A DNA stretch of 64,000 bases from Bacteroidales bacterium (GTDB lineage Bacteria > Bacteroidota > Bacteroidia > Bacteroidales > VadinHA17), in assembly GCA_050014255.1 (NCBI GenBank), contig JBEKDR010000009.1, forward strand, positions 4,750 through 68,749, read 5' to 3'. Positions 1 to 64,000 of this stretch are shown here, piece by piece. Within the stretch, counting starts at the first letter, position 1; every line of letters starts with the position of its first letter. A program made the translations under genes and the position numbers. The notes under the pieces were generated by a model, which saw nothing but the letters and a program-made list of their open reading frames with translations, was not told where the DNA came from and did no database searches.

Positions 1-441
1 GATATGACTTTAGGAGCAAGATATGATAAGGCAGGAAGTTATGTTCATAATTACAATTCTCTTTCATTAGGTTTTGACCTTCCGTTATGGAACCGCAACC
101 AAGGCAACATTAAGATTGCCGAAAATAAAATTGAAGAAAGCAAAACACTTAAAAACCAGAAAGAGCTCGAGGTAAAAAATGATATTAATAAAGCATATGT
201 GCAGCTTCTGGAAACAGATAAGCTTTATAAATTATCATTACAAAAATTTGACAGTAACTACGATAATCTGTTTGATGGAATTACTTCTGCCTATCAGAAC
301 CATACTATTAGTTTGCTCGAATTTATTGATTATTACGAAACGTATAAAAACTCAAAAAGCGAATACTATCAGCTTCAAAATAACCGTCTTGATGCCATGG
401 AAAACTTAAACATGGCCACGGGTACAATTATAATAAAATAA
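1..441 (+). CDS. outer-membrane efflux protein (TolC/CzcC-like), C-terminal part; gene continues upstream of the window
   Basis: Frame open to base 1. TolC-type C-terminal helical repeat. Adaptor and CzcA-type pump genes follow 6 nt later on the same strand. Confidence 0.7.
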   Translation, partial: DMTLGARYDKAGSYVHNYNSLSLGFDLPLWNRNQGNIKIAENKIEESKTLKNQKELEVKNDINKAYVQLLETDKLYKLSLQKFDSNYDNLFDGITSAYQNHTISLLEFIDYYETYKNSKSEYYQLQNNRLDAMENLNMATGTIIIK

Positions 442-447
442 ACTCCA

Positions 448-1569
448 ATGATCCAACGAAAAGTACTATCTGGCCCAGGTTTAATTCTTTCATTCCTGTT
501 GGTGTGTTCATGTCACAATCATGTCTCGAATGATAATAATGCTGCAAAAAAATTTTGCATACCCGATTCACTGTTAAAAAATCTTACCTATGATACGGTA
601 AAAACGGAATCGGTCAATAGCGAGATTACCCTTTCCGGAAAAATTACCCTGAATGAGGATAAGGTTTCAAAAATATTTCCTATGGTCAGCGGTCATGTTA
701 CCGAGGTAAAGGTTTCGCTGGGCGACTATGTGGAAAAGGGCAAAGTGCTTGCAGTGTTACGGAGTACAGATATGGCAAACTACTTTAATGAATTTAAATC
801 TTCTCAGTCAGAACTCGCAATTGCTGAGAAAAATCTAGAAGTGACAGGCAGCATGAGAAGCAGCGGCGTGAGTTCAGAGAAAGACTATATGATCGCTCAA
901 AACGAATATCAGAAGGCCCTCGCACAGTTTAAAAAAATAAAAGAGGTTCTTGCAATTAATGGCAGCTCATATGCTGCAAATGATTCCACAGGTTCAGGAT
1001 ATATGATAAAAGCACCGATAAGCGGATTTGTTGTCGAGAAGAATGTTACTGCAGGAATGGACCTTCGGCCTGATGCCAACGACAATCTTTTCACAATCAG
1101 CGATCTTAAGGAAATCTGGGCAACAGCAAATGTTTATGAATCGGATATTTCAAAAATCAAGGTGGGTTCTGATGCAGAAGTAGTTACTTTAAGCTATCCG
1201 GATAAAAAGTTTATCGGTAAGGTAGAGCGTATTTCCAACATTCTTGACCCGGAAACAAAGCTTATTAATGTAAAAATAGGTCTCAGAAATTCAGAATATG
1301 ATCTGAAACCAGGAATGTTTGCGCATATTGTTATTCGTTTTCCTGACAATAAAAAAATGCTGGCTGTCAAAACCAGCTCCATTATTTTTGACGATAACAA
1401 AAGCTATCTACTGCATTTTCGAAACAGATGCGATATAACTGTAGAACAGGTAACGATACTAAAATCATTTAATGATATAAGTTTTATTGAGAGCGATTCG
1501 TTGCACGAAGGCGACGTTATGGTTGCCCGGAACAGTTTGTTTATCTATACAGCAATAAAAAATTTATAA
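448..1569 (+). CDS. efflux RND periplasmic adaptor subunit (HlyD/CzcB-like)
   Basis: 373 aa with a lipoprotein-type signal (LLVCSC). Adaptor-like layout. Lies between the OMF and RND pump genes. Confidence 0.85.
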   Translation: MIQRKVLSGPGLILSFLLVCSCHNHVSNDNNAAKKFCIPDSLLKNLTYDTVKTESVNSEITLSGKITLNEDKVSKIFPMVSGHVTEVKVSLGDYVEKGKVLAVLRSTDMANYFNEFKSSQSELAIAEKNLEVTGSMRSSGVSSEKDYMIAQNEYQKALAQFKKIKEVLAINGSSYAANDSTGSGYMIKAPISGFVVEKNVTAGMDLRPDANDNLFTISDLKEIWATANVYESDISKIKVGSDAEVVTLSYPDKKFIGKVERISNILDPETKLINVKIGLRNSEYDLKPGMFAHIVIRFPDNKKMLAVKTSSIIFDDNKSYLLHFRNRCDITVEQVTILKSFNDISFIESDSLHEGDVMVARNSLFIYTAIKNL

Positions 1570-1603
1570 AGCTTTCTAACACAAATATCGTAAGCTCCCG
1601 GAT

Positions 1604-4600
1604 ATGAATAATTTAGTAAAGAATATTATTTCCTTTTCGCTTCGGAATAAGCTCTTAATTTTTTTTATGACAGGAATTCTTGCAGTTGCAGGCATTTATT
1701 GTTTTATCAAAACGCCCATCGTTGCTTTTCCTGATTTTACCAACACCCAGATACAGATTATTACGCGTTGGCCCGGCCGCAGTGCACAGGAAGTGGAAAG
1801 GTTTGTGACGATTCCGGTGGAAATTGCCATGAACAGTGTTCAGAGAAAAACCAATCTCCGTTCGCAATCATTATTCGGGCTTTCTGTAGTTACGTTAGTG
1901 TTCGAAGACGATGTGGAAGATATGTATGCCCGTCAACAGATAACTGGTTTGTTACCCTCAATTGATTTTCCTGAAGGTGCTGATTTTGAGCTTACGCCAC
2001 CTACCGGTCCCACCGATGAGATTTTTCGCTATACAATCCATTCAAGGAACAATACTCCTACGGAACTCAGAACTCTTCAGGACTGGGTAATAGACCGTAC
2101 CCTTCGCACGGTACAGGGCGTAGCTGATGTGGTAGCGTTCGGAGGGCCAATTAAAACTTATGATGTGAATGTCAATCCGGAGTTACTATCGCAGTATGAT
2201 ATTACAGCTCTTGATGTATATGATGCAATTAGCAAGAGTAATGTAAATGTAGGTGGTGATGTAATTGAAAAGTCAGCGCAGGCTTTTGTTGTGCGTGGTA
2301 TTGGTCTTATCAATGACATGGACGATATAAGAAACATTGTTATTAAAAATGTGAAAGGCACCTCCCTTCTGGTCAAAAATGTCGCCGATATAAAAGAATC
2401 TAATCAGCCCCGGTTAGGCATGGTAGCACGTGGCCACGAAACAGATGTTGTGGAAGGTATTGTGCTGATGAGAAAAGGTATTGACCCGAGTCCGGTTCTT
2501 AAATCTCTGAAAGAAAAAGTTAAAGAGCTGAACGAAAAGATATTGCCGGCAGGAGTAGAAATTCAAACTGTCTACGACAGGCAAAATCTTATTAATTTTT
2601 GTCTGCATACAGTGTTTCACAACGTTTTACTGGGTATTATTTTGGTTACTGCAGTAGTCCTTGTTTTTATGCGCGACTGGCGGGCAACTCTTATAGTTTC
2701 GCTTATTATTCCTCTGTCGCTATTGTTTGCATTTATTATGCTTTATTTAAAAGGAATGTTCGCCAACCTTATCTCCATCGGAGCTATTGATTTTGGAATT
2801 TTAATTGATGGTGCTGTGGTGATGGTGGAAGGTGTATTTGTTGCTTTGGGATATTATGCAGCTGAAATTGGAATGGAAAAATTCAATAAGATTGCCAAGC
2901 TGGGTCTAATAAGACGTACCGGTGTGGACATGGGCAAAGCCATATTGTTCTCAAAATTAATCATCATAACCGCACTAATCCCAATTTTTTCTTTTGAAAA
3001 AGTGGAAGGAAAATTATTTTCTCCGCTTGCTTACACACTTGGATTTGCTCTGCTGGGAGCATTATTATTTACACTCACTTTCGTCCCTGCACTTACCAGC
3101 CGTTTGCTTCACAAGAATGTCGTTGAAAAGCATAATCCGCTGGTTTCCGGGATGATGAAATATTATGAAAGACTTTTTAACTGGGTGATGGGGCATAAAA
3201 AACTCAGTTTCAGTATTGCAATTTTAGTCGTCGGCATTACCTTTTTTTCTGCCAGATTCCTGGGTACGGAATTTATTCCGCACCTGAATGAAGGCGCCCT
3301 TTGGGTGGAAGGCAGTGCACCGATGAGTATTTCTTTGCCACAAGCTAAAATGCTTGCAGACAGCATGCGATACGATCTATTGAGATTTCCTGAAGTACAT
3401 GAAGTTGTGTCACAGATCGGACGGCCAGATGACGGTACTGATCCCAAGGGATTTTATGATATTGAATGTCTGGTAGATCTTTATCCTAAAGAAAAATGGA
3501 AATCGCACCTTACCAAAGATGAACTTATTGATAAAATGCAGCAAAGGTTAGACTCAAAATATGTCGGAGCGGTCTGGAGTTTTTCGCAGCCAATAATTGA
3601 TAATGTAAATGAGGCAGTCGCAGGAATTAATGTGAACCAGGCCGTAAAAGTATTTGGCGAAAACCTGGACACTATATCAAAATTAGCCAGGCAGGTCAGT
3701 GAAAAGATTAATCCCATCCGGGGGATGGAAGACGTGGGCGTTCTTAAAAATTTAGGTCAGCCGGAGCTTCAGATTAAACTCGACAGAGAGAAGATGGCAG
3801 CATATGGCATTTCTGCTGCTGAAGCAAATGCGGTAATAGAGCTGGCAATAGGAGGGAAAGCAGCATCTCAGTTATATGAAGGTGAAAAGAAATTTGATAT
3901 TCGTGTCCGTTATCAATATCCTTTCAGAAAATCAGAATCTGAAATCGGAGATTTAATGATTCCTGCCGCATCAGGTGGAAAAATTCCACTCAAGGAAATT
4001 GCAGATATCCGGCTGGGCAGCGGACCCTCATTCATATATCGGGACAATAACAAACGCTTTACGGCTGTGGCATTTGCAGTGCGCGGGAGAGACCTTGGAA
4101 GCACCGTAGCAGAAGGTCAAAAAAAATTATCAGCTGATATTAAACTGCCAAAAGGATACACTATTCAGTGGAGCGGCGATTATGAAAGTGAAATCAGGGC
4201 AATGACCAGATTATCTATTGTAGTCCCGATAAGCCTTATAATCATATTTGTTATTTTACTGGTCCTTTTCCGCAAAATTAAAGACGTATTACTCGTACTT
4301 ATGAATGTTCCTTTTGCACTGGTCGGAGGAATTTTGGCGCTGCTCATCAGCGGTACAAACTTTAATATTGCTGCAGGAATCGGTTTTATTGCGTTGTTCG
4401 GAATATGTATTCAGAACGGTGTGATTATTATTTCGGTATTCAAACAGAACCTTGCAAAAAGGATGTCACTTAATACTGCTTTGAAGAGTGGTGTTATGAG
4501 CCGTGTACGCCCCGTTGTAATGACAGCTCTTATGGCTATTTTCGGACTTCTGCCCGCAGCAATTTCCACAGGCATTGGATCTGAAACTCAAAAACCGCTA

Positions 4601-4702
4601 GCCATCGTTATTGTTGGCGGACTAATAAGTGCAACACTGCTTACATTATTGATTTTCCCTGTTATAGTTCACAGGATGTACAGAGAAAAAATTGTGATTT
4701 AG
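1604..4702 (+). CDS. heavy-metal efflux RND pump, CusA/CzcA family
   Basis: 1032 aa with a 12-TM / two large periplasmic loop layout. N-terminus and length are typical of CzcA/CusA-type pumps. Confidence 0.9.
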   Translation: MNNLVKNIISFSLRNKLLIFFMTGILAVAGIYCFIKTPIVAFPDFTNTQIQIITRWPGRSAQEVERFVTIPVEIAMNSVQRKTNLRSQSLFGLSVVTLVFEDDVEDMYARQQITGLLPSIDFPEGADFELTPPTGPTDEIFRYTIHSRNNTPTELRTLQDWVIDRTLRTVQGVADVVAFGGPIKTYDVNVNPELLSQYDITALDVYDAISKSNVNVGGDVIEKSAQAFVVRGIGLINDMDDIRNIVIKNVKGTSLLVKNVADIKESNQPRLGMVARGHETDVVEGIVLMRKGIDPSPVLKSLKEKVKELNEKILPAGVEIQTVYDRQNLINFCLHTVFHNVLLGIILVTAVVLVFMRDWRATLIVSLIIPLSLLFAFIMLYLKGMFANLISIGAIDFGILIDGAVVMVEGVFVALGYYAAEIGMEKFNKIAKLGLIRRTGVDMGKAILFSKLIIITALIPIFSFEKVEGKLFSPLAYTLGFALLGALLFTLTFVPALTSRLLHKNVVEKHNPLVSGMMKYYERLFNWVMGHKKLSFSIAILVVGITFFSARFLGTEFIPHLNEGALWVEGSAPMSISLPQAKMLADSMRYDLLRFPEVHEVVSQIGRPDDGTDPKGFYDIECLVDLYPKEKWKSHLTKDELIDKMQQRLDSKYVGAVWSFSQPIIDNVNEAVAGINVNQAVKVFGENLDTISKLARQVSEKINPIRGMEDVGVLKNLGQPELQIKLDREKMAAYGISAAEANAVIELAIGGKAASQLYEGEKKFDIRVRYQYPFRKSESEIGDLMIPAASGGKIPLKEIADIRLGSGPSFIYRDNNKRFTAVAFAVRGRDLGSTVAEGQKKLSADIKLPKGYTIQWSGDYESEIRAMTRLSIVVPISLIIIFVILLVLFRKIKDVLLVLMNVPFALVGGILALLISGTNFNIAAGIGFIALFGICIQNGVIIISVFKQNLAKRMSLNTALKSGVMSRVRPVVMTALMAIFGLLPAAISTGIGSETQKPLAIVIVGGLISATLLTLLIFPVIVHRMYREKIVI

Positions 4703-6018
4703 ATTATAACATGGAAACGTACTGAAAACACATTTACAGGTCCTCTGTCTCTGTTATAACCGGGGTATAAAATAAACTGGTAAGTACCTGATATAAATAA
4801 ATATTTTGTTACTTCCATTGAATAGTATATTTCGGTAAGCTGTTCTAACCCATAATTAAGATTACCATCACCTAATTCGAAGCCTAAGCCACCGGCTTTC
4901 AGATAGTTACGATGTGGAACGGAAAGACCGGAAACCACATACGCTAAACCTATATTGTCATTTTGCCTGTTCCATCTGTTGCCATATAATGAACCCCCAA
5001 AACTTAACGAACGGTCAATTTCAGTAAATATCCAGGTTTCATTGTTGCCATCATTCCAGCCTGCACGCAGAAACACACCTAATTCCTTATTGATTTCTTG
5101 TTCGCAGTTAAAACCAAAACCATATTTGGTATGCCCATTTTTTTCTGTAGTATTAAGGTTCGGTGCTGAGGGATTAAGTTCTATGCTTTGATCATAATTT
5201 CCCATGTTGGCTATTGTGAAAAACGACAACAAACGAAATGCTCCCTTTTTCCCATTTATGGAATAGTTGTACGTATATTCCAGAGTATGAGAACCCGCTT
5301 CATTTATATTCCAATTCATTACCATACCATTTGCTTCCGTGGGAACTAATGAAAATCCGTATCGTAATTCATGTTTGGGTGTTACATACTCTAAGACCAG
5401 ACTCGGAGAATAACCTTTGGTATTTGCAGGATAATCCCAGGCGCCGTTGCTCATCAGAGCCCAACTCAGAAATTGAGTACGAGGGTCGTGACTATATCTA
5501 TTGATATCGAAAAAATCTGAAACGCTTATTTTTCCAAGTGTAAAAGAAAAATATTCAGTTGGAGCATTTCCTCCAAGTTTGTTAATATCACTTTCCTGGT
5601 ATAAAGTTTCTTTATTTAAGATAATGACTTGTTTAAAGTATAACCTTCCTAATTCAAAAGCCGGTGCAGGATCTCCAATCCTGTAAGTTTCGCCATTTGT
5701 CGAAGCGCCAACCCCTAATGAAGAACTAAGTCCGGAGCCACCGCCAATTTCAGGATTTATATAAATACCAGCACCCTGCCATAGCTTAGAAGCAAAAAAA
5801 AGAGTGGTTGTAATTGAACGTCTGGTTTCCGCCTGTGGAACTAAACTATTCTGACCAGTATATTTTGCATTAAATGCAGGTTTAAACTGGGTAACTACAG
5901 TTGTCTGGGTATGAATTGAGAACCTGTCAAATTTTGATGTGTCTGGTTGCTGAGCATTTATTTTTAATGCTATAAAAATAAAGAATGAAAATACAATATG
6001 TCTTTTTATATGAATCAA
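4699..6018 (-). CDS. putative outer-membrane porin (OprB/carbohydrate-selective-porin-like beta-barrel)
   Basis: 439 aa with a signal peptide. Alternating beta-strand pattern with aromatic-rich turns and a C-terminal F/I-rich strand. Its stop codon overlaps the convergent czcA-like stop. Confidence 0.5.
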   Translation of the reverse strand: MIHIKRHIVFSFFIFIALKINAQQPDTSKFDRFSIHTQTTVVTQFKPAFNAKYTGQNSLVPQAETRRSITTTLFFASKLWQGAGIYINPEIGGGSGLSSSLGVGASTNGETYRIGDPAPAFELGRLYFKQVIILNKETLYQESDINKLGGNAPTEYFSFTLGKISVSDFFDINRYSHDPRTQFLSWALMSNGAWDYPANTKGYSPSLVLEYVTPKHELRYGFSLVPTEANGMVMNWNINEAGSHTLEYTYNYSINGKKGAFRLLSFFTIANMGNYDQSIELNPSAPNLNTTEKNGHTKYGFGFNCEQEINKELGVFLRAGWNDGNNETWIFTEIDRSLSFGGSLYGNRWNRQNDNIGLAYVVSGLSVPHRNYLKAGGLGFELGDGNLNYGLEQLTEIYYSMEVTKYLFISGTYQFILYPGYNRDRGPVNVFSVRFHVII

Positions 6019-6072
6019 TTTTTTATACTGGCTTATAATTTACTATCTCATTAAACTGAAATATTCCCAAAA

Positions 6073-6112
6073 CCTCACACCTCACACCTCACGCCTCACG
6101 CCTCACGCCTCA
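6073..6112. repeat. heptamer tandem repeat (CCTCACA)x2 (CCTCACG)x3
   Basis: Read directly. Ends 11 nt from the stop codon of the minus-strand gene at 6123. Confidence 0.9.
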
Positions 6113-6122
6113 TATCGACATC

Positions 6123-7382
6123 TTATTTCATTCCAAAAAGCACAGGAAATCCGAATACCACGATTATAGTCCAAATGATATAGACTGGCAAGTATTTTGA
6201 AATGGTCAACTCCACTTTTTCAAGTCCGGTTTTTTGGAAATTTATCCTGAAAAGATCAATCATTATCAGAATCAGGTTGATAAAAATCAAAATGTTAGAA
6301 CCCAGAATCGCCAGTCTGTTGGGTGTTAATCCGTACTCACCAAGCCTGTAAAAAATTGCTGACAGGGCAATCAGGTTTATAATGAGAGTAACAATAGAAA
6401 GGATAAATAAAACCATTTCACTTAACCTCTGTTTCCCGTAAAGGGAAGTTTCAGAGACCGAAAAGACGATGATCGCCATTACACCTATGAGCATAATGTT
6501 AAAAGTCAATAAGAAGTCTCTGTCGTTGTAAGGATCCTTTCCTGAAACTGCAATAGCTATCAGGTAGACTACTAAAGTGATCAGCACAAGAGGACTGAAG
6601 ATATTTGCTATTATCGGAGCGATCTTGTTTGTCAGGGATGCGGAATTTTTCAGGATGAAAGTTGTGACAACAGGGGCAGCGACTAATCCAATAATAATAA
6701 TATAATGACTGTAAAACTTTTCGATATTTAAGCCGATTGCCTTGAATAATCCGATTGTGATTCCCGAGAGTAACGCTCCGGCTATCAGGATAAGAGCTCC
6801 CATAATAGCAAGATCACCGTTATGCTTGATATATTCAATTCGTTTGTTTTTATTCTTTAAGTCAAAGTCAATGAATACCAATCCGTAGGCACACCACATC
6901 AGTAAAGGCATATGAATATATACCAGGTTAATTGAGGAGCTGTTTCTGAGATTTGGAAGCAGATTAATATATATTATCGAAACTACAAAGGTCATAAGAA
7001 TTATTGCGAGGTTCTTTTTTTCAAAGCGTCTGTTAATGGAGAAGGCATAAATTGTAAGACCAAGAAAGACGATAATCCCTGCATCCTTCTCATAAAAAGG
7101 AAATTTATTCAAATTAATATTAAAAATGTCCGGAATTTTTATCAGGAATCCTGCAAAAAGACAAACGGCAATCATGATGAAAATGTCGGAACCGGAATTC
7201 TGTTTCGTTTTGTCAGGCATTTTGTCAAAATCCAGCCTGCTTTTCCAGAATCTTGCCATTTCGGTATCCTGAATCTCAGGATAGATTTTCACAAAATCAG
7301 CTTCAAAAGCCTTTTTGTCTTCCCGGTAAAGCCTCTCAAGTTTTTCCGGATCACTGATGAATTCTTTAATTTTTTCTGTCAT
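6123..7382 (-). CDS. multi-pass membrane protein (DUF4153-like) with soluble N-terminal segment
   Basis: Long ORF 6123..7454. The likely start is the internal ATG at 7382 (MTEKIKEFISDPEKLERLY..), followed by about 10 hydrophobic segments. The family name is from memory only. Confidence 0.45.
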   Translation of the reverse strand: MTEKIKEFISDPEKLERLYREDKKAFEADFVKIYPEIQDTEMARFWKSRLDFDKMPDKTKQNSGSDIFIMIAVCLFAGFLIKIPDIFNINLNKFPFYEKDAGIIVFLGLTIYAFSINRRFEKKNLAIILMTFVVSIIYINLLPNLRNSSSINLVYIHMPLLMWCAYGLVFIDFDLKNKNKRIEYIKHNGDLAIMGALILIAGALLSGITIGLFKAIGLNIEKFYSHYIIIIGLVAAPVVTTFILKNSASLTNKIAPIIANIFSPLVLITLVVYLIAIAVSGKDPYNDRDFLLTFNIMLIGVMAIIVFSVSETSLYGKQRLSEMVLFILSIVTLIINLIALSAIFYRLGEYGLTPNRLAILGSNILIFINLILIMIDLFRINFQKTGLEKVELTISKYLPVYIIWTIIVVFGFPVLFGMK

Positions 7383-7542
7383 GGAAGGAAGATTTAAAAT
7401 TATTCCTTTGTGAGACTTTGTGTTGTCGAACACGAAGGTTTTACGAAGATACACAAAGTATTTTAGTCAAATATATTAATAAATATTATTAGTTACTATT
7501 GTTTGTTAATGTTTTTTAATATAAATTTGTTAAAAAAACAAA

Positions 7543-8298
7543 ATGAAAACAGAATTACCCATCTTTAAAGTATTTCAGCACAGCGAAGAATATTTCGAAA
7601 AGCTGAGTGATAACACTTTTTCCCGCAAGTATGTTCTTAAGCAAATGCTGTTCATTCTGCTCTTTACTTTTATTTATGGAATTGTAATGGGCAGCTACAA
7701 TGGATTACAGCAAAGCATAGTTACGAGTATTAAAATACCGAGCCTGATCTTTCTTTCTTTGTTAATTTGCTTCCCAGCACTTTACGTCATTCAATATATG
7801 ATTGGTTCCACGCTGACTATATACCAGATGGCCAACATAATACTTTCAGGTTTTTTTGTCTTTTCAACAATCTCATTATCATTTGCTCCGATAGTGATCT
7901 TTTTCATGATCACCAGCGATAATTATTCCTTCATCAAATTGCTGCATGTGGCAATATTCGTTTTTTCAGGTATTTTTGCCGTCAAAACAATTACTGAAGG
8001 GCTCACTTTCTCCTGTGAAAAGAAAAATATCTATCCAAAACTTGGAATGAAAATATTTAAAATATGGGTGGTGATACTTGCTTTTGTAAGCTCGCAATTA
8101 GCCTGGAGTCTAAGGCCATTTGTCGGGAGTCGTGATCTTCCTCAGGAGTTGTTCAGAACAAAACAGAGTAATTTTTATGTTGCTGTAATGCAGTCGGCAG
8201 CAAGTCTGTTCAAAACTGCAGGAGATCAGGTGGTACTAAAGGATAAGCCCCCTGAACATAAATCTGATACTTCAAAGACAAATTATGTCGAACGATGA
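7543..8298 (+). CDS. hypothetical multi-pass membrane protein
   Basis: 251 aa with about 6 hydrophobic segments and a charged C-terminal tail. No family recognised. Confidence 0.5.
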   Translation: MKTELPIFKVFQHSEEYFEKLSDNTFSRKYVLKQMLFILLFTFIYGIVMGSYNGLQQSIVTSIKIPSLIFLSLLICFPALYVIQYMIGSTLTIYQMANIILSGFFVFSTISLSFAPIVIFFMITSDNYSFIKLLHVAIFVFSGIFAVKTITEGLTFSCEKKNIYPKLGMKIFKIWVVILAFVSSQLAWSLRPFVGSRDLPQELFRTKQSNFYVAVMQSAASLFKTAGDQVVLKDKPPEHKSDTSKTNYVER

Positions 8299-8479
8299 TA
8301 AGATAATGACTCTTGAAGAAGTGGCAGAGTACCTCAGGGTAAAGCCTCAGACAATTTATACCTGGGCACAGGAAAAGAAGATCCCTGCTGCAAAACTGGG
8401 TAAGGAATGGCGATTCAAAAAATCAATGATCGACAAATGGTTTAATGACCGGATTGATGAAAAGTTTAAAGAACCTTGA
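8285..8479 (+). CDS. small helix-turn-helix DNA-binding protein (excisionase/MerR-type HTH_17)
   Basis: Motif LEEVAEYLRVKPQTIYTWAQEKKIPAAKLGKEWRFKK. The start is either 8285, overlapping the upstream gene by 14 nt, or the ATG at 8306. Confidence 0.7.
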   Translation: MSNDDKIMTLEEVAEYLRVKPQTIYTWAQEKKIPAAKLGKEWRFKKSMIDKWFNDRIDEKFKEP

Positions 8480-8557
8480 GGTCCACGGCTTTAACTTGTT
8501 CTAATCCATAAGTATCGCTTGTCTTAAGTCGTGTGCTCTTCGAACGCTTGTATTTGC

Positions 8558-8597
8558 GACCGCAGGACCGCAGGACCACAAAACCGCAGAACACAAG
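8558..8597. repeat. 8-nt-period degenerate tandem repeat (GACCGCAG x2, GACCACAA, AACCGCAG, AACACAAG)
   Basis: Read directly. Lies between convergent genes, 28 nt from the receptor-gene stop. Confidence 0.85.
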
Positions 8598-8624
8598 TAA
8601 AGAAGGCCAGAGCGCAAGATATAA

Positions 8625-10994
8625 TTATTTCCCGATTGTCTGGCTTTTACTATCACTCTCCACGTCTACCTTGTGGTCGAGTTTTTTGACATTCTTCCCC
8701 TTATTGAATTTATAGGAATAACTGAACTGGATAAAATTTGAGACGTTAAAACCGATAATGTTTTCTGAGGTAAAGGCAGGGGTCTCAGTTATGGTCTTCT
8801 GGAAATTTATATTTTTCGAAAAGGGCAGCAGCCAGAATATACCAAAGCTATGATCCTTGATTTGCTTCTGGGCCCCAATGCCATAAAAAGGAATACTGTA
8901 GGTTTTGCTCTGTGCATTCATATTTACACCATTGAAACTCAAGAAGACAAATGCAGTGGTTTTCTTATTTTTGTCAAGGGGCGCAAATGCATAGCTGGTT
9001 ATACTATAGGAGAAATAATCCAGACCGGGGATTGTAACTGTCTGTCCGGTATACTCATTGATATGTCCTTTATAAATCCTTGCATTAATATTTACATACC
9101 ATAGCATGGTATTAAGACCACCACCGGTTTCATAACCGCTGAGCAGGTTAAAAGGTTTTGTGAATGTTGTCAGGCTGCCGGTGATAGGCGAGATGACTAC
9201 CTGGTACTCATTCCCGACTTTATCGGTATAAAACTCTTTATACACATAAGGGGAGAAATAATTGCTGCCGAAGTTCCATGTATAGGTAAGTTGCAGACGG
9301 TCGCGATAATCAGGTCTGAGGTCAGGATTGCCCTGTGATACATCATAATTCTGTCCTATTTTATAATATGGATCCAGGTTATAGATTCCCGGGCGGTTAA
9401 TTCTGCGATTATAGGTGAATTTTAAGTTATGTGAAGCCGAAAATTTATATTGAATATTGGTGGACGGAAGGAAACATGTATAGTCTGGCGCAGCGACCGA
9501 ATCAGCCTTGATATGACTGTTTTCGATCCTGAGCATTGCCTGGAATCCGATTTTTTTCAGATTAAAGGTTATTCCACCATAAACTGAATTACGAAACTCG
9601 TTATATTTAAACATGTTATTTGCTTCCTGGTCATCAATAATAAAAAGATAGCTCATCTGCTGGTTATACAGCTGATATCCTGTTTCAATTTTTGCCGACA
9701 TCCCGAGAGGCTGTACATAATTCAATTTAACGGAGAAATACTTTCTCTGGCTTATATCATCCTCCAGCCGGGAATAAGAACTGATTTGTGTATCGGAGTC
9801 ATACAGATAACTTGTGTTGGAAAAATCATTCCCGGTAGTTGATTTAAACCAGTATAAGCTGGTCTCGGCTGTGAATTCCTGGACCGGCTTGTTAAATGTC
9901 TTTTTGTAAAACAGGGATGCTGATGTTTCGTCGCTGTGAACACTATTCGTGGAAAGCGATGCGACAGTATTAAGGGGAACACTGTTTTTATACAGGACTG
10001 TTTCACCGGGTATATTAATATCCTGATCAATTGGTTTATAACTGATATTAAAACTCAGGTTGTTTTTATCGTTAATATAATAATCGAACCCTGTATTAAC
10101 AGACGGACCGGTTACTTTTAACGCACCTTTTCCAGTCATGGTGGTGGTGGAATCGTTCATTATAAAATTGCTGGTATTCTTAGTATTGATATCCAGTCTC
10201 TGCAAAAAAGTGAAAGCAGTTATATAAAAAGTCACTTTACCCATAGCATAATCGACACTGCCGGTTACTGAAGCTGTCGGCTTATTAAAAGGCTTGATAC
10301 TAAGGCCTGCATTACCGTTCATGCCGTACCTCGCTTCTTTTTTCAGGATGATATTTATGACCCCGTCGATATTGCCTTCATATTTACCGGAAGGATTGCT
10401 TATAATTTCAACGCTTTGTATATCTGAAGGAAGAAGTTTGTTAAGAAATTCCCTGTCGCGTTGCCTTCCATCGACCTGGATAATGAAATTGCTGCTTCCG
10501 TTTAGTGTTATATTATTCTGAAAATCGACATTGACCTGCGGAATTTTCTTTAAGATATCATAACCGTTAGTCGAGCTTTTAGCTATGACTTCCGGAATGG
10601 CATAAAAAGTCCTGTCAACCAGCTCCTTCCCCTTTATCCGTTCAGCTGTGACTGTAACTTCATTTAAGCTGGCTGTTGTTTCAGATAAGTAAATGGTATC
10701 AACAACAATTTCACCCTGCCCGGCTTCAACTGATACTTTTTTCCCGCCAGTTTTATATCCCACGAAACTGACCCTCATAAAATAATTGCCCGATTTTACC
10801 TTTTCGAGCAAATAGCCCCCGTCTGTTAATGTTATGACGCCTGTGATCATGGCTGAATCAGGCAACTGAAGGAGAGCAACAGTAGCAAACTGCACTGGTT
10901 GTTTGTCTTTCTCGAAGCATACTTTTCCCCTGATATTCTGGGCCTGGGCAGAAATTGAGATTATCAGAAGTAAACAGAATATAATTTTTCTCAT
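8625..10994 (-). CDS. TonB-dependent-receptor-like outer-membrane beta-barrel protein with N-terminal carboxypeptidase-regulatory-like domain
   Basis: 789 aa with a signal peptide. CarbopepD_reg-like N-terminus (IRGKV..VALLQ..GYY), plug-like segment, long barrel and a terminal aromatic-rich strand. Confidence 0.8.
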   Translation of the reverse strand: MRKIIFCLLLIISISAQAQNIRGKVCFEKDKQPVQFATVALLQLPDSAMITGVITLTDGGYLLEKVKSGNYFMRVSFVGYKTGGKKVSVEAGQGEIVVDTIYLSETTASLNEVTVTAERIKGKELVDRTFYAIPEVIAKSSTNGYDILKKIPQVNVDFQNNITLNGSSNFIIQVDGRQRDREFLNKLLPSDIQSVEIISNPSGKYEGNIDGVINIILKKEARYGMNGNAGLSIKPFNKPTASVTGSVDYAMGKVTFYITAFTFLQRLDINTKNTSNFIMNDSTTTMTGKGALKVTGPSVNTGFDYYINDKNNLSFNISYKPIDQDINIPGETVLYKNSVPLNTVASLSTNSVHSDETSASLFYKKTFNKPVQEFTAETSLYWFKSTTGNDFSNTSYLYDSDTQISSYSRLEDDISQRKYFSVKLNYVQPLGMSAKIETGYQLYNQQMSYLFIIDDQEANNMFKYNEFRNSVYGGITFNLKKIGFQAMLRIENSHIKADSVAAPDYTCFLPSTNIQYKFSASHNLKFTYNRRINRPGIYNLDPYYKIGQNYDVSQGNPDLRPDYRDRLQLTYTWNFGSNYFSPYVYKEFYTDKVGNEYQVVISPITGSLTTFTKPFNLLSGYETGGGLNTMLWYVNINARIYKGHINEYTGQTVTIPGLDYFSYSITSYAFAPLDKNKKTTAFVFLSFNGVNMNAQSKTYSIPFYGIGAQKQIKDHSFGIFWLLPFSKNINFQKTITETPAFTSENIIGFNVSNFIQFSYSYKFNKGKNVKKLDHKVDVESDSKSQTIGK

Positions 10995-11011
10995 TTTATT
11001 ATTGTATCAAT

Positions 11012-11983
11012 TCACTGCTTTGCAACGACTTTCGATGTTCCATTAATATCCATTGGTATTTGCATACTAAATCCCGGACCACTGACTCCAAGATTTCCTG
11101 AAATATGCGTTTTGGCATTATCTTCAACTAAAAGACCGGTACGGGTATCAATAACCATATTTGATTTGCTTAATCCTTTTATATCATCATATGTAATTGT
11201 AGCACCACCTGATATCATAGGGCCTGCATTCTCGGCTGCCTTAATATTTGATTCGGCAGTAATATTTACAGCATTGCCATTTACTCCGTCCAGATGGTAA
11301 TCAGTTATAATATCCAGTGTCATTCCACCTGAATTTGTCCTGATGGTTACATTCCAAATATCGCCTGAGGATACCTGTTTTCCCGGCAAATAATGGGTAA
11401 ACACCTCAATCATGGTTTTTAATGTATTATCACTGACCATATTTTGTATCTGCGTTTTTACACCGGAGGCCATTGGACCTGTAAGGGCAATAGAACTGGT
11501 ATCTTTCATAATTGCATCAGACAACATTTTTGAATTCACAATTTCAAGTACTTTGCCAGTAAAATCCATCTTAATATAGAGGGCATTCTTACTTAACCGG
11601 TTCATGATGCACGACATGATATCAGCCATTTCCGTTGATTTGATATTGCCTTCGCTGACGGAACTCATATTGATCGTTTTTCCCATTGAATTTGTATTTG
11701 ATATAAGGGTATCAAAACGCACTTCAGCGATCATAAAATCGGCTGTAGCATCGACCATTTTTATTGAAACAGTTTGATTAGTTTTGGAATCGATGGCTTG
11801 CTGATTTCCATTTACCGTTTGTGTTACTGTCTGCTCCGAAGCAGAATTAAACCGATAAACTTTATTTTTCTCCAGGTTCATTTTAAGGTTTACACTGTTT
11901 TGTGCCATGAGCGAAACAGAAAACAAAACTGCGATACATGATAACAAAATCTTTTTCATCAGGTTAGTTTTAAATAGTTTCAT
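11012..11983 (-). CDS. hypothetical secreted protein
   Basis: 323 aa with a signal peptide (LFSVSLMAQ). T/S/N-rich beta-type sequence. Possibly DUF6263-like, from memory only. Confidence 0.5.
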   Translation of the reverse strand: MKLFKTNLMKKILLSCIAVLFSVSLMAQNSVNLKMNLEKNKVYRFNSASEQTVTQTVNGNQQAIDSKTNQTVSIKMVDATADFMIAEVRFDTLISNTNSMGKTINMSSVSEGNIKSTEMADIMSCIMNRLSKNALYIKMDFTGKVLEIVNSKMLSDAIMKDTSSIALTGPMASGVKTQIQNMVSDNTLKTMIEVFTHYLPGKQVSSGDIWNVTIRTNSGGMTLDIITDYHLDGVNGNAVNITAESNIKAAENAGPMISGGATITYDDIKGLSKSNMVIDTRTGLLVEDNAKTHISGNLGVSGPGFSMQIPMDINGTSKVVAKQ

Positions 11984-12085
11984 GAAAGATACACAAAAAT
12001 AAGGTTGTGACCGTGTCTAAAAAATGCTTTATCGGTAAATGGATGATTATTACGGATGAATGACAGATTTGGCTCTGCGGTTAAT

Positions 12086-12140
12086 AAGATAAAAGACAAA
12101 AGTCAAAAGATAAAAGTCAAAGACCACAAGACCGCAAGAC
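12086..12140. repeat. 7-8-nt-period degenerate tandem repeat (GATAAAA/GACAAAA/GTCAAAA ... GACCACAA/GACCGCAA)
   Basis: Read directly. Ends 7 nt from the OmpH-gene stop. Confidence 0.85.
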
Positions 12141-12146
12141 TTCTAA

Positions 12147-12662
12147 TTAAGGTTTTAAGATCTTTAGTACCAGCTGATTAATATTCTGGCTGTCTTTTGA
12201 AGTATATACCACCGATCCTTTGCTTACGTCAAGTATATAAGTAAAGCCGTTCTCGGCCGCGACTTTATCTATTGCTTTAAGTATTTTGTTCAGTATGGGT
12301 TGAATAAGATCAGAATTTCTTTTTTGCAGGTTGGCAGAAGCATTCTGTTCAAATTCCTGCAATCTTTTTTCTTTATCCAATAATTCAGATTCTTTATTCT
12401 TTTTCACAGGTTCTGTGTATGTCGATTGTTCTTTTTCATAATCATCCAGCATTTTGTTGTAAACAGCAGTCATATCATCATAAGTTGATTGCATCTCTTT
12501 TGTCTCTTTTTCAATTACAGCAGCGGCACTGTCTCTCTCAGGCATGGCAGCTAATATTTCCGCAATGTCTACGTGTCCGATTTTTAATGTGGTCTGCGAA
12601 AATGCAATTGTGGAAGTAGAAATTAATCCGGCTCCGCAAAGGATGATCATTAATCTTTTCAT
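12147..12662 (-). CDS. OmpH/Skp-family periplasmic chaperone
   Basis: 171 aa with a signal peptide. Long K/E/Q-rich coiled segment between short conserved ends (IGHVD.., FTYILD). Confidence 0.8.
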   Translation of the reverse strand: MKRLMIILCGAGLISTSTIAFSQTTLKIGHVDIAEILAAMPERDSAAAVIEKETKEMQSTYDDMTAVYNKMLDDYEKEQSTYTEPVKKNKESELLDKEKRLQEFEQNASANLQKRNSDLIQPILNKILKAIDKVAAENGFTYILDVSKGSVVYTSKDSQNINQLVLKILKP

Positions 12663-12697
12663 AGCATTGATTTTCTGTTTAGTAAGTTATTTTGAAG

Positions 12698-12780
12698 GAC
12701 TGCAAGACTGCAAAACTGCGCGATTATTTAAGTCGCACAGAAACACAGAGAATCACAGAGGCACAGAGTGCCACAGAGAA
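12698..12780. repeat. two adjacent short-period repeat blocks (GACTGCAA x3-like; CACAGAG x5-like)
   Basis: 12698-12721 and 12735-12780, read directly. Ends 5 nt from the DUF2723-gene stop. Confidence 0.85.
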
Positions 12781-12784
12781 ATCT

Positions 12785-15700
12785 CTACTTCCTGCCAGGT
12801 TGAGCCAATTTTACATATTTAGTATAGTAATTCTGGAGTTTATTAGTTATTTCATCTGCAAATTCTGTCTTTCCGCCAGCTTTACATGCATCTGCTGCCT
12901 GTGATGTAAATTGTATCGCAGACTGAATTTCATATCCTGCAGAAGCAATGATATCCGGTCTCTGCTTCAGGTAATAATCAAGCTTCTCAAAATAATAGCT
13001 GCTGAGGTTACGGGTAAGTTCAGTAGCCTTATCAATAGCTCCGGCATTAACATAAGCCTCAATTATATCAGGAACATACATATCATAAGAAATTTTTTCA
13101 ACAGGGAAGGTTGTCATGCAACAATCAAGCACACTTAAGGCTTTTTCATTCTTTCCTTCTGCCGAAAGAGCATTTGCAAGTTTTGCGTAATTATATCTTG
13201 CCTTGATAACCAGCAGGTTCCTCTTATGATTATAATCTATTTCAACTCCTTTCTCTTTAGCACCTCCCCATACAAACTTGGTCATCATATTATTATAAAG
13301 AATATCGGTATCGATCCGGCCATATTTCAACCAGCTTTTATTCTCGGACTTTATCGGAACAAGCCTGTATGCCAGTCCTTCGAGCTGAAAATACTCTTCA
13401 AGTCCCATAGCATCTTCATGGTAGCCGGTAACAAAATAAATCGGCCTTTTCCAGTCATTATGGGCCAGGATATCAAGAACAATCAGTGAGCTTTTCATTA
13501 TCGCGCTGCCTTTCAGCTTAATATCTATGTAAGGTACTATCTTATCTGCATCAGCGGGTTTTACAACACCTGCGGCAATAACTTTTGATGCATCAACAGG
13601 TATTCTGATAGTCCGCGAAGGAATATTGTCGAGTTCCTCAGTTTCTGAAATCTGTACTTTAGTCGCCTTGTTTTCACTTTTTATCCATTCAATAACTGTT
13701 GAAATATCTACCGGGTCCTTGCTTTTTTCAACAATATAGATCTGGTTATTTACTCCATCATAGTATTTCTTCTCAGGAAGTGTTATTGGCAGAGGGTCAG
13801 ATTCATGCGATTTAACTTTCATCTCATCAATATACCAGTCGGTGTTTAACAGCATCAGGTTACAGATCCTTATATCGGTTCTTTTTCCTTCGACCTCCTG
13901 CGCATACCATAAGGGAAAAGTGTCGTTATCTCCATTGGTAAACAGAATTGCATCAGGGGCGCACGAATTGAGATAATTGAAGGCGACATCCCTGGTTAGA
14001 TAACGGCCGGACCGGTCGTGATCATCCCAGTTCTGGGAACACATTATAACAGGCACGGCAAGGAAGCAGATCAATCCGGCAGCGGGCGCTGCAATTTTTT
14101 CTTTAACCACTCTGGCAAGCTGCTCAAACAGTGCAAGAACCCCGATACCTATCCAGATTGCAAAAAAGTAGAATGAACCGGCATAGGCATAATCACGTTC
14201 CCGGGGCTGATCAGGATACTGGTTCAGATACAAAACAATTGCCAGACCAGTCATTAAAAACAGCAAGAGAATAACCCACCAGTTCTTATTGTCATTCTTA
14301 AAATGATATACCAATCCTATTATCCCGAGTAAAAGGGGAAGCATGTAATAGACATTTCTTGAGGGGTCTTTTTTCATATCAGCCGGCATATCTGATGTAC
14401 CGATCCTGGGTTCATCAATAAAATTAATGCCGGTAATCCAGTTCCCGTTCACTGATCCTCCTGCTCCCTGAGTATCATTTTGTCTTCCCGAAAAATTCCA
14501 CATGAAATATCTGAAGTACATATAACCGATCTGATAAGAAAACATGAATCGCATATTCTCAATAAATGTTGGTTTACGGATTGTTTTGCTCTTGCCTGAC
14601 TCGTCAGTGACCTGTAATGGTATCCCTTTCATTTTTGACCAGGTCTGATATTCCTGGGCATGTTCACTCTCTGCGCTCCACATTCTTGGGAACAGGGTGA
14701 TGAATCGCGGATCATATTCTATCACAACATCATGACTGGTTATTTCGTACTTACCATTTACATAGTTGTACCTTGGCTTTCCATCCCTCGATCCAATCCT
14801 GGGGGCATTAAAATACTGACCCTTGAACAATGGTCTGTCTCCATACTGTTCGCGATTCAGAAAATATAAAAGATTAAACGGATCACTAGGGTTATTTTCA
14901 TTGAGCGGAGGATTTGCAGAAGCCCTTATTACTATGATTGCATTTGAAGAAAAACCTAACAGTATTACCATTACAATGGTGAGCGCTGTATTCAAAACAA
15001 CCTTACTCTTTCCTGAAATGATCCATACTGTAACAGCTAACAACACTATCATTAACAGGTTAAATACAGTTGATCCTGACAAGACCCATATTCCGCTCAG
15101 AAAAAATGCCCCGAAGGAGAGAATAGCAGTTTTTTTCAGGTTTGAGCCATCAATAGTTGATTTTATTGCCAGAACGAAAAATATTATAATGAGGGCCACA
15201 TGAAACAATACCCCGCTCAGGGCAGGAAGACCCAGACTATTCACGAAGAAAAGATCGAATTTTGAAGCAATTGTGACTACCCCCGGTCTGATCCCGTACA
15301 TCAGAAGCGCCAGGATAGTAACCGAGCTGACAACTGCTGTAATAAAACCTTTCCAGGAAAATTTAAATTTTCTGAAATAATATACAAGACCAATTGCAGG
15401 TATGGTCAGCAGGTTAAGAAGATGAACTTCTATGGCCAATCCAACCAGGAATGCTATCAGGATAATCCACCTGTCGGCATGCTTTTCATCTGCGACGTTC
15501 TCCCATTTTAGAATTGCCCAGAAAACAAGAGCGGTAAAAAATGCCGATGATGCAAAGACTATTGCTTCAACAGCAGAAAACCAGAAAGAATCTGAAAAAC
15601 AATATGCTATTGATCCGACAATGCCTGCAGCCATAACAGCCATAATCCTTCCCGAGGTGTATTGATTTTCATTCTTTATCATCATCTTTTTAGCAAGATG

Positions 15701-16003
15701 TGTTATGCTCCAGAAAAGAAACAGAACAGCGAATGCGCTTGCAAGAGCTGACATAGAGTTTACCATGGCTGCCACTTTCGAAACATTTCCTCCGGCAAAA
15801 AGTGTAAAAAACCTCGCCATGATCATGAATACGGGGTTTCCGGGGGGGTGTCCTACTTCAAGCCTGAATGCAGAAGATATAAATTCACTGCAGTCCCACA
15901 GACTTGTAGTCGGTTCAATTGTCTTTAAGTAGGTTATGGCGGCAACGGCAAATGCAACCCATCCAGTTATATTGTTTACCAGTTTGTAGTTTTTCTCTTG
16001 CAT
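12785..16003 (-). CDS. DUF2723-domain membrane protein (GT-C-type glycosyltransferase-like) with C-terminal TPR-like region
   Basis: 1072 aa. N-terminal half has many TM segments (PTTSLWDCSEFISSAF.. motif); C-terminal half is soluble. Confidence 0.75.
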   Translation of the reverse strand: MQEKNYKLVNNITGWVAFAVAAITYLKTIEPTTSLWDCSEFISSAFRLEVGHPPGNPVFMIMARFFTLFAGGNVSKVAAMVNSMSALASAFAVLFLFWSITHLAKKMMIKNENQYTSGRIMAVMAAGIVGSIAYCFSDSFWFSAVEAIVFASSAFFTALVFWAILKWENVADEKHADRWIILIAFLVGLAIEVHLLNLLTIPAIGLVYYFRKFKFSWKGFITAVVSSVTILALLMYGIRPGVVTIASKFDLFFVNSLGLPALSGVLFHVALIIIFFVLAIKSTIDGSNLKKTAILSFGAFFLSGIWVLSGSTVFNLLMIVLLAVTVWIISGKSKVVLNTALTIVMVILLGFSSNAIIVIRASANPPLNENNPSDPFNLLYFLNREQYGDRPLFKGQYFNAPRIGSRDGKPRYNYVNGKYEITSHDVVIEYDPRFITLFPRMWSAESEHAQEYQTWSKMKGIPLQVTDESGKSKTIRKPTFIENMRFMFSYQIGYMYFRYFMWNFSGRQNDTQGAGGSVNGNWITGINFIDEPRIGTSDMPADMKKDPSRNVYYMLPLLLGIIGLVYHFKNDNKNWWVILLLFLMTGLAIVLYLNQYPDQPRERDYAYAGSFYFFAIWIGIGVLALFEQLARVVKEKIAAPAAGLICFLAVPVIMCSQNWDDHDRSGRYLTRDVAFNYLNSCAPDAILFTNGDNDTFPLWYAQEVEGKRTDIRICNLMLLNTDWYIDEMKVKSHESDPLPITLPEKKYYDGVNNQIYIVEKSKDPVDISTVIEWIKSENKATKVQISETEELDNIPSRTIRIPVDASKVIAAGVVKPADADKIVPYIDIKLKGSAIMKSSLIVLDILAHNDWKRPIYFVTGYHEDAMGLEEYFQLEGLAYRLVPIKSENKSWLKYGRIDTDILYNNMMTKFVWGGAKEKGVEIDYNHKRNLLVIKARYNYAKLANALSAEGKNEKALSVLDCCMTTFPVEKISYDMYVPDIIEAYVNAGAIDKATELTRNLSSYYFEKLDYYLKQRPDIIASAGYEIQSAIQFTSQAADACKAGGKTEFADEITNKLQNYYTKYVKLAQPGRK

Positions 16004-16205
16004 TAATACCAGGTTATAAGTACGTATATAAATTAATTTATAAGATAACAGAACGAAATTAATGAATTTTTCGTACAGAATCAGTTGAATATATATTAAG
16101 CGAAATGTTTTAAGAAATATTTAACTATTAAAATTTTCATACACGACTCTCGTTATCTATTTTCACAATGATTTTTAAATCAGAAGTTAATTAAAATAAT
16201 TTCTT

Positions 16206-17132
16206 ATGGATATTGTTATTGAGAACCTTACAAAAAGATATGGAACTCAGAAAGCTGTTGACAATATCTCGCTCAAAGTAGCTACCGGCGAGATTTTGGG
16301 CTTTCTTGGACCAAACGGTGCAGGAAAAACGACTACAATGAAAATTATCACCAGTTTCATTGCAGCTGATGAAGGCAAAGTTTATATCGGCGGTAAATTG
16401 CTTGCTGATAATTATTATGAGCTTAAGAAACATATCGGATACTTATCTGAGAACAATCCTTTGTACCATGATATGGCTGTGATCGATTTTCTGAATTTCT
16501 GCGCCAAAATTCATGGTATTGAAAAAAGCCGGATCCCTGATCGGGTTACAGAAATGATACGGATAACCGGACTTAAAAGAGAAAAGCATAAAAAAATCGG
16601 GGAATTATCAAAAGGTTATCAGCAGCGCGTCGGGTTGGCCCAGGCAATAATTCATGATCCGGAAATTTTATTGCTCGATGAACCAACCTCGGGACTCGAT
16701 CCTAATCAGATTGTTGAAATCAGAAAATTGATCCGCGAACTGGGAAGTGAGAAAACTGTTATCCTGTGCACTCACATTCTTCCTGAAGTTGAGGCAACGT
16801 GCGACAGGATTTTCATAATTAACAAAGGAAAAATTGTTGCAGACGGTACGGCCGAATCGCTGCGAAATCAGTCAAAGGGCTCAGATATCATTAAAGTGAA
16901 AATTGAAGACGGGGAACCTGATCAGATATATAAGTCTATCAAGGCTCTGCGCTCGGTCTCAATGGTTGAACTGGCTGACCGTAATCTGAACCGGTTCGAT
17001 ATTCATTGCACTGACAAAAACGTTAAACGCGAAATATTCCGGCTTTGTGTCGAAAACAAATGGGTGCTTACCGAAATGACCCCATTTGAAACAAAACTTG
17101 AGGACATCTTCAGAGACTTAACAATGAATTAA
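16206..17132 (+). CDS. gldA: ABC transporter ATP-binding protein, GldA-type
   Basis: Walker A GPNGAGKTT, signature LSKGYQQRV, Walker B LLLDEP. Followed by GldF- and GldG-like genes. Confidence 0.75.
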   Translation: MDIVIENLTKRYGTQKAVDNISLKVATGEILGFLGPNGAGKTTTMKIITSFIAADEGKVYIGGKLLADNYYELKKHIGYLSENNPLYHDMAVIDFLNFCAKIHGIEKSRIPDRVTEMIRITGLKREKHKKIGELSKGYQQRVGLAQAIIHDPEILLLDEPTSGLDPNQIVEIRKLIRELGSEKTVILCTHILPEVEATCDRIFIINKGKIVADGTAESLRNQSKGSDIIKVKIEDGEPDQIYKSIKALRSVSMVELADRNLNRFDIHCTDKNVKREIFRLCVENKWVLTEMTPFETKLEDIFRDLTMN

Positions 17133-17142
17133 AACTTTAAAA

Positions 17143-17868
17143 ATGAAAACTATCTGGATAATTGCAAAACGGGAATTAAGTTCATTTTTTGATTCACTGA
17201 TAGCATTTATTATAATTATTCTTTTCCTGGGTTTCAGTGGATTTTTTACCTGGATATCAGGTGCTGACATTTTCATTACCGGACAAGCGAGTCTTCAATC
17301 TTTTTTCTCAATAGCTTACTGGACTCTGTTTTTCTTTATACCAGCTTTAACTATGCGTTTGATAGCTGAAGAAAAGAAAACAGGTACAATCGAGATGCTT
17401 CTTACAAAGGCCGTGACCGACCGGCAGGTAATTCTTGGTAAGTACCTTGCAGCACTTATTTTAATAGCGATTGCCCTTCTTTTTACTTTACCATGGGTAA
17501 TAACCATTTCAAAATTAGGTGATATCGATACAGGAGGTGTCATTTGCGGTTATGCGGCATTAATCCTTATGAGCGCGGCTTACACCAGCATTGGTCTGTT
17601 TGCAAGCAGTATTACCAATAATCAGATTGTAGCTTTCCTGTCAGCTTTATTCATTGGTTTATTCTTCCATTTCATTTTTGAAGTGATAGCCGCCGACATG
17701 AAGGGATTTTTAGGTCAGGTCATCAATTCATTGAGTGTCAATGTTCATTTCGAAAGTCTTTCGCGCGGAGTCGTCGACTCGAAAGACCTGGTTTATTTCG
17801 GATCGATCATTTTCCTGGGGTTGTTCCTTACCGAGGTGTCCCTTTCTAAACGTAATGCTTTCAACTAG
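17143..17868 (+). CDS. gldF: ABC-2 type permease, GldF-type
   Basis: 241 aa with 6 TM segments, immediately downstream of the gldA-like gene. Confidence 0.7.
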   Translation: MKTIWIIAKRELSSFFDSLIAFIIIILFLGFSGFFTWISGADIFITGQASLQSFFSIAYWTLFFFIPALTMRLIAEEKKTGTIEMLLTKAVTDRQVILGKYLAALILIAIALLFTLPWVITISKLGDIDTGGVICGYAALILMSAAYTSIGLFASSITNNQIVAFLSALFIGLFFHFIFEVIAADMKGFLGQVINSLSVNVHFESLSRGVVDSKDLVYFGSIIFLGLFLTEVSLSKRNAFN

Positions 17869-17891
17869 ACACCTGAAAATCTGAAGAAAAA

Positions 17892-19406
17892 ATGAAGAAA
17901 TCCGCAAAGATATCCACCACAATAATTCTGGTAGCAGTTATTGTGATCATAGTAAACATACTCGCTGAAAACTATAAATTCAGACTTGATCTTACTGAAG
18001 GTAAAGAATATACACTAAGCAAAGCAACGAGGGATATCCTGGATAATCTGGATAAACCTGTTACCATTACTGCTTATTTCTCTAAAAATCTTCCGCCTAA
18101 TATCGGAAATATATCGGGCGACCTTAAAGATATGCTGATCGAATATGGTGACAGATCGAAAGGCATGGTTGTGTACAAGTTTGTAAATCCAAACGAAAAT
18201 GATAAATCGGAACATGAAGCTATACAAAACGGTATCCGGCCAATTATGATAAATGTAAGGGAGAAGGACCAGGTAAAACAGCAAAAAGCTTTTATGGGAG
18301 CTACAGTTTCAATGGGAAAAGATAAGGAAAAAATACCTTTCTTCCAGCCTGGTTCGGCAATGGAATATGCGTTATCGACTGCCATTAAAAAACTCTCTGT
18401 AGTCGATAAACCTGCCATCGCATTGATACAGGGTCATGGTGAACCTTTCATAAGCGATATTATGCAGGTTTATACTGAATTAAGTGTTCTTTATAATGTC
18501 CAGTCATTAACGCTTACCGACACTACTGTTATTCCCGATAAGTTTAAAACGATTGCAATCATCAGACCCAAGGATACTATCCCTGCCTCACAATTATCAA
18601 TATTGGATAAATATCTTGCGAGAGGAGGGAATATCTTCCTGGCAGTGAACCGGGTAGCAGGAAACTTCAACAATGCTTCGGGAATATCCGTAAGTGTTGG
18701 AATGGAGGATTGGTTAAGAAATAAGGGAATTACAATAAGTGATAATTTTATTATTGATGCAAGTTGCGGCTATGTAACTGCCGTTCAGCAACAAGGCAAT
18801 TTCACAATGTCATCTCAGATCCAGTTTCCTTATCTGCCAGTGATTCATAAGTTTGCCGATAACCCTATTACCAGGGGTCTTGAATCGGTCAGTTTACAGT
18901 TTGCAAGTCCGATTACTTTTTCCGGAGACAGTTTGATAAAATTTACTCCCATTGCTTTCTCATCTGATGAATCGGGAAGTCAGAAAACACCTTTATATTT
19001 TGACATTCAGAAGAAATGGCAGAAAAGCGATTTCCCGTTGTCATCTCTGGTAGTGGCTGGTGTACTGGAAGGCAGGTTATCGGGTAATAATAACTCAAGG
19101 ATGGTTCTTGTTTCAAATGGGGACTTTGGAATCGGAAATCCAAAGGGAGGAAATCAGTTGCCGGCGGATAATATCAGTCTGCTGGTGAACTCTATTGATT
19201 GGTTATCGGATGATACAGGTTTAATTGATCTAAGGACCAAAGGGATTACTTCCCGGCCGATTAAACATCTGGAGGATGGTACAAAAGCATTTTTAAAATG
19301 GTTTAATTTTCTTGCGCCGGTTATTCTCATAATTATTTACGGGTTAATAAGGATGCAAATCAATCATAGGAAACGTATTAAAAGAATGGAGGTGGGCAAT
19401 GAGTAG
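17892..19406 (+). CDS. gldG: GldG-type ABC-transporter accessory protein
   Basis: 504 aa with N- and C-terminal TM anchors around a large soluble domain. Third gene of the gldA/F/G arrangement. Confidence 0.7.
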   Translation: MKKSAKISTTIILVAVIVIIVNILAENYKFRLDLTEGKEYTLSKATRDILDNLDKPVTITAYFSKNLPPNIGNISGDLKDMLIEYGDRSKGMVVYKFVNPNENDKSEHEAIQNGIRPIMINVREKDQVKQQKAFMGATVSMGKDKEKIPFFQPGSAMEYALSTAIKKLSVVDKPAIALIQGHGEPFISDIMQVYTELSVLYNVQSLTLTDTTVIPDKFKTIAIIRPKDTIPASQLSILDKYLARGGNIFLAVNRVAGNFNNASGISVSVGMEDWLRNKGITISDNFIIDASCGYVTAVQQQGNFTMSSQIQFPYLPVIHKFADNPITRGLESVSLQFASPITFSGDSLIKFTPIAFSSDESGSQKTPLYFDIQKKWQKSDFPLSSLVVAGVLEGRLSGNNNSRMVLVSNGDFGIGNPKGGNQLPADNISLLVNSIDWLSDDTGLIDLRTKGITSRPIKHLEDGTKAFLKWFNFLAPVILIIIYGLIRMQINHRKRIKRMEVGNE

Positions 19407-20370
19407 AAGGTTCGACAATAAAAGACTGTTCTTCCTGCTTTCAGGGCTGATTTTGATACTTATTCTGACGGTAATTATAAAAATTCCAAAAGAAAAGGCA
19501 ACTTTTAAAAGCAGTTTTGCCGATTTCGATACTTCAGCAGTGACCAGGATCATTTTAAACAACAGGATCAGTGAAGGAAATTTAGTCGAATTTAACAGAA
19601 TCAATGCCAAATGGACGGTTCAGCAGGGAAAAATTGTTTCTGCAACTCAGGCAGGAGCAGTTGAAAACATCTTTGGTGAAGTACTTAATATCAGACCGCA
19701 AAGCCTGGCAGCTATTGACAAATCAAAATGGAATGAATTTAATCTGACCGACAGTCTTGCTACACGTATTAAATTTTTAAATAGTAAGGGGAAGATCCTT
19801 GCTGACATTATGATAGGAAAACTGGATTTTAAACAGGCAGAAAAACCTGCCGGAGGATATAGCGGAAACAATGTACAGGTAACATCGTATGTACGGCTTT
19901 ATAATAGGAACGAAGTGTATGCAGTTGATGGTTTATTGCAGTTTTCATTCAATATCAAGTTTGAAGACTGGAGGGATAAAACTTTCGTACACTCAAAGAA
20001 GGATGATATAACGAGTATCCGTTTCATTTATCCGGCCGACAGCAGTTATACTCTGCTTAAGAAAGGTTCAACCTGGTATGCAGGCAACCAGAAAGCCGAT
20101 TCATCGAGTGTGGCAAATTATCTTAATTTACTGGTTTTGATGTATGGTCAGGGATTCAAAGATGGTTATAAGCCGGTTTTAAATCCGGCATATCAGATGT
20201 TAGTAGAGGGAGATAACCTGTTAAAGTTTTCAGTAAAATGTTATGAAGGAGAAAGTGCCGGTGAATATATCCTTAATTCGAGCCTGAATCCTGATGTCTA
20301 CTATTCCAGTGAAAAGAACGGGATTTTTAATCAGTTGTTCAAGCCGCAAAAAAACTTTGTAAAAAAATAA
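19399..20370 (+). CDS. DUF4340-like protein
   Basis: 323 aa with an N-terminal TM anchor. Overlaps the gldG stop by 8 nt. This is the usual partner position downstream of gldG. Confidence 0.55.
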   Translation: MSRRFDNKRLFFLLSGLILILILTVIIKIPKEKATFKSSFADFDTSAVTRIILNNRISEGNLVEFNRINAKWTVQQGKIVSATQAGAVENIFGEVLNIRPQSLAAIDKSKWNEFNLTDSLATRIKFLNSKGKILADIMIGKLDFKQAEKPAGGYSGNNVQVTSYVRLYNRNEVYAVDGLLQFSFNIKFEDWRDKTFVHSKKDDITSIRFIYPADSSYTLLKKGSTWYAGNQKADSSSVANYLNLLVLMYGQGFKDGYKPVLNPAYQMLVEGDNLLKFSVKCYEGESAGEYILNSSLNPDVYYSSEKNGIFNQLFKPQKNFVKK

Positions 20371-20446
20371 AAAGAACAATAAGATACTAAGCCTGAGATT
20401 TCATACTTAGAATTTAAGTAACAAATTTGTTGTTGTTTTTTCTAGA

Positions 20447-20592
20447 CTTTTACCCCCTTTCATTTTCCCCCAAGGGGGAAAGGTCCACCGCGGCAGACAG
20501 TCTCCTTCGCTAAAATTGCCTACCAGGCAATTTCTTGACGCTCGGCCCTCTTCCCCCGCCAGCTGGCGGGGAAGGCTGGGAAGGGGGTACCC
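20447..20592. repeat. GC-rich multi-hairpin module (G1, REP-like)
   Basis: Three near-perfect hairpins: TTTCCCCC/GGGGGAAA, AAATTGCC/GGCAATTT and CCCCGCC/GGCGGGG. They are enclosed by TACCCCCTT (20451-59) pairing with AAGGGGGTA (20581-89). Lies between convergent genes. Confidence 0.6.
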
Positions 20593-20735
20593 TGCAAATA
20601 AAAATGACTTTAATCTATAAGTTAATAGTATGTTACCATTATTGTGAAGAATTACACTGAGATCGGGTCAGTGTATACCGATTTAATCCTGCCTTATATT
20701 GAACAGGTTATTTGTTTATCAGAGGGAGTTTTCTG

Positions 20736-20942
20736 TTATTTCTTATCTGAGGTCTTAATCTCAGTTTCTTTTGTATCTGGCTCCTTTTTTACCGGTTCGT
20801 CATCAAGTTGTGAAGCTTTTTTAAACTCTTTCATACCCTGACCAATTCCTTTCATCAATTCCGGAATCTTCCTCCCGCCAAATAATAACACTATTACAAG
20901 TACTATTAAAATAAGGTGAAATGGACTACTAAAATCAAGCAT
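20736..20942 (-). CDS. tatA: twin-arginine translocase subunit TatA/E
   Basis: 68 aa. TM helix followed by the FGGRKIPELMKGIGQGMKEFKKA amphipathic motif. Confidence 0.9.
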   Translation of the reverse strand: MLDFSSPFHLILIVLVIVLLFGGRKIPELMKGIGQGMKEFKKASQLDDEPVKKEPDTKETEIKTSDKK

Positions 20943-20975
20943 GTCAATTTTTTTTACATTTTTATCAACGACAGA

Positions 20976-21024
20976 TTAAAATAAAAGTCTATCCATGCAA
21001 GTACTGATCTTCATGGATAGACTT
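20976..21024 (-). terminator. intrinsic terminator of the 21075..21407 gene
   Basis: Perfect 12-13 bp inverted repeat AGTCTATCCATG / CATGGATAGACT, followed on the minus strand by TTTTATTTT. Confidence 0.7.
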
Positions 21025-21074
21025 TGCCTTTTAAGACATTAAAAGAGCATCCCGAACAGCTAGTTCAAGGTTAC

Positions 21075-21407
21075 TTATTTCTTGCCAGAGTGATGCTTGG
21101 TGCTATCCTTAGGAAGCTTCTTTACGAATTTTCCGTCTTTGTCATACACAAGAGTCTCGGTTGCAGTGCCCTTTACAACAACTACACGATAAGTAAGAAC
21201 ATTGTCTTTTGTAACGCTGGTTGCTTCTTTAATTGTATAACCTGCATAATCTTTAGCGATATTGTCTGTTATAGGTTTCTGAAGATCAGCTACCTGGATG
21301 GTGGTTTTGACAGACTTTGTTTTTGTTTCGGTCGTTTTTGTGGCCTGTGCATTCATAACCAGAACAGACATCAATAATACCATAACTGCTAATAATACTT
21401 TTTTCAT
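21075..21407 (-). CDS. small secreted protein (PepSY-like fold suspected)
   Basis: 110 aa with a signal peptide ending NAQA. Lys-rich mature part. Confidence 0.5.
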   Translation of the reverse strand: MKKVLLAVMVLLMSVLVMNAQATKTTETKTKSVKTTIQVADLQKPITDNIAKDYAGYTIKEATSVTKDNVLTYRVVVVKGTATETLVYDKDGKFVKKLPKDSTKHHSGKK

Positions 21408-21535
21408 AATTATAAATTATTTGATTAAAAGAAATAAATGTAACCTGCAATTCTGAAGATGGTCTGAAGTTCGAAATATTTAACATATTATTAAGATATG
21501 GTAAAAGATAAAAGGAGAAAATTTTGTCTTATGCC

Positions 21536-21565
21536 TTTTTACCCACCAACCCCCTAAAGGGGGCC
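21536..21565. repeat. G2, short relative of the G1 module
   Basis: TTTTTACCCACCAACCCCCTAAAGGGGGCC shares TTTTACCC + CCCCC-loop-GGGGG with 20447-20483. Confidence 0.45.
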
Positions 21566-21593
21566 TAATTAATTCTGTTTCAGAATAATTAAT

Positions 21594-21715
21594 CTACTTT
21601 TTAACTTTTGTCTTTTTACCTTTGTCTTTTATCTTACACTATTTTTAAAACTGGACGCCTCACGCCTCACGCCTCACGCCTCACGCCTCACTTTTTTTGC
21701 CTTTCTCCTTTCTCC
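21594..21715. repeat. mosaic of short-period tandem repeats: CTTTTGTC-like, (CGCCTCA)x5, CCTTTCT x2
   Basis: 21594-21635 has T-rich 7-8-nt units. 21656-21690 has five exact CGCCTCA units. 21700-21715 reads CCTTTCTCCTTTCTCC and abuts the stop codon at 21716. Confidence 0.85.
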
Positions 21716-22525
21716 TTAAGTATAAATATCTTTCCTTAAATAAAGCCGGTAGGAGAGACCTGTCAGAATTAAAGAGATGCCGATAAAATATGCCAGATGC
21801 CATAAATCTATAGTATAGGCCGGATTTGTCGCATCCACACTTGCATATCTGAATGGGCTCAGGTATCCTATTTTGGCAGCGCTTTCAGTGATCTTCGAAA
21901 GAGTGTAGATAAAATAAAAGATTAAAACCAGGCCGATGCTGAAAGTGGTTACCGGCTTTGCCCTTTTAACAAGGGTTGAAAGAAATAGCCCGATTGCTCC
22001 GAAAAGGATATTTAATAATAAAGTATACAGTGAAAGAATTAAAAACGCACTGATTCTGAAAGGGCCTTTCATAACAAGCTCCATGCTAATAAATCCTGCC
22101 AGTGCAGTGACCAGGTTCAACATAAACACATTAATGGAAAGAACAGCCAGTTTGCTGATGAAAATCTCTCTCCGCGTAACAGGACGTGTCAGCAGATACT
22201 CTGCAGTTTTATCGTATTCTTCCTTAAGCAGGATATTTGAAGACAGTACGATTGAAAAAATGCTCCCCAGCACCATCATATATATTACATTGTTGGCAGC
22301 ATAAAATCCAAGTACGGACATCAGGTCGTTGAAATTCGAAATACCCTTGAACTGGAGCGCACCTTTAGGAATGAGGCTAAGCATCCCGGTGATCTTTGAC
22401 TGGTTTTCCGTAAATGTCCGGTAGAATGACATGGTAACCACAATCAGTAAGGTAATTACAATCATCCAGATCATCAGACTGACTGAGTTTCTCCTTATCT
22501 CTTTTAAAAAAAGGTTTCTGTTCAT
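21716..22525 (-). CDS. ABC-2 family transporter permease
   Basis: 269 aa with 6 TM segments, downstream of an ABC ATPase gene. Confidence 0.7.
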   Translation of the reverse strand: MNRNLFLKEIRRNSVSLMIWMIVITLLIVVTMSFYRTFTENQSKITGMLSLIPKGALQFKGISNFNDLMSVLGFYAANNVIYMMVLGSIFSIVLSSNILLKEEYDKTAEYLLTRPVTRREIFISKLAVLSINVFMLNLVTALAGFISMELVMKGPFRISAFLILSLYTLLLNILFGAIGLFLSTLVKRAKPVTTFSIGLVLIFYFIYTLSKITESAAKIGYLSPFRYASVDATNPAYTIDLWHLAYFIGISLILTGLSYRLYLRKDIYT

Positions 22526-22537
22526 TTGATTTGTACC

Positions 22538-23428
22538 TTAACTTCTGTAATAATGCAGGAATATTTCATCAAGCGACGGTTCTTCAATCATGAGATTAAT
22601 TATCTCCTTTCCTGACAGAAAACCAACAAGATCATTGATATTCCCCGAGTACATGAAGGATAGCATGTTGCCAGGTCCGGTGATTACGTTTTCAATCCCA
22701 TGTACGCCAAAGCTTTCGATATTCGCATGATCAGCAAGTTCGACAGAAACCTTTTTTAATTGTTTTTTTCTCAGGTTGTCAATGTCTTCCAGCTGAATGA
22801 TTCTTCCTTCTTTTATTATTGCCACTCTTTTACACAGCATCTGTACTTCGCTGAGTATATGTGAGGAAAAAAAGATAGTCATCCCTTTCTTATTCTCTGA
22901 ACGCAAAAGGTCAAAAAAAACTGACTGCATCAGGGGGTCAAGTCCTGTTGTCGGCTCATCCAGTATAAGAAGCTTAGGGCTGTGCAACAGGCTCTGAACA
23001 ATTGATACTTTCTTACGGTTTCCGAGAGAGAGGTCAGCAATTTGCCGGTTAAGGTCAAGTTCAAACAATTCCGAGAGATCTGATATTCTTCGCTCGCCAT
23101 TCTGAATCTGGTAAAAATGGATACAATAACTCAGGAACTCATGAACATCCATAGAAGAATATGCACTGGCATCTGAAGGAATGTAACCAACTTGTATTTT
23201 GATCTTTTTTGTATCCCTGATAACATCCATTCCCATAATCTTTGCGCTGCCTCCGGTCGGGAAGATCATGTTCATCAATATACGGATTGTAGTTGATTTG
23301 CCTGCTCCGTTGGGTCCGATAAAGCCAAAAATTTCTCCTTCACCGATCTCCAGGTTGATATGTTCAATTCCCCTGGCTTTTCCATAGAATTTTGAAAGAT
23401 CGGTAATATCAATTATTGGTCCATTCAT
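22538..23428 (-). CDS. ABC transporter ATP-binding protein
   Basis: Walker A GPNGAGKST, signature LSLGNRKKV, Walker B LILDEP. Confidence 0.9.
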   Translation of the reverse strand: MNGPIIDITDLSKFYGKARGIEHINLEIGEGEIFGFIGPNGAGKSTTIRILMNMIFPTGGSAKIMGMDVIRDTKKIKIQVGYIPSDASAYSSMDVHEFLSYCIHFYQIQNGERRISDLSELFELDLNRQIADLSLGNRKKVSIVQSLLHSPKLLILDEPTTGLDPLMQSVFFDLLRSENKKGMTIFFSSHILSEVQMLCKRVAIIKEGRIIQLEDIDNLRKKQLKKVSVELADHANIESFGVHGIENVITGPGNMLSFMYSGNINDLVGFLSGKEIINLMIEEPSLDEIFLHYYRS

Positions 23429-23468
23429 CGGATGTTTTATTATTCTAGTTCAAATATAGTAATTATCG

Positions 23469-23525
23469 GGTCGAAAAATTGAAAGGTTCAAAGGTCGAAG
23501 GAGTTGAAGAATTTAAAAGGTGAAT
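23469..23525. repeat. 8-nt-period degenerate tandem repeat (GTCGAAAA/GTTCAAAG/GTCGAAGG...)
   Basis: Read directly from the sequence. Lies just beyond the hup terminator. Confidence 0.7.
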
Positions 23526-23540
23526 TTACTAATTATATTT

Positions 23541-23568
23541 AAAAAAAAGGGGTGTAAAAACACCCCTG
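23541..23568 (-). terminator. intrinsic terminator of the HU gene
   Basis: Minus strand reads GGGGTG-TTTTTA-CACCCC followed by an 8-nt T run, 22 nt after the stop. Confidence 0.8.
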
Positions 23569-23589
23569 GACAATCTCCATCAGTTAAGA

Positions 23590-23859
23590 TTAAAGACCTT
23601 TGTTAAGTGCGGGAGCTGCTTTGAATTTTACAACTTTTTTAGCAGGAACGTTCAGTTTAGCGCCTGTACGAGGGTTACGAACTACTCTAGCACTTCTTTT
23701 ATCAACTTTGAAAGTTCCAAGGCCCGGGAGCTGAATTCTCTGACCTTTTTTCATTGATTTTCCAAATGCTCCAACGAATGCGTTTAAAGCTTTGCCGGCA
23801 TCTTTAATAGAAAGACCTGCATCAGCAGCGATTGCATTTACTAATTCTTTTTTTGTCAT
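23590..23859 (-). CDS. hup: HU-family DNA-binding protein
   Basis: Start taken at the internal ATG (MTKKELVNAIA..). Motifs GFGTFKV-like (GLGTFKVDKR) and RNPRTG arm. Confidence 0.9.
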   Translation of the reverse strand: MTKKELVNAIAADAGLSIKDAGKALNAFVGAFGKSMKKGQRIQLPGLGTFKVDKRSARVVRNPRTGAKLNVPAKKVVKFKAAPALNKGL

Positions 23860-24172
23860 AATAAAAGATTTAAGGGTTAGACCAATCTTACTAATTGAAT
23901 ACAAATTTATTTTTTTTAAATTCATGTGCAAATTTATTTTGACGTTTTTCTCCAAATAGTGGCACTTTTAGGTTAAAACAGGCATATTTTTGTATGAAAT
24001 TCAGTTTTTTGCTAAAATAACGCAATCCCTCACTAATCTTCAACTTCAGGAACTTATTTAAGGATTTTTGTTCATAATCTGTTAATAAAAAACGTATCTT
24101 ATTTAATATGTGGTACTTACGTAAATATTTCGAAAAAAATCTCTAAAAACAAAAAAATATTATCTTTGCGGC

Positions 24173-24217
24173 GGAGAAATGGTCCCGCTGTGCGGGACGG
24201 TCGGGCGGTCTTGAAAA
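24173..24217 (+). pseudogene. 5' half-copy of tRNA-Ser (degenerate)
   Basis: GGAGAAATGG ... CGGTCG..CGGTCTTGAAAA matches the acceptor, D and anticodon-stem side of the intact tRNA 25 nt downstream. It carries an inserted 7-bp hairpin and has no 3' half. Confidence 0.6.
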
Positions 24218-24241
24218 TTAAAATAAAAAAGTGATCGATAG

Positions 24242-24333
24242 GGAGAAATGGCAGAGCGGTCGAATGCGGCGGTCTTGAAAACCGTTGATCTGTAACCACG
24301 GATCCGGGGGTTCGAATCCCTCTTTCTCCGCCA
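24242..24333 (+). tRNA. tRNA-Ser, anticodon UGA, encoded CCA
   Basis: Hand-folded. Acceptor GGAGAAA/TTTCTCC, D stem GCA/TGC, anticodon stem GCGGT/ACCGT with loop CTTGAAA. Long variable arm GATCTG-TAACCA-CGGATC. T arm GGGGG-TTCGAAT-CCCTC. Confidence 0.9.
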
Positions 24334-24456
24334 AAGCTATCTGATAAAATCCCGCGAAAGCGGGATTTTTGTTTTACCAAAGCACCGGAGAAAGATTGCT
24401 TTCGACAGGTGCTGAAGGGAAAACAAAAAACCCGAAGGGTTTTATCAGATAGCTTT
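24333..24456. repeat. 124-nt palindromic module abutting the tRNA 3' end
   Basis: Perfect 17-nt inverted repeats AAAGCTATCTGATAAAA (24333-49) and TTTTATCAGATAGCTTT (24440-56). Inner TTTTTGTTTT / AAAACAAAAA arms. Two small GC hairpins and a central AGCACC..GGTGCT hairpin. Confidence 0.75.
24350..24370 (+). terminator. intrinsic terminator after tRNA-Ser
   Basis: TCCCGC-GAAA-GCGGGA followed by TTTTT. Confidence 0.7.
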
Positions 24457-24492
24457 GAAGCTCTCCCCTGAGGGATCACTCGCGTAGCGGGT

Positions 24493-24509
24493 AATCCCTC
24501 TTTCTCCGC
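24493..24509 (+). other. direct repeat of the tRNA-Ser 3' end (att-like scar)
   Basis: AATCCCTCTTTCTCCGC is identical to 24314-24330 of the intact tRNA. Confidence 0.75.
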
Positions 24510-24534
24510 TTATTGACAATGCAATTTACAGTAA

Positions 24535-24566
24535 AATCCTGAAATAGCCTCTGTTTCAGGATTTTT
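24535..24566 (+). terminator. orphan intrinsic terminator downstream of the tRNA 3'-end copy
   Basis: 10-bp stem AATCCTGAAA / TTTCAGGATT with a 9-nt loop, followed by TTT. Confidence 0.55.
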
Positions 24567-24621
24567 CATTTTTACCCCTAAGCAGAATTAAGCAAAAAAA
24601 AGCAAAAAAAACCGATTCCCG

Positions 24622-24705
24622 GGTGAACCAATCGAGGAACATGGTTTTTTTTCGAAAATGTTCACCTTTTTATGTAATGCATTGTTTTGCAGTATTTTGC
24701 GTGAC
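24622..24705 (+). repeat. S element, diverged copy A (5' box and GCATTGT box only)
   Basis: GGTGAACCAATCGAGG matches the 5' box of the other copies. GCATTGT sits at the same offset (about 58). The 3' box is not conserved. Confidence 0.45.
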
Positions 24706-24751
24706 AACTTATTAGATTTTTGTATTTAAAATTTGTAATATTCTTTGTATT

Positions 24752-25009
24752 ATGGAAACAAATAGGTGTACAGTAAGGGTATTTATAAGAGGATTCAGAC
24801 TCAATAAAGATGGAAGAGCACCAGTTCTTTTAAGGCTAACCGTTAATGGAAAGCGTTGGGATTCAGCTCTTAAGGTGGCAATTAACCCTGATGATTGGGA
24901 TCCGATAAAAGAAAAAGCTACAGGAGAAGATAGCTTTTCGAACCTCTTAAATGAGACAATTGATTCTTTAAACTTAAAAACGAGACAATTAAAATCTCCG
25001 ATACTATAA
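24752..25009 (+). pseudogene. tyrosine integrase, N-terminal (Arm DNA-binding) fragment only
   Basis: VRVFIRGFRLNKDGRAPVLLRLTVNGKRW..INPDDWD is the typical N-terminus of Bacteroidota phage-type integrases (about 400 aa). The frame stops after 85 codons. Confidence 0.7.
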
Positions 25010-25410
25010 GAGAATGGGAAAGAGAGCAAACACTTCCTAGAGAATGTGTTTTTTGTGGTTCGAAAGAGTATCTTTCAACTGATCATCTGATCCCTAAAAA
25101 TAGAGGAGGTGACGATTCTTCAGATAATTTAGTACTGGCTTGTAAATCATGCAATTCTTCTAGGAGTGATAAAGGAATTTTTGAATGGTTCGGTTTGGAG
25201 AAAAAAGATGAGTTACACAGACTAGTTGCTGGAAAGTATCTTAAACAATTGCTTAGAATTCATAAGGAAGAAGGTACCATAAATGTGACAAAAAATGACC
25301 TGGATAAACTGTGTGAAAAATGTCCCCTTCCTTATATTTGTTCAGAATGGGATAAAGTTAATTCATTAACATGCTTTTGTCTGGAGAGTATTCTGCTATA
25401 TAAATCTTGA
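24964..25410 (+). pseudogene. HNH endonuclease reading frame without a canonical start codon
   Basis: Frame open from 24964. Reads ..CVFCGSKEYLSTDHLIPKNRGGDDSSDNLVLACKSCNSSRSDKG.. (HNH/CxxC pairs). The first ATG/GTG/TTG is the TTG at 25195, downstream of the catalytic motif. Confidence 0.6.
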
Positions 25411-25451
25411 TTTTAATACTTCCATATATCATTTTTAAAGTTAATTAATTA

Positions 25452-25508
25452 AGCCAGGTAGGATAATTTGTTAGGACGAGAAAACTATCATAATTCTTGA
25501 TGGCTCCT
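25452..25508 (+). repeat. possible internally deleted R element (R6)
   Basis: AGCCAGGTAGGAT..AATTTGTTAGGAC..AACTATCATAA..GATGGCT resembles the R 5' end, AATTTGTTTCGGCCAACTATGGTCAA and the 3' end. Confidence 0.25.
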
Positions 25509-25648
25509 GCTAAAGTCAATTGGAATACTAACCTTCCATAGCCTTTATTGTTTTTTGATTTAATCCTGCAAATCATATTTATAAACTTCCACAGCTGGAA
25601 CAGTCGTGGAGGTTTCCTTTTTTAATGAGATTAAGTAGAAATCTATCA

Positions 25649-25731
25649 GGTGAACCAAAAGGTATACCAAATTTATTGAAGCTTTTAAATAATTGATTAT
25701 TAAAGCATTGTAAAATAGGTTCGGGAGGGAG
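25649..25731 (+). repeat. S element copy B
   Basis: GGTGAACCAAAAGG ... TTGATTATTAA ... GCATTGTAAAATAGGTTCGGGAGGGAG. 83 nt. Confidence 0.8.
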
Positions 25732-25922
25732 TCACTCTGAAGGCAATTTCAGATATCTCTTATAAATGAATACATTACTCGGACAATTTGACATAAAGAA
25801 ATTTTTATTTCTGCAATTTAAACAGGGTAATATGTAAATACCGGTTAAATGTTGAATGAACATTAAAGGTAAAGCTATGATTGATCGATTTTTTCGCTTT
25901 AATCCGATTTGATTGCGACGGA

Positions 25923-28064
25923 TCAGGTTTTTTTCATTGCAGTCAATACTCTCTCCTGTGTCATGGGTAGTTGATACAACCTTGCACCCATAGCATCAAA
26001 AACAGCATTGGCAATAACAGCTCCCATACAAATAATTGTTGGTTCTCCTCCTCCTTGTGGTGGTTGATCTTTTCTGTCCATTATCACTGTATCAATTTTG
26101 GGGACCCAAGAAAAACGTGGTATCTCATAAGTATCAAAAGAATGGTTTTTGATATCTCCTCCCTGAAATTGTATTTCTTCAGTCAGAGTATATCCCATTC
26201 CCATGGTAATGCACCCTTCCATTTGTATTGTTGTACCCTGAGGATTAACGCACAGTCCCATATCCTGTGCACAAGCCACACGAATTACCTGAACATGTCC
26301 GGTATTTTTATCCACCTTCACTTCAGCAATATGAGCTACCAGGGTTCCAACATCTGTTCCGCAAGCAATTCCATAGCCCCTGCCACTAGGGTTTTTGGCA
26401 GGTGTATAACCGAATTTTTCGGCTGCTGCTTTTAACACTGCAATCATTTTCTCCTCCTTGAGATTCATGAGGCGAAACTCCAATGGATCTTTACCTGCCT
26501 TAGAAGCCATTATGTCTATTTGTGACTCCCTTGCAAAGGAGTTGGTATTGTTACCAGGTGCTCGCCAGGCTCCTGTACCAAAGGGATGAACTGATCCCCC
26601 GGTATAGTTTATTGTTCTGGCGTTTGGAACATCATAGATAATATCTGATCCCCTTGCTCCGGCATAATAGGTATTATAATCCCAGAGTGTAATTTTGCCT
26701 GATTTATCCATTCCCGATGTGATTTTCACAACGGCTGCCGGACGGAACGTATCATAAAAGAACTCTTCCTGCCGTGTCCATGCAACTACCACAGGTCTAC
26801 CGGTGATCTGTGCAAGTTTTACGGCTTCAACTGCCTGCCTGTGTGCTGATTTTCCGCCAAAACCACCTCCCAGGAAAGGTGTTTTTATCCTTACTTTTTC
26901 AAGCGGAACGTTCATTTCACGGGCAATTGTTTCCTGTGCCCTGAAAGGTTGTTGTGTAGAGACCCATACTGTAATTTTATCACCTTCTATAATAGCTGTT
27001 GCAGCATGAGGTTCAATTGTTGCATGTGCCACATAACTGTTATGAAATTCAGACTCTGTAATGGCATCAGAAATTTTTCTACCGGTTTCCAGATCTCCAT
27101 TGCTCCTTATAACATTAGTTTCTGAATTTGCCTTCAGGATCCGATCAAAAATGGTTTTATCATCAACCTCTATTTCATTGAATGAGTACTCGGCTTTTAC
27201 TTTGACAATCGCCTGATCAACCTTATCTCTGTCATCACTCACTACAGCAATAAAATCTCCATCGTGTACAATCTGGATACCTTTTATCTTTTCAGCTTCC
27301 GATACATCAGCAGTTAATAATTTTGCTCCATGCGACGGAGGTCTGAGTAAACGTGCATGTAACAATCCTGACAACTGAATATCAGCAGAAAATTTGGCCT
27401 CTCCAGTGACCTTGAGCTGGGAATCCTGATGTAAATATGGTTTCCCGACATATTTGAATTTTGTATAATCCTTTAATTCCGGTTTGCCATCAAGGTGTTT
27501 TTCAATTCTTTTTCCTTTTGTCAACTCACCATAGCTGACTTTACTCTTGTAGTTCTTAATATCGCTGATAATGCCATCCTTTACCTCCAGTTGTGATACA
27601 GGCACCTGAAGGTAATCCGAACCCAATTGCATTAATACTGTTTTTGCTTCGGCAGCTGCGACTCTCATGTGTGGACTGAACGAACGTGTTGTCTGGGAAC
27701 CATTTGTGCCGCCATCCCATGGGCACAGGTCGGTATCACCCATAATCATCTTTACGCTCTCAAACGATACCTCAAGCTCATCTGCCATTATCTGGGCAAG
27801 TGATGTAATTGCTCCTTGTCCCATTTCAATTTTCCCGGTATAGCAGTTCACCGAGCCATCTTCCGCAATCTGGAGGAAAGCATTAAATTCTGTTGGTAAT
27901 GATCTGCCCTGTGGGATTTGTAATCCAAGAAGTTTAAAAGGATCCCGGGGTTGGAAAAAGATGAATATTCCACCACCGAGAAGTTTAAAAAAGTCTCTTC
28001 TTTTCATCCCGGTACGGTCTTTTGACTTTAATGATTCATTTTCATTTGTAATTATCTTTTTCAT
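25923..28064 (-). CDS. molybdopterin-binding subunit of a xanthine-dehydrogenase-family oxidoreductase (IorB/aldehyde-oxidoreductase-like)
   Basis: 713 aa with a Tat-type signal MKRRDFFKLLGGG. Layout resembles the aldehyde oxidase/xanthine dehydrogenase Mo-binding domains. Overlaps the 2Fe-2S subunit gene by 4 nt. Confidence 0.85.
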   Translation of the reverse strand: MKKIITNENESLKSKDRTGMKRRDFFKLLGGGIFIFFQPRDPFKLLGLQIPQGRSLPTEFNAFLQIAEDGSVNCYTGKIEMGQGAITSLAQIMADELEVSFESVKMIMGDTDLCPWDGGTNGSQTTRSFSPHMRVAAAEAKTVLMQLGSDYLQVPVSQLEVKDGIISDIKNYKSKVSYGELTKGKRIEKHLDGKPELKDYTKFKYVGKPYLHQDSQLKVTGEAKFSADIQLSGLLHARLLRPPSHGAKLLTADVSEAEKIKGIQIVHDGDFIAVVSDDRDKVDQAIVKVKAEYSFNEIEVDDKTIFDRILKANSETNVIRSNGDLETGRKISDAITESEFHNSYVAHATIEPHAATAIIEGDKITVWVSTQQPFRAQETIAREMNVPLEKVRIKTPFLGGGFGGKSAHRQAVEAVKLAQITGRPVVVAWTRQEEFFYDTFRPAAVVKITSGMDKSGKITLWDYNTYYAGARGSDIIYDVPNARTINYTGGSVHPFGTGAWRAPGNNTNSFARESQIDIMASKAGKDPLEFRLMNLKEEKMIAVLKAAAEKFGYTPAKNPSGRGYGIACGTDVGTLVAHIAEVKVDKNTGHVQVIRVACAQDMGLCVNPQGTTIQMEGCITMGMGYTLTEEIQFQGGDIKNHSFDTYEIPRFSWVPKIDTVIMDRKDQPPQGGGEPTIICMGAVIANAVFDAMGARLYQLPMTQERVLTAMKKT

Positions 28065-28543
28065 GGTTGTTTCCCTCCTTTTATTTCTTCACCTGCTGTC
28101 TGAATTGCTTTAATGATCCGTACGTGAGCTCCGCAGCGACATAGGTTACCTTCCATACCCTTTATAATATCCTGTTGAGATGGTTCCGGATTCTTCAATA
28201 ACAATCCCACAGCTTTCATAATCATACCCGGTGTACAGTATCCGCATTGTAAAGCATCATGTTCCATAAAAGCTTTTTGCATTGGATGCAGATTACCGTT
28301 GTGTGCTAGTCCCTCGATGGTGACAATTTTTTTATTAGCTGCATCACTAACTGGCAAAATGCAGGATCTTACAGGCTCCTTCTCTAGTAGAACAGTGCAC
28401 GCTCCGCAGAATCCCATACCACAGCCATATTTGGTTCCGGTTAATCCGAATTTGTTACGTAAAACCCATAACAGAGTCAGATTTGGATCAAGAAGCATTT
28501 CTGTTTTTTTACCATTAAGTTCAAAACGAATTGTCTCTTCCAT
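28061..28543 (-). CDS. (2Fe-2S)-binding small subunit of the oxidoreductase
   Basis: Cys clusters GCGMGFCGACTV, QCGYCTPG and LCRCGAH. Confidence 0.9.
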   Translation of the reverse strand: MEETIRFELNGKKTEMLLDPNLTLLWVLRNKFGLTGTKYGCGMGFCGACTVLLEKEPVRSCILPVSDAANKKIVTIEGLAHNGNLHPMQKAFMEHDALQCGYCTPGMIMKAVGLLLKNPEPSQQDIIKGMEGNLCRCGAHVRIIKAIQTAGEEIKGGKQP

Positions 28544-28888
28544 ACTTATTGAATTTAGTTTATTCCATTTAAATATTTTTAGAGATTTTTTTATATAAAA
28601 TTAATCTATTTCCAAAGAAATATTAATTTATAAAGTAGATAAAAGATATTCATAAGAATAAACGATTACTAAATTTGTCTTGTCATTGAATAGTTGCCCC
28701 GACTTGCTTATTCAATCAATATAGTAATTTTGGGTGTAACAAATCATATAACCAAAATTTCACCTGATTAAAGATGAGGTCGATTTTATTTATTATAAAT
28801 GAAAGTCCCTACAATTATTTCCCGGGTAGAAAAATTGGATGGCTATTGTTCTCTTATATCTCTATTATTCGTAAAATTTTTTATATAA

Positions 28889-28974
28889 GGTGAACCAGTC
28901 GGTAATCGAGGTCCCATAGCGTTTGTAAACGGTTGATTAATTTAATATTATTAGACAGGTTCAGAAGGAGGCAG
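28889..28974 (+). repeat. S element copy C
   Basis: GGTGAACCAGTCGG ... GTTGATTAA ... ACAGGTTCAGAAGGAGGCAG. 86 nt. Confidence 0.8.
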
Positions 28975-29195
28975 TAATATTCAATATCTTCTTATTGTAT
29001 TTATAAATCTTATATAACTATATTGCTAATAACTACAAAAACACAGGTGTAGTTAAATGAAAAACTGAAATAACCGCTATTTATATTACATAAGTGATAT
29101 CTTCTTACTGATTTCAGTGTTGGTATATATGTTGCTGAAGATTATTAATGTGTCAGTTAAATTATTAGTATTTGTTTATTAGAATGGATATCAAT

Positions 29196-29280
29196 GGTGA
29201 TTATACTCAAGTCTATACAGCATCGTTGAATATCTTTAAAGAATTAAAAATTAGGTAAGTTCATCCGGGGAGGATTGCAG
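29196..29280 (+). repeat. possible degenerate S element (C2)
   Basis: GGTGATTATA ... AATTAAAAATTAGGTAAGTTCATCCGGGGAGGATTGCAG. Same 85-nt length, with weak 5' and 3' boxes. Confidence 0.35.
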
Positions 29281-29420
29281 TACATTAACTGTGAATTATA
29301 AACAAATGTTAAACAATAAATGCATCCCATTCAACCGATTTCACGCTATAACAAGAACGGATTATAGGTTTTAAATACATTTGCTTTTAAAAAAATAAAG
29401 AAAATCAATCGCATTATCTT

Positions 29421-29492
29421 GAAAATACTTAACTCTGGCTTTTAGTGGTCGATTTGAGCCGGCTAAAACTCATCAAGGCCACTGGCTTTTCC
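29421..29492 (+). repeat. R element copy R4 (5'-truncated)
   Basis: TTAACTCTGGCTTTTAGTGGTCGATTTGAGCCGGCTAAAACTCATCAAGGCCACTGGCTTTTCC aligns with R1, R2 and R3. Confidence 0.65.
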
Positions 29493-29790
29493 AGTGTGGT
29501 TAATATTTCGTGATAATATTGAATATCAGAGTATTATGTGAAAAATGAAGATACAATCTACTTTTCGGTTCTGTAGAATTTGTAACTATTTGTATACTAA
29601 ACAATTACAATAGATTTAGGCCATTTTGTATTTAAGGGCTTCAGATCTCCAAAACCAACTTGGTACATTTCCCCAAAATAGAATCTAAAGTATACAATAT
29701 CATTATATTGCAAGATATATAGAATTAAGTTATTTTGATAGAATAGTAATGAATCCACCTTTTTAAGGGTGTGTTATTGGTGAGATTACC

Positions 29791-31776
29791 TCATTTGTAT
29801 CTTTCGAGAATTGAGATCAGTCTATCTGCTTTAACTTCAATTTCTTTAGATTCTTTTTGCAAGCTGGTTACGAATTTATTGTTGTCATATACTCCACGGA
29901 CAGCTTGAAAATCACGATCCCTGGTATCAACGTCCCCATCAATGCCAAATCCAAGTTTACTGCCAGGGTCAAATTCTTTTTCAGCATCCTTCAGAATCAT
30001 ATTATTCAGCTTAATGGCATTTATTTTCCAGTCTGTAATGATCTGGATTAAACTATCGATCGGAATCTTATCAGGGTTATCTCCGGTTTGCTGACGAATG
30101 AGGCTAGAACACCATATCCAGTTATATTTATTATAGTTATTATAAATTGAAGTAAGATTCTCAATTAATTCGTCAACCGACCTTATTTTGCTGGTTTTAA
30201 CTGAATCGACCAGATCATCAATTTTACTTGCAGGTGAGAACAATCCGCAAATTTCCACCCACTTACCTGCTCCATCTGTATCCTGAACGGTCAACATACT
30301 TCTTAAATCTGTAAGATCTGAATTAGTATCCAATTCCTGGATGCGTTTAACTATTTCCTGACCAATATATAATTTCAGGGCCATTTCATAATACTTTCGG
30401 GTGGTTTTCAAAAGAAGGCGATGGATGTTTATCCCTTTATAATTAATATAATCCTGTCTTTTATCGGTTTTTTCAGCAAGTTCATTAAGAATGCTGATTC
30501 CATTAATTATTTTGCCAACAATATATGGATTGAACAAATCGAAATGGATCAGATCAAGCTTATCTGAATCCCTTCTTTTGTCCCTTATTGGCCATTTATC
30601 AATGTCTCTACGTGTACCAACAGAGAAAAGGTTCATTGCGGGGGTAAGTTCACTTTTCCCCTTTTCCTCCGAGATGTAAGAAAAAGGGAAATCTGAAGAG
30701 TCGAAATTTACATAATGTTTACCCATTACTACGGTAAATGCACCAATATGGCATGGAAGTAGCAGGTACGCAAAAGAACCTGTTTTTGATCCGCGTTCCA
30801 GAATGCCCTGGTGTATAGGACCAAGCTTGTACATATGATTGCTCTGATTTGTCCCGCTTCCGGCATTGAAAAATGAAAATAGACTGGCAATCATCAAAGT
30901 TGACTTATGGTGCGTCACTGTATAGGGTCCGGCAAAGACACTACATCCTTCGCCATGAAATGCTTCACAATTGGCAAAAAACAGTGAGTTTTCAGCTGAA
31001 TATTGCTTACCCATTTTTACGCTTTGCCCGACAAAACTCTTGTCAATGATAGCTCCACTGTCGACCTTTGAGCCGGACAGAATGATGAACTTTTTTGCAA
31101 TTACCCCTTCACCTATAATTGCAGGTGCCTCTTTGCAACTGATAATGGTTCCCTCTTCAAGAAGGATAGTTCCGGAAATCCTGGCATGACTTCCCACGTT
31201 TACATTACGCATTATGAGAGTATCCTGAATCCTAGCACCTGATTCAATTCTTCCGCGGTTTCTCTTTTTTGTCTCACAGTAATCACTAATGATCGCTGAC
31301 AGCTTTTTGGTAAATTGCTGATCATGCCTGTAAAGTACTGCCAGATAAGCTATTTGAGATGATAGACGGTCAAAAATCTGAAGCTCTCTTCCTCCACCTT
31401 CATTTAAAACATCTATGCTGGTGCCGTTGCCAAAAGTGGATTCATCACTTGTTGTAAGAGAGCCTGCATTTTCAATGACAACGTTCTCCTCAATCAGGTA
31501 ATTCGTGAGATTCCTGACATCAGATATATATACATTATCCTCTATCTCACAATTGCGGATACAACTGCTGTAAATTCCACATTTTTTCCCTATCCCTTGA
31601 TTTGTTTCAATACTGCCTGAAAACACACCCAGGGTTATTTTGCCGTCGAACCTTGTATTATGGATATTTCTGGCAGAAAACTGTTCTTTTACAGAAATGT
31701 CGGACCAGTTATCTGCAAAACAACCCTGCGAGATAAGGGCCCTAATCTCTGAATCAGTTAATGGTCTGTAGTTCAT
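29791..31776 (-). CDS. DUF4954-family protein (left-handed beta-helix-like)
   Basis: 661 aa. The N-terminus MNYRPLTDSEIRALISQGCFADNWSDISV.. matches my memory of DUF4954. It commonly sits next to nagB in Bacteroidota. Confidence 0.65.
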   Translation of the reverse strand: MNYRPLTDSEIRALISQGCFADNWSDISVKEQFSARNIHNTRFDGKITLGVFSGSIETNQGIGKKCGIYSSCIRNCEIEDNVYISDVRNLTNYLIEENVVIENAGSLTTSDESTFGNGTSIDVLNEGGGRELQIFDRLSSQIAYLAVLYRHDQQFTKKLSAIISDYCETKKRNRGRIESGARIQDTLIMRNVNVGSHARISGTILLEEGTIISCKEAPAIIGEGVIAKKFIILSGSKVDSGAIIDKSFVGQSVKMGKQYSAENSLFFANCEAFHGEGCSVFAGPYTVTHHKSTLMIASLFSFFNAGSGTNQSNHMYKLGPIHQGILERGSKTGSFAYLLLPCHIGAFTVVMGKHYVNFDSSDFPFSYISEEKGKSELTPAMNLFSVGTRRDIDKWPIRDKRRDSDKLDLIHFDLFNPYIVGKIINGISILNELAEKTDKRQDYINYKGINIHRLLLKTTRKYYEMALKLYIGQEIVKRIQELDTNSDLTDLRSMLTVQDTDGAGKWVEICGLFSPASKIDDLVDSVKTSKIRSVDELIENLTSIYNNYNKYNWIWCSSLIRQQTGDNPDKIPIDSLIQIITDWKINAIKLNNMILKDAEKEFDPGSKLGFGIDGDVDTRDRDFQAVRGVYDNNKFVTSLQKESKEIEVKADRLISILERYK

Positions 31777-31794
31777 CTTATAGGTTTAAGATTA

Positions 31795-32598
31795 TTAGGG
31801 AAGGCTATGGGTGGTAACGTTTTCGAGATTGTTAAAATACTTGACGGTTTCGACCTGTAGCTCCATTGTTGCAGGCTCGTCACATACCAGCACAGTTTTC
31901 TGGTGCATCTGAAGGATGGATACTGTCCACATATGGCTGATTCCGCCCTCTACAACCTCCCTTACAGCACGGGCTTTATTATAACCAGTTATAACAATCA
32001 GGACTTCCTTTGCATCCATTACGGTACCAACACCAACTGTCAATGCCTGTGTGGGTACTTTCCTTATGTCTCCTGAGAAGAATCTTGAATTTGCGACAAT
32101 TGTATCGTAGCTTAAAGTTTTGATTCTCGTTCTTGATGCAAGGGAAGATCCGGGTTCGTTAAAAGCAATATGACCGTCAGGACCTATTCCTCCAAGGAAT
32201 AAATCTATACCTCCTGCCTTAAGAATCTTTTTCTCATAATCAGCACATTCTTTTTCAAGATCTTTAGCGTTCCCGTTAAGAATGTTTATATTTTCCTTTG
32301 GGATATCGATATGGTTAAAGAGGTTATTATACATGAAATAATGATAGCTTTCAGTATGATCTTCAGGAAGACCTACGTACTCATCCATGTTGAATGTTAT
32401 CACATTTTTAAATGATACCTCTCCCTTCTTGTATCTCTTTATAAATTCCTGATACACCGGTAATGGTGAAGACCCGGTAGGTAACCCTAACACAAATGGC
32501 TTATCCTTTGTTGGATTTGCCTTTTTGATTTTCCCGATTATATAGGTCGCGGCCCAATCGCCTACTTCTGAGGGGTCTTTTTTAATAATGATTCTCAT
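31795..32598 (-). CDS. nagB: glucosamine-6-phosphate deaminase
   Basis: 267 aa with motifs [18 protein letters not shown] and [15 protein letters not shown]. Confidence 0.9.
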
Positions 32599-32640
32599 AG
32601 CTTAATTTTTTAAATTTTATAAATAATTTAGTTTTTGGTG

Positions 32641-34791
32641 TCACTGTACGGTTGAAGTATTGAGTAAAATGCGGGCATCTGTAACATAGCAGCCTTTGGT
32701 TTCTTCAAGCACAATTAAAGGATTTATATCCAGCTCTTTAATTTGTGAGCAATCAAGAGCCAGCTGGCTTAATCTGATTAGACATTCTCTTATTGCTGCA
32801 ATATCGCGCGGTGCTTTTCCCCTAATTCCGTGAAGGATTTTATATGATCTTATTTGTTTTATCATAGAATCGGCAATTATCTCATCAATCGGTGCGACCC
32901 TCAAGCTAATATCTTTAAAAACTTCAACATACACTCCACCAAGTCCGAACATTACTATGGGTCCAAATGACGGATCTCTTTTTATCCCCAGGATCACTTC
33001 TTCACCTGATAAGATCATTTTGCTTACCTGAATCCCTTTGATTCTTGCTTCGGGCATAATCTGCAGAACCTGTTCTATAATTGCGGTGTAAGTGTTCCTG
33101 GCCTCTTCGACTGAATTAATATTTAGTACAACCCCTTTTGCATCAGATTTGTGTATTATGTCATCTGACATTATTTTCATTACTACAGGGAATCCAATAT
33201 TCAGAGCAACTAAGGCTGCTTCATCCGGTGAAGTCGCCAGTTTGCTTGAAACTACAGGGAGACCATATATTTTGAGAATGCTGACAGCTTCATCCTCGGG
33301 AAGGTAAAAGTGATTATTCCTGATGGCTTCATTCAATATTGAGTGAACTGTTTTTGTGTCCACATCCGTATAGATACGCTGTGGATGAGGATTTATATCG
33401 ATGTCGCGATAAAAACGGTAAACCCTCGAAAAACTCTTGCACATCGATTCAGGGAGGATATAATGCGGAATTTTATTTCTAAGTAGGATATCAACACCAA
33501 CTGCAACATCTGCTTCTCCCATAAAGGAAGCATAAACCGGTTTGGAATATTGTTTTGAGACTTTTACCACCTCTTTGGCTATAGTTTCGATATCTGTCAT
33601 GGACTGAGGTGTCAAAATCACGAAAACTGCATCGACATCATCTTCTCTGAAGGCTCCATTTAGTGCTATGCTGTACCTGTCTGCACGGGCATCTCCAACT
33701 ACATCAACAGGGTTTTTAATATTTGCGTTTGCTGGCAAACACTTTCTGAACTCCCTGGTGGTTTCCTCTGAGAACTTTGCAAGTTGGAGTCCATTGTGTA
33801 TAGCTGCATCGGTAGTTAATACACCCGGACCACCAGCATTTGTAATAATGGCAACCTTGTTCGATCGCGGTGCCGGTTGATATGCAAAAGCAATTGCAAT
33901 ATTGAACATTTCTTCAATATTGTCGCAGCGGATTATTCCAGCCTGTTTAAAGGCTGCATCATATATCTCATCATTCCCGGCCAGAGATCCGGTATGTGAA
34001 GCGGCTGCTGAAGCTCCGGCTTCAGTTCGACCTGCTTTAAGGAGTAGGATAGGTTTTCCACTTAAACTTGTTACATCGCGTGCAGCCTTCATTAATGCAC
34101 GGCCATCGGTAACTTCTTCCAGATATAATAAAATGACCTTGGTGTTGTCATCTTCCATTAAATAATAGATAAGGTCAATCTCGCTTATATCAACTTTATT
34201 CCCGAAACTTATAAACTTCGAAAAGCCTATATGCTTTGCTAGTGCATAATCCAAAACTGCTGTACACAGGGCACCACTTTGCGACAGGAAACCTATACTG
34301 CCCTGTTCAGGCATTTTACGGGCAAATGAAGCATTAAGGTTAATATATGGATCGGTGTTGATGATGCCGAGACAGTTAGGGCCGATTATAGACATTTCGT
34401 ACTTTTCAGCGATACATTTGAGTTGTTTTTCCCGCTCCAACCCCTTTTCCCCGACTTCTTTGAAACCAGCTGAAATGATAACCACCCCTTTAATTCCCTT
34501 TTGTCCGCATTGTTCCAGTGCCAAATGACAAACTGTGTTTGGAAAAACAATGATGGCCAGATCAACCGGGTCATTAATATCCACTACGTACTTATATGCC
34601 TTAATGGAACATATCGATTTTTCTCCTGGACTAACAGGAAATACAATACCGGTAAACTCCGTCTTAAGTATGTTGAATAGAATATCGTAGGGAACTGTTC
34701 CTTTTACGTTGTTAGTGCCAACCACAGCAATTGATTTGGGATTAAATATCTTAACAATGTTCTGCTTGTGGATTTCTGTTCTTATAGACAT
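32641..34791 (-). CDS. ADP-forming acyl/acetyl-CoA ligase family protein (fused alpha-beta)
   Basis: 716 aa. CoA-binding N-terminus (IAVVGTNN..), succinyl-CoA-synthetase-like flavodoxin domains (GPNCLGI, SQSGAL, the His in ASHTGSLAG) and a C-terminal ATP-grasp. Confidence 0.85.
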   Translation of the reverse strand: MSIRTEIHKQNIVKIFNPKSIAVVGTNNVKGTVPYDILFNILKTEFTGIVFPVSPGEKSICSIKAYKYVVDINDPVDLAIIVFPNTVCHLALEQCGQKGIKGVVIISAGFKEVGEKGLEREKQLKCIAEKYEMSIIGPNCLGIINTDPYINLNASFARKMPEQGSIGFLSQSGALCTAVLDYALAKHIGFSKFISFGNKVDISEIDLIYYLMEDDNTKVILLYLEEVTDGRALMKAARDVTSLSGKPILLLKAGRTEAGASAAASHTGSLAGNDEIYDAAFKQAGIIRCDNIEEMFNIAIAFAYQPAPRSNKVAIITNAGGPGVLTTDAAIHNGLQLAKFSEETTREFRKCLPANANIKNPVDVVGDARADRYSIALNGAFREDDVDAVFVILTPQSMTDIETIAKEVVKVSKQYSKPVYASFMGEADVAVGVDILLRNKIPHYILPESMCKSFSRVYRFYRDIDINPHPQRIYTDVDTKTVHSILNEAIRNNHFYLPEDEAVSILKIYGLPVVSSKLATSPDEAALVALNIGFPVVMKIMSDDIIHKSDAKGVVLNINSVEEARNTYTAIIEQVLQIMPEARIKGIQVSKMILSGEEVILGIKRDPSFGPIVMFGLGGVYVEVFKDISLRVAPIDEIIADSMIKQIRSYKILHGIRGKAPRDIAAIRECLIRLSQLALDCSQIKELDINPLIVLEETKGCYVTDARILLNTSTVQ

Positions 34792-34912
34792 TGGTTTCTT
34801 GTTAAAATTGAAATTTGCTATTCTAAATGCCGGATTAAGAAGGAAGGAACTACAGAAAAAATTATGACATATAATAGAAAATATTGGCTTTCGAGAAAAA
34901 ATAATAGCAAGA

Positions 34913-35155
34913 TCAAGTGATGTAAGTGTTTATGAAGTCAACAGCTTCCGAAACTGTTTGAACTTCCAGTGATTTTTCTTCATCCATCTCAATGTTGAAT
35001 TCTTCCTGAAAGCCTGCAACCAGCCGAATACTTTGAAAGGATGATGCGCCTAAATCGAAAGAGAAGTTTGCATTATCCGATATTTCTGATTCATTAATCT
35101 CAAGTACTTTGGCGATTACTTTTTTTACCCTGTTTTTAATTTCTTCTCTTTCCAT
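34913..35155 (-). CDS. acyl/peptidyl carrier protein (non-canonical LGASS motif)
   Basis: 80 aa acidic four-helix pattern. FDLGASSFQSIRLV occupies the place of the usual LGxDSL. Confidence 0.65.
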   Translation of the reverse strand: MEREEIKNRVKKVIAKVLEINESEISDNANFSFDLGASSFQSIRLVAGFQEEFNIEMDEEKSLEVQTVSEAVDFINTYIT

Positions 35156-35598
35156 TTTAATAATTTTTAGTTGAGAGTCTCTGTTTTTATATAAAATTCT
35201 CCCTTTTTCCAGGAAGTATTAAAAAGAGTTTATTTTGATCTAATTTACTGAATTATAACATCTTAAACAATTGAAAACTAACCTAAAAGCTAATAAATAT
35301 AATAAAAGAATTGGATATAATGAAAAAGCAATACATAATACTGACATACAGTATGTTAAAAATATTTTTTATTACAAATTTATTTCAGAAATGCCTAACC
35401 TGAAAACAAATTGTCTTAAGTTTGATAATATAACCAACCAGGGTATTAAAGACCGTTTAAATGAAACTGATATCTTATTTTGGAAGTGCTACTTTCTTGC
35501 AATACATTAATTCGAAAAGCGATAAACCATTTGATGACTTAAAATATGCTTTTTGTCTGATCATTTTTTGGATGCAGTCCTAATTGCCAGTTAACTAA

Positions 35599-35636
35599 TT
35601 TACTTTTAAGCAACGTTTTTACTTTTAAGCAACGTT
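35599..35636. promoter_or_regulatory. perfect 19-bp tandem duplication containing an 8-6-8 palindrome, upstream of the ROK kinase gene
   Basis: TTTACTTTTAAGCAACGTT occurs twice (35599-617 and 35618-636). ACTTTTAA-GCAACG-TTAAAAGT spans 35621-35642. The ATG is at 35750. Confidence 0.4.
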
Positions 35637-35749
35637 AAAAGTACATTGAATTTGACGAATTAAGTTTCTTTATGTTATCAGTTCGTTCATTTCAAAATTG
35701 TAATTTTATGTTTATAATTCATCAGGTTATTAATTCTAAAATTACGGCA

Positions 35750-36715
35750 ATGAAAAAGGTAGCAGTAGGTATAGATTTGGGTGGAACAAATACAGTTTTT
35801 GGTTTTGTTGACAGGGACGGGAATATTCTTGGAGAAGACCGGTTAACAACCACACAATACGATGAAATTGAAGTATTTGTAGCGGCTTTGTATGAAAAGA
35901 TAATTATAACAGGACAAAAAATAGTGGATGGTATCGAAATTATTGGATTTGGAATCGGTGCCCCAATGGGGAACATAAATAAAGGAACAATAGAACATGC
36001 TGCAGGGCTTCCATGGAAAGGGATTGTACCGCTTGCAGAGATTTTTAGCAAGCACACAAAACTTAATGTAATCGTAACAAATGATGCAAATGCAGCAGCA
36101 GTAGGGGAGATGATATATGGAGGTGCCAAAGGGATGAAAAATTTTGTAGTAATTACTCTTGGTACCGGGCTGGGCAGCGGATTTGTCATTGATGGAAAAC
36201 TTGTATATGGGCATGATGGATTTGCTGGTGAAATCGGGCACACAACAATACGTCCGGGTCCAGTTAACCGCGAGTGCGGATGTGGTAGAAAAGGGTGTCT
36301 CGAAACCTATGTCTCGGCAACCGGACTCAAAAGGACACTTCTGAAGATAATGGCTGATAGTAATAAACCAAGTGAGTTGAGGAAGTTAAGTTTTGAAGAA
36401 CTTGATTCCGAAATCATTCATGATGCAGCAAAACGAGGCGATTATATTGCAAAACTCGCTTTCAGACATACTGGAATGATGCTCGGTTTTAAGCTTGCCG
36501 ATGTAGTGGCACATACCAATCCTGAGGCAATTTTTCTTTTTGGCGGACTTGCCCTTGCCAAGGATCTGATTTTTGAACCGACAAAAGAATTCATGGAAGA
36601 AAATCTTCTAAGTATTTATAAAGGAAAGGTCAAGCTTCTGCCGTCGGAGTTAAGCACTCAGAATGCAGCAGTTCTGGGAGCCAGTTCACTTGTATGGTCA
36701 GTTAAGGAACTCTGA
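35750..36715 (+). CDS. ROK-family sugar kinase (glucokinase-like)
   Basis: Start taken at MKKVAVGIDLGGTN. Zinc motif CGCGRKGCLE. No N-terminal HTH. Confidence 0.85.
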   Translation: MKKVAVGIDLGGTNTVFGFVDRDGNILGEDRLTTTQYDEIEVFVAALYEKIIITGQKIVDGIEIIGFGIGAPMGNINKGTIEHAAGLPWKGIVPLAEIFSKHTKLNVIVTNDANAAAVGEMIYGGAKGMKNFVVITLGTGLGSGFVIDGKLVYGHDGFAGEIGHTTIRPGPVNRECGCGRKGCLETYVSATGLKRTLLKIMADSNKPSELRKLSFEELDSEIIHDAAKRGDYIAKLAFRHTGMMLGFKLADVVAHTNPEAIFLFGGLALAKDLIFEPTKEFMEENLLSIYKGKVKLLPSELSTQNAAVLGASSLVWSVKEL

Positions 36716-36826
36716 TCTATAGATTAATAAATAAATTTTCAGTTCAATTTTAAATACTTAATAATAGTAATATAAGTAAACTTGATTTTAACGCATTTAC
36801 ATTTTAGAAAAATGCATTTGGGAACA

Positions 36827-38230
36827 TTATTCTTTCCATCCGCCCCCAAGACTCCTGTATAAAGCGACGACTGATTGTAATTGCTGAAGTTTATCATTAA
36901 TGCTATTAAGTTGGGCAGAAAGCAGACCAACTTCCGAAGTTAATACATCAAGATAGTTTGTTGTGGATGTGTATTTAAGCAATTCCATGGTATAACTTAC
37001 TGATTTTTCGAGGTACTCCACTTGACTTGTCCGTAATTTCATTTTCTCAGTTGCAGCCTGATATCCGTACAATGCGTCAGACACCTCCTCTCCGGATCTT
37101 AGTATCACCTGCTTGTATGCTGCTACGTTTTCTTCCTGGTCGGCAAGGGCTGTCTTCAACCTCTCCCTGTTGATCCCCTGGTTAAAAACAGGCTGAACCA
37201 GGTTCCCCAACAGGCTCCAGAAAACCGAAGAAGGATTGAACATTTTAGATATGTCACTGGCAACCAGGCCTGCTGCAGCCTGTACAGTAAGTGAGGGGTA
37301 AAAGTATTTTCGGGCAGCATTGGTCATTTCATATCCGTACCTTAGCTGATATTCTGCTTCCTGTACGTCGGGTCGATTGGCAACCAGTTGCGCGGGAGCA
37401 CCGATTTTGAGCTCTACGGAAATTCCCTGTTCCGAAAGGGTGCCCCTTGCAATCGGACCTGGGTTCCTTCCAATCAGAACACTCAATGCGTTTTCTGTTT
37501 CATAGATACTCTGTTTGATATCCGGAATAGTGACTTTGGCAGAATAGAGGTTAGCCTGGCTCTGCACCAGGTCAGCACCGGTAACCAGATCATTCTCTTT
37601 CATCAGCTTAATGGTCTCTACATCAGAATTTCTGAGTTCAACGGTTTTTTCCGTTATCTTAAGCTGGGCATCCAGTGCAAGCAGAGCATAGTAACTGTCA
37701 GCAACATCTGCTATCAGCTGTGTCTGGACCGCCCTTTTATATGCTTCACTCTTTAAAAATAGATCAAAACTCGCACGTTTGTTATTGCGAAGCTTACCCC
37801 ATAGATCGACTTCCCACGATGAGCTTCCCCAGAGCTCGTAACCCCCTGGTACTCCCAGTACTCCATTGTTTTGTGCGGTACCACTTGCATTGGCACTAAG
37901 AGTAGGGAAAAAAGCAGATTTGTTTTGCCTGAGTGCCGCTTCTGCCTTTTTCATTCGTGCAACGGCAATCTGTAAATCGAGGTTGTTATGGACGGCCTCA
38001 TCAATCAGGGAATCCAATATTTTGTCGGGGAACAAGGTTCTCCAAGGAATATTGGCAATATTTGAAGTGTCTTTTGACACCGAGTCTCTGAAAAGAGTTT
38101 CCTGCGATAAAATCTTAGGTTCCTTAAATGGCTGAGCCACTTTGCAGGAATTAACTGCCAGTATCAGGATCAGGGTGAACAGGATTGAAATCGTGGGTTT
38201 GAATTTGTCTTTTAAGTACATAACGCTCAA
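36827..38230 (-). CDS. efflux outer-membrane factor lipoprotein (NodT/TolC family)
   Basis: 467 aa with a lipobox LAVNSC and two TolC repeats. Ends ..LYRSLGGGW. Confidence 0.85.
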   Translation of the reverse strand: MSVMYLKDKFKPTISILFTLILILAVNSCKVAQPFKEPKILSQETLFRDSVSKDTSNIANIPWRTLFPDKILDSLIDEAVHNNLDLQIAVARMKKAEAALRQNKSAFFPTLSANASGTAQNNGVLGVPGGYELWGSSSWEVDLWGKLRNNKRASFDLFLKSEAYKRAVQTQLIADVADSYYALLALDAQLKITEKTVELRNSDVETIKLMKENDLVTGADLVQSQANLYSAKVTIPDIKQSIYETENALSVLIGRNPGPIARGTLSEQGISVELKIGAPAQLVANRPDVQEAEYQLRYGYEMTNAARKYFYPSLTVQAAAGLVASDISKMFNPSSVFWSLLGNLVQPVFNQGINRERLKTALADQEENVAAYKQVILRSGEEVSDALYGYQAATEKMKLRTSQVEYLEKSVSYTMELLKYTSTTNYLDVLTSEVGLLSAQLNSINDKLQQLQSVVALYRSLGGGWKE

Positions 38231-38232
38231 TT

Positions 38233-41200
38233 TTATACTGCCATTAAGTCTTTGTCGGTATTTTCTTCAGGATTATCCTTGCTCTTAAATTTTTCCTGAA
38301 GGGTCTGAAAAATGATAAACAGTACAGGAATTACCAGGACACCGAATAATGTGCCAAAGAGCATGCCTCCCACTGCAGATGTCCCTATTGATCTGTTGCC
38401 GTTTGCTCCTGCGCCTGAGGCCATCATCAGGGGCATTACGCCGAAAATAAATGCCAGGGATGTCATTATTATGGGCCTGAAGCGGGCTTTTGCACCTTCA
38501 GATGCTGCCTTAATAACTGACATCCCCTGCTCTCTTCGGGATGATGCAAATTCAACTATCAGTATTGCGTTTTTGGAAAGCAATCCTATCAGCATTATAA
38601 GGGAGATCTGAGTATAGATATTATTGTCAATTCCAAATATTCTGGCAAATACAAATGTTCCTGCAAGACCAACCGGCAGGGATAGCAATACTGCGAATGG
38701 GAGCAGGTAGCTCTCGTACAATGCGCTGAGCAGAAAATAAACGAAAAGAAGGCTCAGGATAAATACATATATCGCCTGGGAACCACTGTTCTGTTCCTCA
38801 CGGGTCACACCTGAAAACTCGAAACCATACCCCGGCGGCAGAGTCTTCTCAGCAACATCTTTTATTGCCATGATCGCTTCACCGGAACCGTATCCTTTAT
38901 TTGGAGATCCTATTACTGAGATGGAAGTAAACATATTGAACCTTGATATCCTTTCTGGTCCGTAGGTCTTTGTAAGTGTTATGAATTCCGTTATGGGAGC
39001 CATTTCATTATTCGCAGTACGTACAAACACTTTATTCAATCCTTCCTCATTGGCCCGGGAACCTGGTTCTGCCTGGACCATTATCCTGTATTGTTTGCCA
39101 AACTGGTTGAAGTTGGAAACATAAATTCCACCAAAATTAGCCTGCATGGTGTTCATTATTGTGCTTACATTCAATCCAGCCTGTTTAACCTTCGGAACAT
39201 TTACGGTAAGCAGGTATTGAGGGAAATTCGGGTTAAAAGATGTTGTGGCGATCTGAATTTCCGGACGTTTATTAAGTTCAGCCAGGAACTTCTGACCGAC
39301 CTTATAAAACTCCTGAATGGTATGCCCCCCCTTATCCTGTAGTTCAAAGGAGAATCCGCCGCTAATGCCAAATCCCATTATTGTAGGCAATGAGAAAGGC
39401 ATGATCATGGCATCCCTGATCATGGATGTTTTCTTCATGAATGTTTGGATGATGTCCTTATTACTTATCCCCTTCCGTTCCGCCCAGTTTTTGAGTTCAA
39501 GGATTACCATTGAATATGAGCTTCCGCTACCGGCTATCATGTTCTGACCCACCATCCGCATTACATTATTTACTCCGGGAATTGTTCTAGCAATACTGTC
39601 AATTCTGTTTGTCACTACCATGGTTCGTTCCATCGACGAAGCGGGAGGTAGGCTGATACTGACAAAAACTGTTCCCATATCCTCCTCAGGGACAAAGCTC
39701 GAAGAGGTAGTTTTCATCAAAATAAACAGTCCGATTCCGAAAAGGGCAACGGCACTGATTACAATCCATTTTTTTCCGGAAAGGAAAGAGACGGTGCTTG
39801 TATATTTTTCCCTGGCAGAATTAAATCCCGCATTGAAGAGCTCGTAAAATTGATGCGACTTTTCAGGTTTATTGATTTTTTTGTTATGAGGTTTCAGAAA
39901 TAATGCAGCCAGAGCGGGGCTGAGTGTAAGAGCATTGACAGCGGAAATAAGAATTGCAATTGCAATTGTAATTCCGAATTGTTTATAAAATACCCCTGAA
40001 GACCCTCCCAGAAATGTAACCGGGATAAATACTGAAGCCATAACAAGTGTTATAGAGATAATTGCAACAGATATTTCATTCATTGCATCTATCGACGCTT
40101 TCCTGGCAGAAGTATAACCCTGGTCAAGCTTGGCATGTACAACTTCCACCACCACTATTGCATCATCAACAACTATTCCTATTGCAAGCAGCATGGCAAA
40201 AAGCGTAAGGAGGTTAATGCTGAAATTGAACAGGTAAAGGAAGAAAAAGGTCCCGATTATAGCAACCGGTACTGAAATAGCCGGGATAAGGGTGGCACGG
40301 AAATTCTGCAGGAAAAGAAAAACAACAATGAATACCAGAACGAATGCTTCAAGAAGGGTTCTGATGATCTTTTCTATGGAGGCATCAAGAAACTTGTTGG
40401 CATTGACCAGGTTGGTATAATGAACACCTTTGGGGAACTCTTTCGACGCCTCATCCAACACCTTCAATGATTCCTTTATGACATCCCTCGCATTTGATCC
40501 TGCGGTCTGGTTTATAGCAATGTTGGTTGTAGGCTTTCCGTTTGCGAACATGTCGCTGTTGTACGACTGTGCTCCAAGCTCAACTTTTGCAACATCTTTA
40601 AGCCTCAGAATATGGCTGTCCTTTTCCGTTCTGACGATTATATCTTCGAACTCCTTTACTGTTTTAAGCTTCCCGGTATATCTGATCACGTACTCAAAAC
40701 TCTGTTTGCCCTGTTCCCCGAATTTTCCCGGAGCCGCTTCAATATTCTGATCGAGCAGGGCATCTGTAATATCGCTAGTTGCTATGTTATAAACTGCCAT
40801 GATATCTGGTTTAAGCCAGATACGCATGGAATACATCATTGAACCAAAAGCATTTGCTCCGCCAACTCCGTTGATCCTTTTAATCTTGGGGATTATATTG
40901 ATTTCAGCATAATTCTGGAGGAAGATCTGATCATAAGCCGGGTCATCACTGTAGATGGCAGAGATCAGCAACATACTGCTTTGTTGTTTTCTTACTATAA
41001 CCCCGGCTCTTGTGACTTCAGCCGGGAGTATGCCTGTAGCTGCTGAGACCCTGTCCTGAACATGTACCGCAGCCATATCAGGATTTGTACCAACCGCGAA
41101 ATACACATTTATGGAACCGTTGCCATCATTGGTTGCATTTGATGTCATGTACGTCATCCCCTCAACGCCGTTGATCTGTTCCTCGAGCGGGATTATCACA

Positions 41201-41379
41201 CTGTTAAGGACCACATCAGCATTGGCACCTGCGTAATTGGCTCCGACCATAACGGTAGGGGGAGCAATGTTGGGATATTGCTCAATAGGAAGTTCAACCA
41301 GACCAAGGACCCCCAGCATTACTATTATAATTGAAATAACAGTACTCAGAACGGGGCGCTCAATAAATCTTGTAAACAT
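38233..41379 (-). CDS. multidrug-type RND efflux permease (AcrB-like)
   Basis: Start taken at the internal ATG (MFTRFIERPVLSTV..). About 1048 aa with 12 TM segments. Confidence 0.9.
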   Translation of the reverse strand: MFTRFIERPVLSTVISIIIVMLGVLGLVELPIEQYPNIAPPTVMVGANYAGANADVVLNSVIIPLEEQINGVEGMTYMTSNATNDGNGSINVYFAVGTNPDMAAVHVQDRVSAATGILPAEVTRAGVIVRKQQSSMLLISAIYSDDPAYDQIFLQNYAEINIIPKIKRINGVGGANAFGSMMYSMRIWLKPDIMAVYNIATSDITDALLDQNIEAAPGKFGEQGKQSFEYVIRYTGKLKTVKEFEDIIVRTEKDSHILRLKDVAKVELGAQSYNSDMFANGKPTTNIAINQTAGSNARDVIKESLKVLDEASKEFPKGVHYTNLVNANKFLDASIEKIIRTLLEAFVLVFIVVFLFLQNFRATLIPAISVPVAIIGTFFFLYLFNFSINLLTLFAMLLAIGIVVDDAIVVVEVVHAKLDQGYTSARKASIDAMNEISVAIISITLVMASVFIPVTFLGGSSGVFYKQFGITIAIAILISAVNALTLSPALAALFLKPHNKKINKPEKSHQFYELFNAGFNSAREKYTSTVSFLSGKKWIVISAVALFGIGLFILMKTTSSSFVPEEDMGTVFVSISLPPASSMERTMVVTNRIDSIARTIPGVNNVMRMVGQNMIAGSGSSYSMVILELKNWAERKGISNKDIIQTFMKKTSMIRDAMIMPFSLPTIMGFGISGGFSFELQDKGGHTIQEFYKVGQKFLAELNKRPEIQIATTSFNPNFPQYLLTVNVPKVKQAGLNVSTIMNTMQANFGGIYVSNFNQFGKQYRIMVQAEPGSRANEEGLNKVFVRTANNEMAPITEFITLTKTYGPERISRFNMFTSISVIGSPNKGYGSGEAIMAIKDVAEKTLPPGYGFEFSGVTREEQNSGSQAIYVFILSLLFVYFLLSALYESYLLPFAVLLSLPVGLAGTFVFARIFGIDNNIYTQISLIMLIGLLSKNAILIVEFASSRREQGMSVIKAASEGAKARFRPIIMTSLAFIFGVMPLMMASGAGANGNRSIGTSAVGGMLFGTLFGVLVIPVLFIIFQTLQEKFKSKDNPEENTDKDLMAV

Positions 41380-41401
41380 AAGTTGAAGCTCTTTAAATTC
41401 G

Positions 41402-42550
41402 CTAAATGATATTCTTATAGAAACTTTCAGGATCCGTCTCCTTTGGTACAATGGTGTCGCCATCTTTCAGCGAACTGATCCCGTCTATAACCACGCGGTC
41501 TCCAGGTTTCAAGCCCTCGATAATCAGGAAATAATGTCCGTCGTCACTCGGCGTCGAGGTAATGGAAACAGCTTTAACTTTATTATCATTGCCCACAGTG
41601 AATATGAAGCGCTTATCCTGTAATTCATATGTTGCACTCTGGGGTACGATTAATGATTTGTTTTTAACACTGGGTATCCTGACCGTTGCGCTTGAACCGC
41701 TTCTTAAAATGCCGGAAGGATTCTTAAATACAGCTTTAAAAGTCGCAGAACCGGTTCCGGTCGAAATAAGTCCGCTGGCCATTTCGACCCTCCCTTTTTC
41801 CTTATATTCTGTTGAGTTGGCAAGAATTAGAGTTGCCGGTGGTATGTTTTTAAGTTTTTCTTCAACAGTGGCTCCAGTTGAATCAAAAAGCATATCTAGA
41901 ACCTGTTTTTCATTCCATGAAAAATATGCAAATACTTCACTGATGTCAGACAGAGTGGTCAGTGCTTCTGGATTGTTGTTGCCCACAAGGGCACCGTTTT
42001 TATAAGGAATTGTGCCAATTATTCCATCCTGCGGGCTTTTGATATATGTGTAATTCAGATTTGTTTCAGCATTTTTAAGAGCAGCACGGTCTTCTTCAAG
42101 CGCCGCTTCTTTTGCCTGAAGTGTAAGTTCAGCAGATTGTAACCGGTATTTGCTTACTATCTCTTTTTCGACCAGCGGCCTGATTTTTTCTATTTCAATT
42201 CTAGCAGAGTTCACATCTGCCACGGCGCTGTTGATGCGGGCTTTTGCAGTTATTACATCTTCTGCATACTGTGGATTATTGATCTTAAAAAGCAATTGTC
42301 CTTTTTTCACATGATCCCCTTCATTTACGAGGATCTCCTGCAAATACCCGCTGATCATAGGTCTGATTTCGATCACACGCTGTCCCTCAATGGTGGCAGG
42401 AAAATCATTATGAACAGTAACAGACTTGGGAACAAGAGCTATAACTGCATAATCTTTTACCATGTTTCCTCGCTGGAAACCTGCATTATTTTGTTTACAC
42501 GAGAACAAAACCATCGTCATGAAACAGATCATTATTAAAGCACTTCTCAT
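41402..42550 (-). CDS. efflux RND periplasmic adaptor subunit (AcrA-like)
   Basis: 382 aa with a lipoprotein signal (LFSCK) and a coiled hairpin segment. Confidence 0.85.
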   Translation of the reverse strand: MRSALIMICFMTMVLFSCKQNNAGFQRGNMVKDYAVIALVPKSVTVHNDFPATIEGQRVIEIRPMISGYLQEILVNEGDHVKKGQLLFKINNPQYAEDVITAKARINSAVADVNSARIEIEKIRPLVEKEIVSKYRLQSAELTLQAKEAALEEDRAALKNAETNLNYTYIKSPQDGIIGTIPYKNGALVGNNNPEALTTLSDISEVFAYFSWNEKQVLDMLFDSTGATVEEKLKNIPPATLILANSTEYKEKGRVEMASGLISTGTGSATFKAVFKNPSGILRSGSSATVRIPSVKNKSLIVPQSATYELQDKRFIFTVGNDNKVKAVSITSTPSDDGHYFLIIEGLKPGDRVVIDGISSLKDGDTIVPKETDPESFYKNII

Positions 42551-42591
42551 ATAATATTGATTTTGAAATTTATTATTTTGTCATTTTTGAA

Positions 42592-43212
42592 TTACTGCTT
42601 TGTCTCATTTGCTGAGAAGAGTAATTCCAGGATAATTCTCTTTCGTTCATATAGTATTTTTTGGTATTCTGTTTCACTGAGATTTAATATGCTCATCTGT
42701 AGTGGTTTCATTATTATCGGGTATATCATAAGGGAAAAAATATTCATCATGAAATGAACAGGATTATTTTTGGGGATATTACCTGCTTCCATTTCCTCTG
42801 ATATCTCTTCAAGATATTGCTTAATCGGGGCAGGTTGTTTTTCATAGAATCCTGCAGAACTGTTTTTCTTTAATCGCCGCTGGATAAGATCAATTGTTAC
42901 AAATGATTCCATGTAAGGATATTTGAGCAGATTGTTCATAAAGTCATCAATAAATCTCTCTGTTTTTTCTTTTAATGGCAGATCGGATGATAATATCAGA
43001 TCGGAATTTCTTATGAATTCTTTCCTGGTCGTTTTGATAGCGGTTGCCAGCAAAGTTTTTTTTGAGCGGAAATAATAGTTTATCAGTGTTCTGTTAACTC
43101 CAGCAGCATCAGCAATATCCTGTGTTGTAGCATAGATTCTTCCTTCAGTAAAGAAGACTTTCATGGCAGTTTCTATGATCAATTTCTTGGTCTGACAATC
43201 TTTAACAGGCAT
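42592..43212 (-). CDS. TetR/AcrR-family transcriptional regulator
   Basis: N-terminal HTH TTQDIADAAGVNRTLINYYFRSK. First gene of the efflux operon. Confidence 0.85.
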   Translation of the reverse strand: MPVKDCQTKKLIIETAMKVFFTEGRIYATTQDIADAAGVNRTLINYYFRSKKTLLATAIKTTRKEFIRNSDLILSSDLPLKEKTERFIDDFMNNLLKYPYMESFVTIDLIQRRLKKNSSAGFYEKQPAPIKQYLEEISEEMEAGNIPKNNPVHFMMNIFSLMIYPIIMKPLQMSILNLSETEYQKILYERKRIILELLFSANETKQ

Positions 43213-43227
43213 GTTTTACAATTATGT

Positions 43228-43243
43228 TTGACAAAAATGTCAA
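43228..43243. promoter_or_regulatory. candidate TetR operator
   Basis: TTGACA-AAAA-TGTCAA perfect inverted repeat, 16-31 nt upstream of the TetR start codon. Confidence 0.4.
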
Positions 43244-43303
43244 CAAAAATATGAATTTTAATTTTATTTACAATTATAATGATTATAAATTTAGGATAGA
43301 GTT

Positions 43304-43401
43304 GAAAAGCCGGCCCCCTGCCCATAGTTGGCCTTAATAATTTGACCACCAAAAGCTGGAGTTAAATTCTTGTTGTTAAGTTATTTCTAATCTGACGGGC
43401 C
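43304..43401 (-). repeat. R element copy R1 (inverted relative to R2-R4)
   Basis: The reverse complement reads GGCCCGTCAGATTAGAAATAACTTAACA..TTTAACTCCAGCTTTTGGTGGTCAAATTATTAAGGCCAACTATGGGCAGGGGGCCGGCTTTTC. Confidence 0.75.
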
Positions 43402-43690
43402 AAGTGCGGCGAATAAGTCTAGCTTTTGTTCTCATTTAGCGTTTCCCCCGCTATAAATAAATGAGAAAAAAAATTGTATATTGACCAGTTAATGCAATTT
43501 ATTTACATAATAAATAAATTTTTCTTCTGCTCCGAATATCAGTGCCTTAATAAAATACCTTTTTCAATTTAGAGCAAATCTAAATGTTTTGAATAATCTG
43601 TACTTTTTAATCGATCCCTACCGCCATTTTTAAATTTACAATTATTTTATACCTTTACAATAAAGTGTTCTTTAATGTTTCTTTTATTCA

Positions 43691-43775
43691 GGTGAACCAA
43701 TCGGTGACCTCAATTTTTAAGAGTTCATAAATGACTAATTAATTGAGCATTGCAAACTTGGTTCGGGAGGAGGCA
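43691..43775 (+). repeat. S element copy D
   Basis: GGTGAACCAATCGG ... ACTAATTAATT ... GCATTGCAAACTTGGTTCGGGAGGAGGCA. 85 nt, ending 17 nt from the CotH-gene stop. Confidence 0.8.
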
Positions 43776-43792
43776 AAATCGGAAACAAAGTG

Positions 43793-45844
43793 CTATTCTT
43801 TTATAATTCTTCGAACAAAATTTCCTTCAGAGGTAAATACTTCAACGATATAAATCCCCGTGAGATATGAATTCATTTCAAGGTTATATTTTCCGCTATT
43901 AATATTGATTGTCTGTAATAAACATCCCTGAAAATCAAATAACTGTAATCTGTTTATTTTACCTGATGACTCTATTGTAAGATTGTCTTTTACAGGTGTG
44001 GGATAAAATTTTAAACTTTGATTGTTTTCAACATTTTCAACCGACGTTATTATATCTTCAGTTGCAGTCCAGTTAGTTGCAACACTATTGTCTGATAATG
44101 GGTCAATCAACGCTAGATAATATCCGTTACCATCAGCATTCGGCCAAGGTGCCTGGTTTGAATACAGGACACTGTCTATTACATTTCCAAATCCGTCGAC
44201 CAGCACAAGGGGTTCTCCTGTATTTGATAAACTCCTTGTAAACTGCCCTGAGGGTGAGACACCATATTTTGCCATGAAAACAGCTGAATTGCTTGCAAGT
44301 ATTTTAGTTGAATTTGGAAAAATCTCAGAATATGCAGGGAATTGGTAAACAAATCCTGTTCCTCTGAAATAAACTCCTGTTAAGTTTACAGTTTTATTTC
44401 CAGTGTTAGTTATTTCAATGAATTCCAAGTCATTACTGTTTGGAAAATCAATAGTTGCTTTCGGATTATAATTAATCTTGGTTATGACAAGCGGTGGCAC
44501 TGTCAGGTCGGGACAGCCAGATGTGGCCGACTGGATATATTTGGTAATCCATGGTATACGTGTTTGTATGAATGATTTGATTTTTGCAATATCAGTACTA
44601 TAATCATCCGTCGGATCAGTATTATACTGTACATCAACTGTACTCCAAATGGTTCTGTCCCGTTCTGCCGCTTCGCTTATCCAGGCTACTGTCTGGTCTA
44701 TAAAATTTGAAATTGATGAATAATTAAGCGGAGCTCCTGGTTGAGTAAGTTCCATCCATCTTTTATAAAGGCAGCATCTAAATTCCTTGCTGTTAAAAAG
44801 ATCGTTCCAAAATTCGGATCCCTCGTTATCACCGTCACTAAATTGCCAGACATCGGTATGGCTCCTATTAAATCCCCAAAAGAAAAGATCATTTCCAAAT
44901 GTAAGATCATTATCCCATATAGGTCCTGCTCTCAATTTCCCGTTCCTGTCCTTATGAAAATACGTGCTGTACTGGTAAGAATCAGCATTGGAAGATAATT
45001 CACTAATTATAATATAATCCACGAAAGATGGTATATCTATCACCGAAGGATACCCTGTTTCCAGTGTGGCATCGTCAATATGTGCTGTACGTGCCAGCTG
45101 CTGAAATACAGTATCGATATAGCTGTCCTGTTGTGTGGTTGCAATTCCTGGTTTAGGATATTCATTGTAATAAGTTACCGGCTCGGTGGCCACATAGCTA
45201 GGCATCGTCCATATAACAGGATCAGAGCTGTGGTCGGCTTTTACTATATAGCCTCCAGAAATATTGGGGAGATCATTATCAGTGGTAGCCATCTTCATGA
45301 TATTAACTCTATCCTTCCCCTGTTTAATTTTTTCCTGCAGAACGAAGAGTCCTTTGAATACATTATTGACTATCAGTTCGCAATAGATCGTCCTTGAAGC
45401 ATATTCGCCTATCTGTCTTGATAAATTATAGCATAGGTAATCCCGAATCATGGCAGGATCGAACCCCATTGCATTACATATCCAGTCATTATCGCTTGGT
45501 AGACCGAGAAGGGACACATTATTGTCAGTGACATTGTCGGTTTTTTTTGTGCTTACCCTATATTGCTTTTTTTGCAGGATATCCGTACTTGATCCTCTAG
45601 TTTTTATAGTTATCCTTCCATTGTAGTTTAAATATTGAAGGGAGTCCTGACTCGTTACGTAATTTCTTTGTCCCGGACCCCTGTAAATAACTTTCATATT
45701 TCCCAGAACATCAGTGTCCCCTATATCAACTCCACTATCAGTGTTGATTATTACTATCGGCAGGTTACTGTCAGTAAACGTCTGGGCAAATAAGCCTAAA
45801 TGACAGAAATAAATAATAAAAATAAATAAAAATAGTTTCTTCAT
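43793..45844 (-). CDS. CotH-family protein with lamin-tail-like domain and T9SS C-terminal sorting domain
   Basis: Start taken at MKKLFLFIF. CotH-like core (..KTRGSST..KKQYRV..). LTD-like segment (ITKINYNP..LEFIEITNTG). C-terminal beta-sandwich ending ..GIYIVEVFTSEGNFVRRIIKE. Confidence 0.75.
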   Translation of the reverse strand: MKKLFLFIFIIYFCHLGLFAQTFTDSNLPIVIINTDSGVDIGDTDVLGNMKVIYRGPGQRNYVTSQDSLQYLNYNGRITIKTRGSSTDILQKKQYRVSTKKTDNVTDNNVSLLGLPSDNDWICNAMGFDPAMIRDYLCYNLSRQIGEYASRTIYCELIVNNVFKGLFVLQEKIKQGKDRVNIMKMATTDNDLPNISGGYIVKADHSSDPVIWTMPSYVATEPVTYYNEYPKPGIATTQQDSYIDTVFQQLARTAHIDDATLETGYPSVIDIPSFVDYIIISELSSNADSYQYSTYFHKDRNGKLRAGPIWDNDLTFGNDLFFWGFNRSHTDVWQFSDGDNEGSEFWNDLFNSKEFRCCLYKRWMELTQPGAPLNYSSISNFIDQTVAWISEAAERDRTIWSTVDVQYNTDPTDDYSTDIAKIKSFIQTRIPWITKYIQSATSGCPDLTVPPLVITKINYNPKATIDFPNSNDLEFIEITNTGNKTVNLTGVYFRGTGFVYQFPAYSEIFPNSTKILASNSAVFMAKYGVSPSGQFTRSLSNTGEPLVLVDGFGNVIDSVLYSNQAPWPNADGNGYYLALIDPLSDNSVATNWTATEDIITSVENVENNQSLKFYPTPVKDNLTIESSGKINRLQLFDFQGCLLQTININSGKYNLEMNSYLTGIYIVEVFTSEGNFVRRIIKE

Positions 45845-45924
45845 TAAGCAGGGTTTAGAGTCACAAATATAACGAAATTCGAGTCTTTTCATATAAATAT
45901 AAACCCGGCATATTGACCTCTTTT

Positions 45925-46033
45925 AGCCGGTCAGATTTAACTTAACATACTTAATTAAACAACAAATATTTAACCCTATCCGTTGGTGGCTAATTTGTTT
46001 CGGCCAACTATGGTCAAGGTCACTGGCTTTTAC
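45925..46033 (+). repeat. R element copy R2
   Basis: AGCCGGTCAGATTTAACTTAACATACTTAATTAAACAACAAATATTTAACCCTATCCGTTGGTGGCTAATTTGTTTCGGCCAACTATGGTCAAGGTCACTGGCTTTTAC. Confidence 0.75.
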
Positions 46034-46395
46034 AAAAAAGCATGGATAGGTTTTATTAGTATCGAAAATACTATAAACGAGTTATTTGTAAGGGATTATG
46101 TGTTATGCCGTGACTACCTTCTCATAGGCAATAGCTTGCCAGCCAATCTCCATCAAGTTGCTAGCTTCTAATATGAGCTAAATGAAAAGTAACCATACAG
46201 AATCTTTTTATGATGGTGGATTATCGAGTATGGCCCTAAGCTTTAAAGCATTCAAGTCGTCTCAGAAAAACTTTGAGGAATATGATTACGACAAAGAAAA
46301 GTAACCTTATAGGTATAAATACCTAATTTTTAGACTCTTTGCCTAGAAGATGAATTGCATTTTTTATATTTGGATATCATAATAAGACTAAAACT

Positions 46396-47673
46396 ATGTT
46401 CAGAATAGCAATTCTTATTTTGTTCTATTTTACATTTCCTCTGATAATCATCTATTTGTGTAAGAAGTGGTCCTTTCTTAAAAAGTTGGGATCAATTGTC
46501 TTGGCTTATGCATTTGGTCTTCTAATTGGATCAATTGGTATCTTACCAAGGGGCAGTTCCGGCTATCATCTTGCTCTTCAGGGCAGAGCTGCAATCCCCA
46601 GACCTGAACTTGAGACTTTAGTCAGGCAGGGAAAAGCAATTGAAAAGGATTATTATGTTAATCAAATAGCTCAAACCCAGGATCTAATTCCTTCAATCGT
46701 TATCCCACTAGCTTTCCCACTTTTGCTTTTTTCACTTAATATTAAGAAATGGTTACGATATGCCAAGATAGGATTAATTTCTGTGTGTTTGGCTCTGCTG
46801 TCAGGCTTGATAATGGTTCCAGTGGGTTTCTTTATTTTTAAAAATTCAATTCCTGAAAGTTGGAAACTGGCAGGTATGTTTGTAGGGATATATGCTGGAG
46901 GAACACCAAATTTTGTTGCTTTGAAGCTAGCACTTAATGTTGATCCGAACCTCTTTGTAATTGTAAGTACCTATGATATGATTGTAGGAGCAGTATTAAT
47001 CCTTTTTTTTATAACAATTGCTCCAAAACTTTTCAGATTGATACTTCCTCCATTCCAGAACGTACCGGATACAAATGAAAATTCAGATACTAGTTTTGCT
47101 GAGATTGAGACTGATTATGAAGATTATTCAGGTATGTTCAAAAAAAGCAGGATTTTACCCTTGTTAGGCGCCTTGGGTTTGTCTGTAGTAATATTTGCTG
47201 TCTCTTTCGGAATAAGCTTACTTCTGCCAAGAATTCCTCAAATGGTAGTGATTATTTTATCCATTACGACATTTGCTATTCTAGCATCGCTAATCAAATC
47301 GGTGAATACAATTGAAAAGACTTTTCAGCTTGGTATGTACCTGATTGTAGTTTTCTCACTTGCAGTTGCATCAATGGCTAACCTCAAAACAATGTTCGGT
47401 TTAGGGATGCTCAATCTAATTCTTTTTATATCATGGTGTTATTTCGGCTCACTGCTTTTACATCTAGTTCTTTCTATTATTTTCAGAATTGATGCTGATA
47501 ATTTCGTTATAACATCAGCTGCTTTTATTTTCTCTACGCCTTTTGTTCCCATGGTTGCCGGAGCATTAAAGAACAAAGATATCATCATAACAGGTATTAC
47601 GGGAGGCATAATAGGTTATATAGTAGGTAATTATCTCGGAATAGCACTGGCTTATTTTCTAAAAGGATTTTGA
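46396..47673 (+). CDS. DUF819-like multi-pass membrane protein
   Basis: 425 aa with about 12 TM segments in two halves separated by an acidic loop. The family name is from memory. Confidence 0.5.
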   Translation: MFRIAILILFYFTFPLIIIYLCKKWSFLKKLGSIVLAYAFGLLIGSIGILPRGSSGYHLALQGRAAIPRPELETLVRQGKAIEKDYYVNQIAQTQDLIPSIVIPLAFPLLLFSLNIKKWLRYAKIGLISVCLALLSGLIMVPVGFFIFKNSIPESWKLAGMFVGIYAGGTPNFVALKLALNVDPNLFVIVSTYDMIVGAVLILFFITIAPKLFRLILPPFQNVPDTNENSDTSFAEIETDYEDYSGMFKKSRILPLLGALGLSVVIFAVSFGISLLLPRIPQMVVIILSITTFAILASLIKSVNTIEKTFQLGMYLIVVFSLAVASMANLKTMFGLGMLNLILFISWCYFGSLLLHLVLSIIFRIDADNFVITSAAFIFSTPFVPMVAGALKNKDIIITGITGGIIGYIVGNYLGIALAYFLKGF

Positions 47674-47915
47674 CCACCTTAATACGGTTATTTTAAAACT
47701 GACATGCATAACTTAATTACAAACACTTTACTCCGGTCATATATGTTTAAGGACATCGGTTTTTACAGTCACTGAACCTTTTTGTTAGTTACAATATTAT
47801 GTCAGGCAACTCTATCATCATCCTTTAAGAGGAAGCTCTATGTGGTCATGAAAATTAATAAGACTGCATGGAAACAGATTGGTGATATTATGTGTTGAAT
47901 TGAGTTTGAAATCAT

Positions 47916-48158
47916 CTACTTCTGGTCTGTGTTTTCTTCAAAGTACTTGATCGCTTCACCAACAGTACTGATACTTGTAGCCTGGTCTTCAGTAATACCA
48001 ATGTTGAATTCTTTTTCAAACTCCATGATTAATTCAAGAGCGCTAAGAGAGTCAGCACCTAGATCATTTTTGAAACTGGCTTCCAGAGTTACTTCTGATT
48101 CGTCAACTCCTAATTTGTCAATGGTGATTTCTTTTACTCGTGAGGCAATGTCAGACAT
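47916..48158 (-). CDS. acpP: acyl carrier protein
   Basis: Start at [11 protein letters not shown]. Canonical [12 protein letters not shown] phosphopantetheine site. Confidence 0.9.
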
Positions 48159-48492
48159 TTGCTTAATCAACACTTGTTTAAACTATTATGGAATCTTAAC
48201 AAACTATTTTTAGGCGAAAATATTCTTACTATTTAAATTAAAAGAAATGTTTGGAAATAATCATATATAGAATATGGCTGCAAATTATTGAAAATTTTGG
48301 AATTCCAGTGCGAGTTTAAAAACCCTATCTTAATTCAAAAGATAAAATATTCTAAGTATATTCAAACCCATAAAAATCTAAAAGGATTCATCATTATTTC
48401 CTGGTGATCCTTAAACAGATCAGGGTTGGTAGGTGCTGTTTTGAGGAATCAAAAATAAAAGTATTATTTAAATACCTTTAATAATTTTAAAT

Positions 48493-49889
48493 ATGATAAA
48501 CAGCCTCTTACAATCTACTTATAAAATTTCAAAAAAGACATTTCTTTTATTACTTTTATTTATGGTACCTATAGTGGCTTCTGCATCTGTAGGTAAGGTA
48601 CCATCAGTTGGACCGGTGAGGGTCGAATTCATAATATTTGGATTAATACTTTTAGGAGTTGCACTACTTCACAAACAGACTTTCTGGGTTGCGGTAATTG
48701 GATTAACAGTCCTGCTAATATTCAAATTTATCTTTGATCCGGGATTCCATTTTATTGAGCATGTGTTCGGACAAAATACTATGATTGAACAGCTCATGAA
48801 CAAAAATCTCAGACAGGGTGAATGGGGAATAATTTTGAATCTTCTGGGATTATTGCTTGGATTTGCAATTCTTGCAAAGATATTTGAAGAATCAGGTTTG
48901 CCGGAAGCTCTTCCTAAATTTCTTCCGAATGACTGGAGGGGCCCATTTATTCTTCTTGTATTTGTCTGTGTAATCTCCTCATTCCTCGATAATATTGTAG
49001 CTGCCCTGATTGGTGGAGCAATTGCTATTGTGATTTTTAAAAACAAAGTTCACATTGGTTTTATTGTTGCCATTGTAGCTGCCAGTAATGCCGTGGCAGT
49101 GGTAGTGTTGTTGGTGATACTACCACTACTATGATGTGGATTGACGGAGTTAGTGCATTGAATGTTCTTCACGGATTCGTTGTAGCACTAACAGCACTTG
49201 TCTTCTTTGGCTGGTTTGCTTCCCATCAGCAAGATAAATATCAGAGAATCCAAAAAGACCCCAACCTCGTTATTAAAATTGACTGGATAAAATTGCTGAT
49301 AGTTTTACTAATGCTTATTGGTGCAATTATTTCCAATTTCCTTTATGATATGCCTGCTCTCGGGGTATGGATAGCTATTCTGGTTGGAGCAATTTTCAGA
49401 CCTATTCCATGGAAAGAGGTGCCAGGTTCCATCAAAGGATCTGTTTTTCTTCTCTGCCTTGTATTCTGTGCTTCCCTGATGTCTGTTCAGGATCTGCCTA
49501 ATGCTTCCTGGGTAACAGCCCTTGGCCTTGGTTTTGTTTCATCTGTTGTTGACAATATCCCGTTAACCAAATTGTGTCTCGAGCAGGGTCACTATGACTG
49601 GGGTATGCTTGCATATACAATAGGTTTTGGCGGATCGATGATATGGTTCGGGTCATCTGCAGGTGTTGCAATTACAAACAAATTTCCAGAAGCACGCCAT
49701 GTGGGCCGCTGGGTAAAAAACGGCTGGCATGTTGCAGTGGCTTATATAATTGGTTTTACCGTATTATATCTTACTTTAGGATGGGAACCTGCTGATAACA
49801 GAGAACATAAGATTGTCAATTGTCCTGTACCTGGTTGTCCAATGGCGAATAAACATGAGGTTCTAAATAAAGTGGGTATAAAACAGTAA
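48493..49889 (+). pseudogene. NhaD/ArsB-superfamily cation antiporter gene split by a 1-nt frameshift
   Basis: ORFs 48493..49134 and 49131..49889 are both all-TM. The second frame is open from 49089 and reads RGSGSVVGDTTTTMMW, continuing the ..VAASNA of the first. The two sum to about 465 aa. Confidence 0.7.
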
Positions 49890-50233
49890 GCTATGACATG
49901 ATTTCCAGAGACTTAATTCTCACTTCAGTGAACATCATAAAGTCATTTATGGCTATTAGTTTTGTACATCACTATTTAAAAACGTTTTTATTCCTTATCT
50001 CTGAAATATTGATGTAGCCCTGGTTGGAGGTATTATATTTGCTCAGCCACTCAATTTGATTATTCTTATGAAAACTAAAGGTTTGCTATTTTACAATTTT
50101 ATAAATCTTAGTACTGAAAATCAGGTTTAATTAAAATCAAAAGAACCTAATTTTAGACGTTTTTATGAAACAAAAGTTCCCAGTGACCGTTTAATTAATT
50201 AAATGGGGATTTTCTTACTAATTCATAATAATC

Positions 50234-51511
50234 ATGAAAATCAAATATTCTTTTATTCTTTTATTATCGTTTACATTATTAATGGGATGTAAAAAAAGCA
50301 ACGAGCCTACTACTACGGGAATAGTCTCAGGCACAGTTACAGATGCTTCAACTGCCGCTTTAATTCCAAGTGCACTTGTTTTGGTTTTTGATGCCAATAC
50401 TAATGCTCCGGCTGCAAATAGTATTTTTACGAGCAGCAATGGTTCATATTCTTTTGACATCACTCCGGGCAGTTATTATATAAAGCTGTCAAAACTTGGA
50501 TATGAGAATCTTCCGCCTGCTAATATTATAGCAGTACCCTTTACAGTTGTTTTACAGCAGACAGTCACAATGGATTTCCAAATGAATCCATTGACAACTA
50601 CAGGTCTGGGAACAATTTCAGGACAAGTTACTAAATCATCAAATCCTGCTACGGGGGTTTTGGTTGTTGCTTCAGGCACTTCGGCTGGTTATTCTTCTGT
50701 AACTGATAAAAATGGAAATTACTGGATTTATAACGTTCCTGCAGGAACTTATACGGTGAAAGCATGGGAATCAGGATATAATTCATCATCTGCAAATGTC
50801 GCTCTTGCTTCAGCAGGAAACAGCCAGAATAATAATCTTACACTCGATTCAGGTGCTTCTGGAAGTGTAACAGGTTCTATTACTTTTCTTGCCACTACGA
50901 ACATAGAAGTTGATGTTTCACTTGTTAATCCCCAGACGAAAGAAACAATACCAGGTCTGACAACCATTACTTCAGGTGGAAACTATACAATATCCAATGT
51001 TCCGACTGGTAATTATATTGCCAGGGCAAGCTATGCAAATGACGGAAAGGTTGTAGACCCTGATTGGATTCTTAAAAATGGAGAACCCATGGTTACTGTC
51101 AGCACATCAGCTGTAACTTTAAATTTCAGTGTTACAGGTGCAGTTACCCTTGCAAGTCCGACAAATGCTGCAGCATCAACATTACCTTATGCAATAAACA
51201 CAACAACTCCAATTTTTAGTTGGTCGGCATACTCCAGTGCAGATGATTATGTTATCGAAGTAAGCGATGTTAACGGGAATGCAATCTGGGGCGGATTTAG
51301 TAGTAGCGGGACAGTAAAAAACATCACCGTACCAAAAACAACGACATTTATCATGTATAATAGTGATGGGCAGGCAACACAGGCGCTTCAAAACGAACAC
51401 ATTTACAGATGGAGAATTTTTGCGAGTAAAGATGACAGCAGTGACCCAAGAGGCTGGAAGATTATTTCTGTAAGTGAAGAGCAAGAGGGACTGATTAAGG
51501 TAGTTCTATAA
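50234..51511 (+). CDS. lipoprotein with repeated carboxypeptidase-regulatory-like (Ig-like) domains
   Basis: Lipobox LLMGC. Three GxVTD../..Y.I.N.P.G.Y.. repeats. Confidence 0.6.
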   Translation: MKIKYSFILLLSFTLLMGCKKSNEPTTTGIVSGTVTDASTAALIPSALVLVFDANTNAPAANSIFTSSNGSYSFDITPGSYYIKLSKLGYENLPPANIIAVPFTVVLQQTVTMDFQMNPLTTTGLGTISGQVTKSSNPATGVLVVASGTSAGYSSVTDKNGNYWIYNVPAGTYTVKAWESGYNSSSANVALASAGNSQNNNLTLDSGASGSVTGSITFLATTNIEVDVSLVNPQTKETIPGLTTITSGGNYTISNVPTGNYIARASYANDGKVVDPDWILKNGEPMVTVSTSAVTLNFSVTGAVTLASPTNAAASTLPYAINTTTPIFSWSAYSSADDYVIEVSDVNGNAIWGGFSSSGTVKNITVPKTTTFIMYNSDGQATQALQNEHIYRWRIFASKDDSSDPRGWKIISVSEEQEGLIKVVL

Positions 51512-51828
51512 AGAAATTAATTCAGTAAGATATTTAGCCAGTTACATGAGTTTTGTGGAATAGTTTTTTTATTTATTTTGACAATATCATCCATATCTTA
51601 ATTAATCTTTGGTTAGATACTTTAATATTTAAATACCCCTATGCTCTGACCACAGGTTTACAAAAGTAAGTTTCTCTTTCTATTGATTTTTCTCATATTA
51701 ATAAAACTTCAATCAGAATTCAGGTTCTTTTAATATTGTTGCCAGATCCCGACGCCCAAATCGTCGTTGAACGTAGTAAAACCAGAAACCTTGTTTACAT
51801 TTAAAAACCGAGCATCTTGAAAACTTTT

Positions 51829-51935
51829 TGCCAGTTAGATTACACTTAACATATATAATTAAACAATAAGTATTTAATGCCAGCTTTGAATGGTCAATTT
51901 TTTCCAACCAACTATGGTCAATGTCGCTGGCTTAA
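51829..51935 (+). repeat. R element copy R3
   Basis: TGCCAGTTAGATTACACTTAACATATATAATTAAACAATAAGTATTTAAT..CCAACCAACTATGGTCAATGTCGCTGGCTTAAC aligns along the full length of R2. Confidence 0.7.
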
Positions 51936-51969
51936 CTAACATAGTGTAAAATCTATTTAATTTATTATT

Positions 51970-52506
51970 TTAATAATGTACACTTGTTATTATTTTTATA
52001 CCAGAATCTTCTAAAAGTTTTCTACCTTTAAGATCATCTAGTTCAATTAAAAAATAAAATGCAGTTACTTTTCCACCTAAAGTTTCAATAATGTTGCGAA
52101 CGGCTTTTGCTGATCCACCAGTAGCTATAAGATCATCAACTATAAGTACTGTATCATCTTTTTGAATATCGGACACTTGAATACATAAAGTATTTTCTCC
52201 ATATTCCAATGAATATTTCATTTGAAAAGTTTCTCCAGGAAGTTTACCAGGTTTTCTTGCTAATACAAGAGGTCTTCCGTAAACATAGGCAAACAAAGCT
52301 CCTAATATAAATCCTCGTGATTCAATTGCTACAATTTTATTAAATTTTAAATCATTATTATCAACTGATTCATCTATTTCTTCTCTGACTAATGTCATTC
52401 CTGAATCACTATTAATAAGAGAAGTTATATCTCTAAATATTATTCCTTTTTGCGGAAAATCAGGAATATTTTTAATCAAACTTTTTATTTTTTCTACTCT
52501 TGTCAT
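51970..52506 (-). CDS. apt: adenine phosphoribosyltransferase
   Basis: 178 aa. PDFPQKGIIFRDIT and the PRPP loop VLIVDDLIATGGS. Confidence 0.85.
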   Translation of the reverse strand: MTRVEKIKSLIKNIPDFPQKGIIFRDITSLINSDSGMTLVREEIDESVDNNDLKFNKIVAIESRGFILGALFAYVYGRPLVLARKPGKLPGETFQMKYSLEYGENTLCIQVSDIQKDDTVLIVDDLIATGGSAKAVRNIIETLGGKVTAFYFLIELDDLKGRKLLEDSGIKIITSVHY

Positions 52507-52715
52507 ATTGCTTTAATTATCCTACATGTTTTTTCATCTTCTATAATAATTTCATATTCTAAATTTAAATCTAAAGGTTCAGGATCTATGTACCATCCAT
52601 GATTTAAATGAAAAGCATCATCCGATAATTTCCATGCATTTTTTGCATATAAATAATCTCCATTTTCATTTATAGCATATACTTTATTGTCTTTGGATAT
52701 AATTTTACTTTTCAT
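52503..52715 (-). CDS. hypothetical 70-aa protein, stop overlapping the apt start (ATGA)
   Basis: ORF only; no recognisable motif. Very AT-rich. Confidence 0.35.
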   Translation of the reverse strand: MKSKIISKDNKVYAINENGDYLYAKNAWKLSDDAFHLNHGWYIDPEPLDLNLEYEIIIEDEKTCRIIKAI

Positions 52716-53474
52716 TATTTAGGTCATTTTAGTAATTTTTATTATGTGATAATTACAAACTAAATTTCAAGGATCAGGGTTCATGACCATCATTATTCCA
52801 ACTTCACCATACCTTGATTTCCATCCTTTCCCATTATTGTTCCAAATTGCAGACATCTTCTGTTTCAAACCATTTTTATTTATTGTCTTATCTTCATCAC
52901 CAGTTATTTAAAACATGAAATAATTTTCTTTTAGAAATTTCAATAATTGATTCGGGGTCTTAATCCAAGATTTTTTTATCTCTTGTATTACCATTGTATT
53001 CGGGAAAGCATGGTCAAGTGTCATATTCTTTGATTTAAGCGCTGTTCCAGATAATGCTAATTTATTAAATTCATCAGAGATACCAAAATAAAATCCTTCA
53101 TTTTCAGGTATTCAAATATGTCATTAACTAATTATCTTAAGTGTTGCTCGCGAACATCCTTATGCATTGTTGTCATAATAAGTTGTGTAGCCAGACTGCC
53201 TATTTTAAGTACAGGGAGTCACCTGGCTAATCCGGTCTGGATAGACACGAATTATGCTCTGCTATTGTTTACGATGAAATAATAGGAATGTTACATAAAA
53301 CACTATAAAACAATCTATTAAATAGTAGGTTTCTAATAGCAATTTACTTTTAACCTATATATATCAAATTATCAATTATGCAACTCTACTGCTTGCGATT
53401 TTGAGAAGAACAAAATAAAGTTGCTTATAGCATAAGTAAGGTTTAATTTTGATAATGAAATAAATAGACCTCTG

Positions 53475-53588
53475 ATGTCATGTATTATTGAAGGATTTAA
53501 TTATGACATCTTCATCAGCTACCGCCAGAAAGACAACAAAGGCGACAGGTGGGTAAGTGAGTTTAAGCGTAATCTATTAAATCTGTGA
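53475..53588 (+). pseudogene. TIR-domain protein gene, N-terminal 37-codon stub
   Basis: MSCIIEGFNYDIFISYRQKDNKGDRWVSEF.. is the characteristic start of Bacteroidota TIR-domain proteins. The stop comes 3 nt before the next gene. Confidence 0.55.
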
Positions 53589-53591
53589 AAT

Positions 53592-54272
53592 ATGAAACTA
53601 GAAATCTTTCGGATCAAGCTTGGTCTGAACAGTTGTTATCTCATCCGTGGTAAAGATGTTGTGATGGTTGATGGCGGCATGCCAGATAAGTTAAAATTAT
53701 TTAAAAGTGAGCTTTTAAAACTTGAAATTCAACCATCTGAGATCAAATTAATTGTGCTAACACATTCGCACTTTGATCATTGCGGATCAGCCCGTGAAAT
53801 CCGTAATTTGACCGGTGCAAAGGTTGCTATTCATGAAAGTGAGAAAACCTATCTAGAAAATGGTGGTATGTTAATTCCAAAAGGGGTAAATATTTATGGT
53901 AAAATTACCCAGCCATTGCTTTTCCCATTTTTTAAGAAGATCTCTTTCCCAAAGTTTATTCCTGATATTCTGATCACAGACAAGCCCTATTCCCTTTCAA
54001 TGTATGGAATTGATGGAAACATTATTTATACACCGGGACACACAAAAGGATCAATAAGTGTTATTCTTGATTCAGGAGAAGGATTTGTCGGCTGTATGGC
54101 TCATAATGGGTTACCATTCAGAATCCATCCGGGTCTGCCAATATATGCACAGGATATCGAATCAGTTAAGAAATGCTGGAAAATATTGATTGACAAAGGT
54201 GTAAAAATGATTTATCCTGGTCATGGAAAGCCCTTTCCTGCGGAAGTCATGAAAAAATCGCTTGGATACTAA
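53592..54272 (+). CDS. MBL-fold metallo-hydrolase
   Basis: HSHFDHCG (HxHxDH) motif, plus downstream His (TPGHTKGS) and PGHG. Confidence 0.85.
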   Translation: MKLEIFRIKLGLNSCYLIRGKDVVMVDGGMPDKLKLFKSELLKLEIQPSEIKLIVLTHSHFDHCGSAREIRNLTGAKVAIHESEKTYLENGGMLIPKGVNIYGKITQPLLFPFFKKISFPKFIPDILITDKPYSLSMYGIDGNIIYTPGHTKGSISVILDSGEGFVGCMAHNGLPFRIHPGLPIYAQDIESVKKCWKILIDKGVKMIYPGHGKPFPAEVMKKSLGY

Positions 54273-54547
54273 TAATAGAAGTATTAATAATCAGTTTCAA
54301 AAGCCGTACAATCTGACCACATTTGGCTTGCCAGATTGCATTTAACATAGTTCTGAAATTTGATATCCGGAGGATTGAGTATATTGCATTTAATAATGGG
54401 GGAAATCAATATTTTTGTTTGGAGAAATGAAAACAGGCGAAACTCATATTTTACCTACTGGCAATATTCCAGAGTTTCTTTTTGCCCTGACGGAATGCTT
54501 AAGATAAGAGGAAGGGGATTGTTTCAAAACAAGAATAAATGGGTCAG

Positions 54548-54778
54548 TTATTCCTCAATTGAACCTCTTAGCAATTCTTTTGCTTTAAGCCAGTCATCTT
54601 CTGAAGTTCCATGTTCCCCACAGGCAATACGCTCGTGATAGATTTCCTTTGCTTTTTTACGAATCTCTTCTTCACTCGGTCCGGATTTACTGGTGGAAAC
54701 TTTCTCGCTCTTTACTGCTTCCCTAGACTCAGAAGTTTTCTTTGGTCTGTTAACTGCCTTCGTTTTTGAAGTTTTCAT
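54548..54778 (-). CDS. DUF2934-like small protein
   Basis: 76 aa with a basic N-terminus. C-terminal EEIRKKAKEIYHER....GTSEDDWLKAKELL. Confidence 0.6.
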   Translation of the reverse strand: MKTSKTKAVNRPKKTSESREAVKSEKVSTSKSGPSEEEIRKKAKEIYHERIACGEHGTSEDDWLKAKELLRGSIEE

Positions 54779-55311
54779 AATCCCATTTTTTATCCTATTA
54801 AAACTATTGCTTTATATGCGTCAAATTTACATTAATAATTCATCATTAAATAATATAACCTAATCAATTATATTAAGATTAGGTTAAAGCTATAAAGCTT
54901 ATAAAATTTATCAATAATATGCTTAAGCAATCAGTTTTTCCACACCTTAATCAGATCAATTCAGATAACTTCATGCAAGAAATAATAGATATTGTGCATA
55001 TTACTGTCATATTGAACACCCTCTTTCAGTTTAATATACGCAGTCAGTATGTATCTAAATTAAGTAACATTAACTAATATTTTCAAATGAATTGAATGTA
55101 ACATCATAAATTTTCTCACCTTTTATAGACATTTGGTCATTGGTTAAGGATAAATTTAATTTAAAACATTCTGCCGGCACAATTCATATACAATGATTCC
55201 ATAAATAAGCAGGATTAACAAATCCCTAAGAGGAAATGGATTTTTTCCACAATAAATGGTACCTTTATAAAGGATTTTACGTACAGATCATAAGCCTAAA
55301 TCCCCCTTAAA

Positions 55312-56175
55312 ATGCGGCAATTTAAAATCAACAATCAGGTTACAAACAGGGAGAATTCATTTCTTGACAAGTACCTGTATGAGATTGCCAAGATTAAGCT
55401 GATTACTGCAGAAGAAGAGGCTGATCTTGCCATAAGAATACACAAGGGGGACCTTAATGCACGAGATCGTTTGATAAATGCGAATCTCAGATTTGTTATA
55501 TCTGTCGCAAAGCAGTATCAGAATCTGGGCTTGAGTCTTGCGGATTTGATCAATGAGGGAAATCTTGGTTTGATCAAAGCGGCACAACGATTTGACGAAA
55601 CAATGGGTTTTAAATTTATATCATATGCCGTTTGGTGGATCAGACAAGCTATTATGAAGGCCCTATCAGAAAATACAAGAATTGTACGGCTCCCACTAAA
55701 CAGAATGAGTCATATTTATAAAATAAAAAAGATCAAGGCTGAACTTGAACAAAAGTATGAAAGAGAGCCAACTATCCTTGATATTACACAGGCATTAGAG
55801 CTACCTCCTGCTGATGTAACATTAGCTATAAAAAACGGTGGGAGGTATATTTCAATGGATGCCCCGCTTGTACAAGGTGAAGAAGAGAGCATGTATGATG
55901 TTTTATTAAGTGAAGATGCTTCCAGCCCTGATAAAGAATTGCTAACAGATTCATTAAGGAAAGACATTGATAGGATCCTTAATAAATTGACTCTAAGAGA
56001 AGCTGGCATTATCAGATTTTTTTTTGGATTAAATGGCAAACACACCCACACACTTAAAGAAATTAGTGAGGAATTTGATTTGACTAAAGAAAGGGTCAGA
56101 CAAATAAAAGAAAGGGCGATCAAAAGATTAAAGTATACTACGGTATGTAAAGTATTAAAGACCTACTTGGGTTAA
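55312..56175 (+). CDS. rpoD: primary RNA polymerase sigma factor (short Bacteroidota RpoD type)
   Basis: 287 aa. Region 2 is LRFVISVAKQYQN.GLSL.DLINEGNLGLIKAAQRFD and YAVWWIRQAI. Region 4 is TLKEISEEFDLTKERVRQIKERAIKRL. Confidence 0.9.
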   Translation: MRQFKINNQVTNRENSFLDKYLYEIAKIKLITAEEEADLAIRIHKGDLNARDRLINANLRFVISVAKQYQNLGLSLADLINEGNLGLIKAAQRFDETMGFKFISYAVWWIRQAIMKALSENTRIVRLPLNRMSHIYKIKKIKAELEQKYEREPTILDITQALELPPADVTLAIKNGGRYISMDAPLVQGEEESMYDVLLSEDASSPDKELLTDSLRKDIDRILNKLTLREAGIIRFFFGLNGKHTHTLKEISEEFDLTKERVRQIKERAIKRLKYTTVCKVLKTYLG

Positions 56176-56211
56176 CTTATAGAGAAACAAATTGATTATA
56201 TTCATTTATTT

Positions 56212-57840
56212 TCAATCCTTATCATATCTCTGATTATTTCCCAGTATCCTTGCGTAGTAAGCTTCTTCACCGGTTTTTTCCAATTCAGCAATTGTGTGAT
56301 TCATTGTCGAAACGCCATACTCTTTTTGTTTCCGTAAGTGAATGAACATTGCTGCTAAGTTCACTGCCGTTTCAACTCCTTTTGGGTTTCTGAATATCAC
56401 GGTAAAAAACATCTTCCAATAAAAGAATCCAGTCGCTGAGTTAAAACCTGCCCTACCACAAACCCTTAGGAATGAACGCATATAAATAAGCCAGGTTCTG
56501 AAATTTGGATTATGTCTATAATGTGGTCTGATATTCAAGCCTGTATAAATAACCCGCTTATAATAATTCGAAGGATCATAAATTTCATTGACAACCCGAA
56601 TAAAATTCTTAAGGATCTCGATACGTGAAATCAGTGTAATAAAGTTCAGACCGCTCGTTGTCTGGTCAATATCGCTCTCACCAATTGATCGGGATGCATG
56701 CTGAAACAACCTACCTTCAGATTCAAGACGGCGGGTTAATTGAGTATTTGGCAGTGCGTAAAGCAGACTGATCATTGCCATGCAGATTCCTGATTTCTGG
56801 ATGGAATCGATCATATTATCGGCAATCTGTCTGCTTTCACTGTCGAAACCAATAATATATCCTCCATTACTCACTATACCATACGATAAGAGTTTCCTGA
56901 CAGCATCTTCGATCGGTTTGTTAATATTCTGGATTTTCTTGTTCAGTTTCAAAGTATCATTTTCGGGTGTTTCAATACCAAGAAACACGTACCGAAAATC
57001 TGCATCTTTCATTAACTGAAGCAATTCATCATCATCGGCCAGGTTAATAGAGGCTTCGGTAGCAAAATAAAATGGATACCGGTGGTTTTTAGTCCATTTA
57101 TTTAATTCACGCAAGAGGTCTTTAGCCTTCTTTTTATTACCAATAAAGTTATCATCGACTATGTCAACATGACCACGATAACCTAATTCGTAAAGGGATT
57201 GGAGTTCTTTGATCACCTGTTCGTTTGACTTAAATCTGGGTATTCGTCCATATAGCTCAATGATATCGCAGAATTCGCAATTAAAGGGACAACCCCTGCT
57301 AAATTGAATTCCGATCATAATATAATTCCGGAAATTGATCAAATCATATCTTGGAACAACAGAATTCAACATATTGGCCTTTTCCTCAGAAAAATATCTC
57401 CCGCTTTTTGCCCCCTTCTGCAAATCATTTAAGAACATGGGAATGGTAACCTCTCCTTCTCCCAAGACTAAAAAGTCGGCCTCGTGGTAAACATCAGGCT
57501 GTGAAGTAGGATCGGGACCACCAACCACAACAATGCGATCAAGATCATGCACCCTCTTAATGAAATTGAGCATGCTTTTCTGTTGAGTAAGCATCCCCCC
57601 TGTACAGACAATATCAGCCCATTTCACATGGTCATTTAGCAAAGGTTCAGCGTTCTCGTCAATTAACCTGAATATCCAATGCTGGGGAAGGAGTGCAGCC
57701 ACTGTCAGCAATCCAAGAGAGGAAGCCGGGTATTTTGCCCCAACCATGTTACAAACTTCCTCGTAATTCCAGAAACTAAATCCTGAAAATTTTGTTTGTA
57801 CAAGAAGGCATTTTGTATGCCCACCAAGCAAATCCTTCAT
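56212..57840 (-). CDS. B12-binding-domain radical SAM protein (DUF4070-type C-terminus)
   Basis: GCPFNCEFCD (CxxxCxxC) after an N-terminal cobalamin-binding-like domain. 542 aa. Confidence 0.8.
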   Translation of the reverse strand: MKDLLGGHTKCLLVQTKFSGFSFWNYEEVCNMVGAKYPASSLGLLTVAALLPQHWIFRLIDENAEPLLNDHVKWADIVCTGGMLTQQKSMLNFIKRVHDLDRIVVVGGPDPTSQPDVYHEADFLVLGEGEVTIPMFLNDLQKGAKSGRYFSEEKANMLNSVVPRYDLINFRNYIMIGIQFSRGCPFNCEFCDIIELYGRIPRFKSNEQVIKELQSLYELGYRGHVDIVDDNFIGNKKKAKDLLRELNKWTKNHRYPFYFATEASINLADDDELLQLMKDADFRYVFLGIETPENDTLKLNKKIQNINKPIEDAVRKLLSYGIVSNGGYIIGFDSESRQIADNMIDSIQKSGICMAMISLLYALPNTQLTRRLESEGRLFQHASRSIGESDIDQTTSGLNFITLISRIEILKNFIRVVNEIYDPSNYYKRVIYTGLNIRPHYRHNPNFRTWLIYMRSFLRVCGRAGFNSATGFFYWKMFFTVIFRNPKGVETAVNLAAMFIHLRKQKEYGVSTMNHTIAELEKTGEEAYYARILGNNQRYDKD

Positions 57841-58096
57841 TTATATCCCTTATCACTAAATCATAAAGTAAAGATAAGCGAAAATCAAAAACCACATTAG
57901 GGCACGCAATCTCCTCCAACCTACTCCCGATTTGCAGTAAACATAAAAACAACATGGCACAGCAATTTGATGCATTAGACATATTGACAATCTAGATTAT
58001 AACGCTCACGTATTTGTTTTATTATGTATATGTTACAGAATCAATCAGCAATTCCGTCCGCCTCTAAAATTAAAAATCCCGCATATCGTTGATCTT

Positions 58097-58166
58097 GCCG
58101 GGTTAGCGTTTTAAAGAAGTGGAACAACTCGTAATTGATACATATGGATGGTCAGGTGGCTTTGCT
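58097..58166 (+). repeat. possible shortened R element (R5)
   Basis: GCCGGGTTAG ... CATATGGATGGTCAGGTGGCTTTGC resembles the R 5' end and CAACTATGGTCAAGGTCACTGGCTTTT. Confidence 0.25.
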
Positions 58167-58418
58167 TCGATGGACAAGAATTTATAAAACTTTGCTTCAA
58201 CCAAAAACAAATTGAACACAACAAGTTCTATAAAAGTTGTTGTATTAATTTTCCTTTTTATTGAGTGTATATTTTATTCTCTTTTATCTGATAAACCTTT
58301 ATGACCATAACCGATAGAGATACACAGAGAGTTATAAATATCGTATGATGTGTTAATTGGTATTTTTATAGTGCTGAATCAGAAAATTGTAGTAAAAAAG
58401 TTGGTAGCTTTTCAAACA

Positions 58419-58504
58419 GGTGAATCAAAAGGGGTACTTTATATTATTTGCATTGTAAATAACTGATTAAATGAGTATTGCCAAACAGGTTCGAGAGGAG
58501 GCAG
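58419..58504 (+). repeat. S element copy E
   Basis: GGTGAATCAAAAGG ... ACTGATTAAAT ... GTATTGCCAAACAGGTTCGAGAGGAGGCAG. 86 nt. Confidence 0.8.
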
Positions 58505-58743
58505 GTTTCTAAACCTGTGATGGAGTTAGGCAATAACCTATAGACATAAATGAAATGCAACATGGTATTATATATTGTCTTTTAAAATTCGGCTAAAAAT
58601 TATTTTTCTGATACTCAAATATTTTGTAAATTATATAGCAATAATACTACTGATTACATAAATAATTGCAATTAATAAACAATGCTTTGAACTGAACGAA
58701 ACTATTCTTTCAGTGTTGAAGAAGTAGCGAATTAATCTTAATT

Positions 58744-59391
58744 ATGGGAAAAGAAGAAAACAGACTATATAAATTTGCTTATCAACTAAGCCTATTTACC
58801 ATCTTTTACAACATTATCGAAGGGATAGTTTCGATGATTTTAGGTTACAAGGATGAAACTCTTACTTTATTGGGATTTGGTGTAGATAGTTTTATTGAAG
58901 TAATGTCGGGTATTGGTATTGCAATGATGATATTACGAATCAAACAGTATCCAGACAGCCCAAAAAGTGCATTCGAAATAAAAGCCTTAAAAATTACAGG
59001 TACAGCATTTTATCTTTTATCGGCAGGTTTATTTGCAGGGATAGTTTTAAATCTCATCCATCATAACAAGCCAGAAACCACACTTTGGGGTGTAATAATA
59101 TCACTGGTTTCTATTGCAGTAATGGTTTGGCTGATGAATGCCAAAAAGAAAACAGGCAAACAACTTAATTCTCAACCCATAATTGCTGATTCCAATTGCA
59201 CCAAGATTTGTTTATATATGTCATTGGTACTACTCGCATCAAGTCTTGTCTACGAACTCACAGGCTTTGCTTATGCGGATGTCATTGGCGCAGCAGGTCT
59301 AATTTACTTTTCCATAACTGAAGGCAAAGAAGCCTTTGAAAAAGTTAAAGTGAAAGAATGTATATGCGGAGTTAGGTGCAAAAAGAAATAG
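58744..59391 (+). CDS. cation-diffusion-facilitator-like membrane protein (TM domain only)
   Basis: 215 aa with 6 TM segments. Has the D..E / D in TM2 and TM5 (GFGVDSFIEV, ADSNC) and a Cys-rich tail. Confidence 0.45.
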   Translation: MGKEENRLYKFAYQLSLFTIFYNIIEGIVSMILGYKDETLTLLGFGVDSFIEVMSGIGIAMMILRIKQYPDSPKSAFEIKALKITGTAFYLLSAGLFAGIVLNLIHHNKPETTLWGVIISLVSIAVMVWLMNAKKKTGKQLNSQPIIADSNCTKICLYMSLVLLASSLVYELTGFAYADVIGAAGLIYFSITEGKEAFEKVKVKECICGVRCKKK

Positions 59392-59609
59392 TTTTATCAC
59401 CTTTCTCTATGCACCGTTATTAGGAATGAATTGATCAGTTTGCTCTGAGATAAAGTAATCACTTTAGTTCAGTTTTGCATTCTCAGCCTTTACTGGAAGC
59501 AAGTGCTTAGTTTAACCGGGTTTCCTGACAGTATTTTAAAACCACACCTTAAAATTATATCTTTACTGACAAACTTTAGGCTGACGATTTACACTTATTA
59601 TGTAAACTG

Positions 59610-61175
59610 ATGAGGAATCTTCCAATTCTAGATTTTTCAATAATAGTGGCATATCTGGTCGTAATGGTATTGGTTGGTATTTATTTCTCCAGGAAGAATA
59701 AAAGCTCTAATCAGTTTACAAAGGCCTCCGGAAAGATTCCGGGTTGGGCAATCGGACTATCTCTTTATGCCACTTTTTTAAGTAGCAATACTTTTTTAGG
59801 GGTTCCCGGAAAAGCCTTTGGAACCAATTGGAATGCCTTTGTTTTCAGTATATCAATGCCATTTGCAGCATGGATAGCCTCAAAATATTTTGTACCATTT
59901 TATCGAAATATTGGTGGTGTATCAGCCTATACTCATCTTGAGCACCGTTTCGGTTCCTGGGCCCGTACCTATGCTGTAGTATGTTTTATATTGACCCAAA
60001 TAGCACGCATGGGCACAATATTTTTTGGTATCGCACTAACTTTGCAAGCCCTTACAGGATATAGCATGCAAACAATTATGCTGGTAGTGGGAGTGTGTAT
60101 TATTATATATACTGTTCTTGGGGGTATTGAAGCAGTAATATGGACTGAAGTAATTCAAGCTGGAATAAAAACTATAGGTGCAGTGATAATTGTCTATCTA
60201 ATCATCAAAGATATGCCAGGAGGGTTATCTAAAATTATAGAAATTGGACAAAAGAGCCAAAAGTTTAGCCTGGGCAGTTTTTCTCCAAACTTTACAGAAT
60301 CTACATTTTGGGTGGTTCTTTTCTACGGATTTTTTATGAACCTGAACAACTTTGGAATGGACCAAAATTATGTGCAGCGTTACTATGCTGCAACTTCTGC
60401 AAAGAAGGCTTCTAAATCCATATGGCTATGCGTTTGGTTATATTTGCCAGTTTCATTATTGTTTTTCTTTATAGGGTCTTGTCTCTATGCCTATTCTCAG
60501 GTTCATCCGGAGTTTTTAGAGGTGATTAAACACCAGGTTGCAGGCGAACGTTTAAATAGTACTGCATCTACGGCGGAAATCATAAAAATGGCCTCTGCTC
60601 TTAAGCTATCTGATTATGCTGATAAGGTAATGCCACATTTTATGGTGACCCAAATTCCGAGTGGTTTACTGGGACTAATTGTTTCAGCCATTTTATCTGC
60701 TGCCATGAGTACCATAAGTTCAGGAATGAATTCTTCTACTACAGTATTTTCTGTAGATATTTATAAGAGATATTTTAAACCTGATATCACTGATAAGCAA
60801 AATCTATTTGTGCTTCACATTGGTACAATAATTTTCGGATTATTAGGCATGGGCACAGGTATCGCGATAATTGGTGTTAAAAGCTTACTGGATACCTGGT
60901 GGAAGTTATCGGGCATATTTGCCGGAGGAGTACTTGGTTTATTCCTTTTAGGTTTAGTAAGCAAAACAAGTAAAAATACAGAAGCGCTAATTGCAACTAT
61001 CATCGGGGCTTTTGTGATCCTCTGGATGACCTTCTCTTCTTTTTTACCAGAAAAATATTCATTCCTGAGTAGCCCTGTTCACGAAAGCATGATCATTGTG
61101 ATTGGAACGATGACCATTTTCCTTGCTGGTCTGCTATTAACCTTTGCCAGAAAAAAGCGTGTAAAAGCAGAATAG
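59610..61175 (+). CDS. sodium:solute symporter (SSF) family transporter
   Basis: 521 aa with about 13 TM segments and a typical SSF N-terminus. Confidence 0.8.
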   Translation: MRNLPILDFSIIVAYLVVMVLVGIYFSRKNKSSNQFTKASGKIPGWAIGLSLYATFLSSNTFLGVPGKAFGTNWNAFVFSISMPFAAWIASKYFVPFYRNIGGVSAYTHLEHRFGSWARTYAVVCFILTQIARMGTIFFGIALTLQALTGYSMQTIMLVVGVCIIIYTVLGGIEAVIWTEVIQAGIKTIGAVIIVYLIIKDMPGGLSKIIEIGQKSQKFSLGSFSPNFTESTFWVVLFYGFFMNLNNFGMDQNYVQRYYAATSAKKASKSIWLCVWLYLPVSLLFFFIGSCLYAYSQVHPEFLEVIKHQVAGERLNSTASTAEIIKMASALKLSDYADKVMPHFMVTQIPSGLLGLIVSAILSAAMSTISSGMNSSTTVFSVDIYKRYFKPDITDKQNLFVLHIGTIIFGLLGMGTGIAIIGVKSLLDTWWKLSGIFAGGVLGLFLLGLVSKTSKNTEALIATIIGAFVILWMTFSSFLPEKYSFLSSPVHESMIIVIGTMTIFLAGLLLTFARKKRVKAE

Positions 61176-61204
61176 TTTAGAATATATGATTTAAAACACA
61201 CAAC

Positions 61205-62140
61205 ATGATTAACAAAAAACGTAGAGAATTTATTCCGGTGATGCTTACACCTTTTAAAGACAATGGCAAAATTGACTTTAATGGATTAACTGAATTGACG
61301 GAATTCTATATAAAATCGGGGGCTTCGGGTTTATTTTCCAATTGTCTTTCGAGCGAAATGTTTGAACTCACTGAACAAGAAAGACTGCAGGTGGTAAAGC
61401 AGGTTGTAAAAGTAACGGGAGGTGCTGTTCGTGTTGTTGCCACCGGAACATTTGGCGGAGAGATCCAAACTCAGGCAGATTTTATTAAAAAAATCTATGA
61501 AACTGGCGTAGATGCTGTAATTATTATTGCCAATATGCTTGCCAATCAGGAGGAGCCTGATGAAGTATTTAATGTCAATATGTTTAAACTATTAGATCTA
61601 ACGTATCAAATCCCATTGGGTTTTTATGAATGTCCGGTTCCTTACAAAAGACTCATCTCCCCGGAGCAATTAAACCTTTTTGTAGGCACAAAGAGAATCA
61701 TTTATCATAAAGATACATGTCCGGATATTGAGCAGGTCAAACTAAAACTTAAGGCTGTAAATGACCAGGACTTTGGATTGTATGTCGCCTATATGGGTCA
61801 TGCAGTCGCATCTTTGGAAGCTGGTGCTTCAGGACTTTCTTGTATTCAAGGGAATTATTGGCCGGAACTTATTGTTTGGCTATGTGACAATTTTAATAAT
61901 GCTTCTTTAACCAAAGAGGTGGCTAAAGTGCAACAATTCTTTATTGATAATATAGAGGTGATGCATAATGTATATCCGATTACAGCAAAATATTACCTTC
62001 AAAAAAAAGGACTACATTTATCTACTTTTACCCGCCAGCAAGTCAGGGAGTTTACAAAAGATATCAGAAACAAAATGGGGCAGCTTCTTACTGATTACAA
62101 TAACCTGGTAAATGATTTAAAACTTAGTCTTACTATTTGA
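61205..62140 (+). CDS. dihydrodipicolinate synthase / N-acetylneuraminate lyase family protein
   Basis: 311 aa TIM-barrel-like pattern. Context is an SSF transporter and a sialidase-like gene. Confidence 0.6.
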   Translation: MINKKRREFIPVMLTPFKDNGKIDFNGLTELTEFYIKSGASGLFSNCLSSEMFELTEQERLQVVKQVVKVTGGAVRVVATGTFGGEIQTQADFIKKIYETGVDAVIIIANMLANQEEPDEVFNVNMFKLLDLTYQIPLGFYECPVPYKRLISPEQLNLFVGTKRIIYHKDTCPDIEQVKLKLKAVNDQDFGLYVAYMGHAVASLEAGASGLSCIQGNYWPELIVWLCDNFNNASLTKEVAKVQQFFIDNIEVMHNVYPITAKYYLQKKGLHLSTFTRQQVREFTKDIRNKMGQLLTDYNNLVNDLKLSLTI

Positions 62141-62266
62141 TTTATGAAATGTCAGATCAAGAATTTTCTGATAAGATCCTGGAATTAAGATAACCTTGTT
62201 TTCAATGGGATTGAAAGAAACTGCTCCTACAATCTATCCGTATGCTGACTGGCTATTGAGGGGTAT

Positions 62267-63304
62267 TCACTTTGCCTCTTCTAACACCACGTGTTTTATG
62301 TTTACGCGGTTGTAAGTGTACGTGATGTGGATTCTTCCATCATTTGATTGGATCACTGCTGGATAACTGAACTCGCCTTTCCCTTCACTTTCAAGAATAA
62401 ATGCATCAGTCCACTTTATACCATCTTTTGAAATCGCAACTTTCAGTTTGTCTCTATCATCACGCCCATGAATGGTTGGGTTGTATACCAACAAATACCA
62501 TCCATCTTTAAGTGTGACAGCATCAATGCCAGAATTTGGGTTTGGTAATTCTGTTTTAGTTAATGTTCCCCAGTTATTTCCCTTGTCCTCGGAAAAAGCT
62601 TGTACTATGGCATTACTTTTACTCCTGCACAAAATCTGCAACTTATTGTCCGAATGGAGCAATATGGTCGGCTGGATTACATTAAACTTAGTTTCAGGAT
62701 CTACGGGAATAAACTGCCATGTTTTTCCGAAATCAATAGATTTTTCTATGTGCGCTTTCCAGCTTTCCCTGGTTTCAATACTTGATGGAGAAAGAATGGT
62801 CCCATTAGGCAATTGAACAGGTTTGTCTTTTATAGGACCTAAGATTCCCTTAGGTAATCTTTCAGGAGAAGTCCAGGTCTTCCCATCATTAGTGGAAGTA
62901 CGGACCATACCCCACCACGTCCTTGGAGATGGGCCCACCTTATAGAATAAAAACAGTTTCCCTTCTTTGGTTTTAAAAAGAACAGGGTTCCAGCATGGAT
63001 AACGCAACGTGTCATTTATAATTCCGTCGGCCATCTTTGCAGGTTTGCTCCATTCCCCATTCTCTGTTTTAGAAAACCAGATGCAAACATCCTTTTTACC
63101 TTCACTTGTACCTCCAAAAGCAGCCAGCATAAATTTATCAGGTGTAACTTCCACAATTGTGGAAGCATGACATTGAGCAAAAGGAGGTTCTTTAAAAATA
63201 AGCTCATCACTTACCTTATGTAAAGTAATTTGGCCGGTACTAATAATTGCAGGCAAAAAAAACAATATAAGGACAGTCCCTAATATTCTCATAATGTTGT
63301 TCAT
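62267..63304 (-). CDS. BNR/Asp-box beta-propeller protein (sialidase family)
   Basis: Signal peptide and four Asp-boxes: STNDGKTW, SIDFGKTW, SEDKGNNW and SKDGIKW. Confidence 0.75.
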   Translation of the reverse strand: MNNIMRILGTVLILFFLPAIISTGQITLHKVSDELIFKEPPFAQCHASTIVEVTPDKFMLAAFGGTSEGKKDVCIWFSKTENGEWSKPAKMADGIINDTLRYPCWNPVLFKTKEGKLFLFYKVGPSPRTWWGMVRTSTNDGKTWTSPERLPKGILGPIKDKPVQLPNGTILSPSSIETRESWKAHIEKSIDFGKTWQFIPVDPETKFNVIQPTILLHSDNKLQILCRSKSNAIVQAFSEDKGNNWGTLTKTELPNPNSGIDAVTLKDGWYLLVYNPTIHGRDDRDKLKVAISKDGIKWTDAFILESEGKGEFSYPAVIQSNDGRIHITYTYNRVNIKHVVLEEAK

Positions 63305-63734
63305 ATATTAAATGATTTGGTTGGTGGATACTCTGGATTCTGGTTAATTTTAAACCAAAGTTAGCATCAATTCCTATTTGTGGAATAGGAAAAAATTCAT
63401 GATTATGCTAAATAGTAATTCCTGTTGATTCATGCAAACTATACTTACGAGTCTACTTTTCCAATCATCGGCAAGCAAGTATTTTTATGTTCCCAAAGCT
63501 CTTCATCCCTCCATCTGCTTCCCTTATGCCACATAAAACCCTGTCATTCCGAGTCCGCCAACTGGCTGACGAGGAATCTCATATTCAATTGTTTTGAGAT
63601 TATTATTGATAACCGATACTCATTTTATTTTATATTTGGATTATTAAAGCAAGAGTCTCATGCCTTCAGGATTAGATTTTATAAAGATTTCTAAATTAAG
63701 ATTAAATTGGTGTTTTTAACTAACTCCTTTTTTT

Positions 63735-64000
63735 ATGTCAACTATGAAAATTCTGACAATTGGGTCTAAAAGTAAGTTTTTACATTTACTTTTTACAGGA
63801 ATTTTTTTATGTCTCTTTATTATCCAGTCTGCTGGTCAAAAAAGGGATTTTAAAGAAGCACAGATCTACATTACTGCACAAGCCACTCAGCAGTTGCTGG
63901 CTAATAGAGGTTTCACGGCTTTTGAACCGCTTGAACAGCCTGATGAAAACTATCCGACAATCATGATTGATGTAAACAAAACCTTCCAGACTATCGAAGG
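63735..64000 (+). CDS. glycoside hydrolase family 30-like protein, N-terminal part (runs off the window)
   Basis: ATG at 63735 with the frame open to the end. Signal peptide, then ..IMIDVNKTFQTIEG, resembling the GH30 N-terminal motif. Confidence 0.5.
   Translation, partial: MSTMKILTIGSKSKFLHLLFTGIFLCLFIIQSAGQKRDFKEAQIYITAQATQQLLANRGFTAFEPLEQPDENYPTIMIDVNKTFQTIE

Follow-up and report, generated by a model that had tools for sequence, protein, structure and literature searches.

The window, a 64,000-nt stretch of Bacteroidales DNA, carries four copies of an interspersed element (S). In related genomes similarity is lost precisely at its 3' edge, which makes a DNA site of recombination or of a mobile element a likelier reading than a folded RNA. 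All four copies are intergenic, lie on the + strand and align without gaps, as the initial annotation had described, and they were recovered far beyond chance by nhmmer (E = 1e-14 to 1e-21) and by a covariance model (74-99 bits). The length of 83-86 nt given earlier had to be corrected: the unit is 88 nt and follows the pattern AGGTGAAYCAnnnGG, exactly 55 nt, GGTTCrrrAGG.

S copy B, 25648..25735, + strand: covariance model 99 bits; 3' variant ...GGGAGTCA
S copy C, 28888..28975, + strand: covariance model 73.7 bits; 3' variant ...GGAGGCAG; most diverged copy in the window
S copy D, 43690..43777, + strand: covariance model 94 bits; ends ...GGAGGCAA (GGCAA)
S copy E, 58418..58505, + strand: covariance model 84 bits; ends ...GGAGGCAG; GAATC gives a U-G pair in P1

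A fixed-length element in uncultured wetland Bacteroidales

The 3' end of S takes two forms, ...GGAGGCAG (copies C, E and, with GGCAA, D) or ...GGGAGTCA (copy B), and the sequence after the 3' box was confirmed to be unrelated from copy to copy. Copies B-E are sharp at both ends, the upstream flanks of these window copies also being unrelated to one another. The central boxes reported earlier proved only semi-conserved (T39 A40 A41, T47, T51 A52, A60 T61, A66 A67). The + strand is markedly G/T-rich, with G well above C, and inspection revealed no coding potential in S. Successive window copies are spaced 3.2, 14.8 and 14.7 kb apart, and the segments between them (3-15 kb) hold several operons in both orientations. 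Within a locus the orientation is always the same (4/4 copies in the window, 2/2 in each of loci L026 and L028). Neither of the two weaker copies proposed at first was upheld: copy A (from 24622) matches model positions 2-30 only (nhmmer E = 0.4), and the degenerate copy at 29196-29280 was detected by neither nhmmer nor the covariance model, even at E <= 10.

About 19 distinct relatives of S were found, all from uncultured wetland Bacteroidales, and copy B recurs identically in metagenome contig L019. In every true match the end boxes are separated by 55 nt, in a search that permitted 53-57. Among 18 distinct copies there are no indels; the median identity between copies is about 60% in the centre (minimum 35%) and 89% in the boxes. 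The copies are old and diverged and do not represent a recent burst; their number is low in L052-L059 (one per 20 kb), and adjacent copies occur in L026 only, as tandem units about 15 nt apart. No match was obtained in plasmids, phages or viral contigs, and S is missing from the 4-22 kb fetched around the orthologues of DUF4954 and CotH in relatives with 72-85% protein identity. Rfam 15, used at its gathering threshold and also at E <= 10, gave only tRNAs for the window and 13 related loci, apart from noise around copy D and the L012 copy at E <= 10; this bears out the earlier view that S lies outside catalogued families. S matches no known RNA or repeat family, and its own family is narrow in distribution.

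Similarity between relatives stops at the 3' edge

Comparison of the flanks of 19 distinct instances revealed a one-sided pattern: 9 of 171 pairs share at least 70% identity over the 40 nt upstream with less than 50% downstream, and no pair shows the reverse. In four groups (L008/L012/L014; L030/L036/L026; winB/L025; L003/L006), the upstream homology extends for 90 to more than 1300 nt and stops exactly at the 3' end of S. In other genomes, the conserved unit reaches 90-230 nt further upstream of S. A whole unit also differs between two relatives, L026 being an L030-type locus with one extra stretch (a linker of about 15 nt plus S) inserted at the 3' edge; downstream homology resumes at base 1 past the second S (local score 31 versus a shuffle maximum of 26). 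In the window, the MoCoBD/Fer2 operon between copies B and C is inverted relative to relative L038. S may simply border variable regions without producing the breaks, which could account for part of the flank asymmetry. No true empty site was recovered, because the relatives are too distant.

Mobile-element relics accompany several copies

Upstream of copy B lie a tRNA-Ser with a duplicated 3' end, an ORF with an Arm-DNA-bind_5 domain and an HNH fragment, the last sitting between the integrase relic and copy B.

Copy A, 24621..24666, + strand: shares only the 5' box (GGGTGAACCAATCGAGG) with S; not a full member
Arm DNA-binding ORF, 24752..25009, + strand: 85 aa with this sole domain of a Bacteroidetes-type tyrosine integrase (Pfam PF17293, E = 3.9e-12)
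HNH endonuclease fragment, 25045..25407, + strand: Pfam PF01844, E = 1.4e-11; lacks a canonical start codon

The copy A site forms the inverted repeat GGTGAAC-N30-GTTCACC. It precedes the Arm-binding ORF by about 85 nt and is kept in relatives L014/L052, L060 and L062; the 5' box of S recurs in this repeat. The homologues found for the ORF are all short (62-143 aa), those on fetched contigs (P0242, P0243, P0246) adjoin tRNA-Ser, and the order tRNA-Ser-int'-S is repeated in L052-L059. In three independent contexts, a gene of one HTH_17 subfamily (Xis-like) lies at a distance of 250-530 nt from S, and ParE, HipA and Abi genes also occur near S copies. For B, L002, L003, L012 and L052, the relic genes are on the conserved side. 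On either side of copies C, D and E there are housekeeping genes only: C lies in a 1.25-kb non-coding gap from the Fer2/MoCoBD operon to the DUF4954 gene, the 3' end of D is 15 nt before the stop codon of a convergent CotH gene, and E occupies a divergent gap between a radical-SAM gene and a cation-efflux gene. The genes downstream of S are unrelated and mostly convergent (10/13 loci), their stop codons being 15 to 815 nt from S; at three loci S falls in divergent promoter regions.

No intact recombinase or transposase adjoins any S copy. The only integrase among the window ORFs scanned is the 85-aa arm-domain ORF; tnpA, tnpB, IS110, IS91, Y1_Tnp and OrfB are absent among the 31 scanned, and an IntI gene was not seen. 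A search for a partner end, core direct repeat, terminal inverted repeat or target-site duplication found none: the ends of S, AGGTGAACC and (reverse complement) CTGCCTCCTCCC, have only an internal GAACC in common, the flanks carry no duplication save TTTC(T)AAAC at E, which may be due to chance, and the edge of copy B carries no further instance of the tRNA-Ser 3'-end repeat.

A proposed recombination module

We tentatively propose, at somewhat under even confidence, that S is a protein-recognised DNA recombination module with strand exchange at its 3' edge. The nearly invariant end boxes, AGGTGAAYCA..GG and GGTTCGGGAGG(AGGCAG or GAGTCA), would be the binding sites of a recombination complex, kept exactly 55 nt apart over an AT-rich, fast-evolving centre. 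DNA would be broken and joined at the 3' edge, after ...CA(G); the S body would thereby keep its left flank and swap its right one, and entire S units could be gained or lost precisely. The enzyme would most likely be a tyrosine recombinase of the Bacteroidetes IntDOT/NBU type with an N-terminal Arm-DNA-binding part, probably helped by an HTH_17 Xis-like protein; S may then derive from small integrative elements, as an att-arm-like end or a relic, with its 5' box as a candidate arm-type site. Three options had been put forward in the initial annotation, of which a recombinase or transposase substrate is best supported, by the 3'-edge breaks, the L026/L030 unit and the relics, although its analogy to IS200/IS605 is not supported, with no subterminal hairpins and no tnpA or tnpB among the window ORFs scanned. 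A phased protein-binding site is possible given the exact spacing, but the 10-11 nt helical periodicity was not seen.

The att sites of CTnDOT, NBU1 and NBU2, which are Bacteroidetes tyrosine-integrase elements, combine an arm with a core. Compared with these systems, S is similar in being a module of about 100 nt with several (putative) protein-binding boxes whose spacing is fixed, with conservation that seems confined to the element side, and with strand exchange (as proposed for S) at one edge; in lying near an Arm-DNA-binding integrase domain, HTH_17 Xis-like genes and a tRNA-Ser locus; and in sharing a box with the region adjacent to the integrase ORF. It differs in having no adjoining intact integrase, core direct repeat or partner end, in occurring as several copies among housekeeping genes, and in forming tandem copies only about 15 nt apart. 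Separately, a classical core site predicts a conserved right half in the flank, and the S flank lacks such conservation.

Should S prove to be a recombination site, it would show where the chromosomes of abundant, uncultured peatland Bacteroidales are cut and rejoined, and it would offer a handle on the responsible enzyme as well as a tracer of gene flow in carbon-cycling communities. If it is an RNA instead, it represents a new, largely unstructured, protein-binding type. The narrow distribution of the family limits the general impact under either reading. As a repeat, S is unusual: its length is fixed to the base although inverted repeats, hairpins and target duplications are all absent, and current programs for finding repeats or RNAs would therefore overlook or misclassify it.

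Alternative explanations

We consider it unlikely that S is a small + strand ncRNA, or part of one, whose conserved single-stranded boxes contact a protein or ligand while the purine-rich GGGAGGAGG tail stays exposed and a helix (P1) closes the domain. Such an RNA would agree with the strongly conserved boxes, variable interior and exact length, with the G/T-rich + strand devoid of coding potential, and with the U-G at P1 in copy E. The evidence for folding is weak, and the small structured RNA suggested earlier is not supported: fold z-scores range from -1.4 to +0.6, near zero on both strands (-1.0, -0.1, -0.3 and +0.6 among them), and RNAalifold retains only the invariant P1 (6 bp, positions 4-9 with 71-76). 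The GAACC/GGTTC pairing noted at first is possible but never covaries (one U-G in E, one broken A.A in L028b); it competes with the supposed UUC/GGA mini-hairpin, whose loop is not always purine-only (GGTA in L026b). An inner 5-bp helix (34-38/55-59) is 80% paired across 18 distinct sequences, with compensatory changes at 3/5 pairs, values that only 5-10 of 500 shuffles equal; it speaks for an RNA but is only suggestive. On the other side, the AT-rich alignment yields roughly a dozen 4-6-bp helices of equal quality. No local hairpin was found near either end of S, no shared TAnnTTTG-type promoter motif upstream and no terminator-like site after any copy; promoter- and terminator-like sites around the copies are not prominent, with counts within shuffle expectation. 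S also holds no regular 5'-UTR place before one class of genes. A hairpin resembling an intrinsic terminator, about 25 nt upstream of copy B and common to L025, likewise speaks against an RNA. An ncRNA would also leave the homology breaks at the 3' edge unexplained.

Quite improbable, in our estimate, is a self-contained miniature non-autonomous transposable element without inverted repeats or target duplications, mobilised in trans by an HUH/IS200-IS605-, IS110- or IS91-like transposase. The sharp ends and unrelated upstream flanks in the window, conserved termini around a divergent interior, the unit present or absent between L026 and L030, the same-strand bias and a patchy phylogenetic distribution all accord with it; the hairpins expected for an HUH enzyme are absent, as are the corresponding transposase genes among the window ORFs scanned, the conserved unit runs on upstream in other genomes, and the copies are few, old and diverged. 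IS200/IS605 PATEs and TnpB omega-RNAs resemble S in lacking inverted repeats and target duplications, in strand bias and in a sharp 3' end followed by unrelated sequence. Unlike them, S has no subterminal hairpins or stable scaffold, no nearby tnpA/tnpB and no Rfam IS605-orfB/HEARO match, and a PATE or REP-RAYT assignment was rejected on the missing end hairpins and on the lack of Y1_Tnp and OrfB among the 31 window ORFs scanned. S is short, non-coding, multi-copy, lineage-restricted and extragenic, often past the 3' ends of convergent genes, much like REP/BIME/RIP, ERIC, RUP, Correia and other MITEs; unlike these, it has no palindrome, terminal inverted repeat or target duplication, keeps an exact length despite about 40% central divergence, and is locally strictly same-strand. 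A DDE-derived MITE was rejected because terminal inverted repeats and target-site duplication are lacking.

There is a slim chance that S is a double-stranded, non-folding counterpart of integron attC, with which a putative Bacteroidales recombinase moves 3-15 kb multi-gene segments and empty units as cassettes. Exchange between S copies in direct repeat, at their 3' edges, would excise and re-insert segments, which would explain synteny breaks at S edges such as the inverted MoCoBD/Fer2 operon. As in attC and CALIN arrays, copies are co-oriented and homology between arrays stops at the 3' edge of the site; a short insert plus site is precisely gained or lost, as in cassette excision, and AAC...GTT ends are conserved around a variable interior. 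Integron attC itself was rejected: in place of R'' RYYYAAC and R' GTTRRRY, S has GGTGAAC and GTTCGGG, so the match is limited to AAC/GTT(C), with non-complementary flanking bases, and the attC hairpin (L''/L' pairing, extrahelical bases) is lacking, as there is no pairing beyond the 6-bp P1. Its fixed 88 nt contrasts with the variable 57-141 nt of attC, and thirteen more conserved bases follow GTTC. An integron array was likewise discarded, given that no IntI was seen among the ORFs scanned, the wide spacing and adjacent copies in L026 only, and the inter-copy segments with several operons in both orientations differ from CALIN.

That the minus strand functions, as a C-rich, G-poor, unstructured (CUGCCUCCUCCCGAACC...) portable Rho-dependent terminator or 3'-UTR element for incoming genes, is very improbable. 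It would suit the convergent downstream genes, the excess of G over C on the + strand and the low folding energy of the minus-strand RNA. Against it, rut (Rho-loading) sites are not normally conserved in sequence or length, the stop-codon distance varies widely, S falls in divergent promoter regions at three loci, the bias in orientation reaches only about 0.05 in a one-sided binomial test and is thus marginal, and the unit indel and edge-specific breaks go unexplained.

S is a gap-free 88-nt repeat

The intergenic repeat S is present in the window as four full-length copies:

25648-25735, + strand, S copy B
28888-28975, + strand, S copy C
43690-43777, + strand, S copy D
58418-58505, + strand, S copy E

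All four align end to end without gaps and all four are intergenic, as the initial annotation had claimed. An exact pattern search matched the 5' box AGGTGAAYCARnnGG four times in the window, each time on the + strand, which bears out the proposed orientation. The 3' box was found at the four corresponding places, three times exactly and in D with a single mismatch, and the box-to-box gap was exactly 55 nt in every copy. The copies constitute the window's largest direct-repeat family (family D1 of the repeat finder); an nhmmer profile recovered them at E = 1e-14 to 1e-21, and a covariance model scored them at 74-99 bits, the rest of the window reaching at most 15 bits. The length, put at 83-86 nt, is indeed fixed, but the unit measures 88 nt. 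Copies C and E terminate in ...GGAGGCAG, D in GGCAA and B in ...GGGAGTCA.

Two weaker copies that had been proposed were lost in this analysis. Copy A (24621-24666, + strand), described as diverged, matched only model positions 2-30 (nhmmer E = 0.4) and is an inverted repeat, GGTGAAC-N30-GTTCACC; the degenerate copy at 29196-29280 was detected by neither nhmmer nor the covariance model and, like copy A, does not align end to end with B-E. No cluster of the GGTGAAC motif was found besides S and copy A.

Distribution of the S family

The source is an uncultured Bacteroidales MAG with a T9SS sorting domain and about 37% G+C. A single pattern scan across 185,579 species genomes yielded 3 true S relatives, all in 'Bacteroidales bacterium fen_*' MAGs, and one scan of JGI metagenomes yielded about 20 more. 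The metagenome relatives are environmental (JGI/ENA), a fen being indicated only by the three 'fen_' MAG names. The resulting set comprised 25 instances and 19 distinct sequences. In every true relative the gap was 55 nt, the search having allowed 53-57 nt; the remaining pattern matches were G+C-rich and scored about 20 bits. An Rfam scan gave no match at the gathering threshold or at E <= 10, consistent with the claim that S belongs to no known RNA family. Plasmid, phage and IMG/VR searches returned no true S match, and in the literature a full-text search for the boxes matched nothing but unrelated primers.

Eight assemblies of one related species (locus L014) carry exactly one S each in up to 20 kb. 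Locus L028 has a diverged second S 5.9 kb from the first in the same orientation, and in L026 two copies lie only about 15 nt apart. S was absent in 4-22 kb around the DUF4954 and CotH orthologues of relatives (72-85% protein identity); homology in this comparison ended at the gene ends, hence no orthologous empty site was recovered. Given the few relatives, the S-free orthologous regions and the single S per L014-species region, the family has a narrow, patchy distribution and a low copy number.

Exact spacing and homology breaks at the 3' edge

Between copies, median identity was 89% in the end boxes and 60% in the centre (minimum 35%). The absence of any indel despite so divergent a centre points to selection on exact spacing. 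Conserved or A/T positions showed no 10-11 nt peak of helical phasing.

The flanks of S behave asymmetrically. Upstream flanks were homologous and downstream flanks unrelated in 9 of 171 pairs of distinct instances, while the opposite pattern occurred in none (0/171). The upstream homology spans 90 to more than 1300 nt and ends exactly after ...GGCAG or ...GAGTCA in four independent groups, which means that the right flank changed at least six times independently. Loci L026 and L030 have a common left flank, which takes in the region upstream of a divergent tRNA-Met, and a common right flank from the first base after S (local score 31, shuffle maximum 26), and differ by one additional [linker + S] between these flanks. 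The additional S in L026 is only about 60% identical to its neighbour, so a recent slippage duplication does not account for it, and this difference indicates precise gain or loss of S units at their 3' edges. In relative L038 the MoCoBD/Fer2 operon, which S-B and S-C flank in the window, has the opposite orientation and another position, and homology with relative L047 ends at the CotH stop codon, 15 nt from S-D. The window copies coincide with these synteny breaks against the relatives.

Mobile relics around S

The region upstream of S-B is a graveyard of mobile DNA, in the order tRNA-Ser with insert, original tRNA terminator, copy A, Arm-ORF, HNH fragment, terminator and S-B:

24242-24565, tRNA-Ser(TGA) region with palindromic insert
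24752-25009, 85-aa ORF (Arm-ORF) limited to the Arm DNA-binding domain of Bacteroidetes tyrosine integrases
25045-25407, HNH endonuclease reading frame between the integrase relic and S-B

The tRNA-Ser 3' end is duplicated as 17-nt copies (24315-24331 and 24493-24509) that bracket a 161-nt insert, within which lies a 126-nt palindromic element (24332-24457) with 21-nt inverted ends (CAAAGCTATCTGATAAAATCC). Relative L062 does not carry the insert, and the insert and duplicate are the trace left by an integration event in the tRNA. The seven Arm-ORF homologues recovered are all short (62-143 aa), and the three with fetched contigs, in several related genomes, adjoin tRNA-Ser, which suggests either a truncation that is ancient and shared or a DNA-binding protein that functions on its own. 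The inverted repeat of copy A, which precedes the Arm-ORF, could be its operator. The HNH frame is probably a pseudogene, since no ATG, GTG or TTG occurs before 25195. Another species has tRNA-Ser, Arm-ORF and S in the same order; two more relatives have tRNA-Ser and Arm-ORF and no S.

One HTH_17 (excisionase-type) subfamily occurs in three unrelated contexts, 250-530 nt from S and in either orientation, and RhuM/Fic, Abi, ParE and HipA genes lie near S as well. Searches of viral contigs for integrase and HTH_17 relatives gave only 39%-identical integrases. Copies C, D and E neighbour ordinary genes (xanthine-dehydrogenase-like subunits, DUF4954, TetR/RND, CotH, radical SAM and cation efflux). 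A 57-aa HTH_17 ORF was also seen at 9566-9739 of L065, a contig identical to the left part of the window; its counterpart at about 8300-8480 would be another excisionase-type relic, adjoining no S copy.

Possible roles of S

We tentatively favour S as a DNA-level recombination site that is read by proteins, with the logic of att arms or attC. Proteins would read the two invariant boxes, whose distance is fixed, and DNA would be exchanged at the 3' edge. As the enzyme we infer an IntDOT/NBU-type tyrosine recombinase with an Xis-like factor, because the 5' box of S also occurs in the inverted repeat before the Arm-ORF, HTH_17 genes are associated with S, and the setting is a tRNA-Ser. This reading is weakened by the lack of an intact recombinase, partner end, core repeat or recovered empty site, and by the fact that three window copies (C, D and E) lie among housekeeping genes. 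Of the earlier proposal of a recombinase or transposase substrate, the one-sided breaks and precise unit gain or loss fit, but neither the hairpins of IS200/IS605 nor, among the 31 window ORFs scanned, its Y1 transposase were seen, which also separates S from REP and IS200/IS605 derivatives.

A + strand RNA with little or no structure, for example a protein-binding one, is an unlikely alternative, and a stably folded RNA, as had been suggested, is not supported by fold z-scores, RNAalifold or covariation. On the + strand the z-scores of the four window copies were -1.0, -0.1, -0.3 and +0.6, on the minus strand -1.2, -1.0, -1.4 and +0.5, and single-sequence folds vary between copies. RNAalifold on 4 or 19 sequences retained only the 6-bp pairing P1 (positions 4-9 with 71-76). 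The proposed GAACC/GGTTC pairing is possible, but P1 is near-invariant, deviating only by a U-G in E, a U-A in C and a broken A.A in the second copy of L028, and therefore shows no covariation. An inner helix (34-38/55-59) is 80% paired with three pairs altered on both sides, and only 5-10 of 500 shuffles were equally good; a blind scan of the alignment gave about a dozen helices of comparable quality, so the inner helix is not significant after multiple testing. No shared promoter box lies upstream of S and no terminator-like site downstream; an intrinsic terminator lies about 25 nt upstream in B and L025. Other candidates were also rejected: a sigma-54, sigma-70 or Bacteroidetes -7 promoter within or before S (no consistent match), a coding sequence (stops in every frame by inspection), a small ORF or SD-led peptide after GGAGG (no consistent ORF), a tRNA fragment, T-loop or group II intron domain V/VI (sequence unfit, Rfam silent) and a hammerhead-like CUGAUUA (core G missing).

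A self-contained miniature transposable element, moved by an enzyme that leaves neither inverted repeat nor target duplication, is improbable. S lacks the terminal inverted repeats and target duplications of MITEs. A C-rich terminator or 3'-UTR element on the minus strand is very improbable. The gene downstream of S is convergent in 10 of 13 loci.

Rfam families are set apart by the lack of a covariance-model match. On the favoured reading, S would have in common with att arms of integrative elements the protein-read boxes at a fixed distance and the exchange at an edge; integron attC would share this two-box, edge-exchange logic only formally. S has no fold, misses the attC consensus and is fixed in length. 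In function S would come closest to recombination sites of the att or attC type, yet can be filed as neither. We rate it as a putative interspersed recombination or mobile repeat, of a family that is real and odd but narrow.

A second repeat family and tandem arrays

A second unclassified interspersed family, T (about 110 nt), occupies the same long intergenic gaps as S:

29390-29499, + strand, T in the window
43305-43412, - strand, T in the window
45927-46039, + strand, T in the window
51831-51944, + strand, T in the window
L030 7563-7670, T in a relative
L034 609-714, T in a relative
L026 175-273, T in a relative
L003 523-613, T in a relative
L006 4762-4822, T in a relative

The T copies share the consensus ...GCCgGTCAGATT...TTAACyCyAGCTTTTgGTGGTCAATTT...GGCCAACTATGGTCAAGGTCACTGGCTTTT. 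Judged by eye, 5' GCCNGT and 3' RCYGGC vary in a compensatory manner; RNAalifold missed this helix, and Rfam gave no gathering-threshold match. A linkage of S and T was rejected, as the two co-occur in the same genomes but in no fixed arrangement. A 7-nt tandem repeat (CACCTCA/CGCCTCA) forms two intergenic arrays in the window, at 6048-6126 and 21626-21704, 15.5 kb apart.
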